A DNA stretch of 64,000 nucleotides from a virus. A program made the position numbers and the translations under genes. Positions 1 through 64,000 of the stretch are shown here, piece by piece. The first letter of the stretch is position 1. Each line of letters begins with the position of its first letter. Where the stretch lies: positions 1 to 64,000 of the IMG/VR virus record IMGVR_UViG_3300037423_000411. The stretch is one strand, 5' to 3'. The notes beneath the pieces are model-generated. The model had not been told where the DNA came from, searched no databases, and was given only the letters and a program-made list of their open reading frames with translations.

Positions 1-226
1 CTCAGATGCTGTTCAGCAGGCGCTGAAGCGGCCCTACGGAGACTTTCAGGGACACCAAGGGCACAGGCACCTTCGATCTGTGTCCTTTCTCCCAGGCGCT
101 CATAGCCCCAGGCGTACCCGCACTCCTCGCACTCGTGGTACGTCACATCTCCGTCTGCTTCGGGCTCGACGTACTCGTTGTCGCAGTCAGGATTCGCACA
201 GGGGAGAACATCTCCCAGCGCCTCAA

Positions 227-688
227 TCACGTGCCGACTCTTTCGTCCGTTCCGTCCCAGACGAACTCGCCCTGAGCACCGACCGGGAAGTGCCCGCCGC
301 AATGCGCACAGAACGTGCCTCCGTAGAAGCTCGGGTTCCGCGCGTAAGTCTCCGCAATCGCAAGACCCATCGTGGTTACCGCGCCACAGCTGCCGTTCGC
401 CCTGTCCAGTTGCTCCTGTGTCCAGAACCGGCCGGTCACAGCGCCGAGCGTCTCATACGGCTCAAAGGCCACGTACCCGTATTCGTCGTACCGTTCGTGC
501 TCCTCGGCGGTCAGCTCCCGAGTGATCTTCGGTGGCGGGGGGCCGACGTGCTTGTAGCTCTTACGCAGCGGCCTCACGAAGCCCTTCGCACGCTCCTCGT
601 CGGACAGCACGAGATACTTCTCTTGCATCCCATCCGGACCGATGTTCTTCAGGGCCGGATCGTTCCTGTCGTCAGTGACGCCCATCAA
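227..688 (-). CDS. conserved phage hypothetical protein, Cys-containing (possible Zn binding)
   Basis: 153-aa ORF with CGAVT and FCAHCGGHF motifs; overlaps the upstream gene by 4 nt. Confidence 0.6.
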   Translation of the reverse strand: MMGVTDDRNDPALKNIGPDGMQEKYLVLSDEERAKGFVRPLRKSYKHVGPPPPKITRELTAEEHERYDEYGYVAFEPYETLGAVTGRFWTQEQLDRANGSCGAVTTMGLAIAETYARNPSFYGGTFCAHCGGHFPVGAQGEFVWDGTDERVGT

Positions 689-1026
689 GATCTCCTCTTC
701 GCAACGTCGATGCCGCGCATGGTATGACCGCAGGGGTGAATCACGTAGTAACCGGCACTGATCGGATAGATCTTTCCCGTATCCCAGAGCAACAAGTCAT
801 CGAACTCTGGTTCCTCGAAGTCCACGGCCAAGATGTCTGCGCCGCAGTGCTCACATGGCTCCGTGATCCAGTGGTCTTCGTCCACGTCCTGATGGTTCTT
901 GTGAGCACAGGTGTACTCGATACCAGCGCCGAATCCTGAGCTTTCGATGCTCCAGCCGAACGCCGGGTTACCTAACTCCATCAGCAGAGGCTTGCGGGAC
1001 TGCTTGCCGAGCACGTAGTTCGTCAC
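685..1026 (-). CDS. hypothetical protein with CxxC
   Basis: 113-aa ORF translationally coupled to both neighbours. Confidence 0.55.
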   Translation of the reverse strand: MTNYVLGKQSRKPLLMELGNPAFGWSIESSGFGAGIEYTCAHKNHQDVDEDHWITEPCEHCGADILAVDFEEPEFDDLLLWDTGKIYPISAGYYVIHPCGHTMRGIDVAKRRS

Positions 1027-3959
1027 ACGGCCTCCTTCAACATCGCACGACCAGACACTTCGTCTTCGCAGCGCGGGCAGTGTGAAGTGCTGTACGGCTT
1101 GTCCAACAGGTTGACCGGGATCGTCTTACCGCACGCCTCACAAGACGGAACGAAGAAATTCATCACATCGGCGTCGGAGTCCACGAACGACTCAAGACGG
1201 ATCGCCGGGTACTTCGCCGCCTCCAACCAGCTCTTCTTGCCGAAGAGTGCCGCATAGACCTGGTACGGCGACGGCTTGCCTCGCACGAGAGCGCGCATGA
1301 AGAGCTTGTGGCCTTCCTTCACCAGCCACAGGTCATCCACGTGCTCCTTGGCGTTCACCTCGATCGTGACAAGGCCTGCCTGTCGACTCTGTTCCTTCAA
1401 GATCAACGGCACGTAGTCAGCAGTCTCGAACTGGTCAATGGCCGCCTGTGCAGCATGCCGATCAACGTCCATCTCCATCTCGTACAGAGACAGACCGAGG
1501 TCCTGCCGCAGTGTGTCAGCAGTAGGTGGTAACAACACAAAGTCCTCGATCTGCAGAGTCGGGGTACCTTCGTGCGTAGCTCCCAGCTCGCGGTTCATGC
1601 CCTCGATCAAGGACTGCATCTCGTCACGCGAGACCTTCTGCAGCAAGGAGAACTCCGTGAAGTCCGTGCCGCAGGTCCAGTCCTTCCAACGCACGTTGTC
1701 CGTAGCGAATTTGATCGTGCGCTTGGTGATCGGAACACCTGAGCGGTAGGCCGCGCGACGAAGCGCGTACCGGAAGTGGTCGTTCAGCACGAACCGCTTC
1801 TCGATGCTCTTAGTGATCTTCGCCCGGACGCGGATCGCCTGAGACTTCTGATCGATGACCTGCACGTTGCTCAGGTCAACATCAAGTTCGTTGGCCGCAC
1901 CCTGAATGTAACCTCGGCGGATCTGCAAGTCCTTCGAGCTGCACACACCACACGTACGACCCATGCAGCGGGTGTCACATCGTTCCGTCCACTCGTTGCC
2001 GTGGTAGTCGTCGGTGAGATCTTCGTCGTACGTCTCGGAGTCGGTGTTCTCCAGGAACTCCACCATCTGCTGGTACGTGACCCACAGCAGCTCAGGATTG
2101 ATGCCCTGGTCAACCATCTCCCAGCCGAACATGTCGTGCTTCTGCCGCTCGTCGTAGCAGTCAGCGATGCCGTTCAGGAAGCCTCGTGCGTACAGACGCG
2201 CCTCCACAGCCTCGTAGAGACCCTTCGGAGCACCTCCCCAGGCACCGAGACCCATCTCGGCCACGGCCTCTACCATTGCCATACCGACTTCACGAGAAGC
2301 GCGCTGCGAGAGCTGGAAATACAAAGCCTTGTCGCGCTGCGTCTTGCCTCCGAGCTTGAACTGAATGTGCAGCTCACGGAACTTCTCGAAGATCTCGCCA
2401 AGCGTGTAGTTGGCAGGAGTCGGGGCAAACCACTGGAACGGGGTGTTGCCTTCGATGAGCATCGGCGTCCAAGAGAAGTGAATCTGAACCTTCGCGTTCA
2501 TCGAATCACGGATATCTGCCAGCTGCTTGGCCAGTAGCAACGATCGGCTGATGTCACCATCGTCCTCGCCGGGCAATGCCGCGATCATGTACAGCTTGAA
2601 CTTTCGGATTCCTGCTTGAATGCCTCTGGCAACTGCTTCCTTGACGTCTTCATCCGCCGCGCCCTTGCCCACGAGGTCCCGCATACGCTGACTGTTGCCT
2701 TCGACACCAAGCGTTACGGTGTCCATCCCGGCGTAGGCCTGCAACGTGATGTACTGCGAGTCGGCAATGAAGTCGTCCACGCGCATGGACGAAGCGTCGA
2801 TGTCGTCGGTGACGTTCTCCAGCAGCGAAGAGATGAGCTTCTTCTTCTCGGTGTACATCGGGAAATCCGGGCTGAACGGTGCGATGTGGATACCGCCCGT
2901 GTTCTGGTGCAGCTCCTTCGCGATATCAGTGATCGTTGACACCGACCGCTGACGGTACGGCTTCTGCCGGTACGTCAGAGCACAGAACCCACACCATGCC
3001 GGACAACCTCGGCCAACCTCGACGTCACCTGAACCCATGCCAGGATCGACGTACAGCAGAGGCGGGTTGGTCAAAGCCTCGACAACGTTCATGTCACTGA
3101 CGAAGCGCTTCGTGAAAGGCGCCTTCAGTCCGTCGATGTTCGTCGTGATGCCGATGACCTGCTTGGAAGGCCGGACCTCCTGACCGTACTGCTCACAGAC
3201 CTTGGCCACGGACGGACGGTCCTCGTAGCCGTAGTGCACGTCGGTGAACATCGGGAAGTAGAGGAAGTTGAATTCTCGCGCCAGATCGGCGTAGCAGCTC
3301 TTGCGGTCAGTCGTCCATCGTCCACTCTTCTTCATCACATCAATGCGCTTGAGCACCGCACCCAGCCCGGGGTTGCCTGGTTCGTCCTCAACCTCACCAG
3401 CGAAGACACAATCCACGATGTTCGCGACTACCTCAGGAGCACCGTAGATCTGCCCACCGACGATAACGAACGGCCACTTCTCAGGGTCGCGGTTACGGCC
3501 TGCGTGCCAGGTACCGTCCGAGGACTGCCGGTCCTCCCACGTCGGCGGGATGTCAGACATCATCAGCTGCTTGACGAAGTTGATAGTCAGAACCGAGTAC
3601 GAAATCGACGTACCGACAACATCGAAGTCACGCAGCTGATGCCGCGACTCGATGCCGAAGACCGGGATGCCGTTCTCCTCGAAGAGCTTGAGGTCACGTG
3701 GCGTCTCGAAGAAGTACGATCGGTCGCAAAGAAAGTCTTCGCGATACTCGTTGATCGTCCGGTAGACCAACGGAATCGCCTGGTTGCCCGCTGCCTGCTG
3801 ATACACCCAGTTCGCGAACAGCGAGACACGGAGAGACGCCGAATCCCACGGCTTCCGATAGCTGTTCGGCTCGTCGCCCATCCACTGCAGCTGACCGTCC
3901 ATGCGGTGAGCGTTCTCGCTCAGGAAAGCTTCGATCTGTGCTGGGGTCTTGTGCGCCAC
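1023..3959 (-). CDS. radical SAM protein (TIGR03960-like) fused to a TIGR03936/DUF2344-like domain and a C-terminal Zn ribbon
   Basis: GRGCPAWCGFC (CxxxCxxC); N-terminus ESRHQLRDFDVVGTSISY; KFKLYMIAALPGE and TPFQW; C-terminal RVRAKITKSIEKRFVLNDHFRYALRRAAYRSGVPI resembles DUF2344. Confidence 0.85.
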   Translation of the reverse strand: MAHKTPAQIEAFLSENAHRMDGQLQWMGDEPNSYRKPWDSASLRVSLFANWVYQQAAGNQAIPLVYRTINEYREDFLCDRSYFFETPRDLKLFEENGIPVFGIESRHQLRDFDVVGTSISYSVLTINFVKQLMMSDIPPTWEDRQSSDGTWHAGRNRDPEKWPFVIVGGQIYGAPEVVANIVDCVFAGEVEDEPGNPGLGAVLKRIDVMKKSGRWTTDRKSCYADLAREFNFLYFPMFTDVHYGYEDRPSVAKVCEQYGQEVRPSKQVIGITTNIDGLKAPFTKRFVSDMNVVEALTNPPLLYVDPGMGSGDVEVGRGCPAWCGFCALTYRQKPYRQRSVSTITDIAKELHQNTGGIHIAPFSPDFPMYTEKKKLISSLLENVTDDIDASSMRVDDFIADSQYITLQAYAGMDTVTLGVEGNSQRMRDLVGKGAADEDVKEAVARGIQAGIRKFKLYMIAALPGEDDGDISRSLLLAKQLADIRDSMNAKVQIHFSWTPMLIEGNTPFQWFAPTPANYTLGEIFEKFRELHIQFKLGGKTQRDKALYFQLSQRASREVGMAMVEAVAEMGLGAWGGAPKGLYEAVEARLYARGFLNGIADCYDERQKHDMFGWEMVDQGINPELLWVTYQQMVEFLENTDSETYDEDLTDDYHGNEWTERCDTRCMGRTCGVCSSKDLQIRRGYIQGAANELDVDLSNVQVIDQKSQAIRVRAKITKSIEKRFVLNDHFRYALRRAAYRSGVPITKRTIKFATDNVRWKDWTCGTDFTEFSLLQKVSRDEMQSLIEGMNRELGATHEGTPTLQIEDFVLLPPTADTLRQDLGLSLYEMEMDVDRHAAQAAIDQFETADYVPLILKEQSRQAGLVTIEVNAKEHVDDLWLVKEGHKLFMRALVRGKPSPYQVYAALFGKKSWLEAAKYPAIRLESFVDSDADVMNFFVPSCEACGKTIPVNLLDKPYSTSHCPRCEDEVSGRAMLKEAV

Positions 3960-4079
3960 TAGAGCGTCTCCACTTCCGCGTTGGCCTCCAGCTCAAGCAG
4001 GACCAGAGAAGGGTCTTCTCCGTCAGCACACCGCTGCAGAGCTTCCAGAAGAGCGCAGTCGCAGATCATCCACCAGCGC

Positions 4080-4343
4080 TTAGCCACCGTCTACCTCTTC
4101 CACATAACCCATGTCAGGAGCCACCACATACGACTGCAGACAGCTCATGCACCGCACCAAGGCACCAAGCGAGACGACCTGCACATCGTGCTTATACCGG
4201 ATCGTACGGCCTGGCCCGAGTACAACTGAAGGCCCCACGCACTTCTTGTGAACGCCTTCGATCGGCTCAAACGAATCACCGCGATTGAACTCAGTGTGTT
4301 CTACGTACGGCCCTTCGCTCCGGACCAGGTTCTTGACCTTCAC
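4080..4343 (-). CDS. hypothetical protein
   Basis: 87-aa ORF coupled to the upstream gene; CMSC motif. Confidence 0.5.
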   Translation of the reverse strand: MKVKNLVRSEGPYVEHTEFNRGDSFEPIEGVHKKCVGPSVVLGPGRTIRYKHDVQVVSLGALVRCMSCLQSYVVAPDMGYVEEVDGG

Positions 4344-4987
4344 TTGACCGCCTCCGTGACCGTCCGACCGTTCTTCAACTTGAATCGGTGGATTTTGTCG
4401 GCAGCAGCACTCCAGTCCTCGACGGCCTTGTGCGTGACCAGCACGATCTGTACCGGAGTCTTCTCGGTCAGCTCCTTCACGAAGTCGACCAGACGCGGTT
4501 CGTACTCCTCCGAGACCATCGAGAAGCTTTCGTCCAAGAGCAGGAACGGCCGGACATCGGGACGCAACAGGACGACGATGAGCCTCAGCAGGAATCCGGC
4601 GACAGCAGCTACGCCACCACCACGAGCATCCAGAAGGCCTGTCTCGACCTCTTGCTCACCAACCCTCGATCTGACAACGAACCTCGTCTCGACTCTCCGA
4701 GATTTCGTCTCGGACACCACGTGAAAGGTCAATGAGTCATCGAAGATAGTTTGCAGACCGTGCGTAACCAGAGCTTCGATCTTCGACTGAACGGCTTCCT
4801 GCCGTGCGTCAGCAAAGCTGTTGAGGATGCCAACAACCTTCTCCAGCGCGTCCGCGCGAGCCTCTGCCTGGTCAGCCTCGCTGTAGTCCTGCTGAGCACG
4901 CTTCGCCAGTGCCTTAGCTTCACCGATCTCCCGCTCGATGAGCTTCTCGGCTGAGGCCACAGACGCCGTAAGCGTGTCGATGTCCAT
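4340..4987 (-). CDS. Rad50/SbcC-like ATPase, C-terminal half
   Basis: Coiled coil, then ABC signature-like ARGGG, Walker B FLLLDESFS and H-loop LVTH; no Walker A; start taken at MDIDTL. Confidence 0.8.
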   Translation of the reverse strand: MDIDTLTASVASAEKLIEREIGEAKALAKRAQQDYSEADQAEARADALEKVVGILNSFADARQEAVQSKIEALVTHGLQTIFDDSLTFHVVSETKSRRVETRFVVRSRVGEQEVETGLLDARGGGVAAVAGFLLRLIVVLLRPDVRPFLLLDESFSMVSEEYEPRLVDFVKELTEKTPVQIVLVTHKAVEDWSAAADKIHRFKLKNGRTVTEAVK

Positions 4988-5139
4988 CACGTCGGCCTCC
5001 ACAACCGAATCGAGTGTCCGTACTTGCCGATACGCCACATCAAGCACAGATGTCCTCTGTACTCGAAGTAGAACCGCTTCTGCGAGGCGTACTTCGATAC
5101 CGTGTAACGCGTCACCTGAAACGCGAAGGTGCTCTTCAC

Positions 5140-6261
5140 TCAGTCCAGCCAATCCGCCCGGACCTGGTTCAGGACACCGAGCAGACCGCTCTCTTCGTCC
5201 TTCATCAAGATGGGACTCGGCCGGGTCTTCTTCTGGTCCACGCCGAGCCAGAAGTGACAGGTTTGCACGTCTCCCATCGCGAGCATCTGCAGCAGCTGCT
5301 GGTGGTTGAATGCCAGTTTCCGATCGGAGGCGCTCCACGAGACGTCGATGCTCTCAGACGCGGTAGAACCTTCTTTGTCCCGCGAGCTGATCACCAGCTT
5401 GTTCGGCTCCAGCTGCAGAGCAACGGCCGCCGTCTCCGGGTTGGCCGTGATCCTGACGCGCTTGATCGCAGATACCAGATCATCTCGCGTCAGAACAAGT
5501 TCGTCCTCGTTGGCGAGAGCAGGCTTCAGCACCGACTCGTCCATGTCGGGGAACTCGGCGTTGAGCTTCTGCGCGATGAAGCTGTCCCCTGAGACGTTGA
5601 AGATCAGGCAGTCATCCTCTTCGTGCACCCAGAACTCCGAAGCCTGCGAAGCGGAGAGGATCTTGATCAGGTCATCCACGGCGTTGATCGGAATCTGCAG
5701 GTCCGGGCAATCGGGCATCGGGACCTGCTGGTACCGCACTCCATCCGAGGCGCGCATCTGCCCGTTCGAGATGTCGATCATGCGCAGGTTGGCCTTGTAC
5801 GTATCCGACGCAGCGGCATGCCGAACAGACTTCAGGCCCTTGACGAACTTCACACGGTTGACCTTGGAGACCTTGTCGGACACCACGTTCGGCAGATCGG
5901 GATAGGTCGAACCGTCAACAAGCTTCAGGTTCCAGCTGGCCCGGCCGACATGCAGCTCTGCTTCGCCGTCAACGACCCGCACGACCAGCTCCCCATCAGC
6001 TGCCTCCTTCACAATCGAGAGGAGCTTGTACGCCGGGAACACGGCAGTACCTTCCGTATTGATCTGCACCATGTCGGTGGTCGCCACGACGTACAGCTCC
6101 ATGTCGGTGGCGACGACGTGTAGCTCATCGTCCTTGGCCTCGATGAGGAAGTTCTTCAGCACCGGCATGGTGTCCTTGGTCGGGATGACCATGCCTGCCT
6201 TCTCCAGCAGGTACTGCAGGGTGAACTTCTTGACCCGGAACATCATCTCGACGTCACTCAC
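5140..6261 (-). CDS. dnaN: DNA polymerase III beta-type sliding clamp
   Basis: 373 aa; MPVLKNFLIEA, VATDME, ASDGVRY, FPD, LAFNHQQLLQML motifs typical of the beta clamp. Confidence 0.9.
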   Translation of the reverse strand: MSDVEMMFRVKKFTLQYLLEKAGMVIPTKDTMPVLKNFLIEAKDDELHVVATDMELYVVATTDMVQINTEGTAVFPAYKLLSIVKEAADGELVVRVVDGEAELHVGRASWNLKLVDGSTYPDLPNVVSDKVSKVNRVKFVKGLKSVRHAAASDTYKANLRMIDISNGQMRASDGVRYQQVPMPDCPDLQIPINAVDDLIKILSASQASEFWVHEEDDCLIFNVSGDSFIAQKLNAEFPDMDESVLKPALANEDELVLTRDDLVSAIKRVRITANPETAAVALQLEPNKLVISSRDKEGSTASESIDVSWSASDRKLAFNHQQLLQMLAMGDVQTCHFWLGVDQKKTRPSPILMKDEESGLLGVLNQVRADWLD

Positions 6262-6499
6262 GGTTGATCGCCTCCTTCAGCTTCGCTTCGATCTTGGACA
6301 TAGCTGTCTGCACCTGTGCGCGCGCCTTCTCTGCCTCTTCAAGGCCTTGTTCGGCCGACCCGACTCCCAGTGCCTTGAGCTTGCTCAAAGCCTCGCTCTC
6401 GGCCACCTGAGCGTGCTCAACGGCAGCTTCGGCCTTCGCCTTCAGCGACTGTGCTTGTTCGACCAGCTTCCGCAGGTCTGCGACCTTCTCCAGACTCAC
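6254..6499 (-). CDS. small coiled-coil protein
   Basis: 81-aa Ala/Glu/Lys-rich ORF with GTG start overlapping the upstream stop. Confidence 0.6.
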   Translation of the reverse strand: MSLEKVADLRKLVEQAQSLKAKAEAAVEHAQVAESEALSKLKALGVGSAEQGLEEAEKARAQVQTAMSKIEAKLKEAINRE

Positions 6500-7353
6500 T
6501 TGCCTCTCCTTGCTGCCATCTCCAGGAAGGACACCTTCTTGCCCGGCTCCAGCCGGAAGAGATCGCACGCATGCCTGACGTCACACCACGTGCACTCGCC
6601 GTCCGGGGTGTCCTTCGGGGAGTAGTCCTCATCCCAGATCCCGTGGCAGTAGTTCATGATCCGGGTCATCATCACCCGTACGTCGTCAGGACCAACCACC
6701 AACGGCACGTACTTCTGTTTGCAGGCGGGCGTCAGGAACGCCGTGTTGACCGGGTACTTCCCGAACTGCGCCTTGACCACGATCGAGTAGAAGATGAGCT
6801 GAGCAAGAATCGAGCCTCGCGCGTATGAGTCATCAAAGGTCGCCTTGAGGTCGTAGACCGAGTACTCCTCCGGTACACCGTCGATCAAGGTCGCCGTCAG
6901 CAGGTCTGTCTCTCCGATGAGGTCGACGGGCCGTAGATTGCCGTTCTTGTCAGGAATGCCGACAGTGACCCTGAACCGCCAAGCGACCTGGTAGCCGTGA
7001 GGGATGACCAGGTCCCACAACATCGGCTCCAGGTTCTCCAGCACGATCCGGACGTTGTCCTTGACCTTCTGCTGGTCGGACTTCGGGTTGCCCTTCCACT
7101 GGATGACGTACTGGTCGTCATTGAAGGCGTACTGCTCGAAGACGGCTTCGAGAGAGTCGCAGATACCGCCTTCGACAGGGTTCTCCAGGAACTCGCGCAT
7201 ACAGCGGTCAGCGATCGTACCGGGCAGGAAGACGCGACCTTGCTTCGGATTGAAGTTGGACTTCTTCTCCTTGCGGCGAAGCACCTGTTGCTTACAGGAT
7301 TCGTAAGTCTTGAGACGCGACCAGCTGATGGTCAATCTGTCTTCTTCTGTCAC
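6496..7353 (-). CDS. PD-(D/E)XK RecB/Cas4-like exonuclease
   Basis: ISWSRLKTYESC, LIGETDL, VYDLKA, QLIFYS and C-terminal CTWCDVRHAC cluster. Confidence 0.85.
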   Translation of the reverse strand: MTEEDRLTISWSRLKTYESCKQQVLRRKEKKSNFNPKQGRVFLPGTIADRCMREFLENPVEGGICDSLEAVFEQYAFNDDQYVIQWKGNPKSDQQKVKDNVRIVLENLEPMLWDLVIPHGYQVAWRFRVTVGIPDKNGNLRPVDLIGETDLLTATLIDGVPEEYSVYDLKATFDDSYARGSILAQLIFYSIVVKAQFGKYPVNTAFLTPACKQKYVPLVVGPDDVRVMMTRIMNYCHGIWDEDYSPKDTPDGECTWCDVRHACDLFRLEPGKKVSFLEMAARRGK

Positions 7354-7480
7354 CTACGGAACCGACGCTTTCCTCGACGCTGGCCACGTGGTTGCGGCCA
7401 CGTCCACCAACCTGCACTGAACGGCAGGTACAGCAAGACACCTGCGACCAAGAGAATCGAAGTCACGGTCAGGAAGGCGG

Positions 7481-7981
7481 TCACATCGGCCCCTCCTTCA
7501 GCTCCTGCATGAAAGCGTCAATCTCGTGAGGTGCACGAACGCACAGACACGGGATACCGGCTTCTTCCAGCTTCACTTTCACATCTGGCCAGTCATCGAC
7601 ATGGAAGAAATGCTTCTGGAACTTCCACTCCGGGTCACTCAGTACACCCTGCACTCGCCGTAGCTTGTAGTCCGCGTGATTGTAGGTAGCACCGTTCGAC
7701 TCGTTGTCCATGAACAGACCGTGCACAGGAAGATTGTGCTTGGTCAGCGACTTCAGCGTCACGTCTCGCGAAGCTTCATCCCGGCCAGTCACGTAGACCA
7801 CGTCGACTCCCAAACAGCTCATGGCATCGATCAGGGCAACAGTCGCCACAATCGGCTCGTCATCCACACACGCCATGCTGTACGCAACCCAGTCAGTACC
7901 GTTCACACGGTCGATGAGATGAGCACGGTGCCGTGTGTCAAAGAGCGTGCTGTCCAAGTCGACAGTGATGAATCCGGTCAT
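7481..7981 (-). CDS. HAD-family phosphatase (polynucleotide kinase 3'-phosphatase-like)
   Basis: VDLDSTL, VTGR, K and HVDD motifs; leaderless start behind CCGTACGT. Confidence 0.8.
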   Translation of the reverse strand: MTGFITVDLDSTLFDTRHRAHLIDRVNGTDWVAYSMACVDDEPIVATVALIDAMSCLGVDVVYVTGRDEASRDVTLKSLTKHNLPVHGLFMDNESNGATYNHADYKLRRVQGVLSDPEWKFQKHFFHVDDWPDVKVKLEEAGIPCLCVRAPHEIDAFMQELKEGPM

Positions 7982-7998
7982 GCCTATACGTACGGAGA

Positions 7999-8053
7999 AA
8001 CCCCCTGAGCGACACATGCCTGGTGAGGCGTGGTCGATATGGCTCAGGGGGTT
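7999..8053 (-). ncRNA. single TIGR-like stem-loop unit
   Basis: CCCCCTGAG-CCA-TATCGACCA-CG-CCTCA-CCA-GGCATGTGT-CG-CTCAGGGGG. Confidence 0.75.
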
Positions 8054-8057
8054 GGTT

Positions 8058-8369
8058 TCAGTACTCCTTCGTCCAGCCGTCACGGCAGTACTTGCGGGCG
8101 GCCAGACGGTCGTGCTTGCGGTCGTTCGTGCCCCACCAGTTGATCTTGCTGCACCACCGGCAACCGCACTTGAAGAGCGGGCTGTGCAGCGCCTCCCAAG
8201 CGAAGGTCCAGTAGCACGCTTCGTTCGAACGCCACCAGTCGATGTTCATCGGCGTGGGCTTGAGAGGAAGGTCGCAGTAACCCTTGCGGTGGTCGTGCTT
8301 GTCCGTGATCCAGCTCGGGTAGAAGAAGGCCTTCACCTTCCACGGCTGAGTCTTGTCGGTCTTGCTCAT
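8058..8369 (-). CDS. basic Cys/His/Trp-rich protein, paralog of 8456-9121
   Basis: Starts MSKTDKTQPW and contains HDHR.G.C like its neighbour. Confidence 0.7.
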   Translation of the reverse strand: MSKTDKTQPWKVKAFFYPSWITDKHDHRKGYCDLPLKPTPMNIDWWRSNEACYWTFAWEALHSPLFKCGCRWCSKINWWGTNDRKHDRLAARKYCRDGWTKEY

Positions 8370-8455
8370 GAACGCGGTCACCTTTCGGTTCCGCCCTGCC
8401 CACCGGGCCTCTCCCGAGGGCTAGGGCCTGACTCGGTTCATGAGCACTCCTTCCA

Positions 8456-9121
8456 TCAGTACAGGTGCCACTGCACGCTGCGACGTCCCTGACGGTTCTC
8501 GAAGTCCCAGTCAGCCAGCTCGTCACCGGCGTTGTAGGCCTTGAGGTCCTCACGCAGAGAGTCGCGCTCACGGCGCCGCTCAGGGCCGTGGAACTCCATC
8601 TTGCACCACTCGGACAGGCTCTTGTTACGCGTGCCGTAGGCGGTCCAGTAACGCCAGCCGATGACCTCCCCGTACCAAGACGGGTCGCAGGTCGGGCGCT
8701 CAACAGCACAGACCTCGCAGTCGACGTTCTCGTGCTCGATCCAGCGCCGGTGCGGGCCAACACACTGAGTACTCCGGTACTCGTGGTAGGTCGGGCTCTC
8801 CGGATCGTAGTCTCGCCAGAAAGCCCAGCAGGTCGCCTCGTTCTTGAGGTTGTATCGCACGGGTTCTGCAGCATGCAGCCAACGGTATGACCAGGTGGTC
8901 TTGACGAACGGGTCTTTACGGGTGCAGTAGTACTCTTCGTAGTGCCCGTGCTTGGGCGAGCGCTTGTGCCGCCAGGTCGGCCGGTTGCTTCCTGCGTTGT
9001 AGTTACGGGCGTATTCGAGGGTCTCGATGACGCACTCACCGTGACGGTGGTCGTGACTGAGCGGGAAGCCCTCAGTGTGTCGGATCACCCAGTCCGGGCG
9101 GTCCTTGTCGGTCTTGCTCAC
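8456..9121 (-). CDS. basic Cys/His/Trp-rich protein, paralog of 8058-8369
   Basis: Starts MSKTDKDRPDW and contains HDHRHGEC. Confidence 0.7.
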   Translation of the reverse strand: MSKTDKDRPDWVIRHTEGFPLSHDHRHGECVIETLEYARNYNAGSNRPTWRHKRSPKHGHYEEYYCTRKDPFVKTTWSYRWLHAAEPVRYNLKNEATCWAFWRDYDPESPTYHEYRSTQCVGPHRRWIEHENVDCEVCAVERPTCDPSWYGEVIGWRYWTAYGTRNKSLSEWCKMEFHGPERRRERDSLREDLKAYNAGDELADWDFENRQGRRSVQWHLY

Positions 9122-9470
9122 TGTGCCTCCAAGGGCACAGCCGTGCGCGGCCTCTACCGCGTCTGTGTCCGGCTGCCTAAATCACCGGAGTCCTCCTTCC
9201 TCATCAGTACTCGCCCCACGTCCGGATGTCCGACAGCTTGACCTCGAAGGTCGCTTCGGTCTCGTCACCGCGCTTCGGCGCCTGCGGGTGCTTGACCCAC
9301 AAGACCAGCACCGTTTCGTTGACCATCGCCGCGACAATCTCTGCCGCAGACGGGAGCTTGAGTTCGTCCTTCAGCTGCTGCCTGCTCAGCCGAACCTTGA
9401 CCACGTCTGTCAAGTCTGCCTCCTTCGTGAGAGTGAGTACAGCTTGCCAGAGGGAGGTGACAGCTGTCAA

Positions 9471-10364
9471 CTAAGTGATCGGATCGTGCCACTTCATCTC
9501 GTACATCGATGAATCGAGGTACTTCATCTTCGCCATCTCGGACACAAAATATGATTTCGACGCTGAACCGCTTCCACCCACAGCGTTAGCACTGCCGGAA
9601 ACGAACCCGCCAGAAGCAAACCCACCGCCTCCACCCGGACTGTAGGAGGTAATGACCACATTGTCACCTGAGGTCCAGGTGATCGAACCACCTTCAGTCA
9701 TGAGCTTCACATCGCTAGCGGCGACGGTGTAACCCTTCGCGAGCTGCTCCTTCTTACGGCGCGCTGCCACACAGCAGTTGATAGTGCAGTCTTCTTTGAG
9801 CCCTTCGTGCTGGACGCCAGGATCGTCAGCGGTGTGCATAGTCGCCTTGATCTCGTTGTCCATCTCCTTGAGCTTCGCAGAAGTCTTAGATGCGTACTCA
9901 GAGATCTTCCCGAACGCTTGCTCGAACATCTCCGTGTTAACAGAGATGTTCGAGAGCGTCATGTGATAGTCCTTCGCGAGCATCTCCTTGTACTTCTTGA
10001 TGTCCCCGATCGGATCGCTGTCAGGGTCATCCCACGTGAGAAGCTTCGGAGGCTTTGTCGCATATCCCGCCACCGCTTTTTTCCCCTGCCAGCATGCGTG
10101 CGGACCTTCTTGTTCGACCACTTTGAGGCAGTGGACACACACAGTCTTGCAAAACTGAGATTTGCCGTGCTGAGGACACTTGTAGTACAGCCCGCCAGCA
10201 TTCTTCGGACACGTGCATTTGAGCTGTTGCTCATAACCCGCAGAGCACTCAGCGCACAGCAGACCGATACACACGCCGCCAAATGTGTAGATCTTGGGAC
10301 CCGGAGCGGAGTAGATGACCCCACAGATCTTGCACTTGAGCTTCGTCGTTCCAACATTGGCCAT
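9471..10364 (-). CDS. Cys-rich hypothetical protein with Gly/Ser-rich tail
   Basis: Several CxxC motifs; visibly more AT-rich codons than neighbours. Confidence 0.6.
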   Translation of the reverse strand: MANVGTTKLKCKICGVIYSAPGPKIYTFGGVCIGLLCAECSAGYEQQLKCTCPKNAGGLYYKCPQHGKSQFCKTVCVHCLKVVEQEGPHACWQGKKAVAGYATKPPKLLTWDDPDSDPIGDIKKYKEMLAKDYHMTLSNISVNTEMFEQAFGKISEYASKTSAKLKEMDNEIKATMHTADDPGVQHEGLKEDCTINCCVAARRKKEQLAKGYTVAASDVKLMTEGGSITWTSGDNVVITSYSPGGGGGFASGGFVSGSANAVGGSGSASKSYFVSEMAKMKYLDSSMYEMKWHDPIT

Positions 10365-11335
10365 CAGCTCGACACCTCCTCGATCACGCTCCGCAGCTCC
10401 TGCAGAACCAGTTGGTCAAGATTCAGCCGCTCGGCGTGCGCGACTACTTCCTCGACAGTGAGGTTGTCCAGTGTGACCTGTCCGACCTCTTCGAGGAACT
10501 CCGATACTCGCGATTGACGTTCCTCTTGTGCTTCCTTGATATCCAGCCGGAACACCTCCTCAGCGGGCCTGTGAGGCACCTCCACGAGCGTGAACCGCTC
10601 GCCTACGACCTCCGAGTCCCAGACCGCGATGGTCGGCTTACGGCGCAACGTCGCCTCGTGCAGGCTGCCTCTCGACAGTGCCCCCATGTTGCAGAAGGTC
10701 ACAGTCGGCACCTTCGTCCGGTAGACGCCGTGAGAATCGTGGATGTGACCGTAGAGGCAGTCTCCGACCAGCATCAGATTGGCCCAGTCCTCGGCCGCGA
10801 TGAAGTCGTAAGGAGGCTCCTGGCCTGGCGGGAAGATCGGCGCATGCGTCACGAGCAGAGGAATCCAGCTCATGTCCTTCAGGTGCCGCTCGTCGGCCCA
10901 TTGCCCGTAGTCCTTGAGCAGGTCCGGCAACCTCTCCCAGTTCGCCTGATACGGCAGCCCGTAGACGGGGAGCGTCGGGTGCGGACCGATCAGTAGCTCG
11001 ATGCCTTCGGCCTTGGCCAGCGTACCGATCGGCTGACTCGGGATCGTCTCCAGCCGGTCATGCGAGAGATCGTGATTGCCAGGAACGATGTACACCGGCA
11101 GACCTGCTGAGGTCAGGACGTCAGCCGTGCGCTGGACAAGCTTGTGCGAAGTTCGATCTGGTCTCTTGATGTGGAAGATGTCCCCGGCCTGAATGACGGC
11201 CTCGCAACCGCGCATCTTGCCGATCTCGACCGCGAGCTGGAGCTTCGTCAGTACGTCTTCGGCGTAGTCGTCGGTCCTGAGCGACGGAGCACGGTCAGCT
11301 AAGTGAACGTCGTTGATCAGCAACAGCTTGGTCAC
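10364..11335 (-). CDS. Mre11/SbcD-like metallophosphoesterase nuclease
   Basis: NDVH, AGDIFH, PGNHD, VTH and YGHIH motifs. Confidence 0.9.
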   Translation of the reverse strand: MTKLLLINDVHLADRAPSLRTDDYAEDVLTKLQLAVEIGKMRGCEAVIQAGDIFHIKRPDRTSHKLVQRTADVLTSAGLPVYIVPGNHDLSHDRLETIPSQPIGTLAKAEGIELLIGPHPTLPVYGLPYQANWERLPDLLKDYGQWADERHLKDMSWIPLLVTHAPIFPPGQEPPYDFIAAEDWANLMLVGDCLYGHIHDSHGVYRTKVPTVTFCNMGALSRGSLHEATLRRKPTIAVWDSEVVGERFTLVEVPHRPAEEVFRLDIKEAQEERQSRVSEFLEEVGQVTLDNLTVEEVVAHAERLNLDQLVLQELRSVIEEVSS

Positions 11336-11636
11336 GTTTCTGCCTCCTCTCGATAGCTTGACGCCACTGCAGAGCTACCGCTGCGACCTGCAACAGCTCG
11401 TACTTCAACTTCTCCGGATCGGATTCCGCAAACGACTCGAAAACCTCTTCAGCCAAGATGTGACGCCAGGTGATGGAACCGTCCTCAGTCGCCTGGTCAC
11501 ACTGCTCGCGAATCTTTGCTGCGATTTCCGCGTCAAAGGGACGGCCGGTGCCGTCAGGATGGTTCTGCTCGCCCCACTTGTCGTCCTGGCGAACCGACTC
11601 GTCCCGAACATCTCGCAGCGTCGCGATGGAGATCAT
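11295..11636 (-). CDS. MazG-like all-alpha NTP pyrophosphohydrolase
   Basis: RQDDKWGEQNH, ILAEEVFE, ELLQVAAVA. Confidence 0.75.
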   Translation of the reverse strand: MISIATLRDVRDESVRQDDKWGEQNHPDGTGRPFDAEIAAKIREQCDQATEDGSITWRHILAEEVFESFAESDPEKLKYELLQVAAVALQWRQAIERRQKRDQAVADQRRSLS

Positions 11637-11652
11637 GCTCTTACGTACGGCC

Positions 11653-12459
11653 TTAGACGCTGATCGGCGCCTTGATGGCCGGATGAGGGTCGTAGCCGAT
11701 CAACTTCACGTCCGTCATGAGGTAGCTGTCAATGTTCGGTCGGTCTGCCAGCATGACCACCGGCAGGTTTCGCGGCTCACGACTCAGCAGCTCACGTGCC
11801 TGGTCCAGGTGGCTCAGGTAGAGGTGCGCCTCTCCCAGCGTGTGCACGAACTCCCCAACCGCGAGACCGGTCTGAGCAGCAATCATGTGCGTCAGCAGCG
11901 CGTAGGACGCGATGTTGAACGGGACTCCCAGGAACACGTCGGCCGAACGCTGGTACAGCTGGCAAGACAGTTCGTGGCGGCTGTTCACGTAGAACTGGAA
12001 CAGCAAGTGGCACGGAGGCAGCGCCATCTCAGGGAGATCAGCCACGTTCCAGGCAGACACGATGTGCCGACGCGAGTACGGATTCGTCCTGAGGCTGTTG
12101 ATGACTTCTGCAATCTGATCTACGTATCCCGTCTCGCCCTTCCAGTCCTTGAACTCCCAGCTACGCCACTGCTTGCCGTAGATCGGGCCGAGCCGACCCT
12201 TGTCATCGGCCCACTTGTCCCAGATGGTCACGCCCTGATCTTCCAGCCAGCTGATATCTGTCGCCCCTTTCAGGAACCACAGCAGCTCGGCCACGATGGA
12301 CTTGAAATGCACCTTCTTCGTGGTCAGCAACGGGAAACCCTCGCGCAGATCGTACCGGGCCTGATGCCCGAAGATCCCCAGCGTGCCTGTGCCGGTCCTG
12401 TCCGACCGCTCTTCGCCCTCGTTCAGGATCTTGCGAACTAGGTCGTGATACTGCTGCAT
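11653..12459 (-). CDS. thyA: thymidylate synthase
   Basis: [35 protein letters not shown]. Confidence 0.97.
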
Positions 12460-12880
12460 TGCTGGCCCTTCTCGTAGACGGCAACAACGTCCTTCCAGGA
12501 CCCGTCTGCCTCCTGCCGCTTGCGTTCCTCCACCAGCAGCTTCAGCAGCTCGATACGGCGCTTGAGGCGCCTCTCGGCCTTCTCCCAGTCGTCCACGAAG
12601 TACTGCATGTTCTGCCAGGCGGCGTAGACCCTGTAACCCGGCGCGAGTTCTGTCTTGTGCCGCACGACGTTGCTCAGCATCTCAGGCATGTCACCAGTCC
12701 TCAGGACGGTTCTTCGCCGGGACGGACAGCCTGCACACGTACTCCTGGTGCTCCTGGCTGAACCAGATGTCGAACCGTGCACCGGAGAAGCTTTCTACGC
12801 CTTCGTCTTTCAGGTCCTGAATGAGCTGCTTGTGAACCTCGACCATCTTGTCGTTCAGGTCGTAGCTGTCCCACGTCAGA

Positions 12881-13213
12881 TCAGGCACCAGACGGCAGGT
12901 CACCGAGAGGTCCTGCCTCACCAGGTAATCGTCCACGACGGTCCTCCTTGTCGTGCAGCGGGCAGTACCAGAACCGCTTGTGCACTACACCGCTGTAAGG
13001 ATCGGCTTGCGAGTTGTACGGCGGGAACCGCTTGTGAATGTCGTCGGTCCTGGTGCACATGCGATCGCGGTTGATGACGCACTCGTCGGCGTACAGAACC
13101 ATCCAGCCCTTGTGCATCGGGTCCTGGTTCCAGGACGGGTAATCGACCACCTTCACGTAGAAGTTGGCTTCGCCGTGCACAATCCCGCCCTTGTTGAACT
13201 GCTTCTCAGTCAT
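12881..13213 (-). CDS. hypothetical protein
   Basis: One of a run of coupled small ORFs between 12438 and 13824. Confidence 0.45.
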   Translation of the reverse strand: MTEKQFNKGGIVHGEANFYVKVVDYPSWNQDPMHKGWMVLYADECVINRDRMCTRTDDIHKRFPPYNSQADPYSGVVHKRFWYCPLHDKEDRRGRLPGEAGPLGDLPSGA

Positions 13214-13820
13214 CGTCGGTCTCTGGCTCGATCAGCTCGTACCCGCAGTTCCTCAGCGAGTCCTCGGTCACTAGGAACCGATCTGTGGACTTGAACAAGT
13301 CGTCGTACGCCTCCGCATACGCGATGTCTCCGCCCAGCGTCCGCAGGTCCCCGACGCGTACCCCGGTATAAAAGCCGACGTATCCGATGACGTTCACCTC
13401 GCCTCCCGTCGAGTTGCGCCACAGTCCTCGCGGGACATTGCGCGAGCACGAGTCGGCCATCTTCACGATCTGCTCGGCCAGGTTGTCCCGGAACTTCTCC
13501 AGATTCCCCTGCAGCGAGAACGGCGCGACCTCCTGCTCGTTCAGCAGGGCCATCAGCTGCTCTCGATCAATCACGGTAGTCACCCCACAGCCAGTCGTAG
13601 AAGTCCAGCTCGACCTGCACATCGACGTACTTGCTACGAGGGTCCTCGACCTGGCGTTCGTCGCCCATCGAGACGTAGCACCGCATGTCCCTCTTGAGGT
13701 GCTCCACGGCCTTCTGAGCCGACTCCTGCGCAGTCAAAGACTCATCGGACCGTCCGTCAGCGGCATTCAAACCTTCGGCGTAGACCTGCTCGAACAGCTC
13801 AAGCAGTTCCTCGATGAGCG

Positions 13821-14255
13821 TCACGCGATCGCCTCCAGGAAGTCAGGTTCCGACTCCTCGTAGAACGCTCCTACCGTGACGTCGTCCGGCGAGAGATCCC
13901 CGCTCCAGACCGCCACAAGCTCTCTGACGGCCTGCTTGACCTCATCGAAGGTGTGTCCCTGTGTCGCCTGGTTCGCGGCCTGAGGCACGCGCACAACGAT
14001 CCAGTCACTACCTTCGGTGTGCTCCATGTGCCAGTACACATCGAACGGATCTGTCATCTTGTGCTCTTTCTTGATGTCAGACGACGGAGCAGGATGCTCC
14101 CAGTCGTGCGGGACAGAATCGCAGCAGGCCTCGTACGAGCAAACGAACCCGTCTTCCAGCGTCACATCGTCAGGGCAGTCAGGATCGACCGACACGATGC
14201 GCTGATGCACGTACCGGCAGTCGCAGACCAGCTCCCCTACCTGAGGAGTCGTCAC
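13821..14255 (-). CDS. protein with a C-terminal HicB-like domain
   Basis: WIVVRVPQ..ATQGHTFDEVKQAVRELV matches the HicB RNase H-like pattern; possible internal start at 14057. Confidence 0.6.
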   Translation of the reverse strand: MTTPQVGELVCDCRYVHQRIVSVDPDCPDDVTLEDGFVCSYEACCDSVPHDWEHPAPSSDIKKEHKMTDPFDVYWHMEHTEGSDWIVVRVPQAANQATQGHTFDEVKQAVRELVAVWSGDLSPDDVTVGAFYEESEPDFLEAIA

Positions 14256-14664
14256 TTCGCCTCCGGGGGCTTCTGGTCCTTCGGCAGGCACAGCCCCTGA
14301 CCCCCAGCCGCGTCAGGCCACCAGATGTGATCGTGCTTCCCGTCGTCCTTGCCGTTGTCGTACACGCACGCAGTCGCACGGTCCTGCTTCATCTCCTCAG
14401 GCGTGTCAGGAGGAGATTGCGCCCACATGTACCAGATCCCGTAAATGACCCCGAAGACCAGACCGACAGCACCTGCGACAGCGAGCATGACCTGAAGCGG
14501 CTCCTGCCACATCTTCCAGATCGCGAGCTTCTCGCGTTGCAGCTGAATCCTCTGCTTCTCGACTTCTGCTGTCGCTGCGATCTGAGCCAGCTTCTGCTGG
14601 TTCTCGTGCTTCAGCTTCATCTCGTCCAGGCGCTGAAAGTGTGTCTGCTCATCCTGCACGGTCA
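14252..14664 (-). CDS. single-pass membrane protein
   Basis: Coiled coil followed by VMLAVAGAVGLVFGVIYGIWYMW; start approximate. Confidence 0.55.
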
Positions 14665-14828
14665 CTTGTCCTCCCAACCACAGCTCAGGCACTGCTCCCA
14701 GCCGTACACGTCTTCCAGCCCTGTGGTCTGCCCACAACGAGGACACTCGCCTTTCCTGACCTTCACCTTGTCGCGCTGCTTCTGCACATACTTCACGACC
14801 ATGTGCATCACGATCGACGGAATGACGC

Positions 14829-15434
14829 TCATCGGCTGCCTCCTGCTTGCGCCCAATCGCAGCTCAGCCCACCGGCCTTGTAGCCGTCGTAGAGCAAGCA
14901 CACGACCTGCTTCTTCTGCCCATCCGGATACGTCACGTCTCGCTCGACCTGCACAACGGTGTAGTTGATCCCGTTGTCACCTGAGGGGTACGTCGGCTCA
15001 GGTGCTGACGCCTCACCACAGCCACTCAGAGCGCCTAACAGCGCGAAGGTGGCCACTGGTACCGCGACGACCTTCAAACGCCCCTGAAGGACACGCACGA
15101 CCCCGAGCATCCGGCCCTTGAACTTCTTCTTGCGATTCTTCCAGTGCTTGTACCACTGCCAGAACGTTTTCCACGCACACAGCGCCCAGACGAGCGACCC
15201 CACGAACGTGATCGCGTGAAACTCGAAGAACAGGATCTCAACCCAGAGAAGAACCGCGCACGTCAGACAACACAGGAACATCGCGAACTGCCCCGCGTTG
15301 CACCAGTGCGGCCTGATGCGGAACATCGTGCAGTCGCAGCTGAGACGCGGCGGCACCCAGTTCTTCAGTTCCATCAGAACCAAGAGCGTCGCTGGCACGA
15401 ACGTCGCGAAGTACAGCGCGTAGAGCACAGTCAC
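14829..15434 (-). CDS. multi-pass membrane protein with lipoprotein-like C-terminal part
   Basis: Hydrophobic helices and LSGC lipobox-like motif; ACTCTCAC-GAAGGAGG upstream. Confidence 0.55.
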   Translation of the reverse strand: MTVLYALYFATFVPATLLVLMELKNWVPPRLSCDCTMFRIRPHWCNAGQFAMFLCCLTCAVLLWVEILFFEFHAITFVGSLVWALCAWKTFWQWYKHWKNRKKKFKGRMLGVVRVLQGRLKVVAVPVATFALLGALSGCGEASAPEPTYPSGDNGINYTVVQVERDVTYPDGQKKQVVCLLYDGYKAGGLSCDWAQAGGSR

Positions 15435-15462
15435 GACCTGTTGCCTCCTTCGTGAGAGTTGT

Positions 15463-15509
15463 GACTCGGCCGCGCTTCTATGGGCTGCGGCAGGAAGATA
15501 GGCCGAGTC
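15463..15509 (-). ncRNA. variant TIGR-like unit (CCT first box)
   Basis: GACTCGG-CCT-N16-CCA-N10-GCCGAGTC. Confidence 0.55.
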
Positions 15510-15533
15510 TCCGAAGAGGTTACACACGTCAAC

Positions 15534-15845
15534 TCACGGAGTGCAACAAATCCCGCAACATCCGTGCACGCCCCAGCCGTCGTCGCCCGTGGGCAAGCTG
15601 AGCTGAAACGCCAAGGCGTCCGGATCGGGATGCCCGATGCCGTGTCGGCAGATGCGCTCGAACATTCTGCGGTCGTCTCGCCAGTGCAAGGGCAGGTCGC
15701 GCATGTGGTGATCGGACGGGTTGTGTACGACACACGGCCGTCCCGCGCACTTGAGGCGCGAGTGCACTCCCCGCAGCAGCGTCCCGTCAGGGAGCGTGTA
15801 CGTCTCCAGCAACCCGAACTGCTCGATGAGCTTCTCGTAGTTCAT
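15534..15845 (-). CDS. conserved His/Cys-rich phage hypothetical protein
   Basis: CVVHNPSDHHM, ERICRHGIGHPDPD, HGCCGIC. Confidence 0.65.
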   Translation of the reverse strand: MNYEKLIEQFGLLETYTLPDGTLLRGVHSRLKCAGRPCVVHNPSDHHMRDLPLHWRDDRRMFERICRHGIGHPDPDALAFQLSLPTGDDGWGVHGCCGICCTP

Positions 15846-15866
15846 GCTTCCTCAATCGGTGTTGTT

Positions 15867-16107
15867 CGGCCAGAGCGACGAAATTATGGGCTGTGCGTAG
15901 TTACCTGGCCCTGGCCGGGCCTTGTGCTGAGCGGCATCTTTTGGTTCTCGAATGGAGCTGGCTCAGCAAGATCTTGAGTTGTCCGACGACTGAGGCGGAC
16001 AGATTTTGGTTCCTCGACTTCATTTGGCCTCAGCCAGATCTTGAGTTGTCCGACGACTTGAGGGGCGAGCGAATCTTGGCTTCGCATAAATCTCATGGCC
16101 CCTCAAG
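15867..16107 (-). ncRNA. TIGR-like stem-loop array, 4 units
   Basis: Units at 15867-15917, 15926-15967, 15990-16033 and 16057-16107, each stem-CCA-N14-16-CCA-N9-10-stem. Confidence 0.85.
15969..16058. repeat. exact 23-bp direct repeat used as inter-unit linker
   Basis: AGATCTTGAGTTGTCCGACGACT at 15969-15991 and 16036-16058. Confidence 0.95.
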
Positions 16108-16407
16108 CATCACGCTACGCGCGCACCTCTCGCGTGATCTTTCCCTGATACCTGTATGAAGGTGATCCGGGAGTGGCGAAGGGATGCAGAGGCAGAAGCC
16201 CCCTACCCCCAGAAACCGACTGGTTTCCCGGTGTAGAAGGACTCCTACGTCAAGCTGCATGAAGTATGACCGTTCAGCGGCTCGGGTACGCAGTCGTCGC
16301 CCCCTTTGCCTTCACGTACGGACTTCGGGCCGAGAAACGACACAACCCCTGTCGCGGATTAGCCGGGCCTCTGAAGGCGTTGCATATTGGCGACAGGGGA
16401 AGGTGGC

Positions 16408-16731
16408 TCAGTGAGCGTGCTGTGCGCGGTAAGCGGCAACCTCGCGCTGCTGAGCGGCCCTCACGTCGAAGTACTGCGGCACACCCCAGTCATCCACGTA
16501 GATGCCAACAAGCTGAGCCTTGGGCTGAGTCGCCACAGCCAGCAACCAGAACAGCAGCCAGAAACCGAAGGTGAACAGCGTCAGGATCGCGTGAACCGTG
16601 TTGTTCACCGGTGCTGGCATCCGCCAGACGTGTGCGACGCCGCTACCGACCCATGCGACGCGGTTACCCTGCGCCGCCTCCATCGCCAACGCGTTCTGGA
16701 GGATCATCTGCCGCTCTACCTGGTTGATCAC
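16408..16731 (-). CDS. small membrane protein
   Basis: VNNTVHAILTLFTFGFWLLFWL; class I promoter and CTCTCAC motif upstream. Confidence 0.7.
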   Translation of the reverse strand: MINQVERQMILQNALAMEAAQGNRVAWVGSGVAHVWRMPAPVNNTVHAILTLFTFGFWLLFWLLAVATQPKAQLVGIYVDDWGVPQYFDVRAAQQREVAAYRAQHAH

Positions 16732-16844
16732 TGTTCTGCCTCCTGGCTCCTTTACCGCTTGTGAGAGGTGCTGTCAAGGCCAGTATGCAGGATTAGTTGA
16801 CAGACGTCAACCACAGGCTACAAGAGGCCTCCGACAGTTTCTGC

Positions 16845-17090
16845 TCACCAGCCGTCCGGGATCATCTCCGGGTGGCCCAAGGCCTTCGCCCGACGTTTGA
16901 TGAGCGCCTTCGCGGCAGCAGGGTTCTTCGCCCGGCCGATGCTCTGGATCGCGCGACGGAGCGCGTCGACGTCAGGGATTGGGAAGGAACCGTCAGGCAG
17001 TGCCTGGTTCTTGTTCGCCAGTGTGTCGCGCTTCTTGGTGGAGAACTTACGGCTCGACAGCTCCACCAGCTTGTCGGTGTACTCGCCCAT
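16845..17090 (-). CDS. small basic protein, candidate virion internal protein
   Basis: ALPDGSFPI..L..AI...GRA..IKRRAKALG motif; N-terminus MGEYTDKLVELS. Confidence 0.7.
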   Translation of the reverse strand: MGEYTDKLVELSSRKFSTKKRDTLANKNQALPDGSFPIPDVDALRRAIQSIGRAKNPAAAKALIKRRAKALGHPEMIPDGW

Positions 17091-17100
17091 ACATGCGAAA

Positions 17101-17210
17101 TCGGCCCGGACTGGCGCTCCCACCGTGGGAAGCGTTACTACGATGGCCAGTCCGGGCCGAAGAAAGTGACCTCGCGCCGGATACACGGGTTCCGAGATGA
17201 CATGGCGAGG
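17101..17210 (-). ncRNA. TIGR-like array, 2 units
   Basis: 17101-17160 (15-bp stem, CCA-TCGTAGTAA-CG-CTTC-CCA-CGGTGGGAG-CG) and 17170-17210 (CCA/CCG boxes). Confidence 0.8.
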
Positions 17211-17211
17211 C

Positions 17212-17658
17212 CTAGTTCAAGAGCACGCCTTCGAGCATTCCGTCTTCCCGACGATAGACCACCATCAGGAGCTGACTGCCTCGCAGCATCCTCAGGCAGC
17301 CGCCACAAGGCTCGTCAGTCACGTAGATCGTCGCGTCGCGACGGTCTTCCTGGTCACTGTACATCACCGCATTTTGCTCAGCGTGCAGTGCGATGCAAGA
17401 CCCAGCGCCGGTGTCGTACGAAGAAGGCAGCTCAGAAGCCCCAGGAGGCAGCTCTGAGAGGCTCAAGAGGCCCCGAGGACACTCGCCCTTGAGGCAACTC
17501 TTACCACCCGCAGGCCCGCCGTTGTAGCCCGTTGCAACGATACGCCGGTCCTTGACGATGACAGCCCCGACCTGACGTCGGGTGCAATCGGCTCTCGCGC
17601 TGACTGCCTTCGCGATGCCGAGAAAATACTCGTCCCAGTTCGGGCGTTCAGGGCTCAT
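17212..17658 (-). CDS. dCMP deaminase
   Basis: CTRRQVGAVI, TGYNG, HAEQNA, PCGGC. Confidence 0.93.
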   Translation of the reverse strand: MSPERPNWDEYFLGIAKAVSARADCTRRQVGAVIVKDRRIVATGYNGGPAGGKSCLKGECPRGLLSLSELPPGASELPSSYDTGAGSCIALHAEQNAVMYSDQEDRRDATIYVTDEPCGGCLRMLRGSQLLMVVYRREDGMLEGVLLN

Positions 17659-20246
17659 GTGTCTCCGACTCCTCGTAGACCGTGATAGGCGCGCCGTAGC
17701 GGAAAAGATCCTCCCAAGGCCGCTTCATGTCACCACAGATCCAGAGCCCGTCACCAGACCACTCCCAGGTGTCGCCGTCGTTGTCGCGCACCAGGGACTT
17801 GCGGTCAGGCTCAGGAGGGATCGGCGTTGGCACCTTGTCGATGATGAGATCTGGTCGCACCCACATCTTGTACTGGTCAGTCTTCGAGAAGACCTCGACC
17901 GCGTACCCGATTTCCTGGTCATCGATGGCTTCGAGCACCTTGCAGCGCACGAGCACGTAGTCACCAGGCTTGAATCGTGTGGTCATCGACAGCTCACTCC
18001 CGGAAAGGTGTCTTCCCACATGATCTCCAACGCGACCCGTTCTCCTTGCTCCAGCATGGTCAGTTCGTGATCAGGAAAGAGTTGTGAGGAAGCACCAGAG
18101 GCCAGACGCTTCAACGCCCAGTACTCCTCCAGGTCTTCGCTGTTGAGGATTCGGACCTTCACAGCACCTCATCTCCCCGCTGGTTTGTGATCGGTGACGT
18201 ACCCGGTCATATCGGGGTCGTACGCGTGGTTCTTACAGGCCTTCTTGCTCAGGAAAGCCTCGAACCCTCCCGTCAGACCGAGATATGGAGGCGGCTGCTC
18301 AGGCTCGTAGAGCCCTTGGTCCTCCTGAATGATGGACTCAACGGTCTGCCAGCCGTACTTGGTCTTGTCGCCGGGGATCTTGAGCTTCACCACGTCACCG
18401 AGCAGGATTGGTCGGCCCTTGAAGTGCGGGTGTCTCACTGCAGCTCCTCCGGATCGACGTCGTCCGGGAAGTGCAGTTCAGGCACGTATGGCTCTTGCAG
18501 CTTGCGTACCTCGTGCAGCACCTCACTGTGAGCGTTGCGTTGACGCTCGTCGGCGCCTCTGTACGGCAGGTCAGCACCAAAGGCCGTGTAGCCGAGATCG
18601 TCAATAACCTTCAGCTGCGCATCGGTGTACTCAGGACCTGGCTCCGACTCGGGCAGGTAGTCACCACCCAGGCAGAACTCCAGGCCTCGACGGATCTCTT
18701 CCTTGGTCGGCAGACGCCTGATGTCACGCAGGAAGTTCACGATCATCTCCTGAATCGCGTCATCCAGAACGTCGGCAGGCTGATCACCCCACAGCAGCGT
18801 CTTGCCGTTGACCGGTTCGCCTTGCTCCCAATATCCCATTACGCCTTGCTCCTTTCGGATTTCAGCACGTGCGCATGTGCCGTGCAGTCGATACTGATCT
18901 GTGCAATGAGACTCATCCCGGACGAGAAGGCCCGGCAGCCGTTGTTGCACATCCACGGCGTGATGTTCGTGGCGTTGCTGAGATGCGCCCGTCGCCGATT
19001 CACGTCCGAGACCGGCGTGTAGGTACGACCGTGCGTACCGTCCAGCTTCGGCTCGATCCGCACCATGATGCGGGTGATCACATGTCCTCCCATTCACTGA
19101 CGCGACGACGAACGACCTTCCAGTTCTTCAGCGACTTGGACGCGGTGTCCTTTGCCAGCTCCAGTGAGTCGGCCGGAAGGATCGTGCCGTAACCGTCCGT
19201 CAAGGCGTACTCGTACTGCTCCTCCGACGAAGTTGGCTCTTCGTTGCTCATGCTTCCTCCCATTCACTGACTCGGCGACGAACGATTTTGATGCCCGGAG
19301 CAAGCTTCGGCTTGTCCTTGCCAGGACGCAACGCGTCGATGTTGCCTCCGAAGTTCCCTTCCAGACCAGGCTCGCCGTACTCGCCCACGATGCCGTACTG
19401 CCAGACCTCGCCGCGCTCCTCCATCTGCTCTTCGACCCAGGAACAGGTCTCGCAGGGGTAGGACTGCTTCCTAATACCCTGCGAGACAGTGCAAATGGCA
19501 TCCTGCCCGTACTTGCAGAGGTGCTTCGAGCAACAGTGCTCAGTGTGCACGTCGGTGAAGTCCTGGCCTTGGTAGCACTGCTTGCACTTCGTGTACTGCG
19601 CGAACGCCACGCTGTCTTCGAAGTACTGCGTACTCAGGCCAACATCCCAGACACCACACGGCGTCAGGTCAGCGTTCGGCGGCAAACGATGCAACAGCGA
19701 CTGTGCGCTGTCTCGAAAGATGCGACCCTCGATCACGACTCCTCCTCTCCTGCAACCTCGAACAGCTCACGGGCGAACTCCATCGGGTCGCCGCCCAAGG
19801 CGTAGACGTCGAAGGTCTTGTAGACCCACTGCGTGTTCGGCTTGTTCCGCTTGCGCGTCTTCACCGTGACGATCGTGTCGGCTTCCCAGTAGGTCTGGTC
19901 GTCCTGCCAGCTCTCGTTGTGCTTGACCGAAATGCTCGTGACTTCACGGTCCTTCAGACGCTCGTCCTTCTTCCGCGCCCAGGCTTCGAGAGCCTGCTCG
20001 AAGGTCATCACCACTGCACCCCGTGATCCTTCAGGAACTTCAGGACGTCGGCCACCGGAACAGAATCTTCCTTCTTGAAGTCGTCCTCCAGGAAGACAAT
20101 CAACTCGGCCATGACATCGGAATCGTGACCGACGACCTCGTTCACACGAATCGCCTTCTCGACGCGCTGAAGCAGCTCGCCGCCGACACCGGCCATATCC
20201 AGGTACTCCAAGGTCTGCCTGTCGTAGTTCGACAGCTTGAACGTGC

Positions 20247-20738
20247 TCACGCTTCGACTCCTTCCACGAATTCGACCCTGATCTGCTGCCAGTGCTCGTG
20301 CGTGCCGAACTCGTTCTGGTAGATGACGGTGCGCCGCAACGAACTGGCACCAGTCGTACCCACGACCTCGAATCCCGGCAATGCGTGTCCGACCGAACCC
20401 TGCCGCCAGTTGGTAATTTCCACAACGCCTGAATAGCGCACGCTGTTGCGCTCATCCAGCCACTTCTTTGCTGCGTCGACCGACGCGCAGATCTTGTAGT
20501 GGACTTGCGGGTCGCCTTGCCGCTTGTTCGAGAGACCAGTAGCCCAGTCAGTCTCGTCCAGCTCCGAATGGATCACCGGTTCCATCGACTCAGCGACGAT
20601 GACGAACTCAGGCTTCCCGTCCTTCAGACCACGCTGGTACGCCTTCCACAACCACTTGCCGTAGTTGCGCTCGGTTTCCGGCTCTTCCATCCACATGTCG
20701 TGGGTGAGGTCCTCGATAGCAAACGGATTGACTTTCAT
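20247..20738 (-). CDS. hypothetical protein, first gene of the small-ORF run 17648-20738
   Basis: GGGACTCTCACCCC hairpin plus GAGGAGG before ATG. Confidence 0.6.
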   Translation of the reverse strand: MKVNPFAIEDLTHDMWMEEPETERNYGKWLWKAYQRGLKDGKPEFVIVAESMEPVIHSELDETDWATGLSNKRQGDPQVHYKICASVDAAKKWLDERNSVRYSGVVEITNWRQGSVGHALPGFEVVGTTGASSLRRTVIYQNEFGTHEHWQQIRVEFVEGVEA

Positions 20739-20912
20739 TTCCTGCCTCCTCAAGGGGTGAGAGTCCCGGTAGTGGCCTGGCTATGCAGTCATTGACCAGG
20801 CCCGGACGCCTGTCGAGCACTTACCAAGTGACCACTTAGCAGTAGACCGCGCTGCGCGTCCTGAGGAAGGCGTCGATCGCTCGCTAAACGGCTCGCGGAG
20901 TCACCTAACTCG

Positions 20913-20985
20913 TGGAGCTGAGGGGACTCGAACCCCTAACCGTCTGCTTGCAAAGCAGGTGCTCTACCAGTTGAGCTACGGCCCC
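20913..20985 (-). tRNA. tRNA-Ala (anticodon UGC), CCA end not encoded
   Basis: GGGGCCGTAGCTCAACTGGTAGAGCACCTGCTTTGCAAGCAGACGGTTAGGGGTTCGAGTCCCCTCAGCTCCA; cloverleaf with G3:U70 identity pair. Confidence 0.95.
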
Positions 20986-21086
20986 AAAGAGCAAGTGCGA
21001 CAAGAGAGTCAGCAGAGGAGCGACCTGTGGAGACTGTCGGATTCACACTTGCTTCGGTTCACACGCTACTTGCTAGGGTGACAACT

Positions 21087-21255
21087 GTCAACCCTCAACG
21101 GCGGACATTTACTGGGCATCTCTTAGGTTATGGCCGTTGAGGGTTGACCTCGGCATGCGTGTAGATCTTTGGCGCAAGCGACCATCTTCTGACGCACCGA
21201 GCTTGGTTGACCGGGCGGTAAGGTGTGGGCTTCGTTCACTTGTGGCCCGACCAAG
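21087..21255 (-). ncRNA. TIGR-like array, 3 units
   Basis: 21087-21148, 21149-21201 (degenerate, TCA box) and 21202-21255. Confidence 0.8.
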
Positions 21256-21349
21256 TTCAGTGTGGGGGCACCAACTTCCCACTCCCAGGCTCACTAACGA
21301 CTCCGAGCTTAAGCATCAGAGATGCTCGGCTCCCTGGCCCATACGCGCT

Positions 21350-21535
21350 TCACTCGCAGGCGAGACCGTCTCCGTCCGTGTCCAACGCCTTGTTGTAACC
21401 GACGTCACCCGGCGTCAACGGCAACTGTACGCCCGCCTGCTCGGCTTGCGCACACGACTGGAACTGCACCTGCGCGTCGTTGTGACAGCCCGCCAGAACG
21501 GCACACAGGGCCACTGACACCAGGAGACGCTTCAT
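21350..21535 (-). CDS. Excalibur calcium-binding lipoprotein
   Basis: LAGC lipobox; FQSCAQA..AG and GY...LDTDGDGLACE. Confidence 0.85.
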   Translation of the reverse strand: MKRLLVSVALCAVLAGCHNDAQVQFQSCAQAEQAGVQLPLTPGDVGYNKALDTDGDGLACE

Positions 21536-22191
21536 CAGCAACCGCCGTACTTGCAGCTGTAGATGTAGATCAACGTGAGGCCCGAGTTGCTGTCAGGCAG
21601 GGGCACGTTGTCCCACGACCAGGTGGTGAAGTTCATGACCCGGCTGTTGTACCCCGACGAGTTCAGGTTCTGAAGACCCAGCAGGTATCCGATCGAAGCC
21701 GACACGATGTGATCTCGACGCGTCTGGCTGCTGACGCAGCCCGCGTTCGCGGTGTTGATGTACACCGCAGGCCCGTTGGTCCACCGGTACATGCCCTCGT
21801 AGTAGTCGGTCTGACCGTTCTTCAGGTAGTTGCAGACGCTCGCCGTCGAGCTGTACAGACCGATCACCATGCGGCGAGAAGGCGGGTATCCGTCCGCTGC
21901 GCAATCGGTCGAGTAGTCCAGCGCGATAGCTCCGTTGGCCCTCAGGTTCCACTGCTGAGCGAGGTAGGCCAGCCGGTAGTACGTCTGGTCCGAGATGGCG
22001 TCCGGAATGCCCGCGCCCGGCTCCACGCAGATGTACGGAGACCAGAACATCTCACCATTGGCGTCCGGAGGCAGCGGCAGCGTCGTCGCGCCGGACGTGG
22101 TGGAAGACGACGCCTGAGCAGGAACACTGACGACCAGTGCTCCGAGTCCAAGCATCAGGAGTGCGATGACCGCACTCAGGGACTTACGCAT
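21535..22191 (-). CDS. secreted metzincin-fold-like protein lacking Zn ligands
   Basis: Signal peptide; ASIGYLLGLQN where HExGHxxGLxH is expected, followed by SRVM Met-turn-like motif. Confidence 0.55.
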   Translation of the reverse strand: MRKSLSAVIALLMLGLGALVVSVPAQASSSTTSGATTLPLPPDANGEMFWSPYICVEPGAGIPDAISDQTYYRLAYLAQQWNLRANGAIALDYSTDCAADGYPPSRRMVIGLYSSTASVCNYLKNGQTDYYEGMYRWTNGPAVYINTANAGCVSSQTRRDHIVSASIGYLLGLQNLNSSGYNSRVMNFTTWSWDNVPLPDSNSGLTLIYIYSCKYGGC

Positions 22192-22226
22192 CAGAGGATG
22201 CCTTTCTGTGGTTGGGACATATGAAG

Positions 22227-22342
22227 AACCCCCTGAGCAGCGAGTTATGGGCTTCGTAAGCTGCTGGCTCAAGGGGTTTGCTTCAGAAGAGCCCTTGAAG
22301 ACGTCGGTCACTGGAGAAACGGCAAGTTTTGGTCTTCAAGGG
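22227..22342 (-). ncRNA. TIGR-like array, 2 units
   Basis: 22227-22278 and 22292-22342, both CCA-N8-CG-N4/5-CCA-N8-YG inside stems. Confidence 0.8.
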
Positions 22343-22351
22343 AGTCTCGCG

Positions 22352-23074
22352 TTACGACACCGGCACAGCCGCGTCGATGAGACTGGCCAGCGCCTTGGTA
22401 CCTGCAGGATTCGGGTGCACGCCTCCACTGTCGAGGTACATCGCGAAGCGCGACGGCTTGGCGGCCAGGAAGCTCGCCCAAGAGATCACCGTGCAGTGAT
22501 ACTGCTCGGTGCAGCCCTGGTAGATGGCCTTGTTCACGATCATGCTGTTGCGCTGGTCGGACGGTGAGTACGCCGGTCGATTGACCTGCACGTCCACCCA
22601 GAAGATCTGAGTCTCCGGGAAATTGGTGTTCACGTAGTCGAGCAGACGCTTGATCTGAGCTGGCATCCCGAACGGACTCATCACGTCATTCGAGCCGACC
22701 GCCATGATCAGGTACTTCGGGATCATCGGTGTGAGGCTCTTGTTCAGAATCTCGTCCACCGTCAGCTGTGTGTTGCGGCCCGACCAGGCGTTGACTGCCA
22801 GGCGTGCACCAGGATTGGTCGCCGCGACGTCCTTGTAGTCCCGCACGGTGATCGAGTCGCCCGCGATCATCCACGCCGACCGCGTGATGTAGTCGGGGGT
22901 CGAACGGATCGGGGAACTCACCGGTGCGGCAGCCGGTCCGGAGCCGTACGTGCCGTAGTTGATGCTGCCGTTGGCCTTCAGAACCCCGTACGAGATGCCG
23001 AAGGACGCGATGAGACCGACAAAGAAACAGATGACGGCATTCCGCCAGGGGTGACGCATACGTGGGAATCGCAT
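22352..23074 (-). CDS. membrane-anchored SGNH/GDSL hydrolase
   Basis: AGDSIT, SGR, GSND and DSGGVHPN blocks; N-terminal TM helix. Confidence 0.88.
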   Translation of the reverse strand: MRFPRMRHPWRNAVICFFVGLIASFGISYGVLKANGSINYGTYGSGPAAAPVSSPIRSTPDYITRSAWMIAGDSITVRDYKDVAATNPGARLAVNAWSGRNTQLTVDEILNKSLTPMIPKYLIMAVGSNDVMSPFGMPAQIKRLLDYVNTNFPETQIFWVDVQVNRPAYSPSDQRNSMIVNKAIYQGCTEQYHCTVISWASFLAAKPSRFAMYLDSGGVHPNPAGTKALASLIDAAVPVS

Positions 23075-23096
23075 TGGTGCCTCCTGTGTGAGAGAA

Positions 23097-23224
23097 GCTG
23101 AGCAAAATGACATGGTTTTCGGCAGTGACTGGCTCAGCAGGACCATCGTCTCAAACGGAGGTTACAACTGTCAACTACGGGACGCGCTCGTTTTGGGTGT
23201 CGGTTCCATGTGGTCCCGTAGTTG
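23097..23224 (-). ncRNA. two TIGR-like units flanking a promoter
   Basis: 23097-23138 and 23172-23224 on either side of the palindromic -35 box at 23160-23175. Confidence 0.8.
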
Positions 23225-23228
23225 AGTC

Positions 23229-24164
23229 TCAGTCGTCGTACTTCGACGGACAGTTCGTACAGCCAGGACACTTCTCCCCGGCCATCCACTGCAGGCAAAC
23301 CTCATCCTCGGTCTCCCATTCACCGTGCAGTTCCTGAGCAATCGGAGGCGAGAGTTTGAGATGGTCCAACGCATCGGGTGCGAGCGGCGGCAGGTAGATA
23401 TCGTCAGCAGGAACCTGCGCGTACTGCGTCGGCATGCCTGAGACCGGGTGAATGTATTTCGGCTTCATCTCAGGCAACGGAGCAGGGGTCAGCTGAGTCT
23501 TCAGGACGCCAACAGACGAGAAGGGGTCCTTCAGAGCTTCCCATTCCGCTTTCTCGGCCTTCGCGATGTGCTCGATGAGGGCCAGCGCCCTCTCGGGATT
23601 GGTCACACGAAGCTGTGGATACCGATCGAGGATGCTGTTCAGCCGTGTGATCAGGTGCCGTGCATAGTCGACGTCCTCGGACGGTTCCCATTGCGTTGGA
23701 AGCAGACGCACTCTTCCCTGAAGCAAGTCGTCAACACCGTCGACAGGATCGTAGACAGTACCGGTCACCAGCTCGACGCCGACCGCGTTGATCGACAGAT
23801 CAAAGTGACTGAGCATCGCGTCGATGTTCGCGTAGCCCTCGTAGAACCGCATCGGGGTCCAGATGTCGACGTGGAACGGATCGTCGTTGTAGCCAACTCC
23901 TTCCAGATAGAATCTGGCGTTTCCGTGCCGGTTCTCGCCGTAATCAGCCTGCGGGTCCTTCAACAGTTCAGCGATGAGTTGGTTGTACTGCCCATCCAGC
24001 ACGACCATGTCAACGTCGGCCGGGTACTCCTCGGAGTTGATGAGCGAGTCCCTGACCGCGCCTCCTACGACCGTGGCTTGCGGGCAGAGGTCGGTCACCT
24101 TGAACAGGAAGTCGCTGAGGATCGGGTCATCGAACAACCTCGGCAACAGTGGCTTCGCGAGCAT
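23229..24164 (-). CDS. CCA-adding/poly(A) polymerase-family nucleotidyltransferase (head domain)
   Basis: VVGGAVRDSL, ADVDMVV, HFDLSINAVG, YDPVDGVDDL. Confidence 0.8.
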   Translation of the reverse strand: MLAKPLLPRLFDDPILSDFLFKVTDLCPQATVVGGAVRDSLINSEEYPADVDMVVLDGQYNQLIAELLKDPQADYGENRHGNARFYLEGVGYNDDPFHVDIWTPMRFYEGYANIDAMLSHFDLSINAVGVELVTGTVYDPVDGVDDLLQGRVRLLPTQWEPSEDVDYARHLITRLNSILDRYPQLRVTNPERALALIEHIAKAEKAEWEALKDPFSSVGVLKTQLTPAPLPEMKPKYIHPVSGMPTQYAQVPADDIYLPPLAPDALDHLKLSPPIAQELHGEWETEDEVCLQWMAGEKCPGCTNCPSKYDD

Positions 24165-24174
24165 GTGACCTTCC

Positions 24175-24387
24175 TCAGTCTTCGCCGGTACAGACCTCAT
24201 CCTCACGTACGGCGGTAACTCTCATGCCGACCGCCTTCGCGTACCTCTCCAGCGTCTTGAGGGTAGGACTGGCGCTCTTCTCGAACTCGGACACAGTGAC
24301 CTGCGTGACGTTCATCCGTTCAGCCAGCGCAGTCTGCGTGAGACCGAGCTGCTTGCGCTGCTTCACGAGCTTCTCGATGATGGTCAT
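24175..24387 (-). CDS. XRE-family helix-turn-helix protein
   Basis: RKQLGLTQTALAERMNVTQVTVSEFE..PTLKTLERYAKAVG. Confidence 0.9.
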   Translation of the reverse strand: MTIIEKLVKQRKQLGLTQTALAERMNVTQVTVSEFEKSASPTLKTLERYAKAVGMRVTAVREDEVCTGED

Positions 24388-26505
24388 CGGTGGTGTCTCC
24401 TCTCCTGATTCAGTCGGCGTACACGGCGTGCGTACTGCGAGGCACGGACAACCTGCGACGGCAACGGGAACGTGCCCCAGAACTTCCAGCCGTCCTCGCC
24501 TTGGTAGTACGTCCTGACACCATGCAACGACTTCGCCGTGTCGTGAAGATCGAGCAGATGCAGCTTCACGACAATCTCCCCCGGTCATCCAAGCGCCTGA
24601 GGGTGTTGAACACGAAGTACTCCAGCCAGGACTGAGCCTCCTGCACCTTGCCCTCAGGAGTGTCGTACGGCGCCTTCCCATGCGGCTCCCACGGCCCGTA
24701 GCACTCGACGTCGGTGTCGATGTTGATGTGCAGGCTTCCGTTGCCTGACAGACCCCTCCAGACCTCTTTCGCGATCTCGTGTGCCAGTTCGTTCCGTGCG
24801 TTGTAGCTCAGTCTGTCCATTTCGCCACCTCCTCAGCACGCCTGCGTGCTCGATCCCAGATCTTGTCCAGGTCCTCCTTCGACCAGACACCGAGATCGTG
24901 CTTACGCACGTGCATCTGGCCGTCCTTCTTGATCACGTCGATGATGTCGCCTGCCTCCACCGGGCCATCTTCGATGACGGCCTGCCTGAAGGTGACCAGT
25001 ACGGAAGGAATGTTGTCGTCGGTCAGGCAGATGAGATCTGCAGTGCAGAGCTTCTTGGTTGCCTCAATCACCCGACCTTCGAAGCACCGCTTCACGGCTT
25101 CTCTCCTGTCAGCTCCTCGTAGCCCTCAGGCGTTCCCGGTGCACGTTTCACCGAGCCGTCAGGAGTAGTAAGTGCCCACTCCTCCGTCTTGTCGTCCCAA
25201 CCGAGGATGAACGGCGGATCATAGAGACGCTGAATTGCTGACGCGATCGCATGCATCTCTCGTGTATCTACACGCCAATCTGCGTCGATTCGACTCAGTG
25301 CGCCCTCAATGCAGGACACGATCTCAGAGAAGGATGGCAGCTCACGTGCTTCCTCGGCTACCTCCAGCGCCGTACGCATCGTCTCCTGTGACAGCGTCCC
25401 TGTGCCGCCGATAGCGTGTACCGCCTTCTTGACCATCTCGTCACTGATCACGCTTCGCACGCTTCTTCCAGCCCCTGTTGATCTCGTCGGCCAACTTGAA
25501 GACGTAGTCGTAGAGCGATCCGGGACTGTAGACCGCTTTCTTCATGTCTCCGCTCATACCGATGCCCATCTTCACCTGATCCGCGTATCCATCCAGCAGA
25601 TCGGCCAGCAGCAGCGCCACAGGCGGGTGCATCAGCGCGATGTAGACCGCGTCATCCAGATTCCAGATGACGTCAGCGACCGTGCGCGCACCCTCACCAC
25701 CACTGCCACTTGTGGTGTTCTCTTGCACCCAGAACGCCGGGCGCTTGTTGCGCTCGTCTGGCGGCAGGAGGACACTCTGCCAACCCAGCGTCTCGTCTTC
25801 CCAGCGGTTGACGCCAGCAACTGCTTTGCGCAGACGCTTAGCTGCCTTGCGCAACTTCTGTTCAGGACTCACGTCGTACCTCCTTCGCAACCTCGTAACC
25901 CTTGAAGAACCCTTGCGTCCAGTCGACGCGGTCCAGGCTTCGCTTCTCCTGTTCCGTCAACGCGTTCCACGCCAGATCGGCCAGCGTCTCCAACACCGAC
26001 TCCTTGATCTTCTTCATTTCCGCCACTCACCTCCCAGATCTTCGATCTTGAACTGCAGTCGCAACATCTCGTCATCGACCTTGGCCATCTTGGCCTGCCA
26101 GATGCAGAACATGACGCCTCCACCGATAACGATGCCAAAGGCAAGATACAACCAGTTCACGGCTTCACCATCCCGAGCGCGGCACGGATCTCGTCGTCGC
26201 TCATGCCAAAGTGACTCATCTGTTCGACGGCATGGAGCAGCCCGAAGGCAAATCCTTTGCGCAGCAAGATGATCTCGTGAAGAGTCTTCTCTCCGTCGAC
26301 TTCGACTTGCGCATTCGCTCGCTTGAACAGCTCGTCGTAACTGATCACACTCACGCGCTCCACCTCCCTACTTGCCTTGAGCAACGAGCGCACAGCAACT
26401 CGCCACCGAACTTCTTCTTGAACGGCTCCTTGTGTCCGAGGACCTTGCAAACGTAGCTAGGCAGGACCAGCTCCTTGAAGTCCTGCCACTTCCATCTGAG
26501 CTTCT

Positions 26506-27096
26506 TCACCTGTTCCACCTCCCGTGCATGTCACAACGACGGCAATAGCATCCTTCTTCGTGAAGTCTGATGACGGGAACGGCTGCCTTCCCTTGAAGTT
26601 CGTCCTTGAGTTTGCTCAGCTCGTGGGCCTCCTGCGCAAGCTGCTTTTGCAGCTCACGCGACGCCTGCACCATGTCGGAAGGGAAAGGATCGAGCGCGTT
26701 CTCGGCCACTTGCTTGCGCTTCTCGACTAACCGCAGATCGTTGAGTTCGTCACGCAACGAGATGCAGGCGTCCGAACTCATCTGCCGGATCTTCTCGCCG
26801 GTCAGCCTCGGCAACGTATTCCGAGACTCAGCGGACAGTTCCCAGTACGCCACGTACAAGGACTTCTTCTCGTCCTTGAGACCGTACGACTCATGCGTGA
26901 GGGACAACAGCCCTCGCAGCAGGAAGAAGGTGGTAGGGGGACAGGTAAGGAAGTACCACGGATCGACAACAAACCCCAGGAGCACTCCGCAGAGACCAAC
27001 GAAGAACAGGAGAACGACCATGACTCCGTAGTTACTGGGAGACATGTTCCACGGCGTCCAGTCAGGATGCAGTAGCTTGACCCGGTTCTTCTTCAC
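26506..27096 (-). CDS. membrane protein with coiled coil
   Basis: Two hydrophobic segments then a helical region; in the small-ORF run 24384-28076. Confidence 0.5.
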   Translation of the reverse strand: MKKNRVKLLHPDWTPWNMSPSNYGVMVVLLFFVGLCGVLLGFVVDPWYFLTCPPTTFFLLRGLLSLTHESYGLKDEKKSLYVAYWELSAESRNTLPRLTGEKIRQMSSDACISLRDELNDLRLVEKRKQVAENALDPFPSDMVQASRELQKQLAQEAHELSKLKDELQGKAAVPVIRLHEEGCYCRRCDMHGRWNR

Positions 27097-28157
27097 TCGG
27101 GAACCTCCTTCGTGCAGCCACACTTCTTCAGATGTGACTTGCCCTTCGCCTGGCACGCGCCTCCCAGATGCCAGCTCCAGGTATGCTCGCAATCGGAGCA
27201 GTAGAGCTGCTTCGGTATGGCCTCCAGCCCGTCTTCGCGCATGTGAGCGGCCTTGTGAATCTCGTCCAGGTCCTCGACATACGGCACGTCAACCGGAGAC
27301 ACGTTGTGATCGAAGATCAGGTGGTGCTGCAGGTTACCCGGCGCCCAACCTTCGAGGTGCACATCGTCACCGGTCTTCAAGTAGCCGGTCTCGAAATTGA
27401 TGCTGCTCAGCACTCGGTCGACCCCTTTCAGCGCCTGACTCAAACCCGCGATAACGTCGCTGTCGGCCGACTGCGCCAGATGCACCGGAGTCATGTCCTC
27501 GAATTTCTTCAACTGAGCCTTCAGCATTCCGCGCAGCATGATCAGATCCACGCGATACACCCTCGCCGCGACGAACTTGGCTTTCTGCTCGTCCATCACT
27601 CCACCTTTCCTCGGACCGCGAACGTGCGAGGGATCGCGACGGTCTCGTAGGTGAGTTTGACGACGTCGTAGTGCTGATATTTCCGGCCGTCGTACGGATC
27701 GCCGTTCTTCATCAGCTCACGAGCGAACTTCTCGGCCGCCTCACGCGAGCCTTGATCAGCGTACGAGCACGAACCTCCGGTGAACTCCTCAGGCCACTCG
27801 TCGTCACTCCAACCTTCGACCTTCCAGGCCTGGTATGGATACCCGTGCACCGGAACGAAGATCTTCTCGCCGTCGTGCTTGCGAGGATCATGGAACTGCA
27901 TCTCAGTCACTCGTTCTCCTTCGTGAAGCCCCGTGTGATGTAGACGCAGCCGCCTGGCACGTCCACGTGAGCTTCCGAGGCTGGTCCGTCACAATCGCAT
28001 CCTTCGATGCGAACCGGCAGCTCCAGCTCTTCGGGCGTCATGCCCTGCAGCGTCGCGAGAAGCTCGCGTGCTTTCATGCTCTGCCTCCTGTTGTGAGAGA
28101 TGAGCGGCGGTGACGCTCAATATCGTTTCTACACGATATAGGTTACGCTTGTCAACT

Positions 28158-28198
28158 AGAAAGCCCTCTGCTCCTGCTTCGGAGACAGAGGGCTTTCT
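28158..28198 (-). terminator. intrinsic terminator-like hairpin
   Basis: AGAAAGCCCTCTG...CAGAGGGCTTTCT directly before the next -35 box. Confidence 0.65.
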
Positions 28199-28213
28199 GA
28201 GCGTTGGGGAGAG

Positions 28214-28528
28214 TCAGTCGGGCGTGACCTCGGTCGGCTCGCCTGCGACGACGTTGATCCGCTCGGCCAGTCCTGCCACGACCACGATCGCCAGGTCTCC
28301 GGTCATGCTCTGACCATCGGCCGTCGCCTCGACGTGCACGGTAGCCGTTCCCAGCGCACCTACCGCAGCCGCCGTCGCGGTGCCGTCGCCGTTGTCCGTC
28401 AGGTTGATGATGGTCGGGTCGTCCACGGTGTACGTGACCGAACCGTCCGCAGGCGCGCTGACCGCGTTGCCTACCTCATCGGTGTACTCCACGCTCAGTG
28501 CGACCTGCTTGTCTGCCATGAGATCCAT
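28214..28528 (-). CDS. Ig-like beta-sandwich protein
   Basis: TDEVGNAV, YTVDDPTII, DNGDGTATA, GTATVHV patterns. Confidence 0.65.
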   Translation of the reverse strand: MDLMADKQVALSVEYTDEVGNAVSAPADGSVTYTVDDPTIINLTDNGDGTATAAAVGALGTATVHVEATADGQSMTGDLAIVVVAGLAERINVVAGEPTEVTPD

Positions 28529-28752
28529 GGTTACGTCTCGCCTTCCTGTGTGCTGTGCGTACGGTGGTGGTTTGACAGTCCGGTCTTCCGGAGTCGTGTC
28601 GCTGATCTGACCGATCCTCCAGATGATCCGGTAGTGCTTCCGCCCTTTGACGCGGAGATTGAGCGACGCGACGACGTCACCCAGATCAACGTCCATCTTC
28701 ACTCCTAGATCCCACCTTGAGGACACCCTCAGACTACTCCTCAAGAACGCAG

Positions 28753-28780
28753 AAAACCCCGGCCACAAGGACCGGGGTTG
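28753..28780 (-). terminator. intrinsic terminator-like hairpin
   Basis: AACCCCGGTC-CTTGT-GGCCGGGGTTTT on the minus strand. Confidence 0.65.
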
Positions 28781-31496
28781 GTGATGCGTCTCAGTATAGG
28801 CCACCGAGTGATCGGGGGATGCGCTCCTCAGCACCTTCGGCCTTGCATGCAGGACAGCCGATGTTGTCGTCTGCGGTGCAGTTGTGCTCAAGCGGAGGGC
28901 TGTACCAGACGGTCTTGCCGCCTCCGTGCGACACGAACTTGATCTTGGCGAGAGTCTGCCGTTGCTCGTTCTCACACACGAGGTAGCCCATCCCGATGCC
29001 GACGATCGCGTCAGGATAGACCTCGGTGACCTTGCTCAGCAGCTCCTGCAAACGGTCAGCTCTCATTCCGTCACTCCCGTCAGGTACGCCAGCAGAGCGC
29101 TTGCTTGGTACAGGTAGATGCGCTTCCGAGGCTCGTTGCACTCCGACCAGGACTCTCCCACCGCGATTGCGTACGAGTCGAACGAGTGCAGGAAGATCGC
29201 GAGCCGTTCCTGCGTCGGCAGCAACGCAAGTACTCCGTCCGCCAGATGCCACTCTTCACCCTTGTCGAGCGTCTGCGCCGTGTCTCGCAGATACCCCGCG
29301 ATCTGATCACGAAGCATGGACGAACACACCTCGCACCGTCAAAACGGCCTGCTCGTACCGCTGCCGAGCACCAGGAGTGAACTCAGGCATGTACTCGCCG
29401 TCGATGTGTTCCTCGGTCAGGATGATCAGCATCTGCAGAGCGTCCTGAGGATTGCCCGGATCGAACATCACAGCCCACCTCGCACGTGCGGGAAGATCGG
29501 CGCCAGGCCGGACTTGTGCAAGTTCTTCAGGTGCTCTTCGGTGGTGTCGTGGTACTCCTTCGCGGTCTCCATATCCTGCAGACCTGCCAGGAGCCGTTCA
29601 GTGAACGCGTAAGGCCGCTTACACGTCTCGCAATACGACCCACCCGCATCCTTCTCTTCGGGTTCTTCGACCGGCTCAGGATGCTGCGGGGAGATCGCCA
29701 CGTACATCTCTGCGAACTGCTCCTTGGTCATCAACGGCGGAATCGCGAACTCCTGATAGTGCTCCCAGGCCTCCTCGAACGTCTTCACTCGTGGCTCGCC
29801 TCCATCGTCGCGTGCGCTACCGCGAGCGTCGCCATCACTTGTGCTTCGGCCAAATACTCCATCCGCACAGAAGGCTCTACGTCAAAACTGTAGGTCTTGC
29901 CGCAGAGATCTTCTGCACGCTCAACGTACTCCTTGAATGTCATCATCAGTACTCCTTCGCCGGGCGCATGCGATCGATGAACTCCTCGGAGGGCCACAGC
30001 GCCTTCTCGATCGCGTGCTGCGACGGCTGCCAGGGGTGCATGAAGAGCACCTCGATCTGCTCTCGGATCGCCTTCAGCGTCGCTTCTGCCGTCTCTGCCT
30101 GGTACTTGTAGTTGTCCAGCAGCGTGTTCGTGGTCTTCGCCAGCTGCTCCGAACTCGCGCCCATCAGCTGCAGCGCGAACTCCAGGCCTTCTTCACGTTC
30201 AGTCTTACTCGTTGTCACTTCTCCTCCTCACTCGTCTTCCTCCAGCACGATGTCGACCACTGCCTCACAGTGCTTCAGCAGCTTGTGACCAGGGACACGG
30301 CCCATCAGCGAGGCGTTCCAGCCCAACTTGTCGAGAGCTGCGATGTCCTTTGCCTCCTGCTCTCGCAAGCGGTTGTAGAGCCGTGCTACAGCTGCAGCTC
30401 GATCGGTCATGACTTCACTTCCTCGGTGGCCGAGATGAAGATCCGCGTCGGCTGATTCGTCCATACGTGACCAACGTGCTTACCCGTCAGCTGCTTGATG
30501 TCCATCAGCCGTCCGTCCTCGCTCACACGGACCACGCCGTACTTGTTGAAAGCAGGCTCCGACCTCAGACAGACAACCATGTCGACCTTGAACTTGCTCA
30601 CCATTCCTCCGTCCAGTCGGGATGGTCCTTGTAGACCTCCGCAAGATGCTTGACTGCCGTCCACAGCCCGAACCGTGCTGCCCGGCCCCACACGGTCGGT
30701 TTGCCGCTCGGTCGCGATTGCTCCAAAGCCTGCAGGTAGTCGACCAAGATCGCCTGCTTCGCGACGAAGTCAGCCAGGCTCATACGGCCCGAATTCGTGT
30801 CCTCCTGCCAGCGTGCGAGCAGGAACAGATCGATGGTCACGACTGCAGCTCTCTGTTCTCGTACGCGATCTCTCGCCGGAACTGTTCGGGCAGGTCCTTG
30901 ACTTCCACCGTGAAACTCGATCCCGGAAAACTCTGCAGCGTGACGACAGCGAATTGCGACCCGTCGATATGCGTCACCCGCGTGATCTCGTCGTGCTGAC
31001 CAGGCAGGAAAAACTGATCGTGAACCATGTCCATCACCAGGACCGTCTGACGTAGCTTCTTCACTTCTTCTCCGCTTTTCCTCGCAGTTCCCAGAGCTTT
31101 CGTGACTTGCCCTGTACGACCTCCCAGAGCCGTCCGGAACAGCCTTCGACCTGATCCCCTACGAGGAAGTCGTCGGCCGTCAGAACGCCTTTCCAGGTCG
31201 TCACGTCGACCAGCTGAGGGACCTTGTGCTGATCGTGCATCCGCTCACCTATCTGTTTCATCAAGTCGTAGCGCCGAAGCGCGGCCTCCACGTTGAATTT
31301 CACGACGTCACCCTCTCCGTGCGACCGCTGATCGGCGGGTTGGACGAAGAGAAGCTTGCCGTCGCCGGTTCGCCGGGGAACTTGCTGCGGAACCCCGCGT
31401 TGCGCTCGGCCATCATGTAGTCGGCCTTCGACACCTCGTGCTCCTGCGGGCTGTCCGGACACGAACACGCCTGCGTCACGTAGTAGCGGTACTCGC

Positions 31497-31809
31497 TCAT
31501 CGGTCCGCCTCCTGCAGTACGACCGAACGCAGGTTCTCCACCGGCACGTTCAGGACCTGCTCCACGACCTTGTACTCACCTTTCACCACACGACCGATCT
31601 CGACGTCGTACAGGTCCTGCCCGTTCAGCTTCACGACCATCCAGAACCGGCGCGAGACCTTCAGCTTGATGTAGTCGACGTCGTAGACCAGCGTGCGCAT
31701 GTGCGCACCGATGCTCATCAGGACCGGAGCGCCGATCTGCTGCAGAGTCTCCCTGACGTTGATGCTCCGACCGCGCTGGTCGTTGACGATGCTTGTGAGT
31801 TTCATGATG
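31497..31809 (-). CDS. early hypothetical protein, first of the small-ORF run 28791-31809
   Basis: Class I promoter, AGCG-ACTCTCAC-CGCT hairpin and GGAGG upstream; start approximate. Confidence 0.6.
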
Positions 31810-31873
31810 ATGCCTCCGTTAGCGGTGAGAGTCGCTCTTGCACCTCTATAGTCGCATCTCTGGTTGACAAACG

Positions 31874-32100
31874 TCAACCCCCTGAGCGTGAGCGTGTTGG
31901 GTTCGCTCGATACCCGTGTGGCTCAGGGGGTTGATTCGGAGGCGTCGGGTCAGTGGTTACACGACACGTCTGTGGCCTCCCGTAAAAGGCCCCCGAAGCG
32001 GGGTCATCTTGGGTCTCGACGCAAGTTGGCTTCAGGGAAAAGTTGTGACCTCCTGAGCGGCTTCCTTCTGTGTGAAGCACAACCCGGCTGGCTCAGGAGG
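31874..32100 (-). ncRNA. TIGR-like array, 4 units
   Basis: 31874-31934, 31938-31980, 31991-32037, 32049-32100. Confidence 0.85.
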
Positions 32101-32364
32101 TGGTCCGGTGAATCGGGCAGTCAGGATCTGGCTGACAACGGCATTGTCGCTGTCTGCGCTGCTTCTTCTGCGTCTCGTAGTCCGCGAACGCTGCCGCTCC
32201 GACGACTATCAGCAGTGTCCCTGTGAACAGCACCGCGATCGCCAGCGACCACCCTCCGAAGACGTACTCCAACCCGTTGAAGAGCCCGACACCGATCACG
32301 ACGCTCACGGCACGAAACACCATCCGGCGTCTCATCGTGCTCATCATGACCGTTGAATCGACCC

Positions 32365-32688
32365 TCAGTAGTCCAGCTCGTAGCCTGCTGCTCGTAACAG
32401 TGGCCCTACAGCGTTCACGATGTCCAGCGGGCCAGTCGTAGAGCTGTTCCAGACACTCGCCACTTCGTCCATCATGTCCTGCAGCATGTAGCGTCCCAGC
32501 GCGTGCTTCTGCTCCTTGTTCAGCGCCATGACGGCTTTGTGATTGCCACGCTCGAACACGTTCAGCACCGTCGCTCCCGAATCGTCGTCATCGGCGAACG
32601 GGGTGAACATCAGCTCCTTGTTGCTCAGCAGCGAGCGCAGAACCAGTCCGTCCTCGTCCAGCTGAACCTGCGGCAGTGTCTCCTGCAT
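32365..32688 (-). CDS. hypothetical protein
   Basis: Class I promoter plus ACTCTCAC hairpin and AGGAG upstream. Confidence 0.65.
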   Translation of the reverse strand: MQETLPQVQLDEDGLVLRSLLSNKELMFTPFADDDDSGATVLNVFERGNHKAVMALNKEQKHALGRYMLQDMMDEVASVWNSSTTGPLDIVNAVGPLLRAAGYELDY

Positions 32689-33366
32689 GATCTGTCTCCT
32701 TCAGCGGTGAGAGTCGCTTACAGGGACAGAATGCCAGTCAAGGTTACAGCTGTCAACCCTCAGACAGGCGCGAGCCCCTGAACGCGGCAGGCACGCTAGA
32801 ACACGTCAGGGGCTCGGCGAAGGAAACCTTATCGGGTCCCTGACCGGTTGCAACAACCGGTCTGTCCGACTTTCGTGTTCCAACCTCACGATCGTACAAA
32901 CCCGCAGGTCAGGAGCTTGTAACGACCACCGAAGCGGTTCTGACCCACAAGTAACCAGCCAGTATCGACCGATTCTTGCAGACGCTTGCTACACGCTCAC
33001 GATCGACGGTTCTTCGCCCACGGCTCACGCTTCAAGGCCTCGTAGTAGACCGTCCTCCCGAGCGCGTGTACACGTCCCAGCCGCATCTGATGCCGATAGT
33101 GGTACCACGAGTCCCGAGCCTTCTCCCAACGACTCATGCCTGCCTCCTCCATGTACCGCTACCTCGCGTCATAGGTGCGAGATCGTAGCAACCCCCCAAC
33201 CTAACCGGTCACAGTTCTGTCTCGACTACCGAGCATGGACGAAGAACTCAGCCCCGAACTGCAAGAGGTCGCTGACCTGCTCTGGGAAGCAGCACACGGC
33301 GCTCCACCGCTCGTTGAGGACAAGGTCTGGTGGATGGCTGTGCGTCGAGGCTTGGGAGCGTGAGAA

Positions 33367-33578
33367 CACCCTCTGAGCGACGTCCTATGAGTTGTGTAAG
33401 GAGGCTGGCTCAGAGGGTGCTTGAGGCGAGTCGAGGCGTCTATGGAAGACACTGTTCGGTTGGACTCGCCCCCTCAGACGTGGCGACGGATTTATGTGCC
33501 TAGTCGGCGTATTGGCCTCGCCTGAGGTCTGACGGACCTGAGCGCGAAAGTTTGGCTTCCCGTACGGTATGGCTCAGG
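33367..33578 (-). ncRNA. TIGR-like array, 4 units
   Basis: 33367-33419, 33425-33470, 33473-33526, 33537-33578. Confidence 0.85.
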
Positions 33579-35068
33579 CCCTGCTTGAGCTCCCTTCAGG
33601 CAATGGATCTATGGTCCTCGCTTGGCGACTGGCCCGAAGGGAAGTTCTGTCCTCGCTGCGGGGAAAACCTGGTGCCCCGTCAACGCATCACTCATGGCAG
33701 CGAGGAAGCTTGGTTCCCGCAGACGAAAAACATCCTGGGTATCGGCAGGACTTGGTCTGCGGGAAGTCTCTAGTGCGTCTTACCCCACTGACGCAGCTTC
33801 TCAAGCATCGTAGGGTGTGTCAGCACGTCGTGCACGTAGGTCGCCTTCAGGTGCAGCCTCTCGGACTCAGGCAGGTTCCCCAGCCCTGGCATCCCCGGCG
33901 CGATCTCCTGCTCGAAGTACTTGCGCGCCAGCTCCTTGTCCACCGCAAGCGCACCGAGCGCAGCTTGCGTCGTCCCGTAGTGCACGCCCTTGTTGAACGC
34001 CCACATCCAGCACTCGCGCATCTCTTCGCCGAACGTGTCCTGCCGATCGAACTGCTGCTTGGCCTCTTCCTCCATCTCGAAGAACTCGTCCAGGTTCACC
34101 TGTTACCTCCTCTCCCACGCGTTGGTCGCGAAGCAGTCGGCACACGGCTTGGCCTGCGTACAGTACGGCAACGGCAGCATGATGAGGAACAGCCTGACGA
34201 GCACGTAGACCTTGCCTCGGTACGTGATCATGCCAACCCCTTCCTACGCCGGTTGTGCAGCTCCGCGATCGCGTACGCACGTGCCTTGTCCTGCCCCATC
34301 CCGATGCTGACGTAGCCGTCCTTGTAGTCCTTCCCCCAGCCGAGCGCGATGCACTCGTTCAGCGTCAGGTCCGCAGGATCGATCTCTGTCATCGCTCACC
34401 CCCGTCAGGCTCGGTCTTGTCTTGCACACGCGCTCGTAGCGTCTGTACGACGTACCTAGCGCCTTTCGGCAGTGCGTTAGGCCCGAAAGTTCTTTCCCGA
34501 GGCTGTATATCAAAATGCCTCTGGAGACGATCACGCAAACGGCCCTCTCCCGAAGCGTCAGAGGTCACTTCATGCCTGGTCATGTCAGCTCTTCTCCTTC
34601 CGTGCTCTACGTGCCTGCAGGTACTTCGTGATCCCTTGCCCTCGGTGCTTGAACTGCCAGGCGCAATACAGCGTCATCAGCGACGCGAGGTTGAACCCTA
34701 CGAAGTTCATCGGGTGATCGGGGAAGTACCTCGGCCCTACCGTGAACGCACCCTGTATCAGCGCTCCGACCGTCGCCATGACCCCGTAGAGGATTCTCAT
34801 CGGTACCTCCACTTGCACAGCACGATCGTCGGCCGCTTCAGGCACATGTCTTCCACCGGCTTGTACGGCTCCCACGACAGACCTCCCAACCACGCAGGCC
34901 TGCCACCCAGCATCCGCGTGCCCTTCGGAAGTACACCCCACGTCCGCGACCACTTCGTACCGAGCACCGTGATCGCGTGACCCCCTACGAACCGACTGTG
35001 CTTCTTGATCCGTACCGGGAGGCGTTTCTGTCCTGGTTTCAGGCTCTCCTGCCACAGCTTCAGCCTTG

Positions 35069-35662
35069 TCACCATGTACACGCCCCCCACATTCCCAGAC
35101 TGTCCTTGTCGGCCTTGCTCTGCGCGTCTCTGTAGGCCTGCTGCTGCGCGTAGGGCTTGTCGTAGGTGTACTCCTTCGCATACCCCCACTGAACCGCCCA
35201 TAGACCCCAGTCCATGCCTCCGCTGATGTCTCCCGGCCGGAACAAGATGTAGGCCAGCGTCCGCCCGTACTTGTCGACCGGAGCTTGTGACGTGTCCTGC
35301 ACGATCTGGATTGCCTCGTCGTGCGGCATCAGGCGCTCGGCTTCGGCCTTCGCTCGATCGGCGTAGCACTCGGCAGGATGCCTGCCTCTGGCAAGTTCCG
35401 GTGTGTCGATACCGATCTGACGAATCGTGATCACGCCTCGGCCTTCACAGTTCGCCTTCACCGTGTCTCCGTCGATGACACGATCTACCAGACAGTTCTT
35501 CCTGCGTGGCGGGCTGACCTTCTTCTGTCCCGGCGTAGTGCGCGAGTTGTGCGCTGCTTCTTGTGCAGGATCCGACCGCAGTGCGGTCATGATGGTTGTC
35601 GCCAGCAACGACCCCACCAAGAGACCTACCGAACCTGCCAGAGACCACTTCGGAACACTCAC
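35069..35662 (-). CDS. thermonuclease (SNase) family protein, membrane-anchored
   Basis: VDRVIDGDTV, IRQIGIDTPE, DKYGRTLAY. Confidence 0.9.
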   Translation of the reverse strand: MSVPKWSLAGSVGLLVGSLLATTIMTALRSDPAQEAAHNSRTTPGQKKVSPPRRKNCLVDRVIDGDTVKANCEGRGVITIRQIGIDTPELARGRHPAECYADRAKAEAERLMPHDEAIQIVQDTSQAPVDKYGRTLAYILFRPGDISGGMDWGLWAVQWGYAKEYTYDKPYAQQQAYRDAQSKADKDSLGMWGACTW

Positions 35663-36330
35663 GTCTTGTCTCCTGACAAGATCCTGAAGCGCGTTGTGTA
35701 GGCGATCCTGCCATCTTTCAGGTCCTCGATCTCGACCCCTGCCATGACCTTGTCGAGCACGGTTTCCCACGCAGGAGTCAGCTGTGAACGATCGATGTCG
35801 GCAGAGCACACGGCAAGCATCGTGAACGCGATTGCCGCCTCGTAGTTCGTGAGCGTGATCTGATCCTTGCTCATTCACGTGTTCCTGTTCCGTAGCTCTC
35901 GGACATTCAGCGTGTGCTTCGCCAGCGCCAGTTCGTCAGACAGGTCCTTGAAGCGCTCAGCGGCACTCAGAACCACTTTCTCCGCACGTGTGCGCTGTGC
36001 CTGCAACGACACGATCTTGCGTGCCAGAGCAGCGTCTGAGAGCTTCTCGTAGTCGGTCACAGCTGCACCGGCTTGATCGTGTCTTCGCGCTCACTGCCGA
36101 CCCGCACCCAGTTCGCCTCGGGGAACCCGTCCACGTGGATGGCGTGGTGCTTGTACTCGTACGGCTGAATGACCCCAGCGTAGGTGCCTTCGTAGGTCTT
36201 GCCGTCCTCGGCCGTGAAGGTCACTCGCTGACCGTTGTGGAACGTCATTTCCGCCTCCGATGGGGTGAGAGTCCCGCTTACAGGTCCATAGTGCCGTATC
36301 AAGGTTACAGGTGTCAACCGATACACGCGC

Positions 36331-36387
36331 GAAGCCTCCGAGCGGAGGGTTATGGGTTCGTACCCTGCGGAGTGGCTCGGAGGCTTC
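36331..36387 (-). ncRNA. single TIGR-like unit
   Basis: GAAGCCTCCGAG-CCA-N17-CCA-TAACCCTC-CG-CTCGGAGGCTTC. Confidence 0.75.
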
Positions 36388-36479
36388 TTCTGGCGGTTCC
36401 GCGTCCTTATCAAGACGGACGTAATCGGCACAACGTCCGGTCGCGGATCTCTTACCTAGCTGTCTGACCCAGGATCTGA

Positions 36480-37172
36480 TTACTTCGCGTGCCACCAACG
36501 GCCTTGTGACGTCCCGGTGCTCAGCAGGTACTCCCACTTGAACGACCCGTCAGGCAGTTGCTTGAGTCGCTTGTCGACCACGTGGCTACCGTCGATGGTG
36601 TCGGACTCGATCGGCTTCGGATGCAGCTTGTTCGGGCGCTTGGTGCTGTACTTCACGACCTTGCCCTCAAGCGTCATCGACTGGCCCTGAGAGGCGCTCT
36701 GCGAGGTCTTCGCCTGTGCCGAGGTGTGCTGACTCAGCTTCTCCTTCAAGGCCCTCTGTGCCTCACCCTGAGCCTGTGCGTCCGCACCTTCGTGTGCGGG
36801 GTTCAGCTGGTGCTCGGTGTGCAGCAGGGACGACGACTTGCCGGTGTCGTAGTTCTTCACTGCGAACGACCACTCGTGCTTCCCGCTCGCGTAACGCGTC
36901 AGCGTGCGGTCACGCACAATCCAGAGCTTCTTGCCGTTGCCTTTCACGACCGTGTCCCCGACAGCGAACTTCGGCTTGGGGTGCGCAGGGTTGCTCGGAT
37001 CGTAGGGCACGTTGTCCTGATACCCGCCCTGTGCTGCGTGACCTGGCTTGTGCGGCATACCAGGCGTACCTGTGCGCTCGTGCGCCGACACGTGTGTCCC
37101 GTCCTTCTTCGTGTAGGCCTTAACGTGCTCTACGGCACTCAGCGCGACCAGCCGGTCAACGTGTTCTCCCAT
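36480..37172 (-). CDS. basic protein, candidate virion internal protein
   Basis: VKAYTKKDGTHVSAHER motif; N-terminus MGEHVDRLVALS similar to 16845-17090. Confidence 0.65.
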   Translation of the reverse strand: MGEHVDRLVALSAVEHVKAYTKKDGTHVSAHERTGTPGMPHKPGHAAQGGYQDNVPYDPSNPAHPKPKFAVGDTVVKGNGKKLWIVRDRTLTRYASGKHEWSFAVKNYDTGKSSSLLHTEHQLNPAHEGADAQAQGEAQRALKEKLSQHTSAQAKTSQSASQGQSMTLEGKVVKYSTKRPNKLHPKPIESDTIDGSHVVDKRLKQLPDGSFKWEYLLSTGTSQGRWWHAK

Positions 37173-37200
37173 GGCTTGAGGATCGTCCTCCTATGACGAA

Positions 37201-37258
37201 TCCCGCTCCGAGCTTCGCGACATTGGGGATGACGCTTGTTGGATGGCTCGGAGCGGGA
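37201..37258 (-). ncRNA. single TIGR-like unit
   Basis: TCCCGCTCCGAG-CCA-TCCAACAAG-CG-TCATCC-CCA-N10-GCTCGGAGCGGGA. Confidence 0.75.
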
Positions 37259-37582
37259 CGATCTGGATTCAGTTCAGCTTGGCGGTCTCGCGTGCGACGA
37301 TCTCGCCTGCCTTCTTCACGCCGTCCGCACGCTTCGCGAACTCGTGCACGTCGCCCCGAGTCTCGCTGGCCCAGTCGTTGACCAGATACTTGTTCCCTGT
37401 CAGTTCGACGTAGGGCTTCGGCATCGTCACCAGAACCGCGACGGTCTTGCCGTTGACGCTGAAGTGCTGCACGGTGCGCCCGTACTTGTCGCGAGTCTTG
37501 TACTGAGTGACGGTCGCGTTCATTTGGTGCCTCCGAGGTGAGAGTCTCGATCTGCCCTTGCGAGTTCTATAGTGCCGTACTG

Positions 37583-37598
37583 GGTTACAGCTGTCAAC
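37583..37598 (-). promoter_or_regulatory. class I promoter: TTGACA -35 inside a 16-bp quasi-palindrome (representative of about 14 copies)
   Basis: GTTGACAGCTGTAACC; copies start at 9456, 16796, 21077, 23160, 28141, 31863, 32742, 36303, 37583, 38774, 41350, 48990, 53271, 57551, nearly all with an NANNNT -10 at 17-18 bp. Confidence 0.85.
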
Positions 37599-38190
37599 CC
37601 TTCGAGGCGTATAACCAGCTGCCCCCGCTGTCGGCCTGCGTCTTGCCGGACAGAACATCGCTCACGGTTCCACGCACTCCCTTGGCAGGACCCTTCCAGC
37701 CATCGGCCTTGAAGATCTGACCCCACCGATCCACGAAGCAGTACACCGAGGACCCCAGAGCAGCGTCTGAACCCTCAGGTGTCAGTTCCTGCTGAACGAT
37801 GCGCTGGTACGTGCGGCCTCCCTTGCTCACGTAGAACCGGTGCTTGTAGGGCCACTTCTTGTCGGCGTCCTGATCGGTCAGGAACTGAGCCAACGCTTCG
37901 GCAGGATTGGCCTCGGCCCACGCCTTCTGCGTCTCCGCGTAGTGCTCGGGGTTGTTCTGCTCCAACGTCGTTGTGAACTGCGGGACGCCTGGCACGTGGT
38001 TCGGCACGAAGTCTTCCGGCTTCGGGGAACCGTACTGCCCATCGCTGCTACCTACGTGACCGATCTGCTCTTCGACCTTCTCGATGACGACGTAACTCGT
38101 GCCGTGCAACATCTCTTCTGCGATGGCGACCTTGGCGTCTTCGGTCAGGTGTGCGAGGACCTGCAGACCGTACTTCTCCAGCGTGTTCAT
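37594..38190 (-). CDS. hypothetical protein
   Basis: CTCTCAC-GAGGAGG upstream; C-terminal SVYCFVDRWGQIFKADGWKGPAKGVRG motif. Confidence 0.65.
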   Translation of the reverse strand: MNTLEKYGLQVLAHLTEDAKVAIAEEMLHGTSYVVIEKVEEQIGHVGSSDGQYGSPKPEDFVPNHVPGVPQFTTTLEQNNPEHYAETQKAWAEANPAEALAQFLTDQDADKKWPYKHRFYVSKGGRTYQRIVQQELTPEGSDAALGSSVYCFVDRWGQIFKADGWKGPAKGVRGTVSDVLSGKTQADSGGSWLYASKG

Positions 38191-40778
38191 GATGTTTGCC
38201 TCCTCGTGAGAGAGATCTGATTCAGTACGCCTGAGCTTCGACGGCTGCTTTGACCAGCGTCTGCAGGGCCGCATCTACGATCTTCGGATCTGATCCCTTG
38301 GCGCCCGACAGGGCATACAGCGAACGACGCCCCAGGAACCCGTCAGAGCCCGCGTAGCGGTATTCCAAACCGAACTGTGCGGCGTAGTCGACCATTCCGA
38401 CAACCTCGTGCTGACGAACCGAGATCGTGACCACAACCGGCTTACCTTCGAAGGTGGCTACGTGCACGACTCTCATCGGTTCGCACGCTCTTCCTGAGCC
38501 TTGTGCAGTTCGGCCATCTTCTGCTGCAGCTGGTCGGTCATCGCGTCGCACGCGTTCTTGACCTCTTCGGCGGCCTTGGTCCAGGAGGCTTGCACATCCT
38601 GAGCAACCAGCTCCTGGTCGGCCTTTCGGCCACGAGCGGCCAGTTGAGCATCCGTCTCGGTCAACCGACGCCACCTGACGATGTCACGCCTGCGGTCGCT
38701 TGCTTTGCTCATGATTGCCTCTTTCGGGGTGAGAGACCCGTTGTTGCCCTGACTTCTTCAGGATGCCTCATTGGGTTACAGGTGTCAACCCTTAGACATG
38801 CTTGAATCGAGATCACCTGAGATTCGGTGTCTCGATCTGATGTTTCGGAGGCTTCGTCTCGCGGTGCCTGAAGTCGGTCTGTCCGTCTTGTGCGATGCGA
38901 TCTGATGTGCAAAGGCATGCCTAGAGGGGCTTGTCTGCCGACTGAATATGGCCTTGCACGAGCCTGTATGAAGTTGCCTTGAGTCCCCGCCTGTTCGGCC
39001 TTGATCTGCGGTACTTCTGAGCCTGAAAGTTGCCTCGGAAGGCTGTGGCGTCAGTTCTTTCGCGCTTGATCTGGCGTACTAAGTGCCCGACTGATCAGAA
39101 GCTTACCGCACGCGAGGTGATCCTGTGTAGAGGCGTCTCGTGTGGCGTGCGGTAAGTGCTCTGACCTGCAGGTTTGTCTCTCTCGCGTGGTGCATTGGTG
39201 TGTACGGAGGAGGTATGGCGAGAGGACGGATCTGAACTCACGCGGTGTGCATTGGGGTGTCTTGATCACGGATGGCGTGAGTGTGACTCGTTTTCTCTCA
39301 GAGTGACTCGTGAGGATCTCAGGAGGGGGTTTTTACGCTCAGCGGACCTTTCGGCCTCTCTTGTCCACATGCCTGCTTACTTCATGTGTGAACACTGCCT
39401 GATCGAGTTGAGCCTGATCTACCTGTGTGACCTTGAGGACTGGTTCGTGTCCTCTCTTCGCTACCAGCTTTGCGCCTAGTGCTAATCGTGCTTTGACTTG
39501 CTTGTGATAGTTCTCCGACTTCTTGTTCATCGTTGATTCCTTCCTGTGTGTTGACGGTTGTCACTCTCGTTTGAGTGAGAATGGCTTTTGGTAGTCACTT
39601 GATTATGAGAGTGACTGTCATGTTTTTCTCTACGGGTGTAGAGGGTTCGATCTGACTGCTTCGATGTTCGAGTTGATGAGTCGGCTGAGGTAGGTCCCTG
39701 CCTCCTGATACGAGTTTTCCCTGATGGCGAGCAAGAAACCCTGCAGCAGAGGGAGAGCTTCGTACGCGTTCAAGGTGGTGCGCAGTTGAAGCTGTACGGT
39801 GAGATCTACTGTCTGTTTCATCGTGAGGTGTGAGCACAGAGCGAGATCCTGTGCGGCGAGTGCCCAGCTGTAGTTCTCTTGAGGCATCCCCTGTGTAGCT
39901 GTCACTCCCCGAGCTTCCTTTCGAGATACTCCCTGAGCGTTGCTACCTGCCCTGCAGGGAGGTTCGGAGCGACTCTGTGCAGCCTGATCCAGTCGTAGTG
40001 CTGACCTGTCCTGATGATCGCGTGAGAGCCGCATGAGCAGTGTGCGCGTCTGAGATCTGTTCTCAGGATGTCGAGCCTGAGCAAGTTGTGCTCAAGTACG
40101 TGATCTGCTCGGTAGGGCTGCCTCATCTTCAGTACGTCCCTAGTGCGTCTTCGATGTCCTTGATGCCTTCGACCGTGTAGGTGGTGCCGTCAGCACAGAT
40201 CACCATCCAACGATCTGTGCTCTCGTAAATCGCCTTGTAGAACACTTGGCTTGTGAGATCCCACGAGTCGGTGAACCCGAGATCACTCAAGACTCTGCGC
40301 TGCTCAGGCGTGAAAGTGCTGTTGGACAGGCTCACTGCTTCTCCCACTGGTACGGGTAGGCATCGTGCATCATCCCCATGACGTCCTTGAAGCATCCACA
40401 GCACAAGTAGGCCGTGAGTGGGTGGAACGGGATATCGGTGGTCTCCTCGATCTTGTGAGCGGCTGGTGCGTTACAGCTGTTGCACCTCTCCTCACGCGCC
40501 CAGACAGGGAAAGGATGGTCTGCACGATCGTCGGTGATCATCTCGGGCTGCATGAGCTTGGCCCTGCTGATCAGGATGCTGTCGAGCAGAGGTGAGCCGG
40601 TGATGCTTGGCTTGGGTTGATCTGTCATCTCTGCAGCTCCCTGTTCGCCTTCTCCAGCGCTTTGTCGACCTGACTGAACCCACCCGCTTGTAACCCTCCA
40701 CAGCGACCACCAGAGCCCGTAGAAGCTGTCTGTAGTCCGCACCTGGTTCCCAGTCGTTGGTCATGCTCTACGTACGGC

Positions 40779-40807
40779 AAAACCCCCGAGGTTCGATCGG
40801 GGGTTTT
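40779..40807 (-). terminator. intrinsic terminator-like hairpin overlapping a class II promoter
   Basis: AAAACCCCCGA-TCGAACC-TCGGGGGTTTT. Confidence 0.7.
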
Positions 40808-41300
40808 GAGATGGTCAGTACTTCGGCTGAACGGTGACAGTACGTCCTGCCTCACCGTTCGCGAACAGATCGGCCATGCCGTACTGGTCGGTCATGATCT
40901 CGTAGTGCAGTCCTGCGTTACGCGAAGGCGTGTACGCACGGATGAACTCTCCGGTGTAGGTATGCCCGTTGCCTGCGATGAACGCGACGCGAGCGCCCTT
41001 ACGGAAGCGCGGAGGCTTCGGACTGGTGCCTCGATGAGTGATGGTTGCCATGATCTGTCTCCTTTGAAGCGGTGAGAGTCACTTCTCGCAAGTGCTGTTG
41101 ATGATCGGGCCGTATTCCCACTTGGTGGTACCAGGGGTGTAGCGGTAGCCGTAGGTGGTCGTGGTGACTGTGTGACCGCCACTGGCCTTGCACGCGTTGT
41201 CGCTCTTGACCGCGAACACCACGCACACGCCGATCAGCGCGACACAGGCCACGATTCCTGCGATGAAGATCTTGGTGAACCAGTCCATTTTCCTGCCCCT

Positions 41301-41316
41301 AGCGGTGAGAGTCGCT
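41301..41316 (-). promoter_or_regulatory. start-associated ACTCTCAC hairpin (representative of about 18 copies)
   Basis: AGCG-ACTCTCAC-CGCT just 5' of the RBS; stems covary between copies. Confidence 0.8.
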
Positions 41317-42539
41317 GTCTTGCCCTTACCTCTCTATAGTGCCTGAGTAGTTGTCAACTGTCAACCCCCTACAGCCAACCAACTTCGGCCTCGTGAATGT
41401 CCAGCCAGCCGATGTACTCACCCTCGCGACTGAGGATGGTGAGGTTGCCTATCTGGTTCTTCACCAGACGTGCCTCAGGCTGTGCGTCCACGATCTCCTG
41501 TAGTGCCCTGATGAGTGCCTGAGGCTCACCGTAGAAGTACCTGTCAACAGGATCTCTCATACGGCCTCCTCACTCCTGATGACCTCGGCCTCCTTGATCT
41601 CGGACACCGAGGTAGGCAACCAATCTGTCTTCTGCGGGATGTTGGCGATAGCCCACCGACCGCCCGGCCGGTTCAGCTCTTCCTGCACCGACTGACCTGT
41701 CACCTCGACATCATCAGGCAGCACAAGCACGATGTCTGCAAACTCGACGCGCTGTGCTCGCACACGTAGCTTCACTTCAGTTCCACCCTCACATTGACCT
41801 GCCACACAATCGAGTCATCCTCGCGAGTGTGGTGCTGATATGCCTTCCCGTACACGTACACAAGCTGTTGTGAGTCGACCGCGAAGAATGCTTCGGCGGC
41901 CTGGTGCGCGTATGCCTCGATCTCGGATATCGACTGTCCGAGAGCCGCGAACTCGATGCTGTTGATGCTCATCATCAGAAACACCCGTTGTACTTCGCCA
42001 TGACAGCCGCGCGCTGATCAATCGAAAGAGGCGTCATGAAGTCGGCCACTACCTGTGCTCGTTGCATCGCGAGATCGGAGTACCAAGAACCGCCAGGCCC
42101 GTTGTAGGGCTTCCATTCGACCTCGACATTGTTGTCCTCGACTTGCACATGCAACGGGCCACCAGTGCCACAACCCTCAGTCGCGTACAGCAGGTCGATC
42201 GCATCCATGATCTCGCGTGCATTGTCAGGGAGATTGGTAGGTGCGCCGTACTCCTCTTTCCAGCATCCACAGCACATCAGTCAGGCAGCTTTCGGCTCTT
42301 GGCCTGCTGCCAGATCGCGGCAAGCCTCGACACGGTGTCCTGTGTGTCGCGCAGTCGGTCGTACTCCTCAGGCGTGAGCAGTGGCCTCGAATCGGCAAGG
42401 TCCATCACCGTGGCGAGTGCGTGTGCGTAGCTCCACAGCCCGCTCACAGCGAAGAGATCTGATTCCTTGATCACGAAGTACGTGCCTGGTGCGAGGATCT
42501 CACCATTCGCCTTCTTGACGACGTACTTCTCTTCGACTG

Positions 42540-43502
42540 CTACTTGATCGTCTGTTGACACAACGGACATGTTCCTGCCTCCTTCAGTGTCTCGTGTAGT
42601 TCCTGTTCGGCTTCCTGAATGTGGATCTCCAGGTCGTTGATCTCTCGTTCCTTCTCAGCCCTGAAAGCAACCTGTGCGTTGTACCGCTTCGCCCAGGACT
42701 CAACTTCGTTGATCTTGGCCTCGACCTCTTCAAGGTCTTGCATGTCCCCCGCAACCGACTTGAGGAGACTGGTCAGCTCATCGGCCTTGGCCTGAGCACT
42801 GACGATGAGACGCTGTGCGCTCGTGTAACGGCCTGAGAGGTCTTCAAGCTGAGTGATACGTGAGGAGGCGTCAATGGCCGCAGAAAGCAGCTCTCGTGCC
42901 TCCTCGACAGCCTTCTTGCGTGTGCCGAGATCGGCATACTCGGTCTTCACGCGAGTCACTGCCGCATCAGCGTCCTTGCGCCTGATACCTGCGAGCTTCA
43001 GCATCTCCTGTCGGCGCCTGTTGGCCTCTCTGGCGGCCTCGGCAAGCATGCTGACGTTGGTGAGATCGCCCAGCACCTTCGCGGTAGCTGAGCCTGTCTC
43101 TGCCAGCAACCAAGGGCTGTCGAACTGCGTGCTGAAGAACAGGTCAGGATCGCCCTCAGGCGTCTTCAAGACCTTCTGCACATCGGCAGGGACTGTGGTG
43201 CCGCACTTCGCGTACAGCTCACTGTGCCCGTGCTCGTTGACCAGCTTGTAAGAGCTGACACCCTTCCCACGCTCCAGCTCTACCGCTGTGCCGTCGCTGT
43301 ACGTCAGTCTGAGCTTGGCTGAGGTCTTTCCTTTGCTCACGTACCCAGGACTGATGCTGTTACGTGAGACGGCCTTCAGTGCCCTACCGAACGCGCTCTT
43401 GCCTGAGTTGGAGTGCCCAACGACCACAGTCAACTTGCCCAACGGGATCTTCACGTCGTACAAGGACTGGAAGCTCTCTACCGCAAGCTCGCTGATGGTC
43501 AT
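42540..43502 (-). CDS. Rad50/SbcC-like ATPase, N-terminal half ending in a Zn hook
   Basis: VESFQS, Walker A VVGHSNSGKS, Q-loop STQFD, coiled coil, terminal CPLC. Confidence 0.85.
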   Translation of the reverse strand: MTISELAVESFQSLYDVKIPLGKLTVVVGHSNSGKSAFGRALKAVSRNSISPGYVSKGKTSAKLRLTYSDGTAVELERGKGVSSYKLVNEHGHSELYAKCGTTVPADVQKVLKTPEGDPDLFFSTQFDSPWLLAETGSATAKVLGDLTNVSMLAEAAREANRRRQEMLKLAGIRRKDADAAVTRVKTEYADLGTRKKAVEEARELLSAAIDASSRITQLEDLSGRYTSAQRLIVSAQAKADELTSLLKSVAGDMQDLEEVEAKINEVESWAKRYNAQVAFRAEKEREINDLEIHIQEAEQELHETLKEAGTCPLCQQTIK

Positions 43503-43507
43503 GCTTT

Positions 43508-43515
43508 ACGTACGG
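43508..43515 (-). promoter_or_regulatory. class II promoter -10 element CCGTACGT (representative)
   Basis: Copies at 7988, 11643, 16314, 24205, 40770, 43508, 57064, 59938; four lie 5-6 nt before an ATG. Confidence 0.7.
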
Positions 43516-43731
43516 ACTTCGAGCCTCAAATCGGCAGACAGTCCCAGTGCACGTACCCCTGCCACTTCTCATGGCGAGTGATCAGCTCACCTTCTTTGAC
43601 AGGGTGATCCCCTGCGTCACACCACGAATCGAACGGTGACGGGAACACCTCACGCCGGTGCCTCGGATGCATGTCATCGATGATGAGCAGATTGATCTTC
43701 TGGCCGTCCATGTTTCTGCCTCCTGAAATGA

Positions 43732-43793
43732 GTGTGAGGTCAGCTTCGGGACTTTATGGGTTTCGTTCCCTTGTCTGGAAGCTGACCTCACAC
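43732..43793 (-). ncRNA. single TIGR-like unit
   Basis: 16-bp perfect stem around CCA-GACAAGGGAA-CG-AAAC-CCA-TAAAGTCC-CG. Confidence 0.8.
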
Positions 43794-43797
43794 GGTG

Positions 43798-43971
43798 TTA
43801 CGGCACCCTACGACGAACCCACGGACTCGGCCAGACGACACCGAGCAGGTAGGACAGAGCCAGGAAGAACAACCCAGCACCGAGCAGGTTGAAGTGCGTC
43901 GAGACGTCCACTCCAAACGTGTAGAGGAAGAAACACACAGCCGCGAGGACTGCGGAAACCACGCCTGCCAT
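43798..43971 (-). CDS. small two-TM membrane protein
   Basis: 57-aa MAGVVSAVLAAVCFFLYTFG...LGAGLFFLALSYLLGVVW, below the ORF track cutoff. Confidence 0.55.
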   Translation of the reverse strand: MAGVVSAVLAAVCFFLYTFGVDVSTHFNLLGAGLFFLALSYLLGVVWPSPWVRRRVP

Positions 43972-45064
43972 GATTACCGCTTGGTCGGGGCAAACGACGG
44001 GAAGCTCTCGCCGCCTACCTCAGGGTTGGCGTCACGGAAGACGTAGCCGAGACCGTCCTCACCGCGTGCATCGATCAGCGCCTGCGCGTCTTCCTGAGCC
44101 TGCTTGGCCGCAGCTTCCGCGCCGTTGTCGGGGGTAGCCGTGGTGCCGTCCTGCACAGCAGCCTGCTCGGCCTGAGCTTCGGTCACGACTCCCTGATCGG
44201 TGGTCTCGGCCGTGCGAGTACCGGTCTGGTCAGCTTCGACCGTAGGTACGTCAGGTGCAGCAGGCGCCGAGTACGCCGGTTCCGCGTTGTCACGTGCCAT
44301 CTCAAAATCTCCTTGGTCTTCGACCATGACGGTGCGCCATGCTCTCACTGGATCGGCCCCTACTTGCTATGTATGGATCGCCCGTTTTCCTGTTCCCACG
44401 CCTTAAAACGACGCTTGTCGTGTAGAAAATTCTCCACGAACCGGGTACCGAGGCAACACCATTGACCAGCTTTCGCCCGGCAGGAAGGGCAGTCGACCTT
44501 CAAGGCAGGCTGATGCTCCAGTGTCCTCATCTTCACGAGCGCCTGCTCTGCCCACCGTGGCGGATCGATCAGAAAGGCCTTCCGCTTGCTCGACCACTCG
44601 ATGTTCAAGACAGTCTGCCGCTTCGCTGCCATCTCGCTGAGATCTGCAACCTCACGAGGCTTCAGCTCGATAGGATCGCCCTTCTTCACTTCTGCACCGT
44701 GTTCCGTATCGCCGCCACTCGTGCACTCCGTGTCTTCGTCTTACCGTTGTCACGCGGCATGTCCCGGTACTTCTCAGCCCAAGCCTCGAACCGTGTGCGC
44801 TCACCTTCGTGTTCCTCGATCGCCTGAACCAGGTGCAGAGGACAGTAGTTGCCGGACATCGCATCGATGATGAGCATGGAACGCGTACTGGCGGCCTTGA
44901 GTGCGAACTTCGCACGCTTCCCGCACCGGTAGGCATCCGCCTTCCTCGGGTCGCCTCGATCGGCCTTCTTCACCCAGCCTTTCTGAGCACAGCACTGCAC
45001 ATCACCCGTGACCTCTTTGACCCAAGGACTGGCGAGAATCATCTCCCGCCAGTCCTTGTACTCG

Positions 45065-45847
45065 TCACTTGACTGTCTGACCATCCGGCTCGTCCTTCAC
45101 TCCGTGCAAGCGCCGGGATTCCTTCCACAGGCCCTTGAGCATTTCCTTGGACATCACCCGCAACGCGTCCGCGTGCCGGTGCCCATCGTTCCACGGTGAG
45201 CCTGGCTGTGCGGGCTTGCCTGACGGCCCGCAACGCACGCAGGGGTTCACATGCAACTTGCCCTCGGTGTGTGCCTTGCGCTTGTCGTACACCTCACGAT
45301 TGCCGGAACGAAGCATGCTCTCGGCAATCAGATAGGCCCGCGTCTTCGCGGTGGTCGACCAGTTGGCCTTCACACCCTTCTTGCGTCGCATCGCGTTGCC
45401 TTCGGCGTCCACGTGCAAACCGCAGTAGGCCCACAGCTGCGAGACCGTGCGCGGCTGACCGGTGTTGCCGTTGATGTACGGGTCACCGATGACACCGAGC
45501 AGACGCGCGGCCTGCTTGTCGCCCAGGCCTTTGATGCTCTTCACGTACGGGCCGAGCTTGTCGTTCTTCATGCGCTTGGTGAGCTGCTTGATCGCGGAGT
45601 CTTCCAGCTCCTTGAGCCCGTCGACCATCTGCGTCATGTTGCGCACGTCAGGGTGATCTGCGGTCAATCCGAACCCACGCTCTTCACCGTCCGAGTCGAC
45701 GGCGGTACGCGTGAGCTGCCGCAACCGGTTCTCGTTGGCGAGCCGCAGCCCCTCGATGTCATCCAGGATGATGGACGACAGTGCCAGGAAGGGATCTGCG
45801 AACGTCGCGAATGCTACTTCCTGTGCTGCATCGACAGTGTCTGTCAT
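45065..45847 (-). CDS. TasA-like Nop-domain (IS110 C-terminal-like) RNA-binding protein, no nuclease domain
   Basis: 260 aa; coiled coil, SIKGLGDKQAARLL, SQLWAYCGL, RRKKG...WS, YDKRK, HRHADALRVMSKEMLKGLW; no RuvC/DEDD or HNH; adjacent CCA/YG stem-loop array. Confidence 0.85.
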   Translation of the reverse strand: MTDTVDAAQEVAFATFADPFLALSSIILDDIEGLRLANENRLRQLTRTAVDSDGEERGFGLTADHPDVRNMTQMVDGLKELEDSAIKQLTKRMKNDKLGPYVKSIKGLGDKQAARLLGVIGDPYINGNTGQPRTVSQLWAYCGLHVDAEGNAMRRKKGVKANWSTTAKTRAYLIAESMLRSGNREVYDKRKAHTEGKLHVNPCVRCGPSGKPAQPGSPWNDGHRHADALRVMSKEMLKGLWKESRRLHGVKDEPDGQTVK

Positions 45848-45872
45848 TTGGGTGTGCCTCCTTCTTTGGTTG

Positions 45873-46089
45873 CCCTGAGCGCGGCGAAACCTGGGTATCA
45901 ATATCCTTTGGCTCAGGGAAGATTGTTGCCCAAGGCGATGAACTTTGAGTGCTGTGGGGAATTTGGCCTCGGGAGTTCTGGACTCAGCAGCGTGCACTCG
46001 ATGGGTGAGAGCAGATGTGTTGGCCGCTGAGAAGTTTGAGCGGGGCAGCTGACGAATACTCTTGGGCGATCCTCGGTTCCTGGTCAGCT
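45873..46089 (-). ncRNA. TIGR-like stem-loop array, 4 units, directly upstream of the tasA-like gene
   Basis: 45873-45918, 45929-45973, 45983-46031, 46047-46089. Confidence 0.88.
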
Positions 46090-46094
46090 CAGAA

Positions 46095-46649
46095 TCAGGC
46101 AGCCGTTCCGAGCACCTTCAGGTGCACCTCGATCGGCAACTCTCCGAAGGTCTTCACGTCGTACTCGGTGAGCAGAGCCGCGTAGCCGTGGAACCGAGCC
46201 GCCCACGCCTTGTTGGCCTCGGCAAGCTTCTCGCGCTGCTTCGCCGCGTGCATGAGATCGTCGTACGTGCAGTCCTTGAGGAACTTGTAGTCACCCTGAC
46301 CGATGCTGATGCGATCACGCAGATGCTGCTGCCAGCCGTCACGAATCGCAGCGACCTTGGTGCTCGTGGTCGTGGACTTGATCCCACCAGCGTGCTTGCT
46401 GTTCACGATCTTCGGGAAAGCCGACGCCGGGGGCATGTTGGAACGCGTCCGCGTCGTGCCCAGGTAGTGCCGGACGTAGTCGATCAGCAGCACTTCGAGC
46501 ACCTCGTGATAACGCGCCTTCGGGATACGTTTCAGTATCTCCTGCATGATCTCGTGAACATCGGTGAGATCGGTGTTGTTCAGGATGTCCGTCAGGATTC
46601 CCCTGAGCGTGAGCGTCGACATCAGTTCCTCCTGCAGTTGTGCCACCAT
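46095..46649 (-). CDS. hypothetical protein embedded in the TIGR-like locus
   Basis: 184 aa, AGGAGG RBS, TIGR-like units on both sides. Confidence 0.75.
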   Translation of the reverse strand: MVAQLQEELMSTLTLRGILTDILNNTDLTDVHEIMQEILKRIPKARYHEVLEVLLIDYVRHYLGTTRTRSNMPPASAFPKIVNSKHAGGIKSTTTSTKVAAIRDGWQQHLRDRISIGQGDYKFLKDCTYDDLMHAAKQREKLAEANKAWAARFHGYAALLTEYDVKTFGELPIEVHLKVLGTAA

Positions 46650-46677
46650 TTCGTTTACCTCCTACAACGTTTTAATT

Positions 46678-46726
46678 CCCGACAACAAAGGTCGTATGGG
46701 TAACCGAGAGGAGCTTGGTCGCCGGG
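46678..46726 (-). ncRNA. single TIGR-like unit
   Basis: CCCGGCGA-CCA-AGCTCCTCT-CG-GTTAC-CCA-TACGACCTT-TG-TTGTCGGG. Confidence 0.8.
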
Positions 46727-47258
46727 AAACCCCTGGTCATGCTTCCTGAGTGTTCGTCCAGCCTGCGTAAGTCACTTCAGCCTCGTAACCACAGTTGACG
46801 CACGTGTGTGTGGTCTCCGGTGCCTCAGTAAGGTCTTCGGCCTCGTACACACCCTCAGGAGCGACGAACTCGACCTCTTGTGTGGTCTTGCACATGGCAC
46901 AGTCCACGAGCTGTGAGAGCCGCAGAGGCTCCTGGTCTCGGTCTTCAGGGTCTTCGTCCACACGTGCCATGAGATCTAACGTTCCTCGCCGGTAGTAGTC
47001 ACTGAATTCTGGCGTCTTCATCAGGCTCGCCTGCCGGGTTGTAGAGCACCCAACCAACCTGCATCGCCGCAGAGATCATGCGATCTACGATCTCTTCACA
47101 CATGTCCATCCGCTCACCCACGAACTCGTTGCTGTCGCCGTACTGGTCCTCAAAGAGAGACTCGGCCATCGCCTTGCGTGCAGGATGATGGCGTACGGCA
47201 CACAGCTGGCAGCCTTCCGGGCTGCCGTACTCCTCAGGGTCGTGCAAGCAGTCGACGT

Positions 47259-48155
47259 TCACTTGGTGGTCTTCTTCTCGTCGTCCACAACAACCACTTT
47301 GGTCACGATGCCGTCCTTGACCAACATCTTCTCCTTCGCGGGAGACCAGTCAGGCTCCTTCTTCTGGCGTTCCTTGACCGCGAACGTCGACCACGCCCGA
47401 ACATGTCCCTTGTAGGTACACGGCCAGACCGTGCCGTCTTCCAGCACGAAGACACGATCGCCCTCTGCACCCGCAGGAGACGCCGACTTGATCGGAGCGG
47501 ACAGACCTGCAGGCCAGTCCCCTGTGATCAGCTGCTGAGCCGTGTAGTAGCTGTTGGACGACAGTGACGTCTGTCCAGGCTCGGTCTCGGACTGGTAGTA
47601 GGTGCTTCCGCTCCAGGAAGAGCCGACAGGCTTGGTCGCGAGCTGTGTGCTCTGCTCTTCGAGTGGCTGCAGGTAGCCCAGCGCCATCAACAGACAAGCC
47701 AGCGACGGCCGGTACTTCTTTTCCAGCCGCTTCCGCGTGTACTCAGGCAGGTCAGCCAGACGGTCTGGACGGAGATTGTGCAACAGATCGGCGGCCTTGA
47801 CGCGCATAGCGCCCTCGCCTGCCGCGATGACGCGCTTGAGGTACTTGGTCTGCTCCTCCTGAGGGTTCTTGGTGACGGCCCACACGATACGTACCACCGA
47901 AGCAGGGAAACCTTCGTCCAGCAGCGTCTTGAAGGTCACCTTCGGGACGTCTTCGACCACATCGTGCAGGAACGCTGCCGCGATCTCTTCGATCGAGCCT
48001 CCCAGCAGTCGTACGCCCTGCGAGACTGACACCAGATGATTGAGATACGGCTGCTTGAGCTTGTCCGTCTGACCCTTGTGATGCTCGGCGGCGAACTCAC
48101 GAGCATGCGCGACCAGCGTCAAGCGCCCGATATCAAGAGTCGCTTCAGAGGTCAT
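47259..48155 (-). CDS. HD-domain (p)ppGpp hydrolase-like protein (Mesh1/SpoT-HD) with C-terminal extension
   Basis: FAAEHHKGQ, PYLNHL, AFLHDVVED, VKAADLLHN. Confidence 0.85.
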   Translation of the reverse strand: MTSEATLDIGRLTLVAHAREFAAEHHKGQTDKLKQPYLNHLVSVSQGVRLLGGSIEEIAAAFLHDVVEDVPKVTFKTLLDEGFPASVVRIVWAVTKNPQEEQTKYLKRVIAAGEGAMRVKAADLLHNLRPDRLADLPEYTRKRLEKKYRPSLACLLMALGYLQPLEEQSTQLATKPVGSSWSGSTYYQSETEPGQTSLSSNSYYTAQQLITGDWPAGLSAPIKSASPAGAEGDRVFVLEDGTVWPCTYKGHVRAWSTFAVKERQKKEPDWSPAKEKMLVKDGIVTKVVVVDDEKKTTK

Positions 48156-48993
48156 CGTCCGTGACCTCCCAGCAGGTAGGGCAGGAACACCAGAATCGCC
48201 GCAGCCTGCATCACAGCGCCTGACGCGAGGTGATGACGCGGTTTGCGGTGCCGTGCGCCCTGAGGCTTGCGATGGCGGCCTGTGGTCTTGAACATGTCTC
48301 CTCCTTCACTTCGCTCGCTGAGCGGATCGGATGGCCTTTTCCTGCTCCTTCAAGAGCATGCGTGCTGCATCCCGTACGACGCGAGCCGCTTCAGGAGAGA
48401 TCTCCACAAGCTCTTGAGCTGTCTTGGTGAGGACACGAATCTCCACCGCACGATCGTGCAGCTCTGAATCCGAGTCCAGGTAGGTAGGGAGCAACGGGTT
48501 CATCACTTCGTCACCCGCACAACCCACGCAGCGCCGAAGGTGCGCACCTCGCATTTGTAGCCGTGAGCGGTCAGGACAGTGGCGTACTTCTCGGCCCACT
48601 TCTTGGTCTCGATATACCGATTCGAGTGACTGAGGGAGCTAGGCCAGTACTGCACCTGCACAGTTCCAGGCACATACTGCTCAGTCTTGAAGCCTGCGGA
48701 GTACTCACGCAAACCCTTGATACGGCTCTTCTTGGCTTCGGAACGCGTCATGCCTGCGCTATTCAGCACTCGGCTGACCTGCGATGCTGTTGCCATCTCA
48801 ACGCACCTCGTAAGCACGGTTGCCAACCCACACGACATAAGGGTGCTTCTTCGTGAAGGCCTTCTTCGAGCCCAAGACCTTCCAGAAAGACCGGCCGTTG
48901 TCTTCAGTGAACCGCAGTCCGAACCACATTTTCCTACCTCCTACGCGCGGTGAGAGATGCGCCTTTCGACACACATACTGCCGTAGAAGGTTG

Positions 48994-49293
48994 TCACCTG
49001 TCAATACCAAGCAAGTTGTCTATCTCGGACCGCTCCACCTTGTGACCCGGCCACGTCGCATGAGTGAGCGGGCTGATGAGCTTGCAGGCGAGCATATGCG
49101 CACAGTCCTCGACCTTGGCAGGGCAGTCACAGTGCCACAATCCGACGCCACCGAACCTGACTACGTACGGGTCCTCGGACGAGCCGTAGACCTCGAACTC
49201 GGCCGTGCCACGCTGCAGGCTGTGGTCAATCACCTTGACCTTGCCTTCGAGAAGATACCTGTGCGCCTTCTCCTCGCGCGTCTCACGGCTCAT
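48994..49293 (-). CDS. SWIM-type Zn-finger protein
   Basis: VYGSSEDPYVV, WHCDCPA...CAHMLA. Confidence 0.7.
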   Translation of the reverse strand: MSRETREEKAHRYLLEGKVKVIDHSLQRGTAEFEVYGSSEDPYVVRFGGVGLWHCDCPAKVEDCAHMLACKLISPLTHATWPGHKVERSEIDNLLGIDR

Positions 49294-49679
49294 CAGGACA
49301 CCTCAGGCACCTTGACGTAGGCGTGCACCATCGTGCCGCCAGGCAGCCTCTCAACGCGTCCGAAGGTAGACGTGATGATGAGGTCCACGCCTTCCCAGAA
49401 CTTCTCCTTCAGCTCCCCGAACTCGGCCAGCTGATCGCCCTCCTGCACCTGCTCGATCGGGAGGTACCTCCACTGCCGCTTCTCAACCACGCCAATGCTG
49501 ACGCTCGGCCTGCTGAACGGCTTGGGCTTGCTCACGCATCCTCCTGCGATGAAACCTGACGAAATCGATGATGGCCCAGACGAACAGGACCACCAGTACG
49601 TACGGAAGAAGCGCCAGAGCCAGTACGCACAGCACACAGACTCCCAGCGCCACCACCATCCACAGGAAGCATCGACAGC

Positions 49680-50240
49680 TCACGACCCTTTGATGCGCTC
49701 CCAGGTGTGAGGGTTCCAGCTGTAACCCGTCGTATCTAGAAGGTCCGCGCTGGCCACCGTGGACAAGATGATGTCCGCGTGATCGAACGCAAGCGGGAGC
49801 TTCACGGCGTCCTTGAGCTTGAACCACCGAGCCTTCACCGCGTCATCGCCCGGCCGAACCGTAGGTGGCTTGCCATCCCACTTCAGCCAGTAGAGATACG
49901 GCAGGGAGATGCAGCGACCGCGCGGGTCACGATCGGGAGCGGACGCGGCCTCCTGAGGCTCCAACTCAATCGGATCAAGCTCCCAATGCGTCTCCTCCAT
50001 CAGCTCACGAGCTGCGGCCTGAGCCGCTGTCTCGGTCTCATCGATAAAGCCACCTGGCAGCGCCCATGAGCTCTTGTACGGCCAGTTCCCGCGCTCGATG
50101 AGCAGGACCTTCCAGTCCTTGCCTGGCTTCCTGTGAAGCGCCACCACGTCCACCGTGACCGTGATGATCGGGAACTTGCTCGGGTCGTACGACTCCAGGA
50201 ACGCCCGCTCCTCCTCTGATTCAGGGATGTACTCGCTCAT
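49680..50240 (-). CDS. Nudix hydrolase (ADP-ribose pyrophosphatase/NrtR-like)
   Basis: WALPGGFIDETETAAQAAARELMEET, PDRDPR, LAFDH. Confidence 0.9.
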   Translation of the reverse strand: MSEYIPESEEERAFLESYDPSKFPIITVTVDVVALHRKPGKDWKVLLIERGNWPYKSSWALPGGFIDETETAAQAAARELMEETHWELDPIELEPQEAASAPDRDPRGRCISLPYLYWLKWDGKPPTVRPGDDAVKARWFKLKDAVKLPLAFDHADIILSTVASADLLDTTGYSWNPHTWERIKGS

Positions 50241-50396
50241 TGCTCCTCCTTCCGGACCTTGAATAGAAAACCATTGGGAAGCGCCACTCGTAGCACGCCT
50301 TTGTTCGTCTGCAAGTCCACCCACTTCTCAGCCTTGCTGACCTTCTTCACGACACCTTCCTGCGGCACAGCGCCAGGGGGTGCCCAGATGTATGCG

Positions 50397-50990
50397 TCAC
50401 CAGGAATCATCGATGAATGTGTACTCCTCTTCTTCCGTCTTAGATGACTTACCAATCACTGTCTTTGCGCCGTGCTTCTTCCAATTACCGAGAGCAGTAA
50501 GTGAGGTTTCTGGCAAACTCATCTTCGCTTCGTGAGCTACAGCAGGGATCGCCCATGCTCCTACTGAGATGACTCCTTCGTACGAATTCATTACACCTTT
50601 AAGGTGTGCTTTGGAGACCAGGACAAGACCTTGAGACGTCGCCTTGTCCGAAAGTATCGAAGTCGCCTTCTTTTCCCAGAGACAGAGAGGCTTCGAATTA
50701 TCAACCGAGACATGGAGATCAATCCATACGGCGGTTGTCTTGATCTCGACTGCGCATTCGCCGTCCTTGAGCTTGTCCACCAGGATCACGCCATTAGGCG
50801 GAATGTTCTCCAGAGGCGCCTCACCTGAGACCACCTCACCGAAGAATATTTCCACCTGCTCTTGGTTACTGAGCACCTTCTCTGCGATGGCCAGTGCGGC
50901 GAACCCTGACATCCCGGTCAGACCGAACTGTTCCGAGATGCTCAGGATGGACTCGGCCAACTTCTCTTTCTTCGCCTTGCTCACGACCAT
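50397..50990 (-). CDS. hypothetical protein
   Basis: 197-aa ORF with an AT-richer C-terminal half. Confidence 0.55.
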   Translation of the reverse strand: MVVSKAKKEKLAESILSISEQFGLTGMSGFAALAIAEKVLSNQEQVEIFFGEVVSGEAPLENIPPNGVILVDKLKDGECAVEIKTTAVWIDLHVSVDNSKPLCLWEKKATSILSDKATSQGLVLVSKAHLKGVMNSYEGVISVGAWAIPAVAHEAKMSLPETSLTALGNWKKHGAKTVIGKSSKTEEEEYTFIDDSW

Positions 50991-51001
50991 GACACAACAC
51001 C

Positions 51002-51628
51002 TCAGCTGAAGGTCAGGAGAAAGTCCACGTTGTGCACAACGGTGTTCATCGTGACCCCGTGCAGCTTCTCCGCTGCCAACTCAGCGCGCCGGGCCATGAG
51101 CAAGGTGCCGAGCCAGTTACGGCCAGGAGAACCCTCCTGGTTCAGCTTGACGCCCCAGGTGTCGTCGTTCCAGAACGTGCCCTCGGTCAGCAGCGCCGTG
51201 CCGGTGTCCAGCAGCCACTGCCCCTCAGGACGCGACAACACGAACTTCGCCCGCAGGACAGCTGCCATCACGTCCAGCTTCACGCCCTCCCAGTCCTGGC
51301 GCAACGCGCACTTCCGACCAAGCCGCTTGGCAACACCCGGCGACTTGGCGCTCACGATATCCTCGAAATCGGACGCCGACACGGCCTTGAACGCTTGGAA
51401 CGCATGCTCACCGGTCTGGAACACGATCGGATCACTCATGTCCTTGACCGTGCCAGCCCACTCCACACCAGGGATGGTCAACGGCTCGCTCACGTAGAAG
51501 TTGGACAGGAAGCGGTAGTGGTTCGTCGGCTCCTTGCCCTCGTCTCCGTGGAAGTCGTCAAACCAGATGATGTGCTCAGGCTTGTTCAGGGTCGCCGGGT
51601 CGAAAGTCTTCGTCTCTTTCTGCGTCAC
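51002..51628 (-). CDS. NADAR-family protein
   Basis: FLSNFY, EHAFQAFK, AKRLGR, WG...GRNWLGTLLM. Confidence 0.88.
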   Translation of the reverse strand: MTQKETKTFDPATLNKPEHIIWFDDFHGDEGKEPTNHYRFLSNFYVSEPLTIPGVEWAGTVKDMSDPIVFQTGEHAFQAFKAVSASDFEDIVSAKSPGVAKRLGRKCALRQDWEGVKLDVMAAVLRAKFVLSRPEGQWLLDTGTALLTEGTFWNDDTWGVKLNQEGSPGRNWLGTLLMARRAELAAEKLHGVTMNTVVHNVDFLLTFS

Positions 51629-51952
51629 TCGTCTCTTCCCTCTCTTTCTTGTATTCATGGATGAACTTCTGCAGGTTGGCGAAATTCTCGGCTGCCGCGT
51701 CCTCTTGGACCTCGACACGAAGCCTCGCATACGCCTTGCTGGACTGGTACAGCAGCCCGAACAGGCCTATGCCTACGAACAGAATCGAGTAGGTCAAACC
51801 GCTGGAGACCAACGCTAAGACCGAACGCGTGTAGTGCCGAAGCGCGAACAGAACCAGTGGCATCGTCGCCACAGCTCCCAAGCAGGTCAGGAGGAAGCCT
51901 CCATACACGCGGCTGTTGATCCGCCGAGCACGCTCTTCGACCTCATCCAGGG

Positions 51953-53218
51953 TCATTCTTCCTCCTCATCACCACTCACCGACGACAGAAGGTCCCTCAG
52001 CGTCCCGAGATCGCTCTTCAGCTTCTCGTTGCGCTTCTCCGCACGCTCTGCCCTCGCCTGAGCCTCGTCAGCCATTTCCTCAGCCTCCAGGGCTGCCTGA
52101 CGCATCCGTGCGTACTCACCTCGGTCGACCAGGCTGCGAATCTTGTTGAGGATCTCCTCAGGTGTCTCCGGTTCGCGAGGTTCGCCGGTGCCCTGCTGAT
52201 CATGCACCCAGGTCAGAGAGCGTCGCGCCAGCTCGATGGCCAGTCCCTGCAGGTCCGACATATCGCCATCTTTGATGGCTACCAACAGCTCTTCGGCCAG
52301 TGACTCGACACGGTCTTCACGAGGGTTGTAGTCCTTCTCCTCGATCACCGCAGGCTCTTCACGCGTGAACGGCGCCTTGCTGTAAGCAGACTTGGTGTAG
52401 GTCGGGTCATCCACCAGTGGAATACCGGCGTCGGCCCAGTTGCCGACGACATCGACCTCGCCAGCACGAGTGTGCTTACGCCAGTGCGACGTAATCGAGT
52501 TCGGGTTGTCGCCACTGTAATCGCCGAACTTGCACACGTAATCGACTACGCCATCCGACCACTTCCGCTCGATGATGGTCTGGGACTCGTACGACTTGCC
52601 GGGCCGTGTGTCCGAGCCCTTGTTCTTGTGCGACAGATAGGGGTGCGAACTGACAATGTGTCGCTCTTCGGTAACGGCCTTCTTCGCCACCTGAGCTGCC
52701 TCCTGCTTCTCCTTGTGGTACTTGATCAGCTCTCCTGCAACCTCCTCGGCAGAGCCCTTGAATCCGATCTCGGTGATGTGATCGATTGCTTCGTTCACTT
52801 CTTCGGTGCTAAGACGCCGCAGTGGAATCACCAGGTGAGGCGGAAGATTTTCGATGATCTCCCTCACGTGCATCCCCACGGTGTCGAGCTTCCACTTGCC
52901 CTCAGGCACCAGCTCTGGATCAGGAATGCTCACTGAGCTTGTCATGGCTCCCTGCAAGGCTGCGACCATGACCGGGTCGCCGAACTTCCAGATCTTCTCC
53001 TTGAGCTGGTTCAGCGGACCTGACGCGTTTCTAGATGAACGTGAGAGATGGATAGGGCTACCACCCTGCTTTGCTCCACGGAGCGTCAGATTGCCGCGTG
53101 TAGCCTCGTGTCCCGTCCAACCAGCCGCCAGCGCGATCTTGATCAACTCCTGAGTCTCCTTACGGAAACCCTTCAAGTCGCGCGATGAGAGGTTATCGGC
53201 GGTTATGAGTCTTGCCAT
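51953..53218 (-). CDS. hypothetical protein: HicA-like N-terminus, Zn-finger-like middle, coiled-coil end
   Basis: ELIKIALAAGWTGHEATRGNLTL; YVCKFGDYSG...SHWRKHT; strong promoter TTGACA-17-TATAGT. Confidence 0.6.
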   Translation of the reverse strand: MARLITADNLSSRDLKGFRKETQELIKIALAAGWTGHEATRGNLTLRGAKQGGSPIHLSRSSRNASGPLNQLKEKIWKFGDPVMVAALQGAMTSSVSIPDPELVPEGKWKLDTVGMHVREIIENLPPHLVIPLRRLSTEEVNEAIDHITEIGFKGSAEEVAGELIKYHKEKQEAAQVAKKAVTEERHIVSSHPYLSHKNKGSDTRPGKSYESQTIIERKWSDGVVDYVCKFGDYSGDNPNSITSHWRKHTRAGEVDVVGNWADAGIPLVDDPTYTKSAYSKAPFTREEPAVIEEKDYNPREDRVESLAEELLVAIKDGDMSDLQGLAIELARRSLTWVHDQQGTGEPREPETPEEILNKIRSLVDRGEYARMRQAALEAEEMADEAQARAERAEKRNEKLKSDLGTLRDLLSSVSGDEEEE

Positions 53219-53336
53219 TCCAGCCTCCTTGAGGGTGTGAGAGTCCCTTCTGCTCGACTATACCTGGTTAGTTGACAACTGTCAACCAGCGGGACAGCAG
53301 GAAGCTTAGCGCGCTTCCTGCCATCCGTCACGTTTC

Positions 53337-54446
53337 TTACTCCACTGGCAGCCGATGACAGGCCTTGCACCGGCCCGTCGCCTGACCAGGCAGATCGCCG
53401 CCGATCTCCAGGAGACGATTGACCTCTTGGTGTGTCAGCTCAGGGTTGTTGGCGGCCTCGGTGATCGCCCCGAGTACGCCGTACATGGACAGATCCTCGG
53501 ACGCGTAGATGCCGTTGATGACGTCCTGCCGTACGGTCTTAGGTACCTTGTACTTCTCGAAAATCTCCCGCAGCGCCGTGTTGATCTCGCCTTCCAGGTT
53601 GATCGTCGTCAGCTTCGGGAGAGCGTCGAACTCGTGCTTCAGATCGTCGGCACCGGCGAACGCGTCTTCCAGCCACTGCAGAGCATCGTCTTCGGACGGC
53701 GTGCCCTTGCGCGAGTAGGCGCCAGTAGTCGAGTGCGAACTCGTGCAGCCTCCGTGATTGGACCAATCGAAGAGGTAGCCTCGCAGCCGCAGTGGTGCCG
53801 ACGCGGTCAACGAGTTCTGAACGTCCAGCCCGTACGACCACTGGTCGTTGGTATCGGTGACCTCGTTGTAGATGCTCGCGTACGGCTCAGTCATCACCAG
53901 CCGGTACTGCGTGAACCGGAGATCATGGTGATACTTGAAGTCGACCACGATGTCGTTGTCAATGATCCCGTACTTCTCGCACATCAAGTCGACGGCCTTG
54001 TGCAGGACCTTCACGTTGCTCACCGGAACAACACTGCCCTTGGTGAACGCGAGCCCCTTGCCATCGCTGTGCAACAGCTTGAAGGACTGTCCTGCCGTCC
54101 CGTGGCTGAACCAGTAGTTGAGGTGCTCGGCCATCATCGCGCCCGGTGTACGCATCGCATACTTGCGCGGGAGACCAATCATGCTGGTCGCCTGCAGAGC
54201 CGCGTCCTTGGTCAGTGAGTACGTCTCACCGAACATCTCGATCGTGGCTGACGTCTCGAACGTGCCCTCCTTCTCGCCCAGCTCGGCATTCCAGCCATTC
54301 GGAAGGGTGAACTCCACGTACTCCGTGCCGTCCGGCACGAACTGCACAGCACTCAAAGGCTCAGTCGTGCTGAGCGTGCCTTCGAGCTGCGACAGGCTCT
54401 TCATCCTGCTCAGCTGCTCGGACTCAATCAAAACTGCTCCGGACAC
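53337..54446 (-). CDS. DUF932-like phage protein
   Basis: LTKDAALQ..GLP, GLDVQNS, SMYGVLGAITEAA, EIGG patterns. Confidence 0.55.
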   Translation of the reverse strand: MSGAVLIESEQLSRMKSLSQLEGTLSTTEPLSAVQFVPDGTEYVEFTLPNGWNAELGEKEGTFETSATIEMFGETYSLTKDAALQATSMIGLPRKYAMRTPGAMMAEHLNYWFSHGTAGQSFKLLHSDGKGLAFTKGSVVPVSNVKVLHKAVDLMCEKYGIIDNDIVVDFKYHHDLRFTQYRLVMTEPYASIYNEVTDTNDQWSYGLDVQNSLTASAPLRLRGYLFDWSNHGGCTSSHSTTGAYSRKGTPSEDDALQWLEDAFAGADDLKHEFDALPKLTTINLEGEINTALREIFEKYKVPKTVRQDVINGIYASEDLSMYGVLGAITEAANNPELTHQEVNRLLEIGGDLPGQATGRCKACHRLPVE

Positions 54447-54820
54447 CCTCGCCTCGCTTTCCTGCTTGCGTACGTCGTGCAAGCACGACAAGTGCGCTTG
54501 CCTCGATAGACTCTCGTGTTTTCTTCGGTGTACTCGTGACCGCGAGGACAGTGCGTCTTGTTGGCGAACCCGTTGCGGCCCTTCATGTCACGATCTCGGT
54601 TGTTGTCTCCGACAGTGCCCTCCACCAGATGCTCAGGATTGACGCAAGGCGGATTGTCACAGGTGTGCATGATGCAGAGCCTGTAACCAGGCAAACGGCC
54701 ATGAGTGTCGATCCATACCAAGCGGTGAGCAAGCTGGACAACGGAACCGAAGCGACGCACCTTCACGATCCCGTATCCAGCCTTGTTTCGGTTGCCTTCC
54801 CACTCGATGCAATCGCTCAT
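54428..54820 (-). CDS. HNH endonuclease
   Basis: LAHRLVW, HTCDNPPCVNPEHL, DN; KTHCPRGH and CRAC Zn-binding tail. Confidence 0.9.
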   Translation of the reverse strand: MSDCIEWEGNRNKAGYGIVKVRRFGSVVQLAHRLVWIDTHGRLPGYRLCIMHTCDNPPCVNPEHLVEGTVGDNNRDRDMKGRNGFANKTHCPRGHEYTEENTRVYRGKRTCRACTTYASRKARRGCPEQF

Positions 54821-55509
54821 GCTGGTCGCGCCACCCAGCTGTAACCTTCCCCGTAAGGGATGTCGTCTCCGTGGACATAACCCACGGCCTCAAGCTCGTC
54901 CTCGACTTCCCTGCGGTTCTCAGGGCCTACGATGAAATCGTGCATCTCCACCAGTAGCGTGGGCTGAAACTCCATCAGCGTCTTACGAGCACCCTTCAGG
55001 ACCCGCTTCTCAGCTCCTTCCACATCGATCTTGATCATGTCGACGCGCGCCAGATCCTCGTGCTTGAGAAGCGTGTCAAGCTTGTCGGCCTGAACCGAAC
55101 CCCACTCAGCGGCAGGAATGCAGCGCCGTGAGCCGCCTGAAACCTTGTCGTTGGGGTCCACCATGTCGAGCCGTGTCTTCTTGTTCCAGGCAGCTGCGTT
55201 GATCGTCGTGATCTTCGATCCGAGATCGTTGAGGAGGATGTTCTTCTCCAACTTCTCCCACGTCGAGAAGTTGGCCTCGATCGCGATGACCTGCTCGGCC
55301 TTGCGTGCCAGCTCCAGCGCGTACAGACCCACATGAGCGCCGACATCAACGAACACCCCGCCCTTGGGGAACGCGAACAACGCCATGTTCACGATGCCCA
55401 TCTCGTGCCCGAGGATAGGAAGATGATCGTCGGTTTCCGGGCCTTCGTAGTGCCACTTCAGCCCTGTGGGGCCTACGGCAACGGTTCCCGGTAGCAACTT
55501 CTCAGTCAT
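54817..55509 (-). CDS. FkbM-family SAM-dependent methyltransferase
   Basis: FVDVGAHVG, AIEA, MIKIDVEGAE, LLVEMH. Confidence 0.9.
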   Translation of the reverse strand: MTEKLLPGTVAVGPTGLKWHYEGPETDDHLPILGHEMGIVNMALFAFPKGGVFVDVGAHVGLYALELARKAEQVIAIEANFSTWEKLEKNILLNDLGSKITTINAAAWNKKTRLDMVDPNDKVSGGSRRCIPAAEWGSVQADKLDTLLKHEDLARVDMIKIDVEGAEKRVLKGARKTLMEFQPTLLVEMHDFIVGPENRREVEDELEAVGYVHGDDIPYGEGYSWVARPA

Positions 55510-55734
55510 CTTCCACTCCCACATCAACGAGCTGAGCATCATAAGGAAGCTTCAAGTCAGGAGCTACCAGAGGCTCGAACGCCACCACGGGAACCTGCAT
55601 CGTCACCCTGACAGCCCTAGCGTGCTTGGGCTTCTTCTGTGTGAACCCCACGACCTTCGCGCCAATCACTTCGTAGTCGTCCCAGATCGGTTCGATGTGC
55701 AGATACACGCTGACCGTTACGTAACCAGGCGCTG

Positions 55735-56991
55735 TCACATCAGCTCACCTGTCTTCATGTTCACCTTGTTGCCTCCCTCAGGAACGTCCAGGAAGTCGGA
55801 CACGTCCTGCTCTTCGTCGTCCAGCTCCTGTGACTCAGCGACAGACAGTTCCGTGACATCACCAGCGATCTCGACACCGAACTTGTCGTACTTGGACCCG
55901 TCGACCTTCTCCATGCCCTTCTGAGCCAGCACCTCTACGGCCTTGGCTTCCAGCGTCTTCAGCCAGTCGGTCCGGTACTCCAGAGCTTCCAGCTGCTTGC
56001 TCTCACCCTTCGGCACGTCGAAAGGAGGAGCTAACTCGTTCGGGTACTTGTAAACCCCCGCGCTGGCCTTGACGATGCCTTGAGCAACCAGGTAGCTCAG
56101 TACCGCGTGAGGCTGTGAGAACCCCTTGCCGAAGCGCACCCGCAGCTCAGCTGTGCGGAACGGATCGCCCACCTTGTTCTTGAGCACCGTGACCTTGGTC
56201 CGCACCGACGTCGTCAGGTTCTCTTCCTGCTCGGTGAGTTCGTTCTCACCCTTCTCCTTAACGTTACCGATCTGCTGGAACTCCATCCGGAGCGAGCCGT
56301 AGAAGGGGAGAGCCTTGCCGCCAGGAGAGGTCTTCTGCTTGATCCCTTGAGCCGCCATGCGCTGACCCATCGGGGTGAGATCTGCTTTGTCCATGACATG
56401 GTTCAGGAAGACAGCCGCGCAATCGGTCTGCTGCAGCTTGCCTACGATCTGACGGCAGAACTGGTGCATGAGCTTGGCTCGCTCCATGACCTCGGCCGTA
56501 CCGGTGTCGGACTCGATCTCGCGCTTGGTCACCATCGACGCCACCGAGTCGAAGATGCCCATTCCAAGCTCTCCGGTGTCGAGAAGCTTCCGGAACAGGT
56601 TCGCTCCGTGCTCGAAGTTCTTGGGCCAGAGGTAGATGAACGAAGGGTCCTTCGTGTCGATGCCGAGCGCCTGTGCGTAGTCCTTGTCGAGTGCGTACTC
56701 GTAGTCCACGAACATCACATAGCCACCAGCCTGCTGCAGCTTCGCAGCGGTCTGCAATGCACACGTGGTCTTGCCGCTCGACGGCGGACCGATCAGCTCG
56801 GTGATACGTCCCTTCGGGAGCCCTCCGACGCCCGTCACAGCGTCCAGCAGGAGGTTGCCCGTAGTGAGACCCTCAACCGGCTTGAACTCCTCCAGGACGC
56901 CGATAGGCTCCTTGTCCTTACCCGTACGCAGCTGAGTCAGCGTCTCCGCAAGCGTGAGCTTCTTCGGCTCGGCTTTCTTCTTAGGTGGCAC
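55735..56991 (-). CDS. recA: RecA-family recombinase
   Basis: GGLPKGRITELIGPPSSGKTT, FDSVA, PGGKALPFY, KNKV. Confidence 0.95.
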   Translation of the reverse strand: MPPKKKAEPKKLTLAETLTQLRTGKDKEPIGVLEEFKPVEGLTTGNLLLDAVTGVGGLPKGRITELIGPPSSGKTTCALQTAAKLQQAGGYVMFVDYEYALDKDYAQALGIDTKDPSFIYLWPKNFEHGANLFRKLLDTGELGMGIFDSVASMVTKREIESDTGTAEVMERAKLMHQFCRQIVGKLQQTDCAAVFLNHVMDKADLTPMGQRMAAQGIKQKTSPGGKALPFYGSLRMEFQQIGNVKEKGENELTEQEENLTTSVRTKVTVLKNKVGDPFRTAELRVRFGKGFSQPHAVLSYLVAQGIVKASAGVYKYPNELAPPFDVPKGESKQLEALEYRTDWLKTLEAKAVEVLAQKGMEKVDGSKYDKFGVEIAGDVTELSVAESQELDDEEQDVSDFLDVPEGGNKVNMKTGELM

Positions 56992-57092
56992 CCTCAATCC
57001 CTTCGTCTGGTGAGAGGCGCGAAGAACCAGGGCTTACGCCGCCGTTGAATGGCCTCTCATCACACGTACGGACTTCGGAGACAAGATCTGCA

Positions 57093-57136
57093 CAGAGGCG
57101 AATGCCTTAGGGGTGACGCTCCTTGTATGGCCTCTG
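57093..57136 (-). ncRNA. variant TIGR-like unit upstream of the recA promoter
   Basis: CAGAGG-CCA-TACAAGGAG-CG-TCACC-CCT-AAGGCATT-CG-CCTCTG. Confidence 0.65.
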
Positions 57137-57191
57137 AACAGCACAACACCCCCGCAGCGTCCATTACGGGGGTGTTGAGTCTTGTTGAGGA

Positions 57192-57483
57192 CTACGCGTA
57201 CTGCTTGGCGGCCTTCTTCAGCTCCTTCGCCGCGCCCTCCAGGGCCTCGGCGACGTCGGTGCCGACGACCTTCTTGTGCGAAGCCGCCTGCTTGACCGCG
57301 TCCCGCGCTGCGTTGAGGCGCTCGACCTTCTCCTCCGAGGTGAGACCGGAACGTCCCTGCAGCTCCTGCAGAGCCTCCTCCAGCGCCGCCGACGCCTTCT
57401 TGGACTCGACCTTGTAGCGAGCGTTCTGGATCGTGCTCTGCGCCGACTTGCGGAGATCGCGGCCCTTGCTGCTTCCGTACAAA
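57192..57483 (-). CDS. basic helical protein
   Basis: Class I promoter, CTCTCAC and GGAGG upstream; start approximate. Confidence 0.55.
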
Positions 57484-57607
57484 ACTGCCTCCGTGGTTGT
57501 GAGAGCCTTCATGCTCTTCGGTTGACTTGCAGACGACCTTACGGGGGTCAAGTTACAGCTGTCAACTCGGTCAGCCGTTTGAAAAAAAGTTCCTCTGGAC
57601 AGAGCAA

Positions 57608-57675
57608 GAGCCCTGACAGAACCGCTGCTCTCACACAGCGCCGCCGGAATTGACGGTCACGTTCTATCAGGGCTC
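57608..57675. ncRNA. three-way-junction RNA candidate
   Basis: 15-bp outer stem plus two inner hairpins; one minus-strand loop reads UGUGAGAG. Confidence 0.55.
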
Positions 57676-57755
57676 CGGGTCGGAGGCAGTTGACCCACAG
57701 ACTCGGAGAGTCTGCTGCTGGGGCACGAGGGTGTGTCCGCGCGCTGTTGACAACG

Positions 57756-58376
57756 TTACGCTTCGGCGCCCTCGGCCGTCAATTGCAGCACGCTAGCTGT
57801 CAGTTCTTTGCACGCTTGCGCATAGGTTTTTTCCCATGACTTAGGCGCGGTGCCTACTTCATGCGTGACGAAGCGCACAGACCTCGTACGACCCGCCAAA
57901 CACCGGATAGAAACCCAGCCGATGGCATGTGAGTCCACGTCCATCAGATGAATGTCGCGCTCACGCAGCTGCATCGTCTCTGCTGAGGTGAGTTCCATGT
58001 TGTCGCCTGAAGCTATCCCTGACGGTGGCAGTCCTGCGAGCTTGACCACCGGCTGAGGCTCAAGGCCTCGCGCCTTCAGCTCAGCCGGTGTCATGTCCCT
58101 GTCAAGCGCGTAGAACGGCTCTACCGTCAGGCCTACGAACGTCCACTCCGACGTCTGAGCTAACCCCACACTGATGACCTGAGGAGGCTGTGTACGGCTT
58201 CCTGACCTCAGTGAGGACGAGAGATACCCGGCCAGCACAGTTGCTGCTGGCACCTTCCCTGAGCCTGTCTTGAGGAGCTTCAGCTGACCTGACCGCAGCT
58301 GCTTGCTCCGCTGGACGTTGATCAACTGCGTATCCAGCTCACGATCGTCGGAGTAGACAACTACAAATCCAGCCAT
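57756..58376 (-). CDS. divergent MTA/SAH nucleosidase / nucleoside phosphorylase-fold protein
   Basis: TGSGKVPAA, VISVGLA, GIASGD, LMDVDSHAIG in the expected order. Confidence 0.6.
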   Translation of the reverse strand: MAGFVVVYSDDRELDTQLINVQRSKQLRSGQLKLLKTGSGKVPAATVLAGYLSSSLRSGSRTQPPQVISVGLAQTSEWTFVGLTVEPFYALDRDMTPAELKARGLEPQPVVKLAGLPPSGIASGDNMELTSAETMQLRERDIHLMDVDSHAIGWVSIRCLAGRTRSVRFVTHEVGTAPKSWEKTYAQACKELTASVLQLTAEGAEA

Positions 58377-58879
58377 CCAGCCTCCTCCGAGAGAGCTGTC
58401 ACACGAATGATCGCGCCCTCCCGCTCCCCGTAGACCTTCTGAGACGGTCCGACGCGTACAGCTAGAGCGTCGTCCTTCCACACACCGGCAGCCGTCAGTG
58501 CGTCAAACGTCGACCGGAACAGCTTATCGATATCGCCCTTGGAATGATTGGTGACGTAAAACGGAGCGTCGTCTTTCAGGAGATGTGCATTACGGCCAGT
58601 GCGATAGTGCGCCTTCGGCCGTTTGAAGATGAAGGTGATCGCGATCTCACAAGGCCCTTCCCACGGAACCCAACCGTCACCCACCTCCTCCTCGGCGGCC
58701 TTCTTCACGTCGGTACGCCAGGAGGAGACCTTCGCGGAGTTCTCCGACATGGCAACCTGACCCGTGTACTCGCCAGCCTTCTTGATCGCCCAGCCTCGCT
58801 TGCTGCCCTGAGCACCTGGGGTGCCGAACACCCGGAAGGACACGTCGAACCCGGTCATCGGGTCAGGTTGCACTGTCAT
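58361..58879 (-). CDS. RusA-like Holliday junction resolvase
   Basis: PGAQGSKR, RPKAHY, DIDKL..STFDAL, VWKDDA. Confidence 0.88.
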   Translation of the reverse strand: MTVQPDPMTGFDVSFRVFGTPGAQGSKRGWAIKKAGEYTGQVAMSENSAKVSSWRTDVKKAAEEEVGDGWVPWEGPCEIAITFIFKRPKAHYRTGRNAHLLKDDAPFYVTNHSKGDIDKLFRSTFDALTAAGVWKDDALAVRVGPSQKVYGEREGAIIRVTALSEEAGWLDL

Positions 58880-59880
58880 CAGAGATCCAGAATGTCCTGC
58901 AGAGACATCATGGCGTCGGCCTTCTTCGGCTCGTCCTTCTGCTCCTGCGGCAACGGAGCTGCGAACTCGGCCAACGGGTCAGCCGAACTGCCAGGGGTAG
59001 GATCCGGGGCCTCGGTCACTGCAGGCGTCGGAACAGTGTCCTGCACCTTCGGCTCTTCCTTGACAGGCGTGTCACCGAGCAGACTCGACACGTCGACAGC
59101 AGGAGCAACGTCGATGATCGTACCGTCAACCTTCCGGCCCATCGCGATCTCGTACCGCGACAGCACACGGCTGAGGTCCTCTTCGACCTGCTCACGCGTA
59201 AGACGGCGACCGAGAGCCGCGTCCAGGTTCTCCAACTTGTTGTTCTTGTACGCGAGCTTGACCTGTTCCATGCGAGCATCCGACTTCTGCCACTCGCACT
59301 CACCGGCCATGTTGATGTCGTACTTCTGGTACTGCTTGCTTTCGCACGGGCCGATGTTCAGGTCCCGCGTCTGCAGGTTGCCCCACTCCTTGGTGAGATC
59401 GATCAGCGTGTTGAACCGGGAGTCGGTGAACGACCACGTAACGATCTCGATGTTGAACGGGTCCTGAATCAGGAACGAGCCGACCTGCGTCTTGTATCGC
59501 AGGATGTTCATCGCGAAGCGTCGCTGCGGACCCTGAACAGCATCCGACTCCTTCGACGCCTTGCAGACCGGGCAGTTCTGCACGTCCACGCCCTGGTCGG
59601 CCAGGATGTTGATGTCACCGACACAGATGTGCTGACCGATGAAGTCGGTCTTCATGACCTCACGGGCTTCGGTGCTGCCGTCCTTGTTCCTGAAGTTCTG
59701 CGTCTCCATGACGGCCTTGCCGTTCACGATCTGAGGAGCGCGCAGCGTGTGAACGAACTGGTACTCAGGCTCACCCTCGATGCAGGAGACACGAGCGCGC
59801 TCGCCCTTCTCCAAGCTGAACTTGTTGAAGTCGTACTGCGACTTCACCCGATTCTCGTCCGTGAAGGTCATCTTCGGCAT
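58879..59880 (-). CDS. single-stranded DNA-binding protein (gp32-like)
   Basis: H..C...CPVC Zn ligands, RFAMNI, QKYDI, acidic Pro-rich tail ending LQDILDL. Confidence 0.7.
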   Translation of the reverse strand: MPKMTFTDENRVKSQYDFNKFSLEKGERARVSCIEGEPEYQFVHTLRAPQIVNGKAVMETQNFRNKDGSTEAREVMKTDFIGQHICVGDINILADQGVDVQNCPVCKASKESDAVQGPQRRFAMNILRYKTQVGSFLIQDPFNIEIVTWSFTDSRFNTLIDLTKEWGNLQTRDLNIGPCESKQYQKYDINMAGECEWQKSDARMEQVKLAYKNNKLENLDAALGRRLTREQVEEDLSRVLSRYEIAMGRKVDGTIIDVAPAVDVSSLLGDTPVKEEPKVQDTVPTPAVTEAPDPTPGSSADPLAEFAAPLPQEQKDEPKKADAMMSLQDILDL

Positions 59881-60478
59881 GTACGTATCCTCGATCTGTC
59901 TGAAAGGCGGGACTCGCCTTAGGTCGAATTCACTTATACGTACGGCGATCTGATCTTGTTACGACGCACCCAGCCGAGAAATTCCTGTCACCGTGACCTT
60001 GTTCACCGGCGTGATCATCTCGATCAGGTTCCGCATCTCCTGCTTGGAGACATCACCTTCGCAGTACTTGCCCAGCTCAATCATCGTCAGCTGTGCATCC
60101 TTGATCTCCTTGTCCGTCAGCTCACGGACAGGTGACGCGTCGCTTCCCAAGTTGTCCACCCTCATACCTCCGTCGTTCCTGTGTCTCGGTAGTCGTTCCA
60201 GCCCTCAGGACGTGGCTCCAGCTCAGCCTGCTCCACGATCTCGGACTGACGCTCGGCCAGTAGGAGACGCTCCTGAGCCTCCTTGTCGTCCTGGTTGTTC
60301 CCCCGAACCTCGTAAGCGTTCTTCGGCATGCGCTCAGTGGCCTTGAGCAACTCGATACGCTGCTTCGCCTCCCAGCAGTTGTGGTGATAGGCGGCCTTGA
60401 GCTTGCCGTTGTCGAAGACGATCTTCGCCCGACGTTCTTCTGTTCCCTTGGCGATACCTCTACGGCACTGGAAGCACT

Positions 60479-60985
60479 TCAACGGTCCAAGCCTCCTTCC
60501 AATGTGATCATCCGTAGACGTGTCTCCACGTCCCTTCTAGACCCCTCCATGCCTCTGTAGAGGGTCCTGACGTACTCCAGCGCCTCGCTGATCTCTGCTC
60601 GCTGACGCGTCGCCTTCCGCAGCGCGATCTTCTGATCGATGGTGTGCAGGTTCAGCCGTGCGTTCCGCTCTTTGGCCGTGCTGTACTCCTCGACGGCCCC
60701 TGCCTTCTTCACAGCCTGCGCTTCGGCGTCTTCCAGCTCTGCTGCCAGATCCTGTTCCGCGATCTGAGCACGCGTGTGCAGGCGTGCCAGCTGAGCCATG
60801 AAGGTCTCGGTCCTGTCCATCGCCTGCCGGTTCTTCACCAGCTGCTTGTGCAGGTCCGCAGGGCTACCGTCCAGCTCTCCGACGCCCACCTGAGCACGTA
60901 GATCCGAGACCGTCAGGATCGCGTGCTTCAGAGCTTCAGGCAGCTCTTCGCTGAGGCTCTTCAACAAGCCTGAAAGATCGCTCAT
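60479..60985 (-). CDS. coiled-coil protein
   Basis: All-helical 168-aa ORF within the replication cluster. Confidence 0.55.
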   Translation of the reverse strand: MSDLSGLLKSLSEELPEALKHAILTVSDLRAQVGVGELDGSPADLHKQLVKNRQAMDRTETFMAQLARLHTRAQIAEQDLAAELEDAEAQAVKKAGAVEEYSTAKERNARLNLHTIDQKIALRKATRQRAEISEALEYVRTLYRGMEGSRRDVETRLRMITLEGGLDR

Positions 60986-61442
60986 CTAGCGCGCCTTGAC
61001 TTCGTTCACGCGTGTCTCGAAGACGCTCTTGCTGATCGCCTCGTTCTGATACAGGTACTTCAGCACCAGCAGATCAGCGGTCTTGTCCAGGAATTCATGC
61101 CGGTCGGCCCAGGACATCGCATCCCAGACCTCAGGACCCTTCAGACGGCGTCCGTCGTTGTCGTCCAGCGTCTCGGTGTGCATGCGCTTGTTACCGTGCT
61201 CAGTCGTCCACTCAGCACCGTTCTGCACCATCACGGTTCTTCTGCCTCCTCCTTATCGTCCAAGTACTCACCACAGCCGCAGGCGAAGCGTGTGTCGCCC
61301 TCCTCATCCGTCTTCAGGTCCCAGCCCTCGTGATCCTGATGACCTCGGAGGAACTTGATCTGCTCCAGACGAGAATCGATGCTCGCCCATAGGTTGTCCT
61401 GCATCTGGTCCAGCATCGACGGCGGTTCCTCCGGAATAGCAG

Positions 61443-63998
61443 TCACAACTCGATTCCTCTCGCCAACGCGTCGATGTCTACCGAACCTCGTGCTCGACGT
61501 ACGGAAGCACCTCCCAAGGTGAGACTCAGAAGGGCCTTGTCCTTGATGTCCAGGCTTGTGCCGATCGGCACACGTGCTTCACCCTGCGGTGTCATCAGCA
61601 CGAGCGTGTTGCCTCCTGGTCGGCTCTTCACCAGCGTCATGAGCGCGGTCGCCTGATCAGCGGACGGCATCTCGCCCAACACAACCTCGACCTCGATCGG
61701 GTCGTTGAAGCTGTCCTCGGCGGCCTCATCGATCGGCACCATCTTGACCGGAGTCAGCTCTTCATCCGTACTGTCATCAAAAGTGGTCGTCCGGAACATC
61801 GTCTCGGGAAGCTCAGCATTCATCGAGTCATGCCAACCGGAATCCTCAGGCTCCTTCGGAAGGTCCGGAACCACAGTCAACCGAATCGGAACCTGCTCTG
61901 GCACGCTCTGTACGCCTCTCTGAGAGCCCTTCACGACCTGCCAGCGCCCGTCCTTCAGCTCGACATCTTCGTCCTTCCAGGACTTGCAAGAGCCGTGCCG
62001 CCAGCCCAGCTCCCAGTCGGCCTTGATCTTCGGGAAGCCAGGGATCGGAAACACGACAGCAGGCTGCAGGAGGTCCCTGATCTCCCAGGGATGAATCGAG
62101 TTGTCGACCTCGAACACCAGCGCGTCGTGAAGGTTGTGCACCAACATGGCCTTGCCCGCACCCCATAGGCCTTCCTTCTTCAGGGCCTTCCACGCGCGGA
62201 TCATGGCCATCTTCATGTAGTCAGCCGCGCCACCTTGAATCGGAGCGTTGATCAGCACACGCTCGCCCTTCGCTCGGATCGCCTTACGCGGGTCCTGCAG
62301 CTCCCAGACTGTGTACTTCCGGCCGAACGGGGTCTCAGCAAAGCCGTTCGCCTTCCCGACCTCCAACGCCCTCTGCATCCACGTGTCGACCGCACTGAAC
62401 TGCGCGAAGTAGGCGTCATACAGCTCCTGAGCACGCTCCAGGCTGATCGCCAGACGCTCGGCCAGCGACTGAACGCCCATCTGATACATCAGCGCGAAGT
62501 TCATGGTCTTACCGACCGCCCGCTGTTCGGGAGTCAGGCCTTCCAGCTTGACTCCGAGCATGCGCGCTCCGGTGAGGCTGTGCACATCTTCGTCATTCTC
62601 GAACGCGTGCAGCAGTGCCGGTTCCTGGCTCACGCCTGCAAGCACGCGAAGCTCGATCTGCGAGTAGTCGTAGCCGATGAAATACGTGCCTTCGGCAGCC
62701 CAGATGTAGTCCCGGAAATTGCCCGCCCAGTAGTCTTCGTACGCCGTCCCAGTCTTCAGGATTTCGTCCCACTCGGGCGTGTGCAGCGTGACGTTCTCGT
62801 GCGTGCTCCAACCCCACTTCTTCGGCAGCTGCTGGACAGCCGGATCGGCCGCAGAGAACCGTCCTGAGCCCACCACGACCTGTGAGAAGGTCGGGTGCAC
62901 ACGGTCATCCACGTCAAAGTGATACTCCGTCAGCCACTTCTTGAAGCGTCGGAGAAGGACGTCGACCTCTCGCATCTCCAGCAGCTTCTTGATCGCCGGG
63001 ATGTCCTTGCTCAGCGCCTCCAGCGCGATCGCGTCGGAGGACATCTTCTTCCACGGCTCCCAGTCGGCGTTCTCGTCCTTCTTGCCTGCCGGTGTGAGCC
63101 GCGTCGTCGTGTATCCGAGATCGCGGTACAAGAGCTGCTTGAGCTGCTGCGACGATGCCAGGTTGATATCCGAGACGTCCCGCAGGGCCAGATTGCTCAA
63201 GCTCTGCTTGACTGCCGTCTCCATCTTGGCGCGGAAGGGGATCGCCTGCTTGTATTCCTCCTCCATCTCCTCCCACGCCACGGCCTGCCCGTACTGTTCG
63301 ACCTCTTTCATCAGTTCACTGGTCTGATGCTCGATCGCCCAGATCTGGCCTCGCTCTTCCTGCGCACGAGGCGTGATCTTCTCGTCCAGTGCCAGCGCCC
63401 AAGCCGAGTCCTCACAGGCGTACGCAGTCACCTCAGGCAGAAGCTGCAGCGTGTTGAACCGCAGACATTCCAGCTCTTTCTGCGTGGCACCCTCAGGGAA
63501 CAGCTCCTCGATCTCGGTCATCTTGTGACCGAAGATCTCGTAGATCAGCTGCTTGAGACCGAAGCCCTTCCACTCGCTCAGCACGTAAGCCGAGAGCATG
63601 CTGTCCCGGCCGTGCCTGATCTCGATGTTCGGGCCACGCCCCTTCCACTCCAAGGTGAGCAAGTTCTTCTGCTCGAACTTCAGGTGGTGAGCGACTGTCG
63701 GCAGCGTCTCTAGGACAGGCTTGATGATCTCCCAGACGTCATGCTCAGGGAGGTTGCCTTCGGCGTTGTCATGCATGATCGGCACGTACCGCGCCCAGGA
63801 AGGGTTGTTCGTGATGCTGAAGCCGACGATGAACTGTTCGGCCCACATCATGTCCAGCGAGCCCTTTTTGCGGTCAGGGCCGCTGTAGCCCGTCTCGATG
63901 TCGAACCCGATGGTCTGCCCTTGCTCCAGCAGCTTGTCAGCTAGCAGCTTGAGCTGATCCAGGCTCTTGACGAGCCCGTAGTTCCGGGAGAGAGGCAT
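61443..63998 (-). CDS. polA: family A DNA polymerase with 3'-5' exonuclease domain
   Basis: FDIETG, YACED, GRFS, DYSQIELRVLA, RAVGKTMNFALMY, NAPIQG, LHDAL. Confidence 0.96.
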   Translation of the reverse strand: MPLSRNYGLVKSLDQLKLLADKLLEQGQTIGFDIETGYSGPDRKKGSLDMMWAEQFIVGFSITNNPSWARYVPIMHDNAEGNLPEHDVWEIIKPVLETLPTVAHHLKFEQKNLLTLEWKGRGPNIEIRHGRDSMLSAYVLSEWKGFGLKQLIYEIFGHKMTEIEELFPEGATQKELECLRFNTLQLLPEVTAYACEDSAWALALDEKITPRAQEERGQIWAIEHQTSELMKEVEQYGQAVAWEEMEEEYKQAIPFRAKMETAVKQSLSNLALRDVSDINLASSQQLKQLLYRDLGYTTTRLTPAGKKDENADWEPWKKMSSDAIALEALSKDIPAIKKLLEMREVDVLLRRFKKWLTEYHFDVDDRVHPTFSQVVVGSGRFSAADPAVQQLPKKWGWSTHENVTLHTPEWDEILKTGTAYEDYWAGNFRDYIWAAEGTYFIGYDYSQIELRVLAGVSQEPALLHAFENDEDVHSLTGARMLGVKLEGLTPEQRAVGKTMNFALMYQMGVQSLAERLAISLERAQELYDAYFAQFSAVDTWMQRALEVGKANGFAETPFGRKYTVWELQDPRKAIRAKGERVLINAPIQGGAADYMKMAMIRAWKALKKEGLWGAGKAMLVHNLHDALVFEVDNSIHPWEIRDLLQPAVVFPIPGFPKIKADWELGWRHGSCKSWKDEDVELKDGRWQVVKGSQRGVQSVPEQVPIRLTVVPDLPKEPEDSGWHDSMNAELPETMFRTTTFDDSTDEELTPVKMVPIDEAAEDSFNDPIEVEVVLGEMPSADQATALMTLVKSRPGGNTLVLMTPQGEARVPIGTSLDIKDKALLSLTLGGASVRRARGSVDIDALARGIEL

Positions 63999-64000
63999 AC

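Follow-up and report, generated by a model that had tools for sequence, protein, structure and literature searches.

Are the small hairpins lying between the genes of an uncultured soil phage the guide RNAs of its single Tas protein, and if so, how is a guide system organized whose guides lie mostly far from the effector gene? An initial annotation of a 64,000-nt stretch of the 133,696-nt (~134 kb) genome (hereafter, the window) had listed about 33 TIGR-like units on the minus strand together with one tas gene.

We searched the whole genome with a strict pattern (stem, CCA, 8–9 nt, CG/TG, 4–6 nt, CCA, 8–9 nt, CG/TG, stem; stem of at least 5 bp) and found 25 matches on the minus strand and none on the plus strand. 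Dinucleotide shuffles (n = 100) gave a mean of 1.46 matches with both strands summed (about 0.7 per strand) and a maximum of 5. When the stem requirement was dropped, 25 of the 55 minus-strand matches had flanking stems of at least 5 bp, compared with none of the 118 on the plus strand. Only on the coding strand, then, does the loop grammar foretell a flanking stem. A covariance model (R1, below CM) built on this phage's units, combined with inspection, brought the census to 47 units, 41 of them inside the window and all intergenic by our crude, GC3-based gene calls, in about 22 gaps between ordinary genes (see table). Eleven of the 47 are degenerate, scoring below the benchmark set by the best plus-strand match in the window (16.4 bits), and were accepted on context.

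The initial list held up well, with a minus-strand unit in all 17 of its coordinate groups (33/33). R1 scored 27 of these units at 17.1 bits or more, above the benchmark, and 31938 qualifies through the strict pattern, while five (15463, 16371, 21155, 33472 and 46047) are degenerate and accepted on context. Eight units in the window were missing from that list (33590, 33650, 33714, 38912, 39102, 39180, 39236 and 57008), and six lie outside the window (68709, 74141, 81522, 83855, 109102 and 133279). The core observation, that the hairpins are scattered between genes rather than gathered in one array beside tas, is thus confirmed. The annotation was also right that no spacer pair recurs (47 of 47 are unique), that there is one Tas gene (a single genomic match) and that repeat finders overlook the units, at least for Tandem Repeats Finder, none of whose 15 rows touches any unit. 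Its statement that many stems are built on CTGAG is true of nine of the 47 units.

Table. Predicted hairpin units in the window, the tas gene and its neighbour (bits, CM scores)
Feature	Positions	Strand	Remarks
Solo unit	7999..8053	-	strict pattern; 31.4 bits; 4 nt past upstream stop codon
Degenerate solo	15463..15509	-	13.2 bits; canonical second half; first half overlaps promoter-like motif
Four canonical units (15867, 15925, 15987, 16056) and one degenerate (16346-16399)	15867..16399	-	strict pattern, CM, inspection
Two units (17101-17160, 17168-17212)	17101..17212	-	strict pattern, CM (26.5, 18.1 bits)
Three units (21087-21148, 21155-21197, 21207-21254)	21087..21254	-	21155 degenerate, missed by CM; tRNA gene ~100 nt downstream
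Two units (22227-22278, 22292-22342)	22227..22342	-	strict pattern, CM (31.3, 23.0 bits)
Two units (23171-23225, 23097-23138) flanking promoter-like motif	23097..23225	-	strict pattern, CM (32.0, 24.4 bits)
Four-unit array (31874, 31938, 31990, 32048)	31874..32101	-	strict pattern, CM; 3' arm of last-transcribed unit overlaps TTGAC of promoter-like motif
Seven-unit array (33365, 33423, 33472 degenerate, 33534, 33590, 33650, 33714)	33365..33765	-	CM 24.3, 30.1, 16.1, 31.4, 27.3, 12.0, 22.8 bits; four of seven listed initially
Solo unit	36331..36387	-	24.6 bits; 14 nt upstream of promoter-like motif
Solo unit	37200..37259	-	23.4 bits
Four units (38912-38955 weak, 39102-39156, 39180-39224, 39236-39282)	38912..39282	-	CM 10.7, 21.1, 12.1, 20.5 bits; 39180 strict
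Solo unit, 15-bp stem	43732..43793	-	strict pattern; 17.5 bits; 4 nt past upstream stop codon
tas, 260 aa, predicted TasA-type (coiled coil and Nop domain, without nuclease domain)	45068..45847	-	sole copy in genome
tas-proximal array (45873-45918, 45929-45973, 45983-46031, 46047-46089 degenerate)	45873..46089	-	CM 25.8, 24.8, 30.0, 12.0 bits
Conserved 184-aa gene just upstream of tas-proximal units	46095..46649	-	phrog_4604
Solo unit	46676..46728	-	strict pattern; 23.3 bits; 8 nt past upstream stop codon
Two units (57008-57062, 57088-57141)	57008..57141	-	CM 17.1, 29.6 bits

Within the units the boxes are fixed and the spacers free. CCA occupies the first box C in 43 of 47 units and the second in 35, and CG or TG the first box D in 39 and the second in 44. 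The spacers measure 7–10 nt (8 or 9 nt in 86 of 94), carry at most 0.3 bit of information at each position across the 47 units and have a GC content of 47%, below that of both the genome (59.7%) and the stems (64.6%). Stems run from 4 to 16 pairs, and the closing stem is retained in the MFE fold of every unit. In an alignment fitted by the model, 99.3% of 280 stem cells were paired compared with 59.9% after shuffling (none of 500 shuffles reached 99.3%), pairing dropped to 27–43% when the partner was slid, and seven of eight stem pairs showed changes on both sides. Two neighbouring units of the 15867..16399 array are 97% identical over a 30-nt block of linker plus stem and differ in their spacers. 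The predicted units follow the published grammar of stem-loop tigRNAs, for which the TIGRFinder rule specifies a box C of CCA and others, a 9-nt spacer, a box D of TG/CG, a gap of at most 15 and a minimum stem of 5 (Xu et al. preprint, 10.64898/2026.09.09.750476). A minority of units have CTT at the stem base (13/47 on the 5' side, p ~2e-4; 12/47 on the 3' side, p ~6e-4; background 8.8%), and a CUU motif has been reported at processing sites (Xu et al.).

Distal and tas-proximal units share traits specific to this genome, namely CTGAG stem ends and CCA-N8-CG. By inspection and CM scores the majority of distal units come closer to the canonical form than those beside tas; that many distal units surpass the tas-proximal ones in this respect is a point we counted against the guide reading. 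An Rfam search of the window gave a single gathering-level match, a tRNA at 20913-20985, and the units matched no curated family. Intrinsic (rho-independent) terminators were considered and rejected, as the loops are 30–39 nt long and TTTT occurs within 12 nt after only two of the 47 units.

The Tas protein matched the NCBIfam family NF052498 (TIGR_Tas_endo) with 203 bits (cut-off 100), and a profile search against the PDB found TasR (9mty, E 3.4e-20) and TasH (E 4.3e-6). The profile alignment covers only TasR residues 143–268, past its RuvC part, and a Pfam search, nuclease families included, gave no match. An AF2 model (pLDDT 83) has long N-terminal helices followed by the Nop part, and Foldseek ranked TasR 9mty and TasH first (TM 0.61–0.68), with IS110-type recombinases next. 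We therefore assign the protein to TasA rather than TasR or TasH and predict that it has no nuclease domain. In 90 of 160 tas loci the 184-aa gene has a homologue on the tas strand, located upstream of tas at a median distance of 369 nt, and 10 further records contain one too; PDB, fold and Atlas searches gave no match for it, and we consider it a candidate accessory gene.

We compared the layout with that of the 160 other tas loci. Here the distance to tas exceeds 1.5 kb for 21 of the 25 strict units (~85%) and 10 kb for 20 of them, whereas elsewhere 794 of 828 (96%) fall within 1.5 kb. Few units of this phage are arrayed beside or within tas: only four to six of the 47 are near it (the four upstream of tas plus the solos 46676 and 43732), and the remainder, many of them solos, occupy about 20 other intergenic gaps at distances of up to ~88 kb. 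Across the 160 loci (1.9 Mb, not de-replicated) the strict pattern occurs 828 times on the tas strand and 10 times on the opposite strand. Applied to the other tas loci, this phage's CM recovers units in most of them, with all of the best 300 of 351 matches on the tas strand. It had no match anywhere in the tas-bearing record G005 (110 kb), and none away from tas in at least nine further large tas-bearing records.

Altogether, we favor the reading that these are true tigRNA genes of the stem-loop type, belonging to a single TIGR-TasA system and dispersed as solos and small arrays over about 22 gaps, to which we give a probability of roughly 0.6. The units would ride along in operon transcripts of the phage itself, mostly non-structural (early and middle) ones, and cleavage near the stem base would free them. 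A TasA dimer would take up each unit, and its two 8–9-nt spacers would pair with opposite strands of a 16–18-bp DNA site and block it, consistent with TasA being an RNA-guided repressor (Xu et al.). The targets would most likely lie on the host chromosome or rival mobile elements, not on the phage itself. What stands of the interpretation in the initial annotation, on sequence evidence, is that these are Tas-type dual-spacer hairpins, dispersed and co-oriented with transcription, in a genome with a single tas. A bolder version, possible but doubtful, is that the phage runs TIGR the way cells run snoRNAs, with near fifty operon-hosted guides whose release doubles as mRNA cutting, and staged silencing by TasA of dozens of host or rival loci. 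Guides hosted, singly or in small clusters, inside ordinary operon transcripts would be produced under each operon's promoter and on its schedule. If this is true, Tas lineages called ‘arrayless’ may simply have guides at other genomic sites.

The surroundings of the units bear on what else they could be. They occupy the genome's non-structural half, where their neighbours include clamp, RecA, CCA-adding-enzyme-like and radical-SAM genes, and all 47 are co-oriented with the genes. At about 15 sites a unit starts 3–9 nt past the upstream stop codon, which fits co-transcription with the mRNAs, many units end 16–35 nt before the next start codon, and five lie directly against, or overlap, a promoter-like motif's TTGAC. 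These positions are also what one would expect if the hairpins were Tas-bound cis-acting elements, through which TasA controls cleavage, stability, termination or translation of the next gene and in which the spacers are fixed-length filler. The DNA target search points the same way and weighs against the guide reading, as it came back empty: when joined spacers, in both arrangements, were compared with the phage genome and with 2.2 Mb of loci from phages and prophages, true A/B pairs did no better than mismatched ones. However, spacer lengths and boxes equal those of proven guide systems, and the spacers are the sole hypervariable parts even in units built on the common 30-nt block. Furthermore, most tas loci elsewhere hold their units in arrays beside tas and not between other genes, so gene-by-gene cis control is not the family's usual job. 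We consider this explanation unlikely.

The dispersed units could also be decaying leftovers, old arrays split by recombination and out of use, as the degenerate units 15463, 16346, 21155, 33472 and 38912 might suggest. Decay is hard to reconcile with intact stems in 47 of 47 units, with distal units that are mostly more canonical than those near tas, and with a similar layout in an unrelated phage (31 strict units, see below), which makes it very unlikely. About as improbable is a temporal switch in which TasA uses the guides to silence the phage's own promoters or genes; the units' placement in the non-structural half near promoter-like motifs would suit it, and regulation of the viral life cycle is one possible role named by Xu et al. 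Yet the phage genome holds no joined-spacer site with 0 mismatches and has 1–2-mismatch sites at control frequency, gapped half-sites gave no match at 8+8 (0.10 in controls), and single spacer words are neither depleted nor enriched in it. Tas-independent hairpins such as intrinsic terminators or REP/MITE-like palindromes would likewise be GC-rich, intergenic and on the transcribed strand, but these units have no common primary sequence beyond the Tas box motifs, their grammar tracks tas over the 160 loci with the strand bias given above, and the CM finds none in G005 or, away from tas, in at least nine other large tas-bearing records, so we regard this as extremely improbable.

Among known systems, the closest are the published stem-loop TIGR/TasA loci, PlTasA from the Peromyscus gut (Faure et al., 2025, PMC12045711) and BlTasA and CsTasR (Xu et al.), which likewise have a nuclease-free Nop-domain Tas. 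As here, their units lie on the tas strand and combine a variable palindromic stem with two short spacers, each with a box C (CCA) and a box D (UG/CG); stem conservation is confined to a few nucleotides beside the boxes, and CUU occurs near the stem base, which here holds for a minority of units. Unlike here, their arrays lie upstream, downstream or inside tas, or form sub-arrays ~450 nt apart, in a survey with a flank of at most 10 kb. Published stem-loop arrays average about seven tigRNAs (17,756 in 2,559 arrays), far fewer than the 47 units of this phage. The tas homologue loci of cluster A mycobacteriophages are also close: in Pinto (NC_024368), gp70, annotated ‘transposase’, is a Tas ~50% identical to this phage's, and gp71, a homologue of the 184-aa gene, is likewise the upstream partner. 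Visual inspection of the 334 nt between its tas and the upstream gene shows about five units of like grammar, one of them passing the strict pattern, and we call this layout compact because outside the gap there is no further strict unit with a stem above 6 bp.

The unrelated phage mentioned above, IMG/VR record G001 (145,489 nt, complete; tas locus L157; 3 of 113 proteins in common), also has one tas gene and scattered units, 29 of the 31 lying over 1.5 kb from tas and 23 over 10 kb. Unlike here, its units are on both strands, with 9-nt spacers and a box D that is mostly TG; the stem ends are GACGG/GGCGG in 25 of 31, and the box-to-box distance is fixed at 18 nt, traits that its distal and tas-proximal units have in common. 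Box C/D snoRNAs, known from archaea and eukaryotes, are also dual-guide RNAs that carry both boxes and to which a Nop-domain protein binds, and their genes are dispersed and often processed from other transcripts, ‘sparsely distributed’ compared with clustered tigRNAs (Faure et al.). The likeness is one of layout, not membership: snoRNAs direct RNA methylation together with fibrillarin and L7Ae and contain K-turns, and nothing of the kind is present in this phage system. The solo or orphan vrRNAs of VIPR, a phage-borne RNA-guided silencing system, are likewise guides away from or without an effector gene (Lopez et al., 2026 preprint, 10.64898/2026.10.15.759431). In VIPR, however, the guides are of the GGYNN-repeat type and work with a Vipr protein, and the solos sit on other elements, as decoys or weapons, whereas this phage carries effector gene and guides on the same genome. 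The initial annotation knew of no account of such a dispersed layout, and the available portions of the published TIGR descriptions bear this out: arrays around tas are the only arrangement given there, unlike the dispersal of guides across the genome seen here.

Sequence inspection showed the same minus-strand element at every place where the initial annotation had put a guide-like unit. Each is a tigRNA-like hairpin in which one stem arm is followed by CCA (box C), 8–9 variable bases, CG or TG (box D) and a 4–6-nt linker, and then by a second CCA, 8–9 further variable bases, CG or TG and the other stem arm; the stems have 4–16 pairs and vary in sequence between units. This is the same architecture as that of the stem-loop arrays described by Faure et al., 2025 (PMC12045711). 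The grammar is that of the TIGRFinder stem-loop rule (Xu et al., preprint 10.64898/2026.09.09.750476). We applied a strict form of it, demanding stems of 5 bp or more with G-U pairs permitted. In the whole 133,696-nt genome this strict pattern matched 25 units on the minus strand, 23 of them inside the window, and none on the plus strand; dinucleotide-preserving shuffles (n=100) gave a mean of 1.46 matches, both strands summed, and a maximum of 5. When the stem requirement was dropped, the minus strand held 55 loop-grammar matches; 25 had flanking stems of 5 bp or more, and 20 of 8 bp or more. None of the 118 plus-strand matches had a flanking stem of 5 bp or longer. A covariance model trained on 20 strict units and run without filters found 32 minus-strand matches in the window (14 outside the training set) above the best plus-strand match of 16.4 bits, and 4 further minus-strand matches of at least 18.4 bits in the genome beyond it. 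Model and inspection together gave a curated total of 47 units, of which 41 fall in the window and 6 outside. Eleven of these score under the plus-strand noise level or were not found by the model; their stems, partial boxes and adjacency to better units make them probably, though not certainly, real. The dispersal reported in the initial annotation is thus confirmed, and its count of about 33 was slightly low.

Box C is CCA in 43 of the 47 units at its first occurrence and in 35 at its second, and box D is CG or TG in 39 and 44, respectively. The spacers are 8 or 9 nt long in 86 of 94 cases, carry 0.02–0.30 bit of information per position and form 47 unique pairs, in keeping with the earlier statement that no spacer pair is repeated; their GC content is 47%, whereas the genome has 59.7% and the stems 64.6%. 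When 35 units were aligned by fitting to the model, standard pairs filled 99.3% of the 280 stem cells. The figure fell to 59.9% in column shuffles, none of 500 reaching that of the real alignment, and to 27–43% when the partner was displaced by 1–3 columns. Seven of the eight stem pairs in this alignment show changes on both sides, and the box C cytosine pairs with the final box D guanine in all 35 units. The closing stem is retained in the minimum-energy fold of every one of the 47 units. Within the loops, folds of the naked RNA place a median of 7 pairs, a value to which we attach no meaning. CTT is found at the 5' stem base of 13/47 units against a background of 8.8%, a signal that agrees with the CUU processing motif described by Xu et al., though it is weaker. 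Tandem Repeats Finder (score 30) does miss the units, as had been anticipated for repeat finders: it returned 15 rows in the window, none touching a unit. One 30-nt direct repeat (97% identity) spans the linker and stem arm of two adjacent units whose spacers differ, as expected if the spacers are the freely varying parts. The repeat also offers a hint of the way in which units multiply or swap spacers.

The genome is complete (direct terminal repeats, CheckV 100%) and contains exactly one tas gene, in line with the single gene noted from the window. Its 260-aa product had no match in Pfam but scored 203 bits against the NCBIfam TIGR-Tas model (cut-off 100). A profile of this protein and 18 relatives matched the PDB entry for TasR, 9mty (E 3.4e-20), as well as TasH, with the TasR alignment restricted to residues 143–268, behind the RuvC part; an AlphaFold model (pLDDT 83) matched TasR and TasH best and IS110-type recombinases next. 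On this evidence the protein is of the TasA type. The closest relatives (P0001–P0005) are 76–87% identical, and Tas relatives are frequent among actinobacterial phages and prophages. Many of them (P0008, P0017, P0018, P0026 and others) have long insertions of low complexity, both N-terminal and internal, which are absent here (alignment A3). The covariance model also matched inside the tas coding regions of other loci, at locus positions 10400–10600, in agreement with the report of intragenic tigRNAs by Xu et al.

Near tas lies a gene for a 184-aa protein of family phrog_4604. Of 160 tas loci, 90 have a homologue on the tas strand, upstream of tas and separated from it by the array (median 369 nt); homologues also occur in 10 further records, among them mycobacteriophage Pinto (gp71), actinobacterial prophages and the 145-kb phage G001. 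The protein gave only an E value of 0.06 in Pfam and no usable match in PDB sequence, Foldseek and ESM Atlas searches; its AF2 model (pLDDT 85) matched no PDB fold. The protein may assist the Tas proteins of this clade as an accessory factor.

We then mapped the units against gene calls that were crude and GC3-based. By these calls, 191 of 219 genes are on the minus strand and all 47 units are intergenic; among the 49 gaps in the window that measure 60 nt or more, 15 contain units, a count that leans on the crude calls and deserves low weight. At about 15 sites the first unit starts 3–9 nt past the upstream stop codon, and at many sites 16–35 nt separate the end of the last unit from the next start codon. 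The non-structural half of the genome, whose genes in the window include those for a sliding clamp, RecA, a CCA-adding-type nucleotidyltransferase and radical-SAM, HD and phosphoesterase proteins, holds 41 of the 47 units. The minus strand has 16 copies, and the plus strand only 2, of a partly palindromic, promoter-like motif (TTGAC, 3–5 nt, TGT-N-A-N-C, with a -10-like hexamer about 10 nt later). The 3' arm of a unit overlaps or abuts the TTGAC of five of these motifs, and the unit at 23097 lies directly downstream of one. Units thus occupy operon ends, operon interiors and a leader. About 100 nt downstream of a three-unit site and its promoter-like motif lies a tRNA gene (Rfam, 65 bits). A CTCTCAC-like word recurs in the stretch that separates a unit or promoter from the Shine-Dalgarno sequence of the following gene.

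Coordinates of genes, motifs and repeats discussed with the guide units
Feature	Position	Strand	Remark
tas	45068-45847	-	260 aa
phrog_4604 gene	46095-46649	-	184 aa
tRNA gene	20913-20985	-	
Promoter-like motif, window	9470, 15532, 16810, 21091, 23174, 31877, 32756, 36317, 37597, 38788, 53285	-	
Promoter-like motif, outside window	65266, 68716, 83834, 84837, 89374	-	
CTCTCAC-like word	~23090, 15455, 43725, 33360		leaders; also after several promoter-like motifs
30-nt direct repeat	15962-15991, 16029-16058		

To place this layout among other tas genomes, we scanned 160 tas loci with flanks of up to 10 kb (1.9 Mb, not de-replicated) for the strict pattern. The tas strand carried 828 units and the opposite strand 10, with 794 of the 828 (96%) no further than 1.5 kb from tas. 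In this phage the distance exceeds 1.5 kb for 21 of the 25 strict units, and 10 kb for 20 of them. Pinto has about five units by eye, one of them strict, in the gap directly upstream of its tas homologue gp70, and the few remaining strict-pattern matches in that phage have stems of only 5–6 bp. Among 15 large tas-bearing viral records scanned whole with the covariance model, matches were confined to a few kb around tas in nine (G004, G006–G009, G011–G014), and four (G002, G003, G010, G015) had 1–5 distant matches each. In one record (G005, locus L147, 110,163 nt) the scan gave no match at E ≤ 0.1. Its genes include one for a Tas relative (62% identity over the best-matching segment) and the upstream partner; either its unit grammar is different or its Tas is an 'arrayless' one. 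The remaining record, the complete phage G001 (identified through locus L157), is scattered like the phage studied here: its 31 strict units occupy both strands, and 23 are over 10 kb away from tas. Since only 3 of 113 proteins are common to the two, the scattered layout has arisen, or is kept, in unrelated phages. Megablast of the 4 kb around tas against the phage collection gave no match, and a RecA-based search of IMG/VR yielded no relative. Contigs of four soil/rhizosphere DNA runs yielded pieces fitting positions 27100–47099 that, among those listed, are identical to the window, with no difference inside any unit and hence no compensatory-change test from natural variation.

Each of the two scattered genomes has its own habits. 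In this phage, distal and proximal units alike have CTGAG stem ends and 8-nt spacers with CG; G001 has GACGG/GGCGG stem ends in 25 of 31 units, a box-to-box distance of 18 nt and 9-nt spacers with TG. Habits common to distal and proximal units tie the distal ones to the resident Tas. In its protein, boxes, spacers and stems the system belongs to the stem-loop TIGR-TasA kind, with CTT enriched at the stem base in a minority of units; the one exception is the array beside tas. The best-supported reading, to which we assign a probability of about 0.6, is that the units form the distributed guide repertoire of one TasA. Its main rival, that they are a cis-acting RNA element bound by Tas, strikes us as rather unlikely. 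Intrinsic terminators were rejected, with TTTT after only 2 of the 47 units.

Xu et al. showed RNA-guided repression of transcription by TasA and dead TasR, and Faure et al., 2025 showed pairing of the two spacers with neighbouring stretches on opposite DNA strands. Following these rules, we searched for 16–18-bp sites in both arrangements, using joined spacers at full length and as 8-nt cores, with mismatched A/B pairs as controls. The genome itself and 2.2 Mb of related phage and prophage loci contained no site without mismatches, and sites with 1–2 mismatches were as frequent there as with the mismatched controls; a single two-mismatch site at the tas start codon is at chance level. Gapped half-sites gave 0 matches at 8+8, 2 against 1.3 in the control at 7+7, and 23 against 16.6 at 6+6. 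Taken singly, the spacer words show no avoidance and no enrichment in the phage's own genome (23 of 90 8-mers absent, 24.2 expected). With no target above control in its own genome, self-regulation of the phage by the published targeting rule is unlikely. Our best guess, and only a guess, is that the targets lie in the host, an actinobacterium judging from the distribution of Tas relatives, or in rival elements. Forty-seven different putative guides, combined with a nuclease-free effector, suggest a large natural target set and a programme of multi-target silencing run by a phage; such a programme would be a natural test bed for TIGR target discovery.

We did not find genome-wide dispersal of units described in the TIGR-Tas literature consulted (Faure et al., 2025; Xu et al.) or through further literature searches, as the initial annotation had surmised, although supplements may list distal units. 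Xu et al. describe the array position as flexible (upstream of, downstream of or inside tas), and their survey used flanks of at most 10 kb (median 5.4 kb), and the words 'genome-wide', 'distant' and 'accessory' are absent from the available text. Surveys that search around tas would undercount guide repertoires if guides can occupy any genome position. The question of arrayless Tas proteins, raised in the discussion of Xu et al., becomes testable, and whole-genome scans with unit models could answer it. VIPR, with 'solo' guides away from the effector (Lopez et al., 2026, preprint 10.64898/2026.10.15.759431), offers a conceptual parallel only. The finding bears directly on how TIGR repertoires are counted and also on the link between tigRNAs and snoRNAs: Faure et al., 2025 set tigRNAs clustered in regular arrays against sparsely distributed snoRNAs, and a dispersed layout within host-gene transcripts would remove this clustering contrast between tigRNAs and box C/D snoRNAs.

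Follow-up and report, generated by a model that had tools for sequence, protein, structure and literature searches.

A TIGR-TasA-type locus in a 134-kb soil phage, with candidate guide RNA units dispersed through the genome

The tas locus and its two protein-coding genes

The window considered here, 64,000 nucleotides forming positions 1 to 64,000 of the viral record IMGVR_UViG_3300037423_000411, contains a minus-strand locus in which a gene for a Tas-like protein, a second protein-coding gene and five hairpin units lie close together. In the direction of coding the features are:

46728-46676, minus strand: tigRNA-like unit, strict, with an 11-bp stem; minimum-free-energy (MFE) fold z-score -3.08
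46095-46649, minus strand: conserved partner gene, 184 aa, phrog_4604 (PHROG E 1.3e-26)
46089-46047, minus strand: tigRNA-like unit with a 7-bp stem, its first box D being GG and not YG; z -1.45, the weakest of the five
46031-45983, minus strand: tigRNA-like unit with a 9-bp stem, CCA-N7-TG-N7-CCA-N9-CG, with a 7-nt spacer A; z -3.94
45973-45929, minus strand: tigRNA-like unit with an 8-bp stem and inner boxes CA...TCA in place of YG...CCA; z -2.21
45918-45873, minus strand: tigRNA-like unit, strict, with an 8-bp stem, CCCTGAG-CCA-N8-TG-ATAC-CCA-N8/10-CG-CTCAGGG; MFE -17.3 kcal/mol, z -2.90
45065-45847, minus strand: tas gene, 260-aa TasA-type protein

The tas open reading frame extends over 45065-45997 on the minus strand, and an internal ATG at 45847, with GGAGG 9 nt 5′ of it, yields a 260-aa product beginning MTDTVDAAQ. 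This choice of start is supported by the closest relatives among the homologues listed (P0001-P0005, 73-87% identical, with P0001, P0002 and P0004 at 82-87%), all of which begin with the same Met-Thr. The gene is present in single copy in the genome. A sequence-only reading of the locus had noted IS110-C-terminal/Nop-like motifs in the protein, and KGLGDKQAARLLGVIGD, LWAYCGLH and HRHADALRVMSKEMLKGLW are indeed all present in the translation. When compared by phmmer with PDB entries at E up to 10, both of the two matches were to Tas proteins, namely TaTasR (9mty_A, E 3.6e-14) and TasH (E 6.4e-5). An AlphaFold (AF2) model of the 260 residues has a pLDDT of 88.8 and a pTM of 0.81, and Foldseek places it closest to 9mty_B (9MTY; E 2.1e-9, TM 0.65), with ranks 1 to 10 being taken entirely by TasR and TasH chains (TM 0.65-0.68, 241-259 aligned columns); IS110-family recombinases follow and, weakly, Nop5 and Prp31. 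In the model a coiled-coil hairpin of two helices, 19-46 and 66-95, is N-terminal to the Nop C-terminal domain, and is the predicted dimerisation element.

That the protein is without a nuclease domain, as had been read from the sequence, is borne out by its short length and by Pfam, which finds neither HNH nor RuvC in it; Transposase_20 is a sub-threshold match (E 0.17, 12.7 bits against a cut-off of 21.3). Since its residues 77-199 align with residues 149-268 of TasR, nothing here corresponds to the N-terminal RuvC part of TasR. The combination of coiled coil, Nop domain and lack of nuclease identifies the protein as TasA, and on sequence homology and predicted fold it is a true Tas homologue of that subtype. 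The family is large: homologues at E up to 1e-5 number at least 1407, and an alignment of 28 sequences (A1), with 27 of its members drawn from the 120 homologues listed among them, has 48 invariant columns.

The 184-aa partner is less readily placed. In a tblastn comparison, 42 of 66 related loci carry a homologue of it immediately upstream of tas and in the same orientation; the other 24 have none at E up to 1e-3, and at least one unit lies between partner and tas in 34 of the 42. Cluster A mycobacteriophages carry it at approximately 30% identity, and partner and Tas homologues occur on contigs of equal size (27769, 5790, 70418 and 137105 bp). A word-index search for homologues yielded 26 proteins, all without a functional name. 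No Pfam family was matched by more than one of 23 family members, and none of the 23 had a Pfam ParB match at E up to 1, nor was ParB among the fold matches from Foldseek or VIA-align. Against PDB, the best profile match (E 0.013) was to an unrelated protein and Foldseek gave no match at E up to 0.001; a wide VIA-align search peaked at Z 5.0 on generic long helices, and ESM Atlas had no usable match. Of the 42 loci with a partner, the family alignment (A2) takes in 22, chosen for having ORFs of 149-181 aa and excluding L001 and L002. Prediction of a Tas-partner complex scored 0.00, 'no answer', which counts neither for nor against binding.

Hairpin units at the locus, along the genome and in relatives

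All five hairpins that had been reported on the tas strand exist, both when read by their grammar and in that each retains its outer stem in the RNA minimum-free-energy fold (z-scores -1.45 to -3.94). The further proposal that they share a single grammar holds in part. Two of the five conform to the strict form, stem-CCA-N8-10-YG-loop-CCA-N8-10-YG-stem, and three depart from it, by an inner box or by the length of a spacer. Nor do they make up one array spanning 45848-46726, as had been supposed, because the ORF at 46095-46649 lies inside that interval and splits the hairpin at 46728-46676 from the other four. One of the deviations, in the unit at 45973-45929 (an R2 covariance-model match at E 0.12), has the appearance of covariation: here and in the unit at 33421-33365, YA...TCA replaces YG...CCA, a G:C to A:U exchange. 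As to position, the unit at 46676-46728 begins 8 nt past the stop codon of the previous ORF and ends 27 nt before the partner ATG, that at 46047-46089 begins 5 nt 3′ of the partner stop codon, and that at 45873-45918 ends 26 nt 5′ of the tas ATG. A scan of 44900-47200 for minus-strand promoters and terminators found none, U-tract terminators included, and tRNA was the sole match in an Rfam search.

The units extend far beyond the tas locus. When strict units are counted as those having the full grammar and a stem of at least 7 bp, the complete genome (133,696 bp) has 23 on the minus, coding, strand and none on the plus strand, and 100 dinucleotide-preserving shuffles of the genome have a mean of 0.23 and a maximum of 2. 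With approximately 14 further near-canonical units, each having one deviation, the total is approximately 37, spread over some 75 kb and some 15 gaps between genes. The units at a distance from the tas locus are:

43732-43793, minus strand: strict unit on its own, 1.3 kb downstream of tas, with a 16-bp stem
39102-39282, minus strand: three clustered units, namely a strict one at 39224-39180, one at 39282-39236 with AG as its first box D, and an outer-box-only hairpin (39156-39102) with unreadable inner boxes
33365-33765, minus strand: the largest cluster, four strict and two near-canonical units
31874-32101, minus strand: three strict units, of which one has a 6-bp stem, clustered with a degenerate one
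21087-23225, minus strand: three intergenic gaps holding five strict units and a near-canonical one
15867-17212, minus strand: array of four strict units (15867-16108), a strict unit (17160-17101), a unit with a variant second box C (17212-17168) and an outer-box-only hairpin (16399-16346)
7999-8053, minus strand: strict unit on its own, stem of 12 bp, beginning 4 nt past the upstream ORF stop

The stem of each strict unit is closed by an outer C:G pair, formed by the first C of CCA and the G of the 3′ YG, a pair that the scanner requires; as it demands CCA, YG and stem together, the counts in part presuppose box C/box D pairing. With covariance models (R1-R3), 19-22 units are recovered in the genome, again all on the minus strand. 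These models are biased to CTGAG-type stems and perform poorly on other phages, and for that reason the grammar scanner was used for related contigs. The alignment of units (A4) is confined to the 8-4-8 geometry, which 4 of the window's 21 strict units have. Of the 23 strict units in the genome, 10 have CTT at -6 to +5 relative to the stem base, compared with 8.7% at random positions, and 13 lack it. At 13 sites the start of a unit or array falls between 3 nt before and 9 nt after the upstream ORF's stop codon.

Association of the units with tas is evident from relatives. At least one strict unit is present on the tas strand in 61 of 66 loci with tas homologues, and in the 66 together there are 357 strict units on that strand and 10 on the opposite one, with 219 units lying at most 700 nt upstream of tas. 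Synteny of the gene is kept across these loci. Comparison of units 1 and 3 of Kanely with those of BigPaolini reveals different spacers within retained stems and boxes; spacers likewise diverge between two further loci (L032 and L034), where an intragenic unit has two compensatory stem changes. The great majority of the phage records with a match, 83 of 91, are from Mycobacterium phages, and the module of partner, array and tas is present in cultured Cluster A mycobacteriophages of Mycobacterium smegmatis. The host of the phage considered here is probably an actinobacterium. Close relatives of this phage itself were sought with one of its proteins (978 aa) against viral_contigs, and by megablast of 44000-48000 against a phage collection, in neither case with a match; a metagenome scan with Tas gave identities of 56% at most, and contigs from four of six sequencing runs (X2-X5) had no usable variation over 31000-47500.

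Relation to described systems

The reading of the locus as TIGR-Tas-like, with a protein of TasA type, is supported by the homology of the protein in sequence and predicted fold, by its lack of a nuclease and by the recurrence of the grammar in relatives. The locus is of the TIGR-TasA type published in 2025-2026, and is not a new kind. Stem-loop arrays accompanying TasA have been described (Faure et al. 2025, PMC12045711; Xu et al. 2026, bioRxiv 10.64898/2026.09.09.750476), with box C being CCA and box D being UG (Faure et al. 2025, PMC12045711). The pairing of the C of box C with the G of box D is seen in solved complexes (Faure et al. 2025, PMC12045711; Xu et al. 2026, bioRxiv 10.64898/2026.09.09.750476), structures of PlTasA complexes with DNA are available (Guan et al. 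2026, bioRxiv 10.64898/2026.08.11.744272), and CUU has been assigned as a motif for processing that lies at the base of the stem (Xu et al. 2026, bioRxiv 10.64898/2026.09.09.750476). The nearest counterparts, by description, are the stem-loop systems of PlTasA (Peromyscus leucopus gut contig), BlTasA (Bifidobacterium longum) and MbTasA. Shared with them are a nuclease-less protein of coiled coil and Nop domain, hairpins having two 8-10-nt spacers each framed by CCA and YG within variable palindromic stems, and the position of units upstream of tas (in relatives also inside and downstream of it). The CTT near the stem base of 10 of the 23 strict units corresponds to the CUU motif. Unlike the published cases, the approximately 37 units are spread over approximately 75 kb, far past the 10-kb flanks examined by TIGRFinder, and a conserved 184-aa partner gene lies between parts of the array. 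It is this scatter of guide units over the genome, together with the conserved partner gene, that is notable. No description of dispersed guide units was found in the text of Xu et al. 2026 or by a keyword search of the literature, though the supplementary tables (Table S1 of Faure et al., and those of Xu et al.) may list the record, the clade or mycobacteriophage loci.

More distant comparisons are also pertinent. The dual-repeat TIGR-TasR and TasH systems (TaTasR, 9MTY; SpTasH, 9W04 and 21KL) have a homologous Nop core, as the matches above attest, but their RuvC or HNH domain is missing here, variable stems take the place of conserved edge repeats, and the C-terminal tail extends 13 residues past the last helix where TasR and TasH have a 27-residue Y/H processing loop. 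The TasA-tasParB operons (Faure et al. 2025, PMC12045711) resemble this locus in having a second protein gene in an operon of tasA and array; however, the partner here gives no ParB signal in the Pfam and fold searches, and the published tasParB systems have dual-repeat arrays. With IS110 recombinases (IS621, 8WT6/8WT9; ISCro4, 9T56) there is an RNA-binding Nop-like domain in common (TM approximately 0.5) and the weak Transposase_20 match, but the phage locus lacks both a DEDD domain and a serine-recombinase-like Tnp domain, shows no sign of mobility, and has many short guides instead of one bridge RNA. Box C/D snoRNPs, through Nop5 and Nop56/58, likewise combine a coiled-coil dimer and Nop domain with box C/D guides having two guide segments, from scattered guide genes. 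The structural match is weak (3nvk, E 0.55), no K-turn/L7Ae or fibrillarin partner is seen, and published Tas relatives target DNA whereas the snoRNPs target RNA.

A proposed mode of action and its alternatives

Very probably what the 134-kb soil phage carries is a stem-loop TIGR-TasA system in which the hairpin units are guide RNAs for a DNA-binding TasA. By analogy with published relatives, the units would be transcribed within polycistronic minus-strand phage RNAs and released as RNAs of approximately 45-60 nt, in each of which the stem would hold two CCA/YG box C/box D pairs framing two 8-10-nt spacers. A TasA dimer may then bind one unit RNA through its two Nop domains, and each of the two spacers may pair with one strand of a 16-20-bp DNA site, the paired stretches being adjacent and on opposite strands. 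As TasA is without a nuclease, the complex would occupy the site and block transcription or another DNA transaction. RNA-guided DNA binding by the 260-aa protein is what we infer from the experiments with PlTasA and MbTasA; for published TasA proteins, binding to target DNA and repression of transcription are on record (Xu et al. 2026, bioRxiv 10.64898/2026.09.09.750476), and from such relatives we infer expression, processing and repression here also. Counting against this reading are the target searches described below, in which matches were no more frequent than in controls, the departure of three of the five local hairpins from the strict form, and the units beginning 3-9 nt past stop codons, which would also suit mRNA 3′-end structures. 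The natural role and targets of nuclease-free TasA are treated as open in the Discussions of both Faure et al. (PMC12045711) and Xu et al. (bioRxiv 10.64898/2026.09.09.750476).

A different interpretation keeps the whole of the action at the RNA level, with the hairpins being intergenic structures for 3′-end formation, stability or processing of mRNA, bound by a Tas-like protein that controls phage transcripts and does not target DNA. The tight placement of units around upstream stop codons at 13 sites, and their dispersal over some 15 gaps instead of in one array, are what it would lead one to expect. So too is the outcome of the target searches: with 24 strict units, both spacer arrangements and up to 4 mismatches, matches in the phage's own genome were the same as for two scrambled controls, and 405 units from all fetched loci had no exact target in 920 kb of related phage DNA, at a level with controls (3 one-mismatch matches per arrangement, compared with 3 and 0 in the two controls). 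Nevertheless it is improbable. In length and in their framing by boxes the two variable segments are those of tigRNA spacers, and their divergence between related phages within conserved stems and boxes fits guides better than it does structural elements; in addition, solved TasA complexes bind DNA, and 44900-47200 is without minus-strand U-tract terminators. Far less credible again, indeed scarcely to be entertained, is derivation of tas from an IS110-family transposase, as a remnant accompanied by leftovers of bridge RNA. Annotation gives it some currency, the PHROG of the protein, phrog_4285, being labelled 'transposase' and several GenBank records following suit, and Transposase_20 (E 0.17) and the presence of IS621 and ISCro4 in the fold search (TM approximately 0.5) point the same way. 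Against this, DEDD/RuvC is lacking, with no DEDD_Tnp_IS110 match, and Tas structures are matched at E 2e-9 and those of IS110 at 9e-4. Nor does a remnant accord with at least 1407 homologues, 48 invariant columns in 28 sequences, synteny in 66 loci and arrays of many units in place of one two-loop bridge RNA.

The third alternative is a variant of the guide RNA interpretation, in which TasA serves solely as the RNA-guided recognition module and the 184-aa protein is the effector, or an obligatory processing or loading factor. This deserves more attention than the preceding two, though it is still unlikely. Its attraction is the company that the partner keeps: it is directly upstream of tas in 42 of the 66 loci, those of Cluster A mycobacteriophages (approximately 30% identity) among them, units intervene in 34 of the 42, and the homologues of both proteins share four contig sizes. 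Counting against it are the 24 loci with no partner at E up to 1e-3, the lack of a recognisable enzymatic or nucleic-acid-binding family for the partner, and the functioning of published TasA systems in E. coli without a protein of this type (Xu et al. 2026, bioRxiv 10.64898/2026.09.09.750476).

The preferred interpretation, of the units as guide RNAs for a DNA-binding TasA, has a more elaborate extension, which is speculative and, on present evidence, doubtful. In it the TIGR system of this phage clade would be a genome-wide arrangement akin to that of snoRNAs, with approximately 40 units in gaps of early and middle genes being cut from polycistronic mRNAs, such that guide production is coupled to mRNA 3′-end formation; the phrog_4604 protein would be needed for processing, loading or effector action, and the guides would be aimed at related phages or the host.

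From a practical perspective, a complete phage genome with one tas, approximately 37 units and a conserved partner presents a full guide repertoire in its full genomic context, and surveys confined to 10-kb flanks would miss units that are tens of kb from tas. The occurrence of the module of partner, array and tas in cultured Cluster A mycobacteriophages makes its function, processing and targets testable by ordinary phage genetics.

Tas protein and the local hairpins

The locus comprises the following features, all on the minus strand.

45065–45847 (−): tas, 260-aa protein
46095–46649 (−): partner gene, 184 aa, phrog_4604, E 1.3e-26
46728–46676 (−): hairpin 1, exact stem-CCA-N8-10-YG-loop-CCA-N8-10-YG-stem
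46089–46047 (−): hairpin 2, first box D is GG
46031–45983 (−): hairpin 3, spacer A of 7 nt
45973–45929 (−): hairpin 4, CA...TCA replaces YG...CCA, the inner G:C pair becoming A:U
45918–45873 (−): hairpin 5, exact stem-CCA-N8-10-YG-loop-CCA-N8-10-YG-stem

A longer ORF is listed at 45065–45997 (−), but the internal ATG at 45847 is taken as the tas start because GGAGG lies 9 nt ahead of it and a Met-Thr start is common to the 260-aa protein and its five closest homologues. The motifs quoted for this protein in the sequence-only reading are present in the translation, and the Nop-type, nuclease-less character claimed there is borne out. Its sole Pfam match is a sub-threshold one to Transposase_20 (E 0.17), the same search yielding no nuclease family, and in PHROGs it falls in phrog_4285, labeled ‘transposase’ (E 4.9e-87). 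With phmmer against all PDB sequences (E up to 10), two distinct sequences are returned, both Tas proteins: TaTasR (9MTY; E 3.6e-14, query residues 77–199) and TasH of a Salicola phage (E 6.4e-5, query residues 88–254). An AlphaFold2 model from a 28-sequence alignment (pLDDT 88.8, pTM 0.81) has a pair of long helices at the N terminus and then a helical C-terminal domain. In a Foldseek search of the PDB, TasR or TasH chains fill ranks 1–10 (top match 9mty_B, E 2.1e-9, TM 0.65, 241 aligned columns), the IS110-family recombinases ISCro4 and IS621 rank next at TM ~0.5, and there are weak matches to Nop5 and Prp31. Judged by sequence matches and predicted fold, this is a Tas protein. Unlike TasR and TasH, it has no counterpart of their RuvC or HNH part, which makes it TasA in the nomenclature of Faure et al. 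2025 (PMC12045711). The gene is single copy in the 133,696-bp genome. Its 3′ end is overlapped by 20 nt by a 132-aa cysteine-rich ORF (44686–45084, −), for which neither Pfam nor PHROGs gives a match and the 66 related loci contain no homologue.

In Faure et al. (PMC12045711), a spacer sits between box C (CCA) and box D (UG), the box C cytosine pairs with the box D guanine, and stem-loop arrays have a variable palindrome in place of the edge repeat. All five hairpins claimed to share such a grammar exist; two conform exactly and three deviate, and the inner-box change of hairpin 4 recurs in a unit at 33421–33365. The interval is not one array, as had been thought, since the 184-aa ORF splits the first hairpin from the other four. 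The outer stem is kept in the RNA minimum-free-energy fold for all five (z-scores −1.45 to −3.94), and no Rfam family covering the units was found. The initial observation is confirmed, and its interpretation as TIGR-TasA is supported, the system type having already been published in 2025–2026.

Units across phage genomes

A scanner that requires both box pairs and a stem of ≥7 pairs with a closing C:G pair finds 23 strict units on the minus strand of the whole genome and none on the plus strand, versus 0.23 on average and at most 2 in 100 dinucleotide-preserving shuffles. All but two (at 68.7 kb and 81.5 kb) lie within 7999–46728. Hairpins with outer boxes number 43 (23 strict, 14 with one deviating feature, 6 without inner boxes), and overall there are ~37 units at ~15 sites. 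CTT stands at the 5′ stem base of 10 of the 23 strict units, versus 8.7% at random positions, consistent with the CUU processing motif reported by Xu et al. 2026 (bioRxiv 10.64898/2026.09.09.750476). Three features make co-transcription of units with flanking genes the simplest reading: the minus strand carries nearly all genes; at 13 sites the start of a unit or array falls between 3 nt before and 9 nt after the upstream ORF stop codon; and neither a sigma-70-like promoter nor a minus-strand terminator was found in 44900–47200. A tRNA gene (20913–20985, −; Rfam RF00005, 65.2 bits) lies ~100 nt from the unit cluster at 21087–21254.

For dispersal elsewhere, three of five other large records were taken whole. 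A complete 119-kb phage (G003, the record behind locus L029) has 26 strict units over 5.6–85.7 kb, split 7 and 19 between the strands, around a single tas at 49.1 kb; the others have 7 (G001) and 6 (G004). TIGRFinder searches up to 10 kb either side of tas, and Faure et al. (PMC12045711) describe tigRNAs as clustered, versus sparsely distributed snoRNAs. A limited literature search found no text on genome-wide dispersal of units.

Tas homologues number at least 1407 at E up to 1e-5 (word-index search), the closest listed being 87% identical, and no Pfam domain is recorded for any of those found. In cultured phages, a homologue at <60% identity is present in 91 records (83 Mycobacterium, 5 Gordonia, 1 Arthrobacter, 1 Rhodococcus, 1 Microcystis); from this distribution and the G+C of 59.7%, our guess is an actinobacterial host. 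GenBank labels on the homologues vary (transposase, DNA-binding protein, hypothetical protein). One from Nesterenkonia rhizosphaerae (P0041, 2.3-Mb contig) has the UniRef name ‘DUF222 domain-containing protein’; the 260-aa protein has no Pfam match to DUF222 at E up to 1.

The 66 related loci, from two Cluster A mycobacteriophages and 64 IMG/VR contigs, were scanned with the stem minimum loosened to at least 6 pairs, giving 357 strict units on the strand of tas versus 10 on the opposite one. At least one is present in 61 loci and none in five.

Placement of units relative to tas in the related loci
Up to 700 nt upstream: 219 units, 57 loci
Inside tas: 45 units, 25 loci
Up to 700 nt downstream: 39 units, 15 loci
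Farther away: 54 units, 21 loci

Units inside tas are as in the BlTasA wedge loop, for which Xu et al. (bioRxiv 10.64898/2026.09.09.750476) describe intragenic units; this phage has none inside its tas. The intragenic units lie ~350–550 nt into the tas match, and the homologues concerned have a long variable insertion (columns 257–291 of the 28-sequence alignment) at the position of a short loop in the protein of this phage. Between the mycobacteriophages Kanely and BigPaolini, and between contigs L032 and L034, spacers diverge while stems and boxes are retained, with two compensatory stem changes in an intragenic unit of the latter pair.

A conserved partner gene

By tblastn, 42 of the 66 loci have a homologue of the 184-aa partner immediately upstream of tas and in the same orientation (30% identity in the mycobacteriophages), with at least one unit between the two in 34 of these; the other four neighboring ORFs tested have homologues in none. 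Its model (pLDDT 85.7) is mainly helical with a small hairpin. Pfam, PDB sequence, fold and homologue searches gave no family or fold match. Pfam and fold matches showed no ParB signal, so that by these searches it is not recognizably the tasParB of Faure et al. (PMC12045711). Also on the minus strand nearby are genes for an SbcC-like exonuclease/ATPase (phrog_16465, 42540–43502), an HD-type phosphohydrolase (phrog_990, 47259–48155) and a NUDIX hydrolase (phrog_1198, 49680–50324). In Kanely (L001 2513–4023) and BigPaolini (L002 2486–4005), there is a 4-nt overlap between the tas homologue and the start of a gene annotated as Cas4 exonuclease, and an immunity repressor gene is ~2 kb from the module.

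Possible action and targets

Going by its homologues PlTasA (cryo-EM, Guan et al. 2026), MbTasA and BlTasA (both Xu et al.), one hairpin RNA would be bound by a TasA dimer, its two spacers would pair with adjacent stretches of opposite DNA strands, and the nuclease-free complex would block transcription. What the analysis itself shows is the homology, architecture, grammar and co-occurrence. Searched against the phage genome itself and 920 kb of DNA from related phages, both spacer arrangements match at background level only. In the control column of the own-genome search, the directly joined spacers of the strict unit at genome 68709–68770 recur, with one mismatch, in a degenerate hairpin near the genome right end (133284–133326); of these two units, one may have arisen as a copy of the other and then decayed. 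Three or four further soil/rhizosphere runs contribute contig pieces that map to 31000–47500, nearly all listed without differing letters, so the same or a near-identical phage is present in several samples.

Two features are worth pursuing: the spread of guide units over the whole genome, and the conserved partner without an assigned family. The cultured mycobacteriophage relatives offer a practical test system for the natural role of TasA.

Follow-up and report, generated by a model that had tools for sequence, protein, structure and literature searches.

A candidate same-strand antisense element with two exposed loops ahead of an early gene in a 134-kb soil phage

In satellite P4, immunity control involves the CI RNA, a same-strand antisense RNA of c4-like design. 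For the c4 RNA of phages P1 and P7, it is described that loop b′ occludes the ribosome-binding site while loop a′ binds an upstream sequence, and that the RNA lies on the same strand as its target and is cut from a longer transcript (PMC5320573); the operon order is given as c4-icd-ant (PMC8198154). A related logic is reported for the lysozyme gene e of T4. A complement of its ribosome-binding site is located upstream of the promoter that serves the gene, so that long transcripts stay silent while those begun at this promoter are translated (PMC3014915). The same source gives early-message inactivation at Shine-Dalgarno sequences, as infection proceeds, as the proposed role of T4 RegB (PMC3014915). 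The OxyS-fhlA interaction is described as a two-site kissing complex, in which one contact sequesters the ribosome-binding site (PMC2946933, citing Argaman and Altuvia 2000).

Words conserved near start codons form a second background. In Cluster K mycobacteriophages, many non-structural genes are preceded, at a distance of 3-7 bp, by the Start-Associated Sequence (SAS) GGGATAGGAGCCC (Pope et al. 2011, PMC3203893). According to that report, each K1 phage has one SAS copy in the opposite orientation, and what reads SAS was left as 'either RNA or protein' (PMC3203893). In Cluster K and in Cluster EF Microbacterium phages, SAS/ESAS are presented as unusually conserved words located at the ribosome-binding site of many non-structural genes or beside it, in a single orientation (PMC3203893, PMC7302621). 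In the passages of the literature that deal with 'start associated sequence', no antisense RNA is proposed, and a literature search on Cluster K RNA-seq returned nothing useful.

The window analysed here is the first 64 kb (64,000 nucleotides) of the 133,696-bp virus record IMGVR_UViG_3300037423_000411. The record has direct terminal repeats and a G+C content of 59.7%, and nearly all of its genes are on the minus strand. We tentatively read positions 57607-57715 as a same-strand bipartite anti-leader antisense module, which would block the ribosome site of the adjacent early gene and possibly those of other early leaders. Judged from sequence, this reading is plausible, with doubt slightly outweighing belief.

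Of four DNA runs compared with the window, three others from soil or rhizosphere contain pieces of the same sequence, with zero variant letters. The phage RecA reaches at best 33-36% identity with GenBank phages, the top matches being mycobacteriophages, and RecA relatives at 64-83% identity exist at the protein level. No relative was found among GenBank phages by near and distant DNA searches and by a search with the 96-aa protein encoded next to the element, nor in IMG/VR, where the queries were the 96-aa protein, RecA (alone and as an alignment) and the words of hairpin B and of the promoter, nor in JGI metagenome contigs (scanned twice) and species genomes. The sole IMG/VR match (L003) was judged a chance match, because it has one promoter word only and its RecA matches at 26%.

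The element is located in a gap of 275 nt between an ORF of about 206 aa and the early gene for the 96-aa protein. Along the minus strand, the features of the locus are:

59938..59945, minus strand: CCGTACGT motif, ahead of the 333-aa / RusA / 206-aa operon
58879-59880, minus strand: gene of a 333-aa protein of no family, first gene of the RusA operon
58361..58879, minus strand: RusA-family resolvase gene (Pfam PF05866, E 6.2e-15)
57756..58376, minus strand: upstream ORF of ~206 aa, start uncertain, between RusA and the element
57697..57715, minus strand: hairpin H0, 8-bp stem GCAGACUC/GAGUCUGU with loop UCC (RNAfold)
57677..57696, minus strand: hairpin A, GGGUC-AACUGCCUCC-GACCC, adjoining the 5′ side of the junction (RNAfold 57566-57760)
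57607..57676, minus strand: three-way junction, 16-bp closing stem with a terminal G-U, junction GUGA (4 nt)
57628..57635, minus strand: loop B UGUGAGAG, reverse complement of CUCUCACA
57582..57604, minus strand: weak 4-bp hairpin CUCU-GUCC-AGAG, then a U7 run (RNAfold)
57536..57565, minus strand: early promoter-like site, TTGACA-18 nt-TAAGGT, inside a repeated GTTGACAGCTGTAAC box
57498..57505, minus strand: target site B CUCUCACA, within the 96-aa gene leader
57483..57492, minus strand: target site A GGAGGCAGUU, Shine-Dalgarno sequence and spacer, abutting the UUG start
57192..57482, minus strand: target gene, 96-aa helical protein, UUG start at 57482-57480
57177-57144, minus strand: terminator hairpin of the 96-aa gene

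Past the 96-aa gene, a second CCGTACGT motif at 57071 (57064-57071) is followed by RecA, again on the minus strand. The initial annotation had put the element at the 3′ end of an SSB-RusA operon that follows a class II promoter. A RusA operon does lie upstream and its RusA call agrees with the Pfam match, with the ~206-aa ORF intervening before the element; the promoter corresponds to the strand-biased CCGTACGT motif at 59945. The SSB label of the 333-aa gene was not supported, since the protein matched no PHROG and, at E<=5, no Pfam family, SSB included. The ~206-aa ORF matched no Pfam or PHROG family, and the 96-aa protein belongs to no known family. The folded element would form the 3′ untranslated region of the ~206-aa ORF, and hairpin H0 is the first structure past the stop codon of this ORF. 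Directly ahead of the element there is no promoter of either class recognised in this genome, which counts against its role as an antisense RNA. A small protein gene in the 275-nt gap was considered and rejected, as no ORF with a Shine-Dalgarno sequence was found there.

For positions 57600-57685 of the minus strand, RNAfold gave a minimum free energy (MFE) of -45.9 kcal/mol with a z-score of -5.20; 0 of 200 shuffled sequences were as stable, and the MFE structure made up 0.54 of the ensemble. The junction carries hairpin C (CCGUC-AAUUCC-GGCGG) and hairpin B (CGCUG(U)-GUGAGA-(G)CAGCG). The outer U and G of loop B close as a wobble pair in RNAfold, leaving six bases fully unpaired. In hairpin A, every base of the 10-nt loop AACUGCCUCC (57691-57682) is unpaired with a probability of at least 0.97. 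Sequence and hairpins of the junction are thus as the initial annotation described them, and its 15-bp stem extends to 16 bp.

On the plus strand, the same positions folded at -37.4 kcal/mol (z -3.38). The loss of 8.5 kcal/mol comes from two G-U pairs of the 15-bp stem, which turn into A-C mismatches. The G-U pairs and the predicted fold energies together support a preference for the minus (gene) strand, which was also the annotation's choice. Its alternative variant, a decoy RNA from the plus strand whose loops would show copies of GGAGGCAGUU and CUCUCACA and titrate whatever binds the leaders, is disfavoured by the same numbers. The plus strand does fold (-37.4 kcal/mol, z -3.4) and both words would be in loops. 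However, besides the weaker fold with its mismatches, nearly all genes are on the minus strand, both promoter motifs are minus-biased (16 vs 1 and 21 vs 3), and a scan that is insensitive here found no promoter-like site in the plus direction. We regard a decoy as very improbable.

Known RNA classes did not account for the fold. ARAGORN and Rfam, the latter at gathering thresholds and at E<=10 over 57450-57800, gave no match, so tRNA, tmRNA and known ribozymes or riboswitches were rejected. The genome also has a family of hairpin units with unrelated stems of 10-16 bp and a loop of ~30 nt (28-33) that starts with CA and contains a CGA..CCCAUAA-like core. Such units were seen on the minus strand at 7999-8053, 15867-16399, 21087-21254, 22227-22342, 31874-32101, 33365-33765, 36331-36387, 37200-37259, 43732-43793 and 46676-46728, and in several of these CA...CCCAUAA units the 3′ arm extends into the -35 box of an early promoter. 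The element was rejected as a member of this family, as its loop is 38 nt long, starts with GUGA, is without the core and contains two inner hairpins.

The two open loops match the leader of the next gene. Loop A is, over 10/10 nt, the exact reverse complement of GGAGGCAGUU (57492-57483), a word that occurs a single time in the 133,696-bp genome; GGAGGCAGTT also has one genome occurrence. Loop B is, over 8/8 nt, the exact reverse complement of CUCUCACA, 5 nt upstream of site A in the same leader. The order is colinear and antiparallel, with loop A located 5′ of loop B on the element and site B 5′ of site A on the leader. Predicted duplex energies are -21.3 and -16.4 kcal/mol, versus opening costs of 3.6+0.03 and 6.0+2.4. 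The loop complementarity noticed in the initial annotation, UGUGAGAG against CUCUCACA, stands, and loop A, located shortly beyond the annotated coordinates, adds a second match to it.

Features of the pairing itself also count against the antisense reading. Site B is partly paired in a 5-bp stem with a mean unpaired probability of 0.35, so that in the folding model it is half buried, and full 10-bp pairing by the 10-nt loop A needs strain or opening of the stem. The MFE fold of 57620-57470 showed no significant structure (z 0.04), in a tool that is blind to pseudoknots; the loop-leader contacts are absent from the RNAfold prediction because they would be pseudoknot or kissing contacts, which RNAfold cannot predict. 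Loop C (AAUUCC) was rejected as a third contact, since it matches only GGAA in target codons 2-3 and in the wrong order.

The early promoter of the 96-aa gene sits between the element loops (57691-57628) and the sites (57505-57483). The layout might also be read at the level of DNA, as nested inverted repeats around an early promoter that serve as protein-binding sites or that are a recombination scar, e.g. an inverted partial copy of the leader. Two repeat pairs do bracket the promoter symmetrically. Yet 123-190 bp separate the arms, the stems in between contain G-U pairs that are meaningful only in RNA, and a simple inverted duplication would retain the 5-nt spacer and not 46 structured nucleotides. 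Hence, we find a DNA-level element barely credible.

A serious rival is that structure alone matters. The three-way junction with its flanking hairpins, as the 3′ end of the RusA operon, would then be a terminator, an insulator, or a barrier to exonuclease or RNase III that sets the operon apart from the early unit behind it, with loop complementarity that has no function. If the 16-bp stem stacks on hairpin B (6 bp), the helix would be ~22 bp long, and 61 gene-strand hairpins have stems of at least 11 bp. Many of the 16 early promoter boxes have a strong hairpin 10-20 nt ahead of them, and complementary loop pairs of 7-8 nt are not rare by chance. At the other early promoters the upstream antisense match is 5-8 nt (13 of the 16 were evaluated; two had no start found), so the idea that an antisense element of its own stands upstream of each early promoter was rejected as a general rule. 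The two-loop design is a one-off in this genome, because the other early promoters are without a matched upstream antisense partner. The rival stays serious because so many early promoters follow strong hairpins and none of the others has a matched partner.

As for the terminator, an intrinsic terminator with a U-tract within 0-2 nt of a G+C-rich stem was rejected, since the U7 run begins 19 nt past the closing stem and no U-tract adjoins the stem. A terminator scan of the minus strand over 56900-58600 found no site, and the weak hairpin at 57582..57604 was not called; the latter, with its U7 run, might mark a weak 3′ end or be A/T-rich sequence ahead of the promoter. Moreover, structure alone fails to explain why a whole 10-nt loop equals the unique Shine-Dalgarno and spacer word of the next gene, and why this leader is matched, in the correct order, by a second loop as well, and a plain barrier needs no three exposed loops. 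We consider structure alone rather unlikely.

How far the antisense match is from chance was estimated in several ways. In gene-strand RNA of the whole genome there are 5 copies each of GUGAGAG and CUGCCUCC, and only one pair lies within 100 nt; about 0.019 ordered pairs within this distance are expected. The loops of the 61 gene-strand hairpins with stems of at least 11 bp total 1,452 of 133,696 nt, and 2 of the 5 GUGAGAG copies are in such loops versus 0.054 expected. The second looped copy belongs to a terminator with a 19-bp stem and a U-rich tail (genome 87560-87607, minus strand, loop AAGUGAGAGG). This terminator ends a single-gene unit, 88494-87619, whose leader hairpin loops CUCUCAC, so that a 7-nt 5′-3′ contact would be possible within one message.

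A control from the hairpin side took ~2,080 small hairpins per strand, with reversed words and the plus strand as controls. Ten-nt complements from a loop to downstream sequence were found once on the gene strand, once with reversed words and once on the plus strand, with ~1 expected per strand. Colinear complements of 7+7 nt from neighbouring loops showed no excess (6 vs 8 in controls). With at least 8 nt for each of two neighbouring loops, the element is the only gene-strand match genome-wide, and the controls gave 1 match in 3 scans. Scaling to 10+8 nt gives ~0.02, and requiring that the target be a ribosome site gives roughly 1e-3, which is an estimate and not a computed p-value. It is only the 10+8 length together with the landing on a ribosome site that brings the estimate to this value, and it should be discounted further because the candidate arose from a whole-window scan for curiosities. 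The coincidence is thus roughly near 1 in 1000 and not astronomically rare.

The site of loop B contains a tag shared by early leaders. In the whole genome, CTCTCAC has 39 gene-strand copies versus 5 on the other strand, ACTCTCAC has 18 versus 0, and GACTCTCACC, with 10 copies, is the joint most frequent 10-mer. The tag stands 2-18 nt before the Shine-Dalgarno sequence (GGAGG) in 24 leaders, 17 of them inside the window. In the MFE folds it is in a hairpin loop in 15 of the 24, with short flanking stems that differ in sequence (ggg/ccc, gcg/cgc, gag/ctc), and several of the other leaders have CUCU paired with the GGAG of their Shine-Dalgarno sequence. In the leaders at 38212, 28099, 15458 and genome 68661, which are without flanking stems, (U)CUCU is predicted to pair with the leader's own GGAG(G). 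From these folding models, the CUCUCAC tag itself may be a weak cis anti-Shine-Dalgarno element.

Two strand-biased promoter classes go with these leaders and with the operons. The early promoter box GTTGACAnnTGTnAC has 16 gene-strand copies versus 1, and a CTCTCAC leader comes next in 13 of the 16. A T7-type promoter reading of 'cactatag' was rejected, because this is the -10 region of the TTGACA-type promoters. The -35 regions at 9456-9470, 32742-32756, 37583-37597, 53271-53285 and 57551-57565, and 11 more genome-wide (minus strand), are embedded in the near-palindrome GTTGACAGCTGT(A/C)AAC, and the copy at 53272-53285 is a perfect palindrome, readable on both strands; the near-palindrome could double as an operator. 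The CCGTACGT motif has 21 gene-strand copies versus 3 on the other strand, and is also found at 43508-43515, 40770-40777, 11643-11650, 7988-7995 and other sites of the minus strand. It is often located 4-6 nt before an ATG that has no Shine-Dalgarno sequence, e.g. CCGTACGTagagcATG, which suggests, from sequence, a second promoter class giving leaderless messages.

The initial annotation had proposed a middle-phase sRNA that silences about 18 early mRNAs by loop-loop kissing. In its widest form, this is a discrete RNA acting in trans as a master off-switch of all 17-24 early messages. Complementarity to loop B reaches at least 7 nt in all 24 tagged leaders, for loop A 8 of the 24 contain GGAGGCAG (8 nt) or a longer match, the motif is looped in 15, and 2 of the 5 GUGAGAG copies are in long-stem hairpin loops (the second in the terminator 87607-87560). 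The position behind an operon of the CCGTACGT type also fits later synthesis. However, middle-phase timing rests only on this place behind a promoter-like motif, and the full match is confined to the neighbouring leader, the other 23 matching loop B over 7-8 nt and loop A over 4-8 nt. GGAGGCAG has 27 gene-strand copies, of which only ~8 are in tagged leaders, and it also stands before many genes that have no tag. Moreover, in some leaders the two sites are just 2-3 nt apart, and the loops are at opposite ends of a ~22-bp helix, so simultaneous binding of both loops needs unfolding. The number of candidate targets proposed earlier thus agrees with the tagged leaders (24, with 17 in the window), while the full 10+8-nt match holds for the adjacent leader only. 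Nor is kissing general, because the motif is looped in only 15 of the 24 leaders and the best target is not among them. We consider a master off-switch quite improbable. A paralogue of the 96-aa protein is encoded at genome 68641-68300 (45% identity over 40 aa, E 2e-6), behind another early promoter, and the leader of this paralogue is the next-best partner of the two loops, with 8+8 nt.

According to the antisense reading that we prefer, a rigid three-way junction and the neighbouring hairpin would hold two single-stranded loops open. Loop A AACUGCCUCC would pair with the Shine-Dalgarno sequence and spacer of the 96-aa early gene, loop B (U)GUGAGA(G) would bind that leader 5 nt further upstream, at the CUCUCACA tag, and both pairings together would hide the ribosome-binding site. 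RNA of the RusA operon would carry the element, either as a 3′ tail or by read-through into the early gene, and silencing of the 96-aa gene could occur in cis on the read-through RNA or in trans on early messages. Since the early promoter is located between the element and the target, messages from this promoter would be without the element and hence would be translated. The analysis shows the fold with its strand preference, the exact and correctly ordered complementarity, the open loops and the place of the promoter; we infer that the element RNA is made, that it pairs with the leader and that the pairing represses. If this reading is right, a weaker and wider action on other CUCUCAC...GGAGGCAG early leaders is conceivable, and we lean modestly against it.

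Cluster K mycobacteriophages offer a possible parallel. In Mycobacterium phage Anaya, SAS has 16 forward copies and 1 reverse, with 0.76 expected. The reverse copy is in the strongly structured gap of 385 nt between gp96 and gp97 (z -5.96), which follows an intrinsic terminator, and on the gene strand it forms the 10-nt hairpin loop CCUCCUAUCC (record 59850-59902). Among 20 of the 182 Cluster K records, picked for spread, this anti-SAS hairpin aligns in 16; Yuna, KiSi, Keshu and SirPhilip, in which the hairpin is deleted or unalignable, were left out of the alignment. Several pairs of the outer stem are changed on both sides. In 10 of the 20, the anti-SAS word CCUCCUAUCCC is present in the loop; in 5 the loop is pyrimidine-rich and only partly complementary, and in 1 (Marshawn) it is unrelated.

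Covariation between loop and SAS across Cluster K subclusters was rejected, as GGGATAGGAG is unchanged in five non-K1 genomes, with 16-17 copies forward and 0 reverse, while their loops differ; the loop is therefore not indispensable. The predicted alternative word was absent as a leader. Compared with our element, words and lineages differ, and the antisense loop is not beside an SAS gene and is not present in all subclusters. Hence, the Cluster K loop is a lead for a recurrence of the design and not a proof of function. Large lytic-type phages might tag their early leaders and encode, behind a later operon, a small structured RNA whose loops mirror tag and ribosome site, as an RNA-only early shut-off, and the same logic would explain SAS of Cluster K. 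We consider this generalisation unlikely. Cluster K phages are cultured and genetically tractable, which makes the idea of RNA shut-off testable there.

If the antisense reading is true, a two-loop RNA decides which transcripts of an early gene are translated, by promoter of origin or by time, and it might help to turn off the whole set of tagged early messages. It would also suggest, in concrete form, what might read the conserved start-associated leader words of actinobacteriophages.

The closest likeness is with c4 RNA. The element is upstream of its target on the same strand, and is a compact multi-stem structure with two exposed loops, matching 10/10 nt over the Shine-Dalgarno sequence and spacer and 8/8 nt at a site 5 nt upstream. 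It has a closing stem and two hairpins, compared with ~77 nt, three stem-loops and release by RNase P in c4. Yet a search of all 133,696 bp with the Rfam C4 model (RF01695, threshold 45 bits) found nothing at E<=10, and the element is not a C4 family member. In contrast to c4, the loops of the element are on separate domains, one on a hairpin and one on a junction arm, a promoter intervenes between element and target, the target is a 96-aa early protein of no known family and not icd/ant, and there is no sign of an immunity region. The same-strand antisense design would, if the reading holds, be widened from immunity control in temperate phages to an early-leader signature in a 134-kb soil phage.

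The intervening promoter is the likeness to T4 gene e, as the complement of the ribosome-binding site is located upstream of the promoter of the 96-aa gene (box 57565-57536). It is the c4-like layout combined with this gene e-like promoter that led us to read the element, tentatively, as an antisense silencer of the adjacent gene. The T4 inhibitor is one strand of a simple hairpin, whereas the element has preformed loops for a pseudoknot or kissing contact, and timing in T4 is early-off and late-on, whereas the promoter served here is early. With OxyS, the element shares two short loop contacts, one of them on the ribosome-binding site; OxyS differs in being a bacterial, Hfq-assisted, trans-encoded stress sRNA whose second site is in a coding region. 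RegB is a protein nuclease cutting GGAG, whereas the agent here would be an RNA that masks the site. If so, this RNA-only switch would achieve through base pairing what in T4 is the task of the RegB nuclease.
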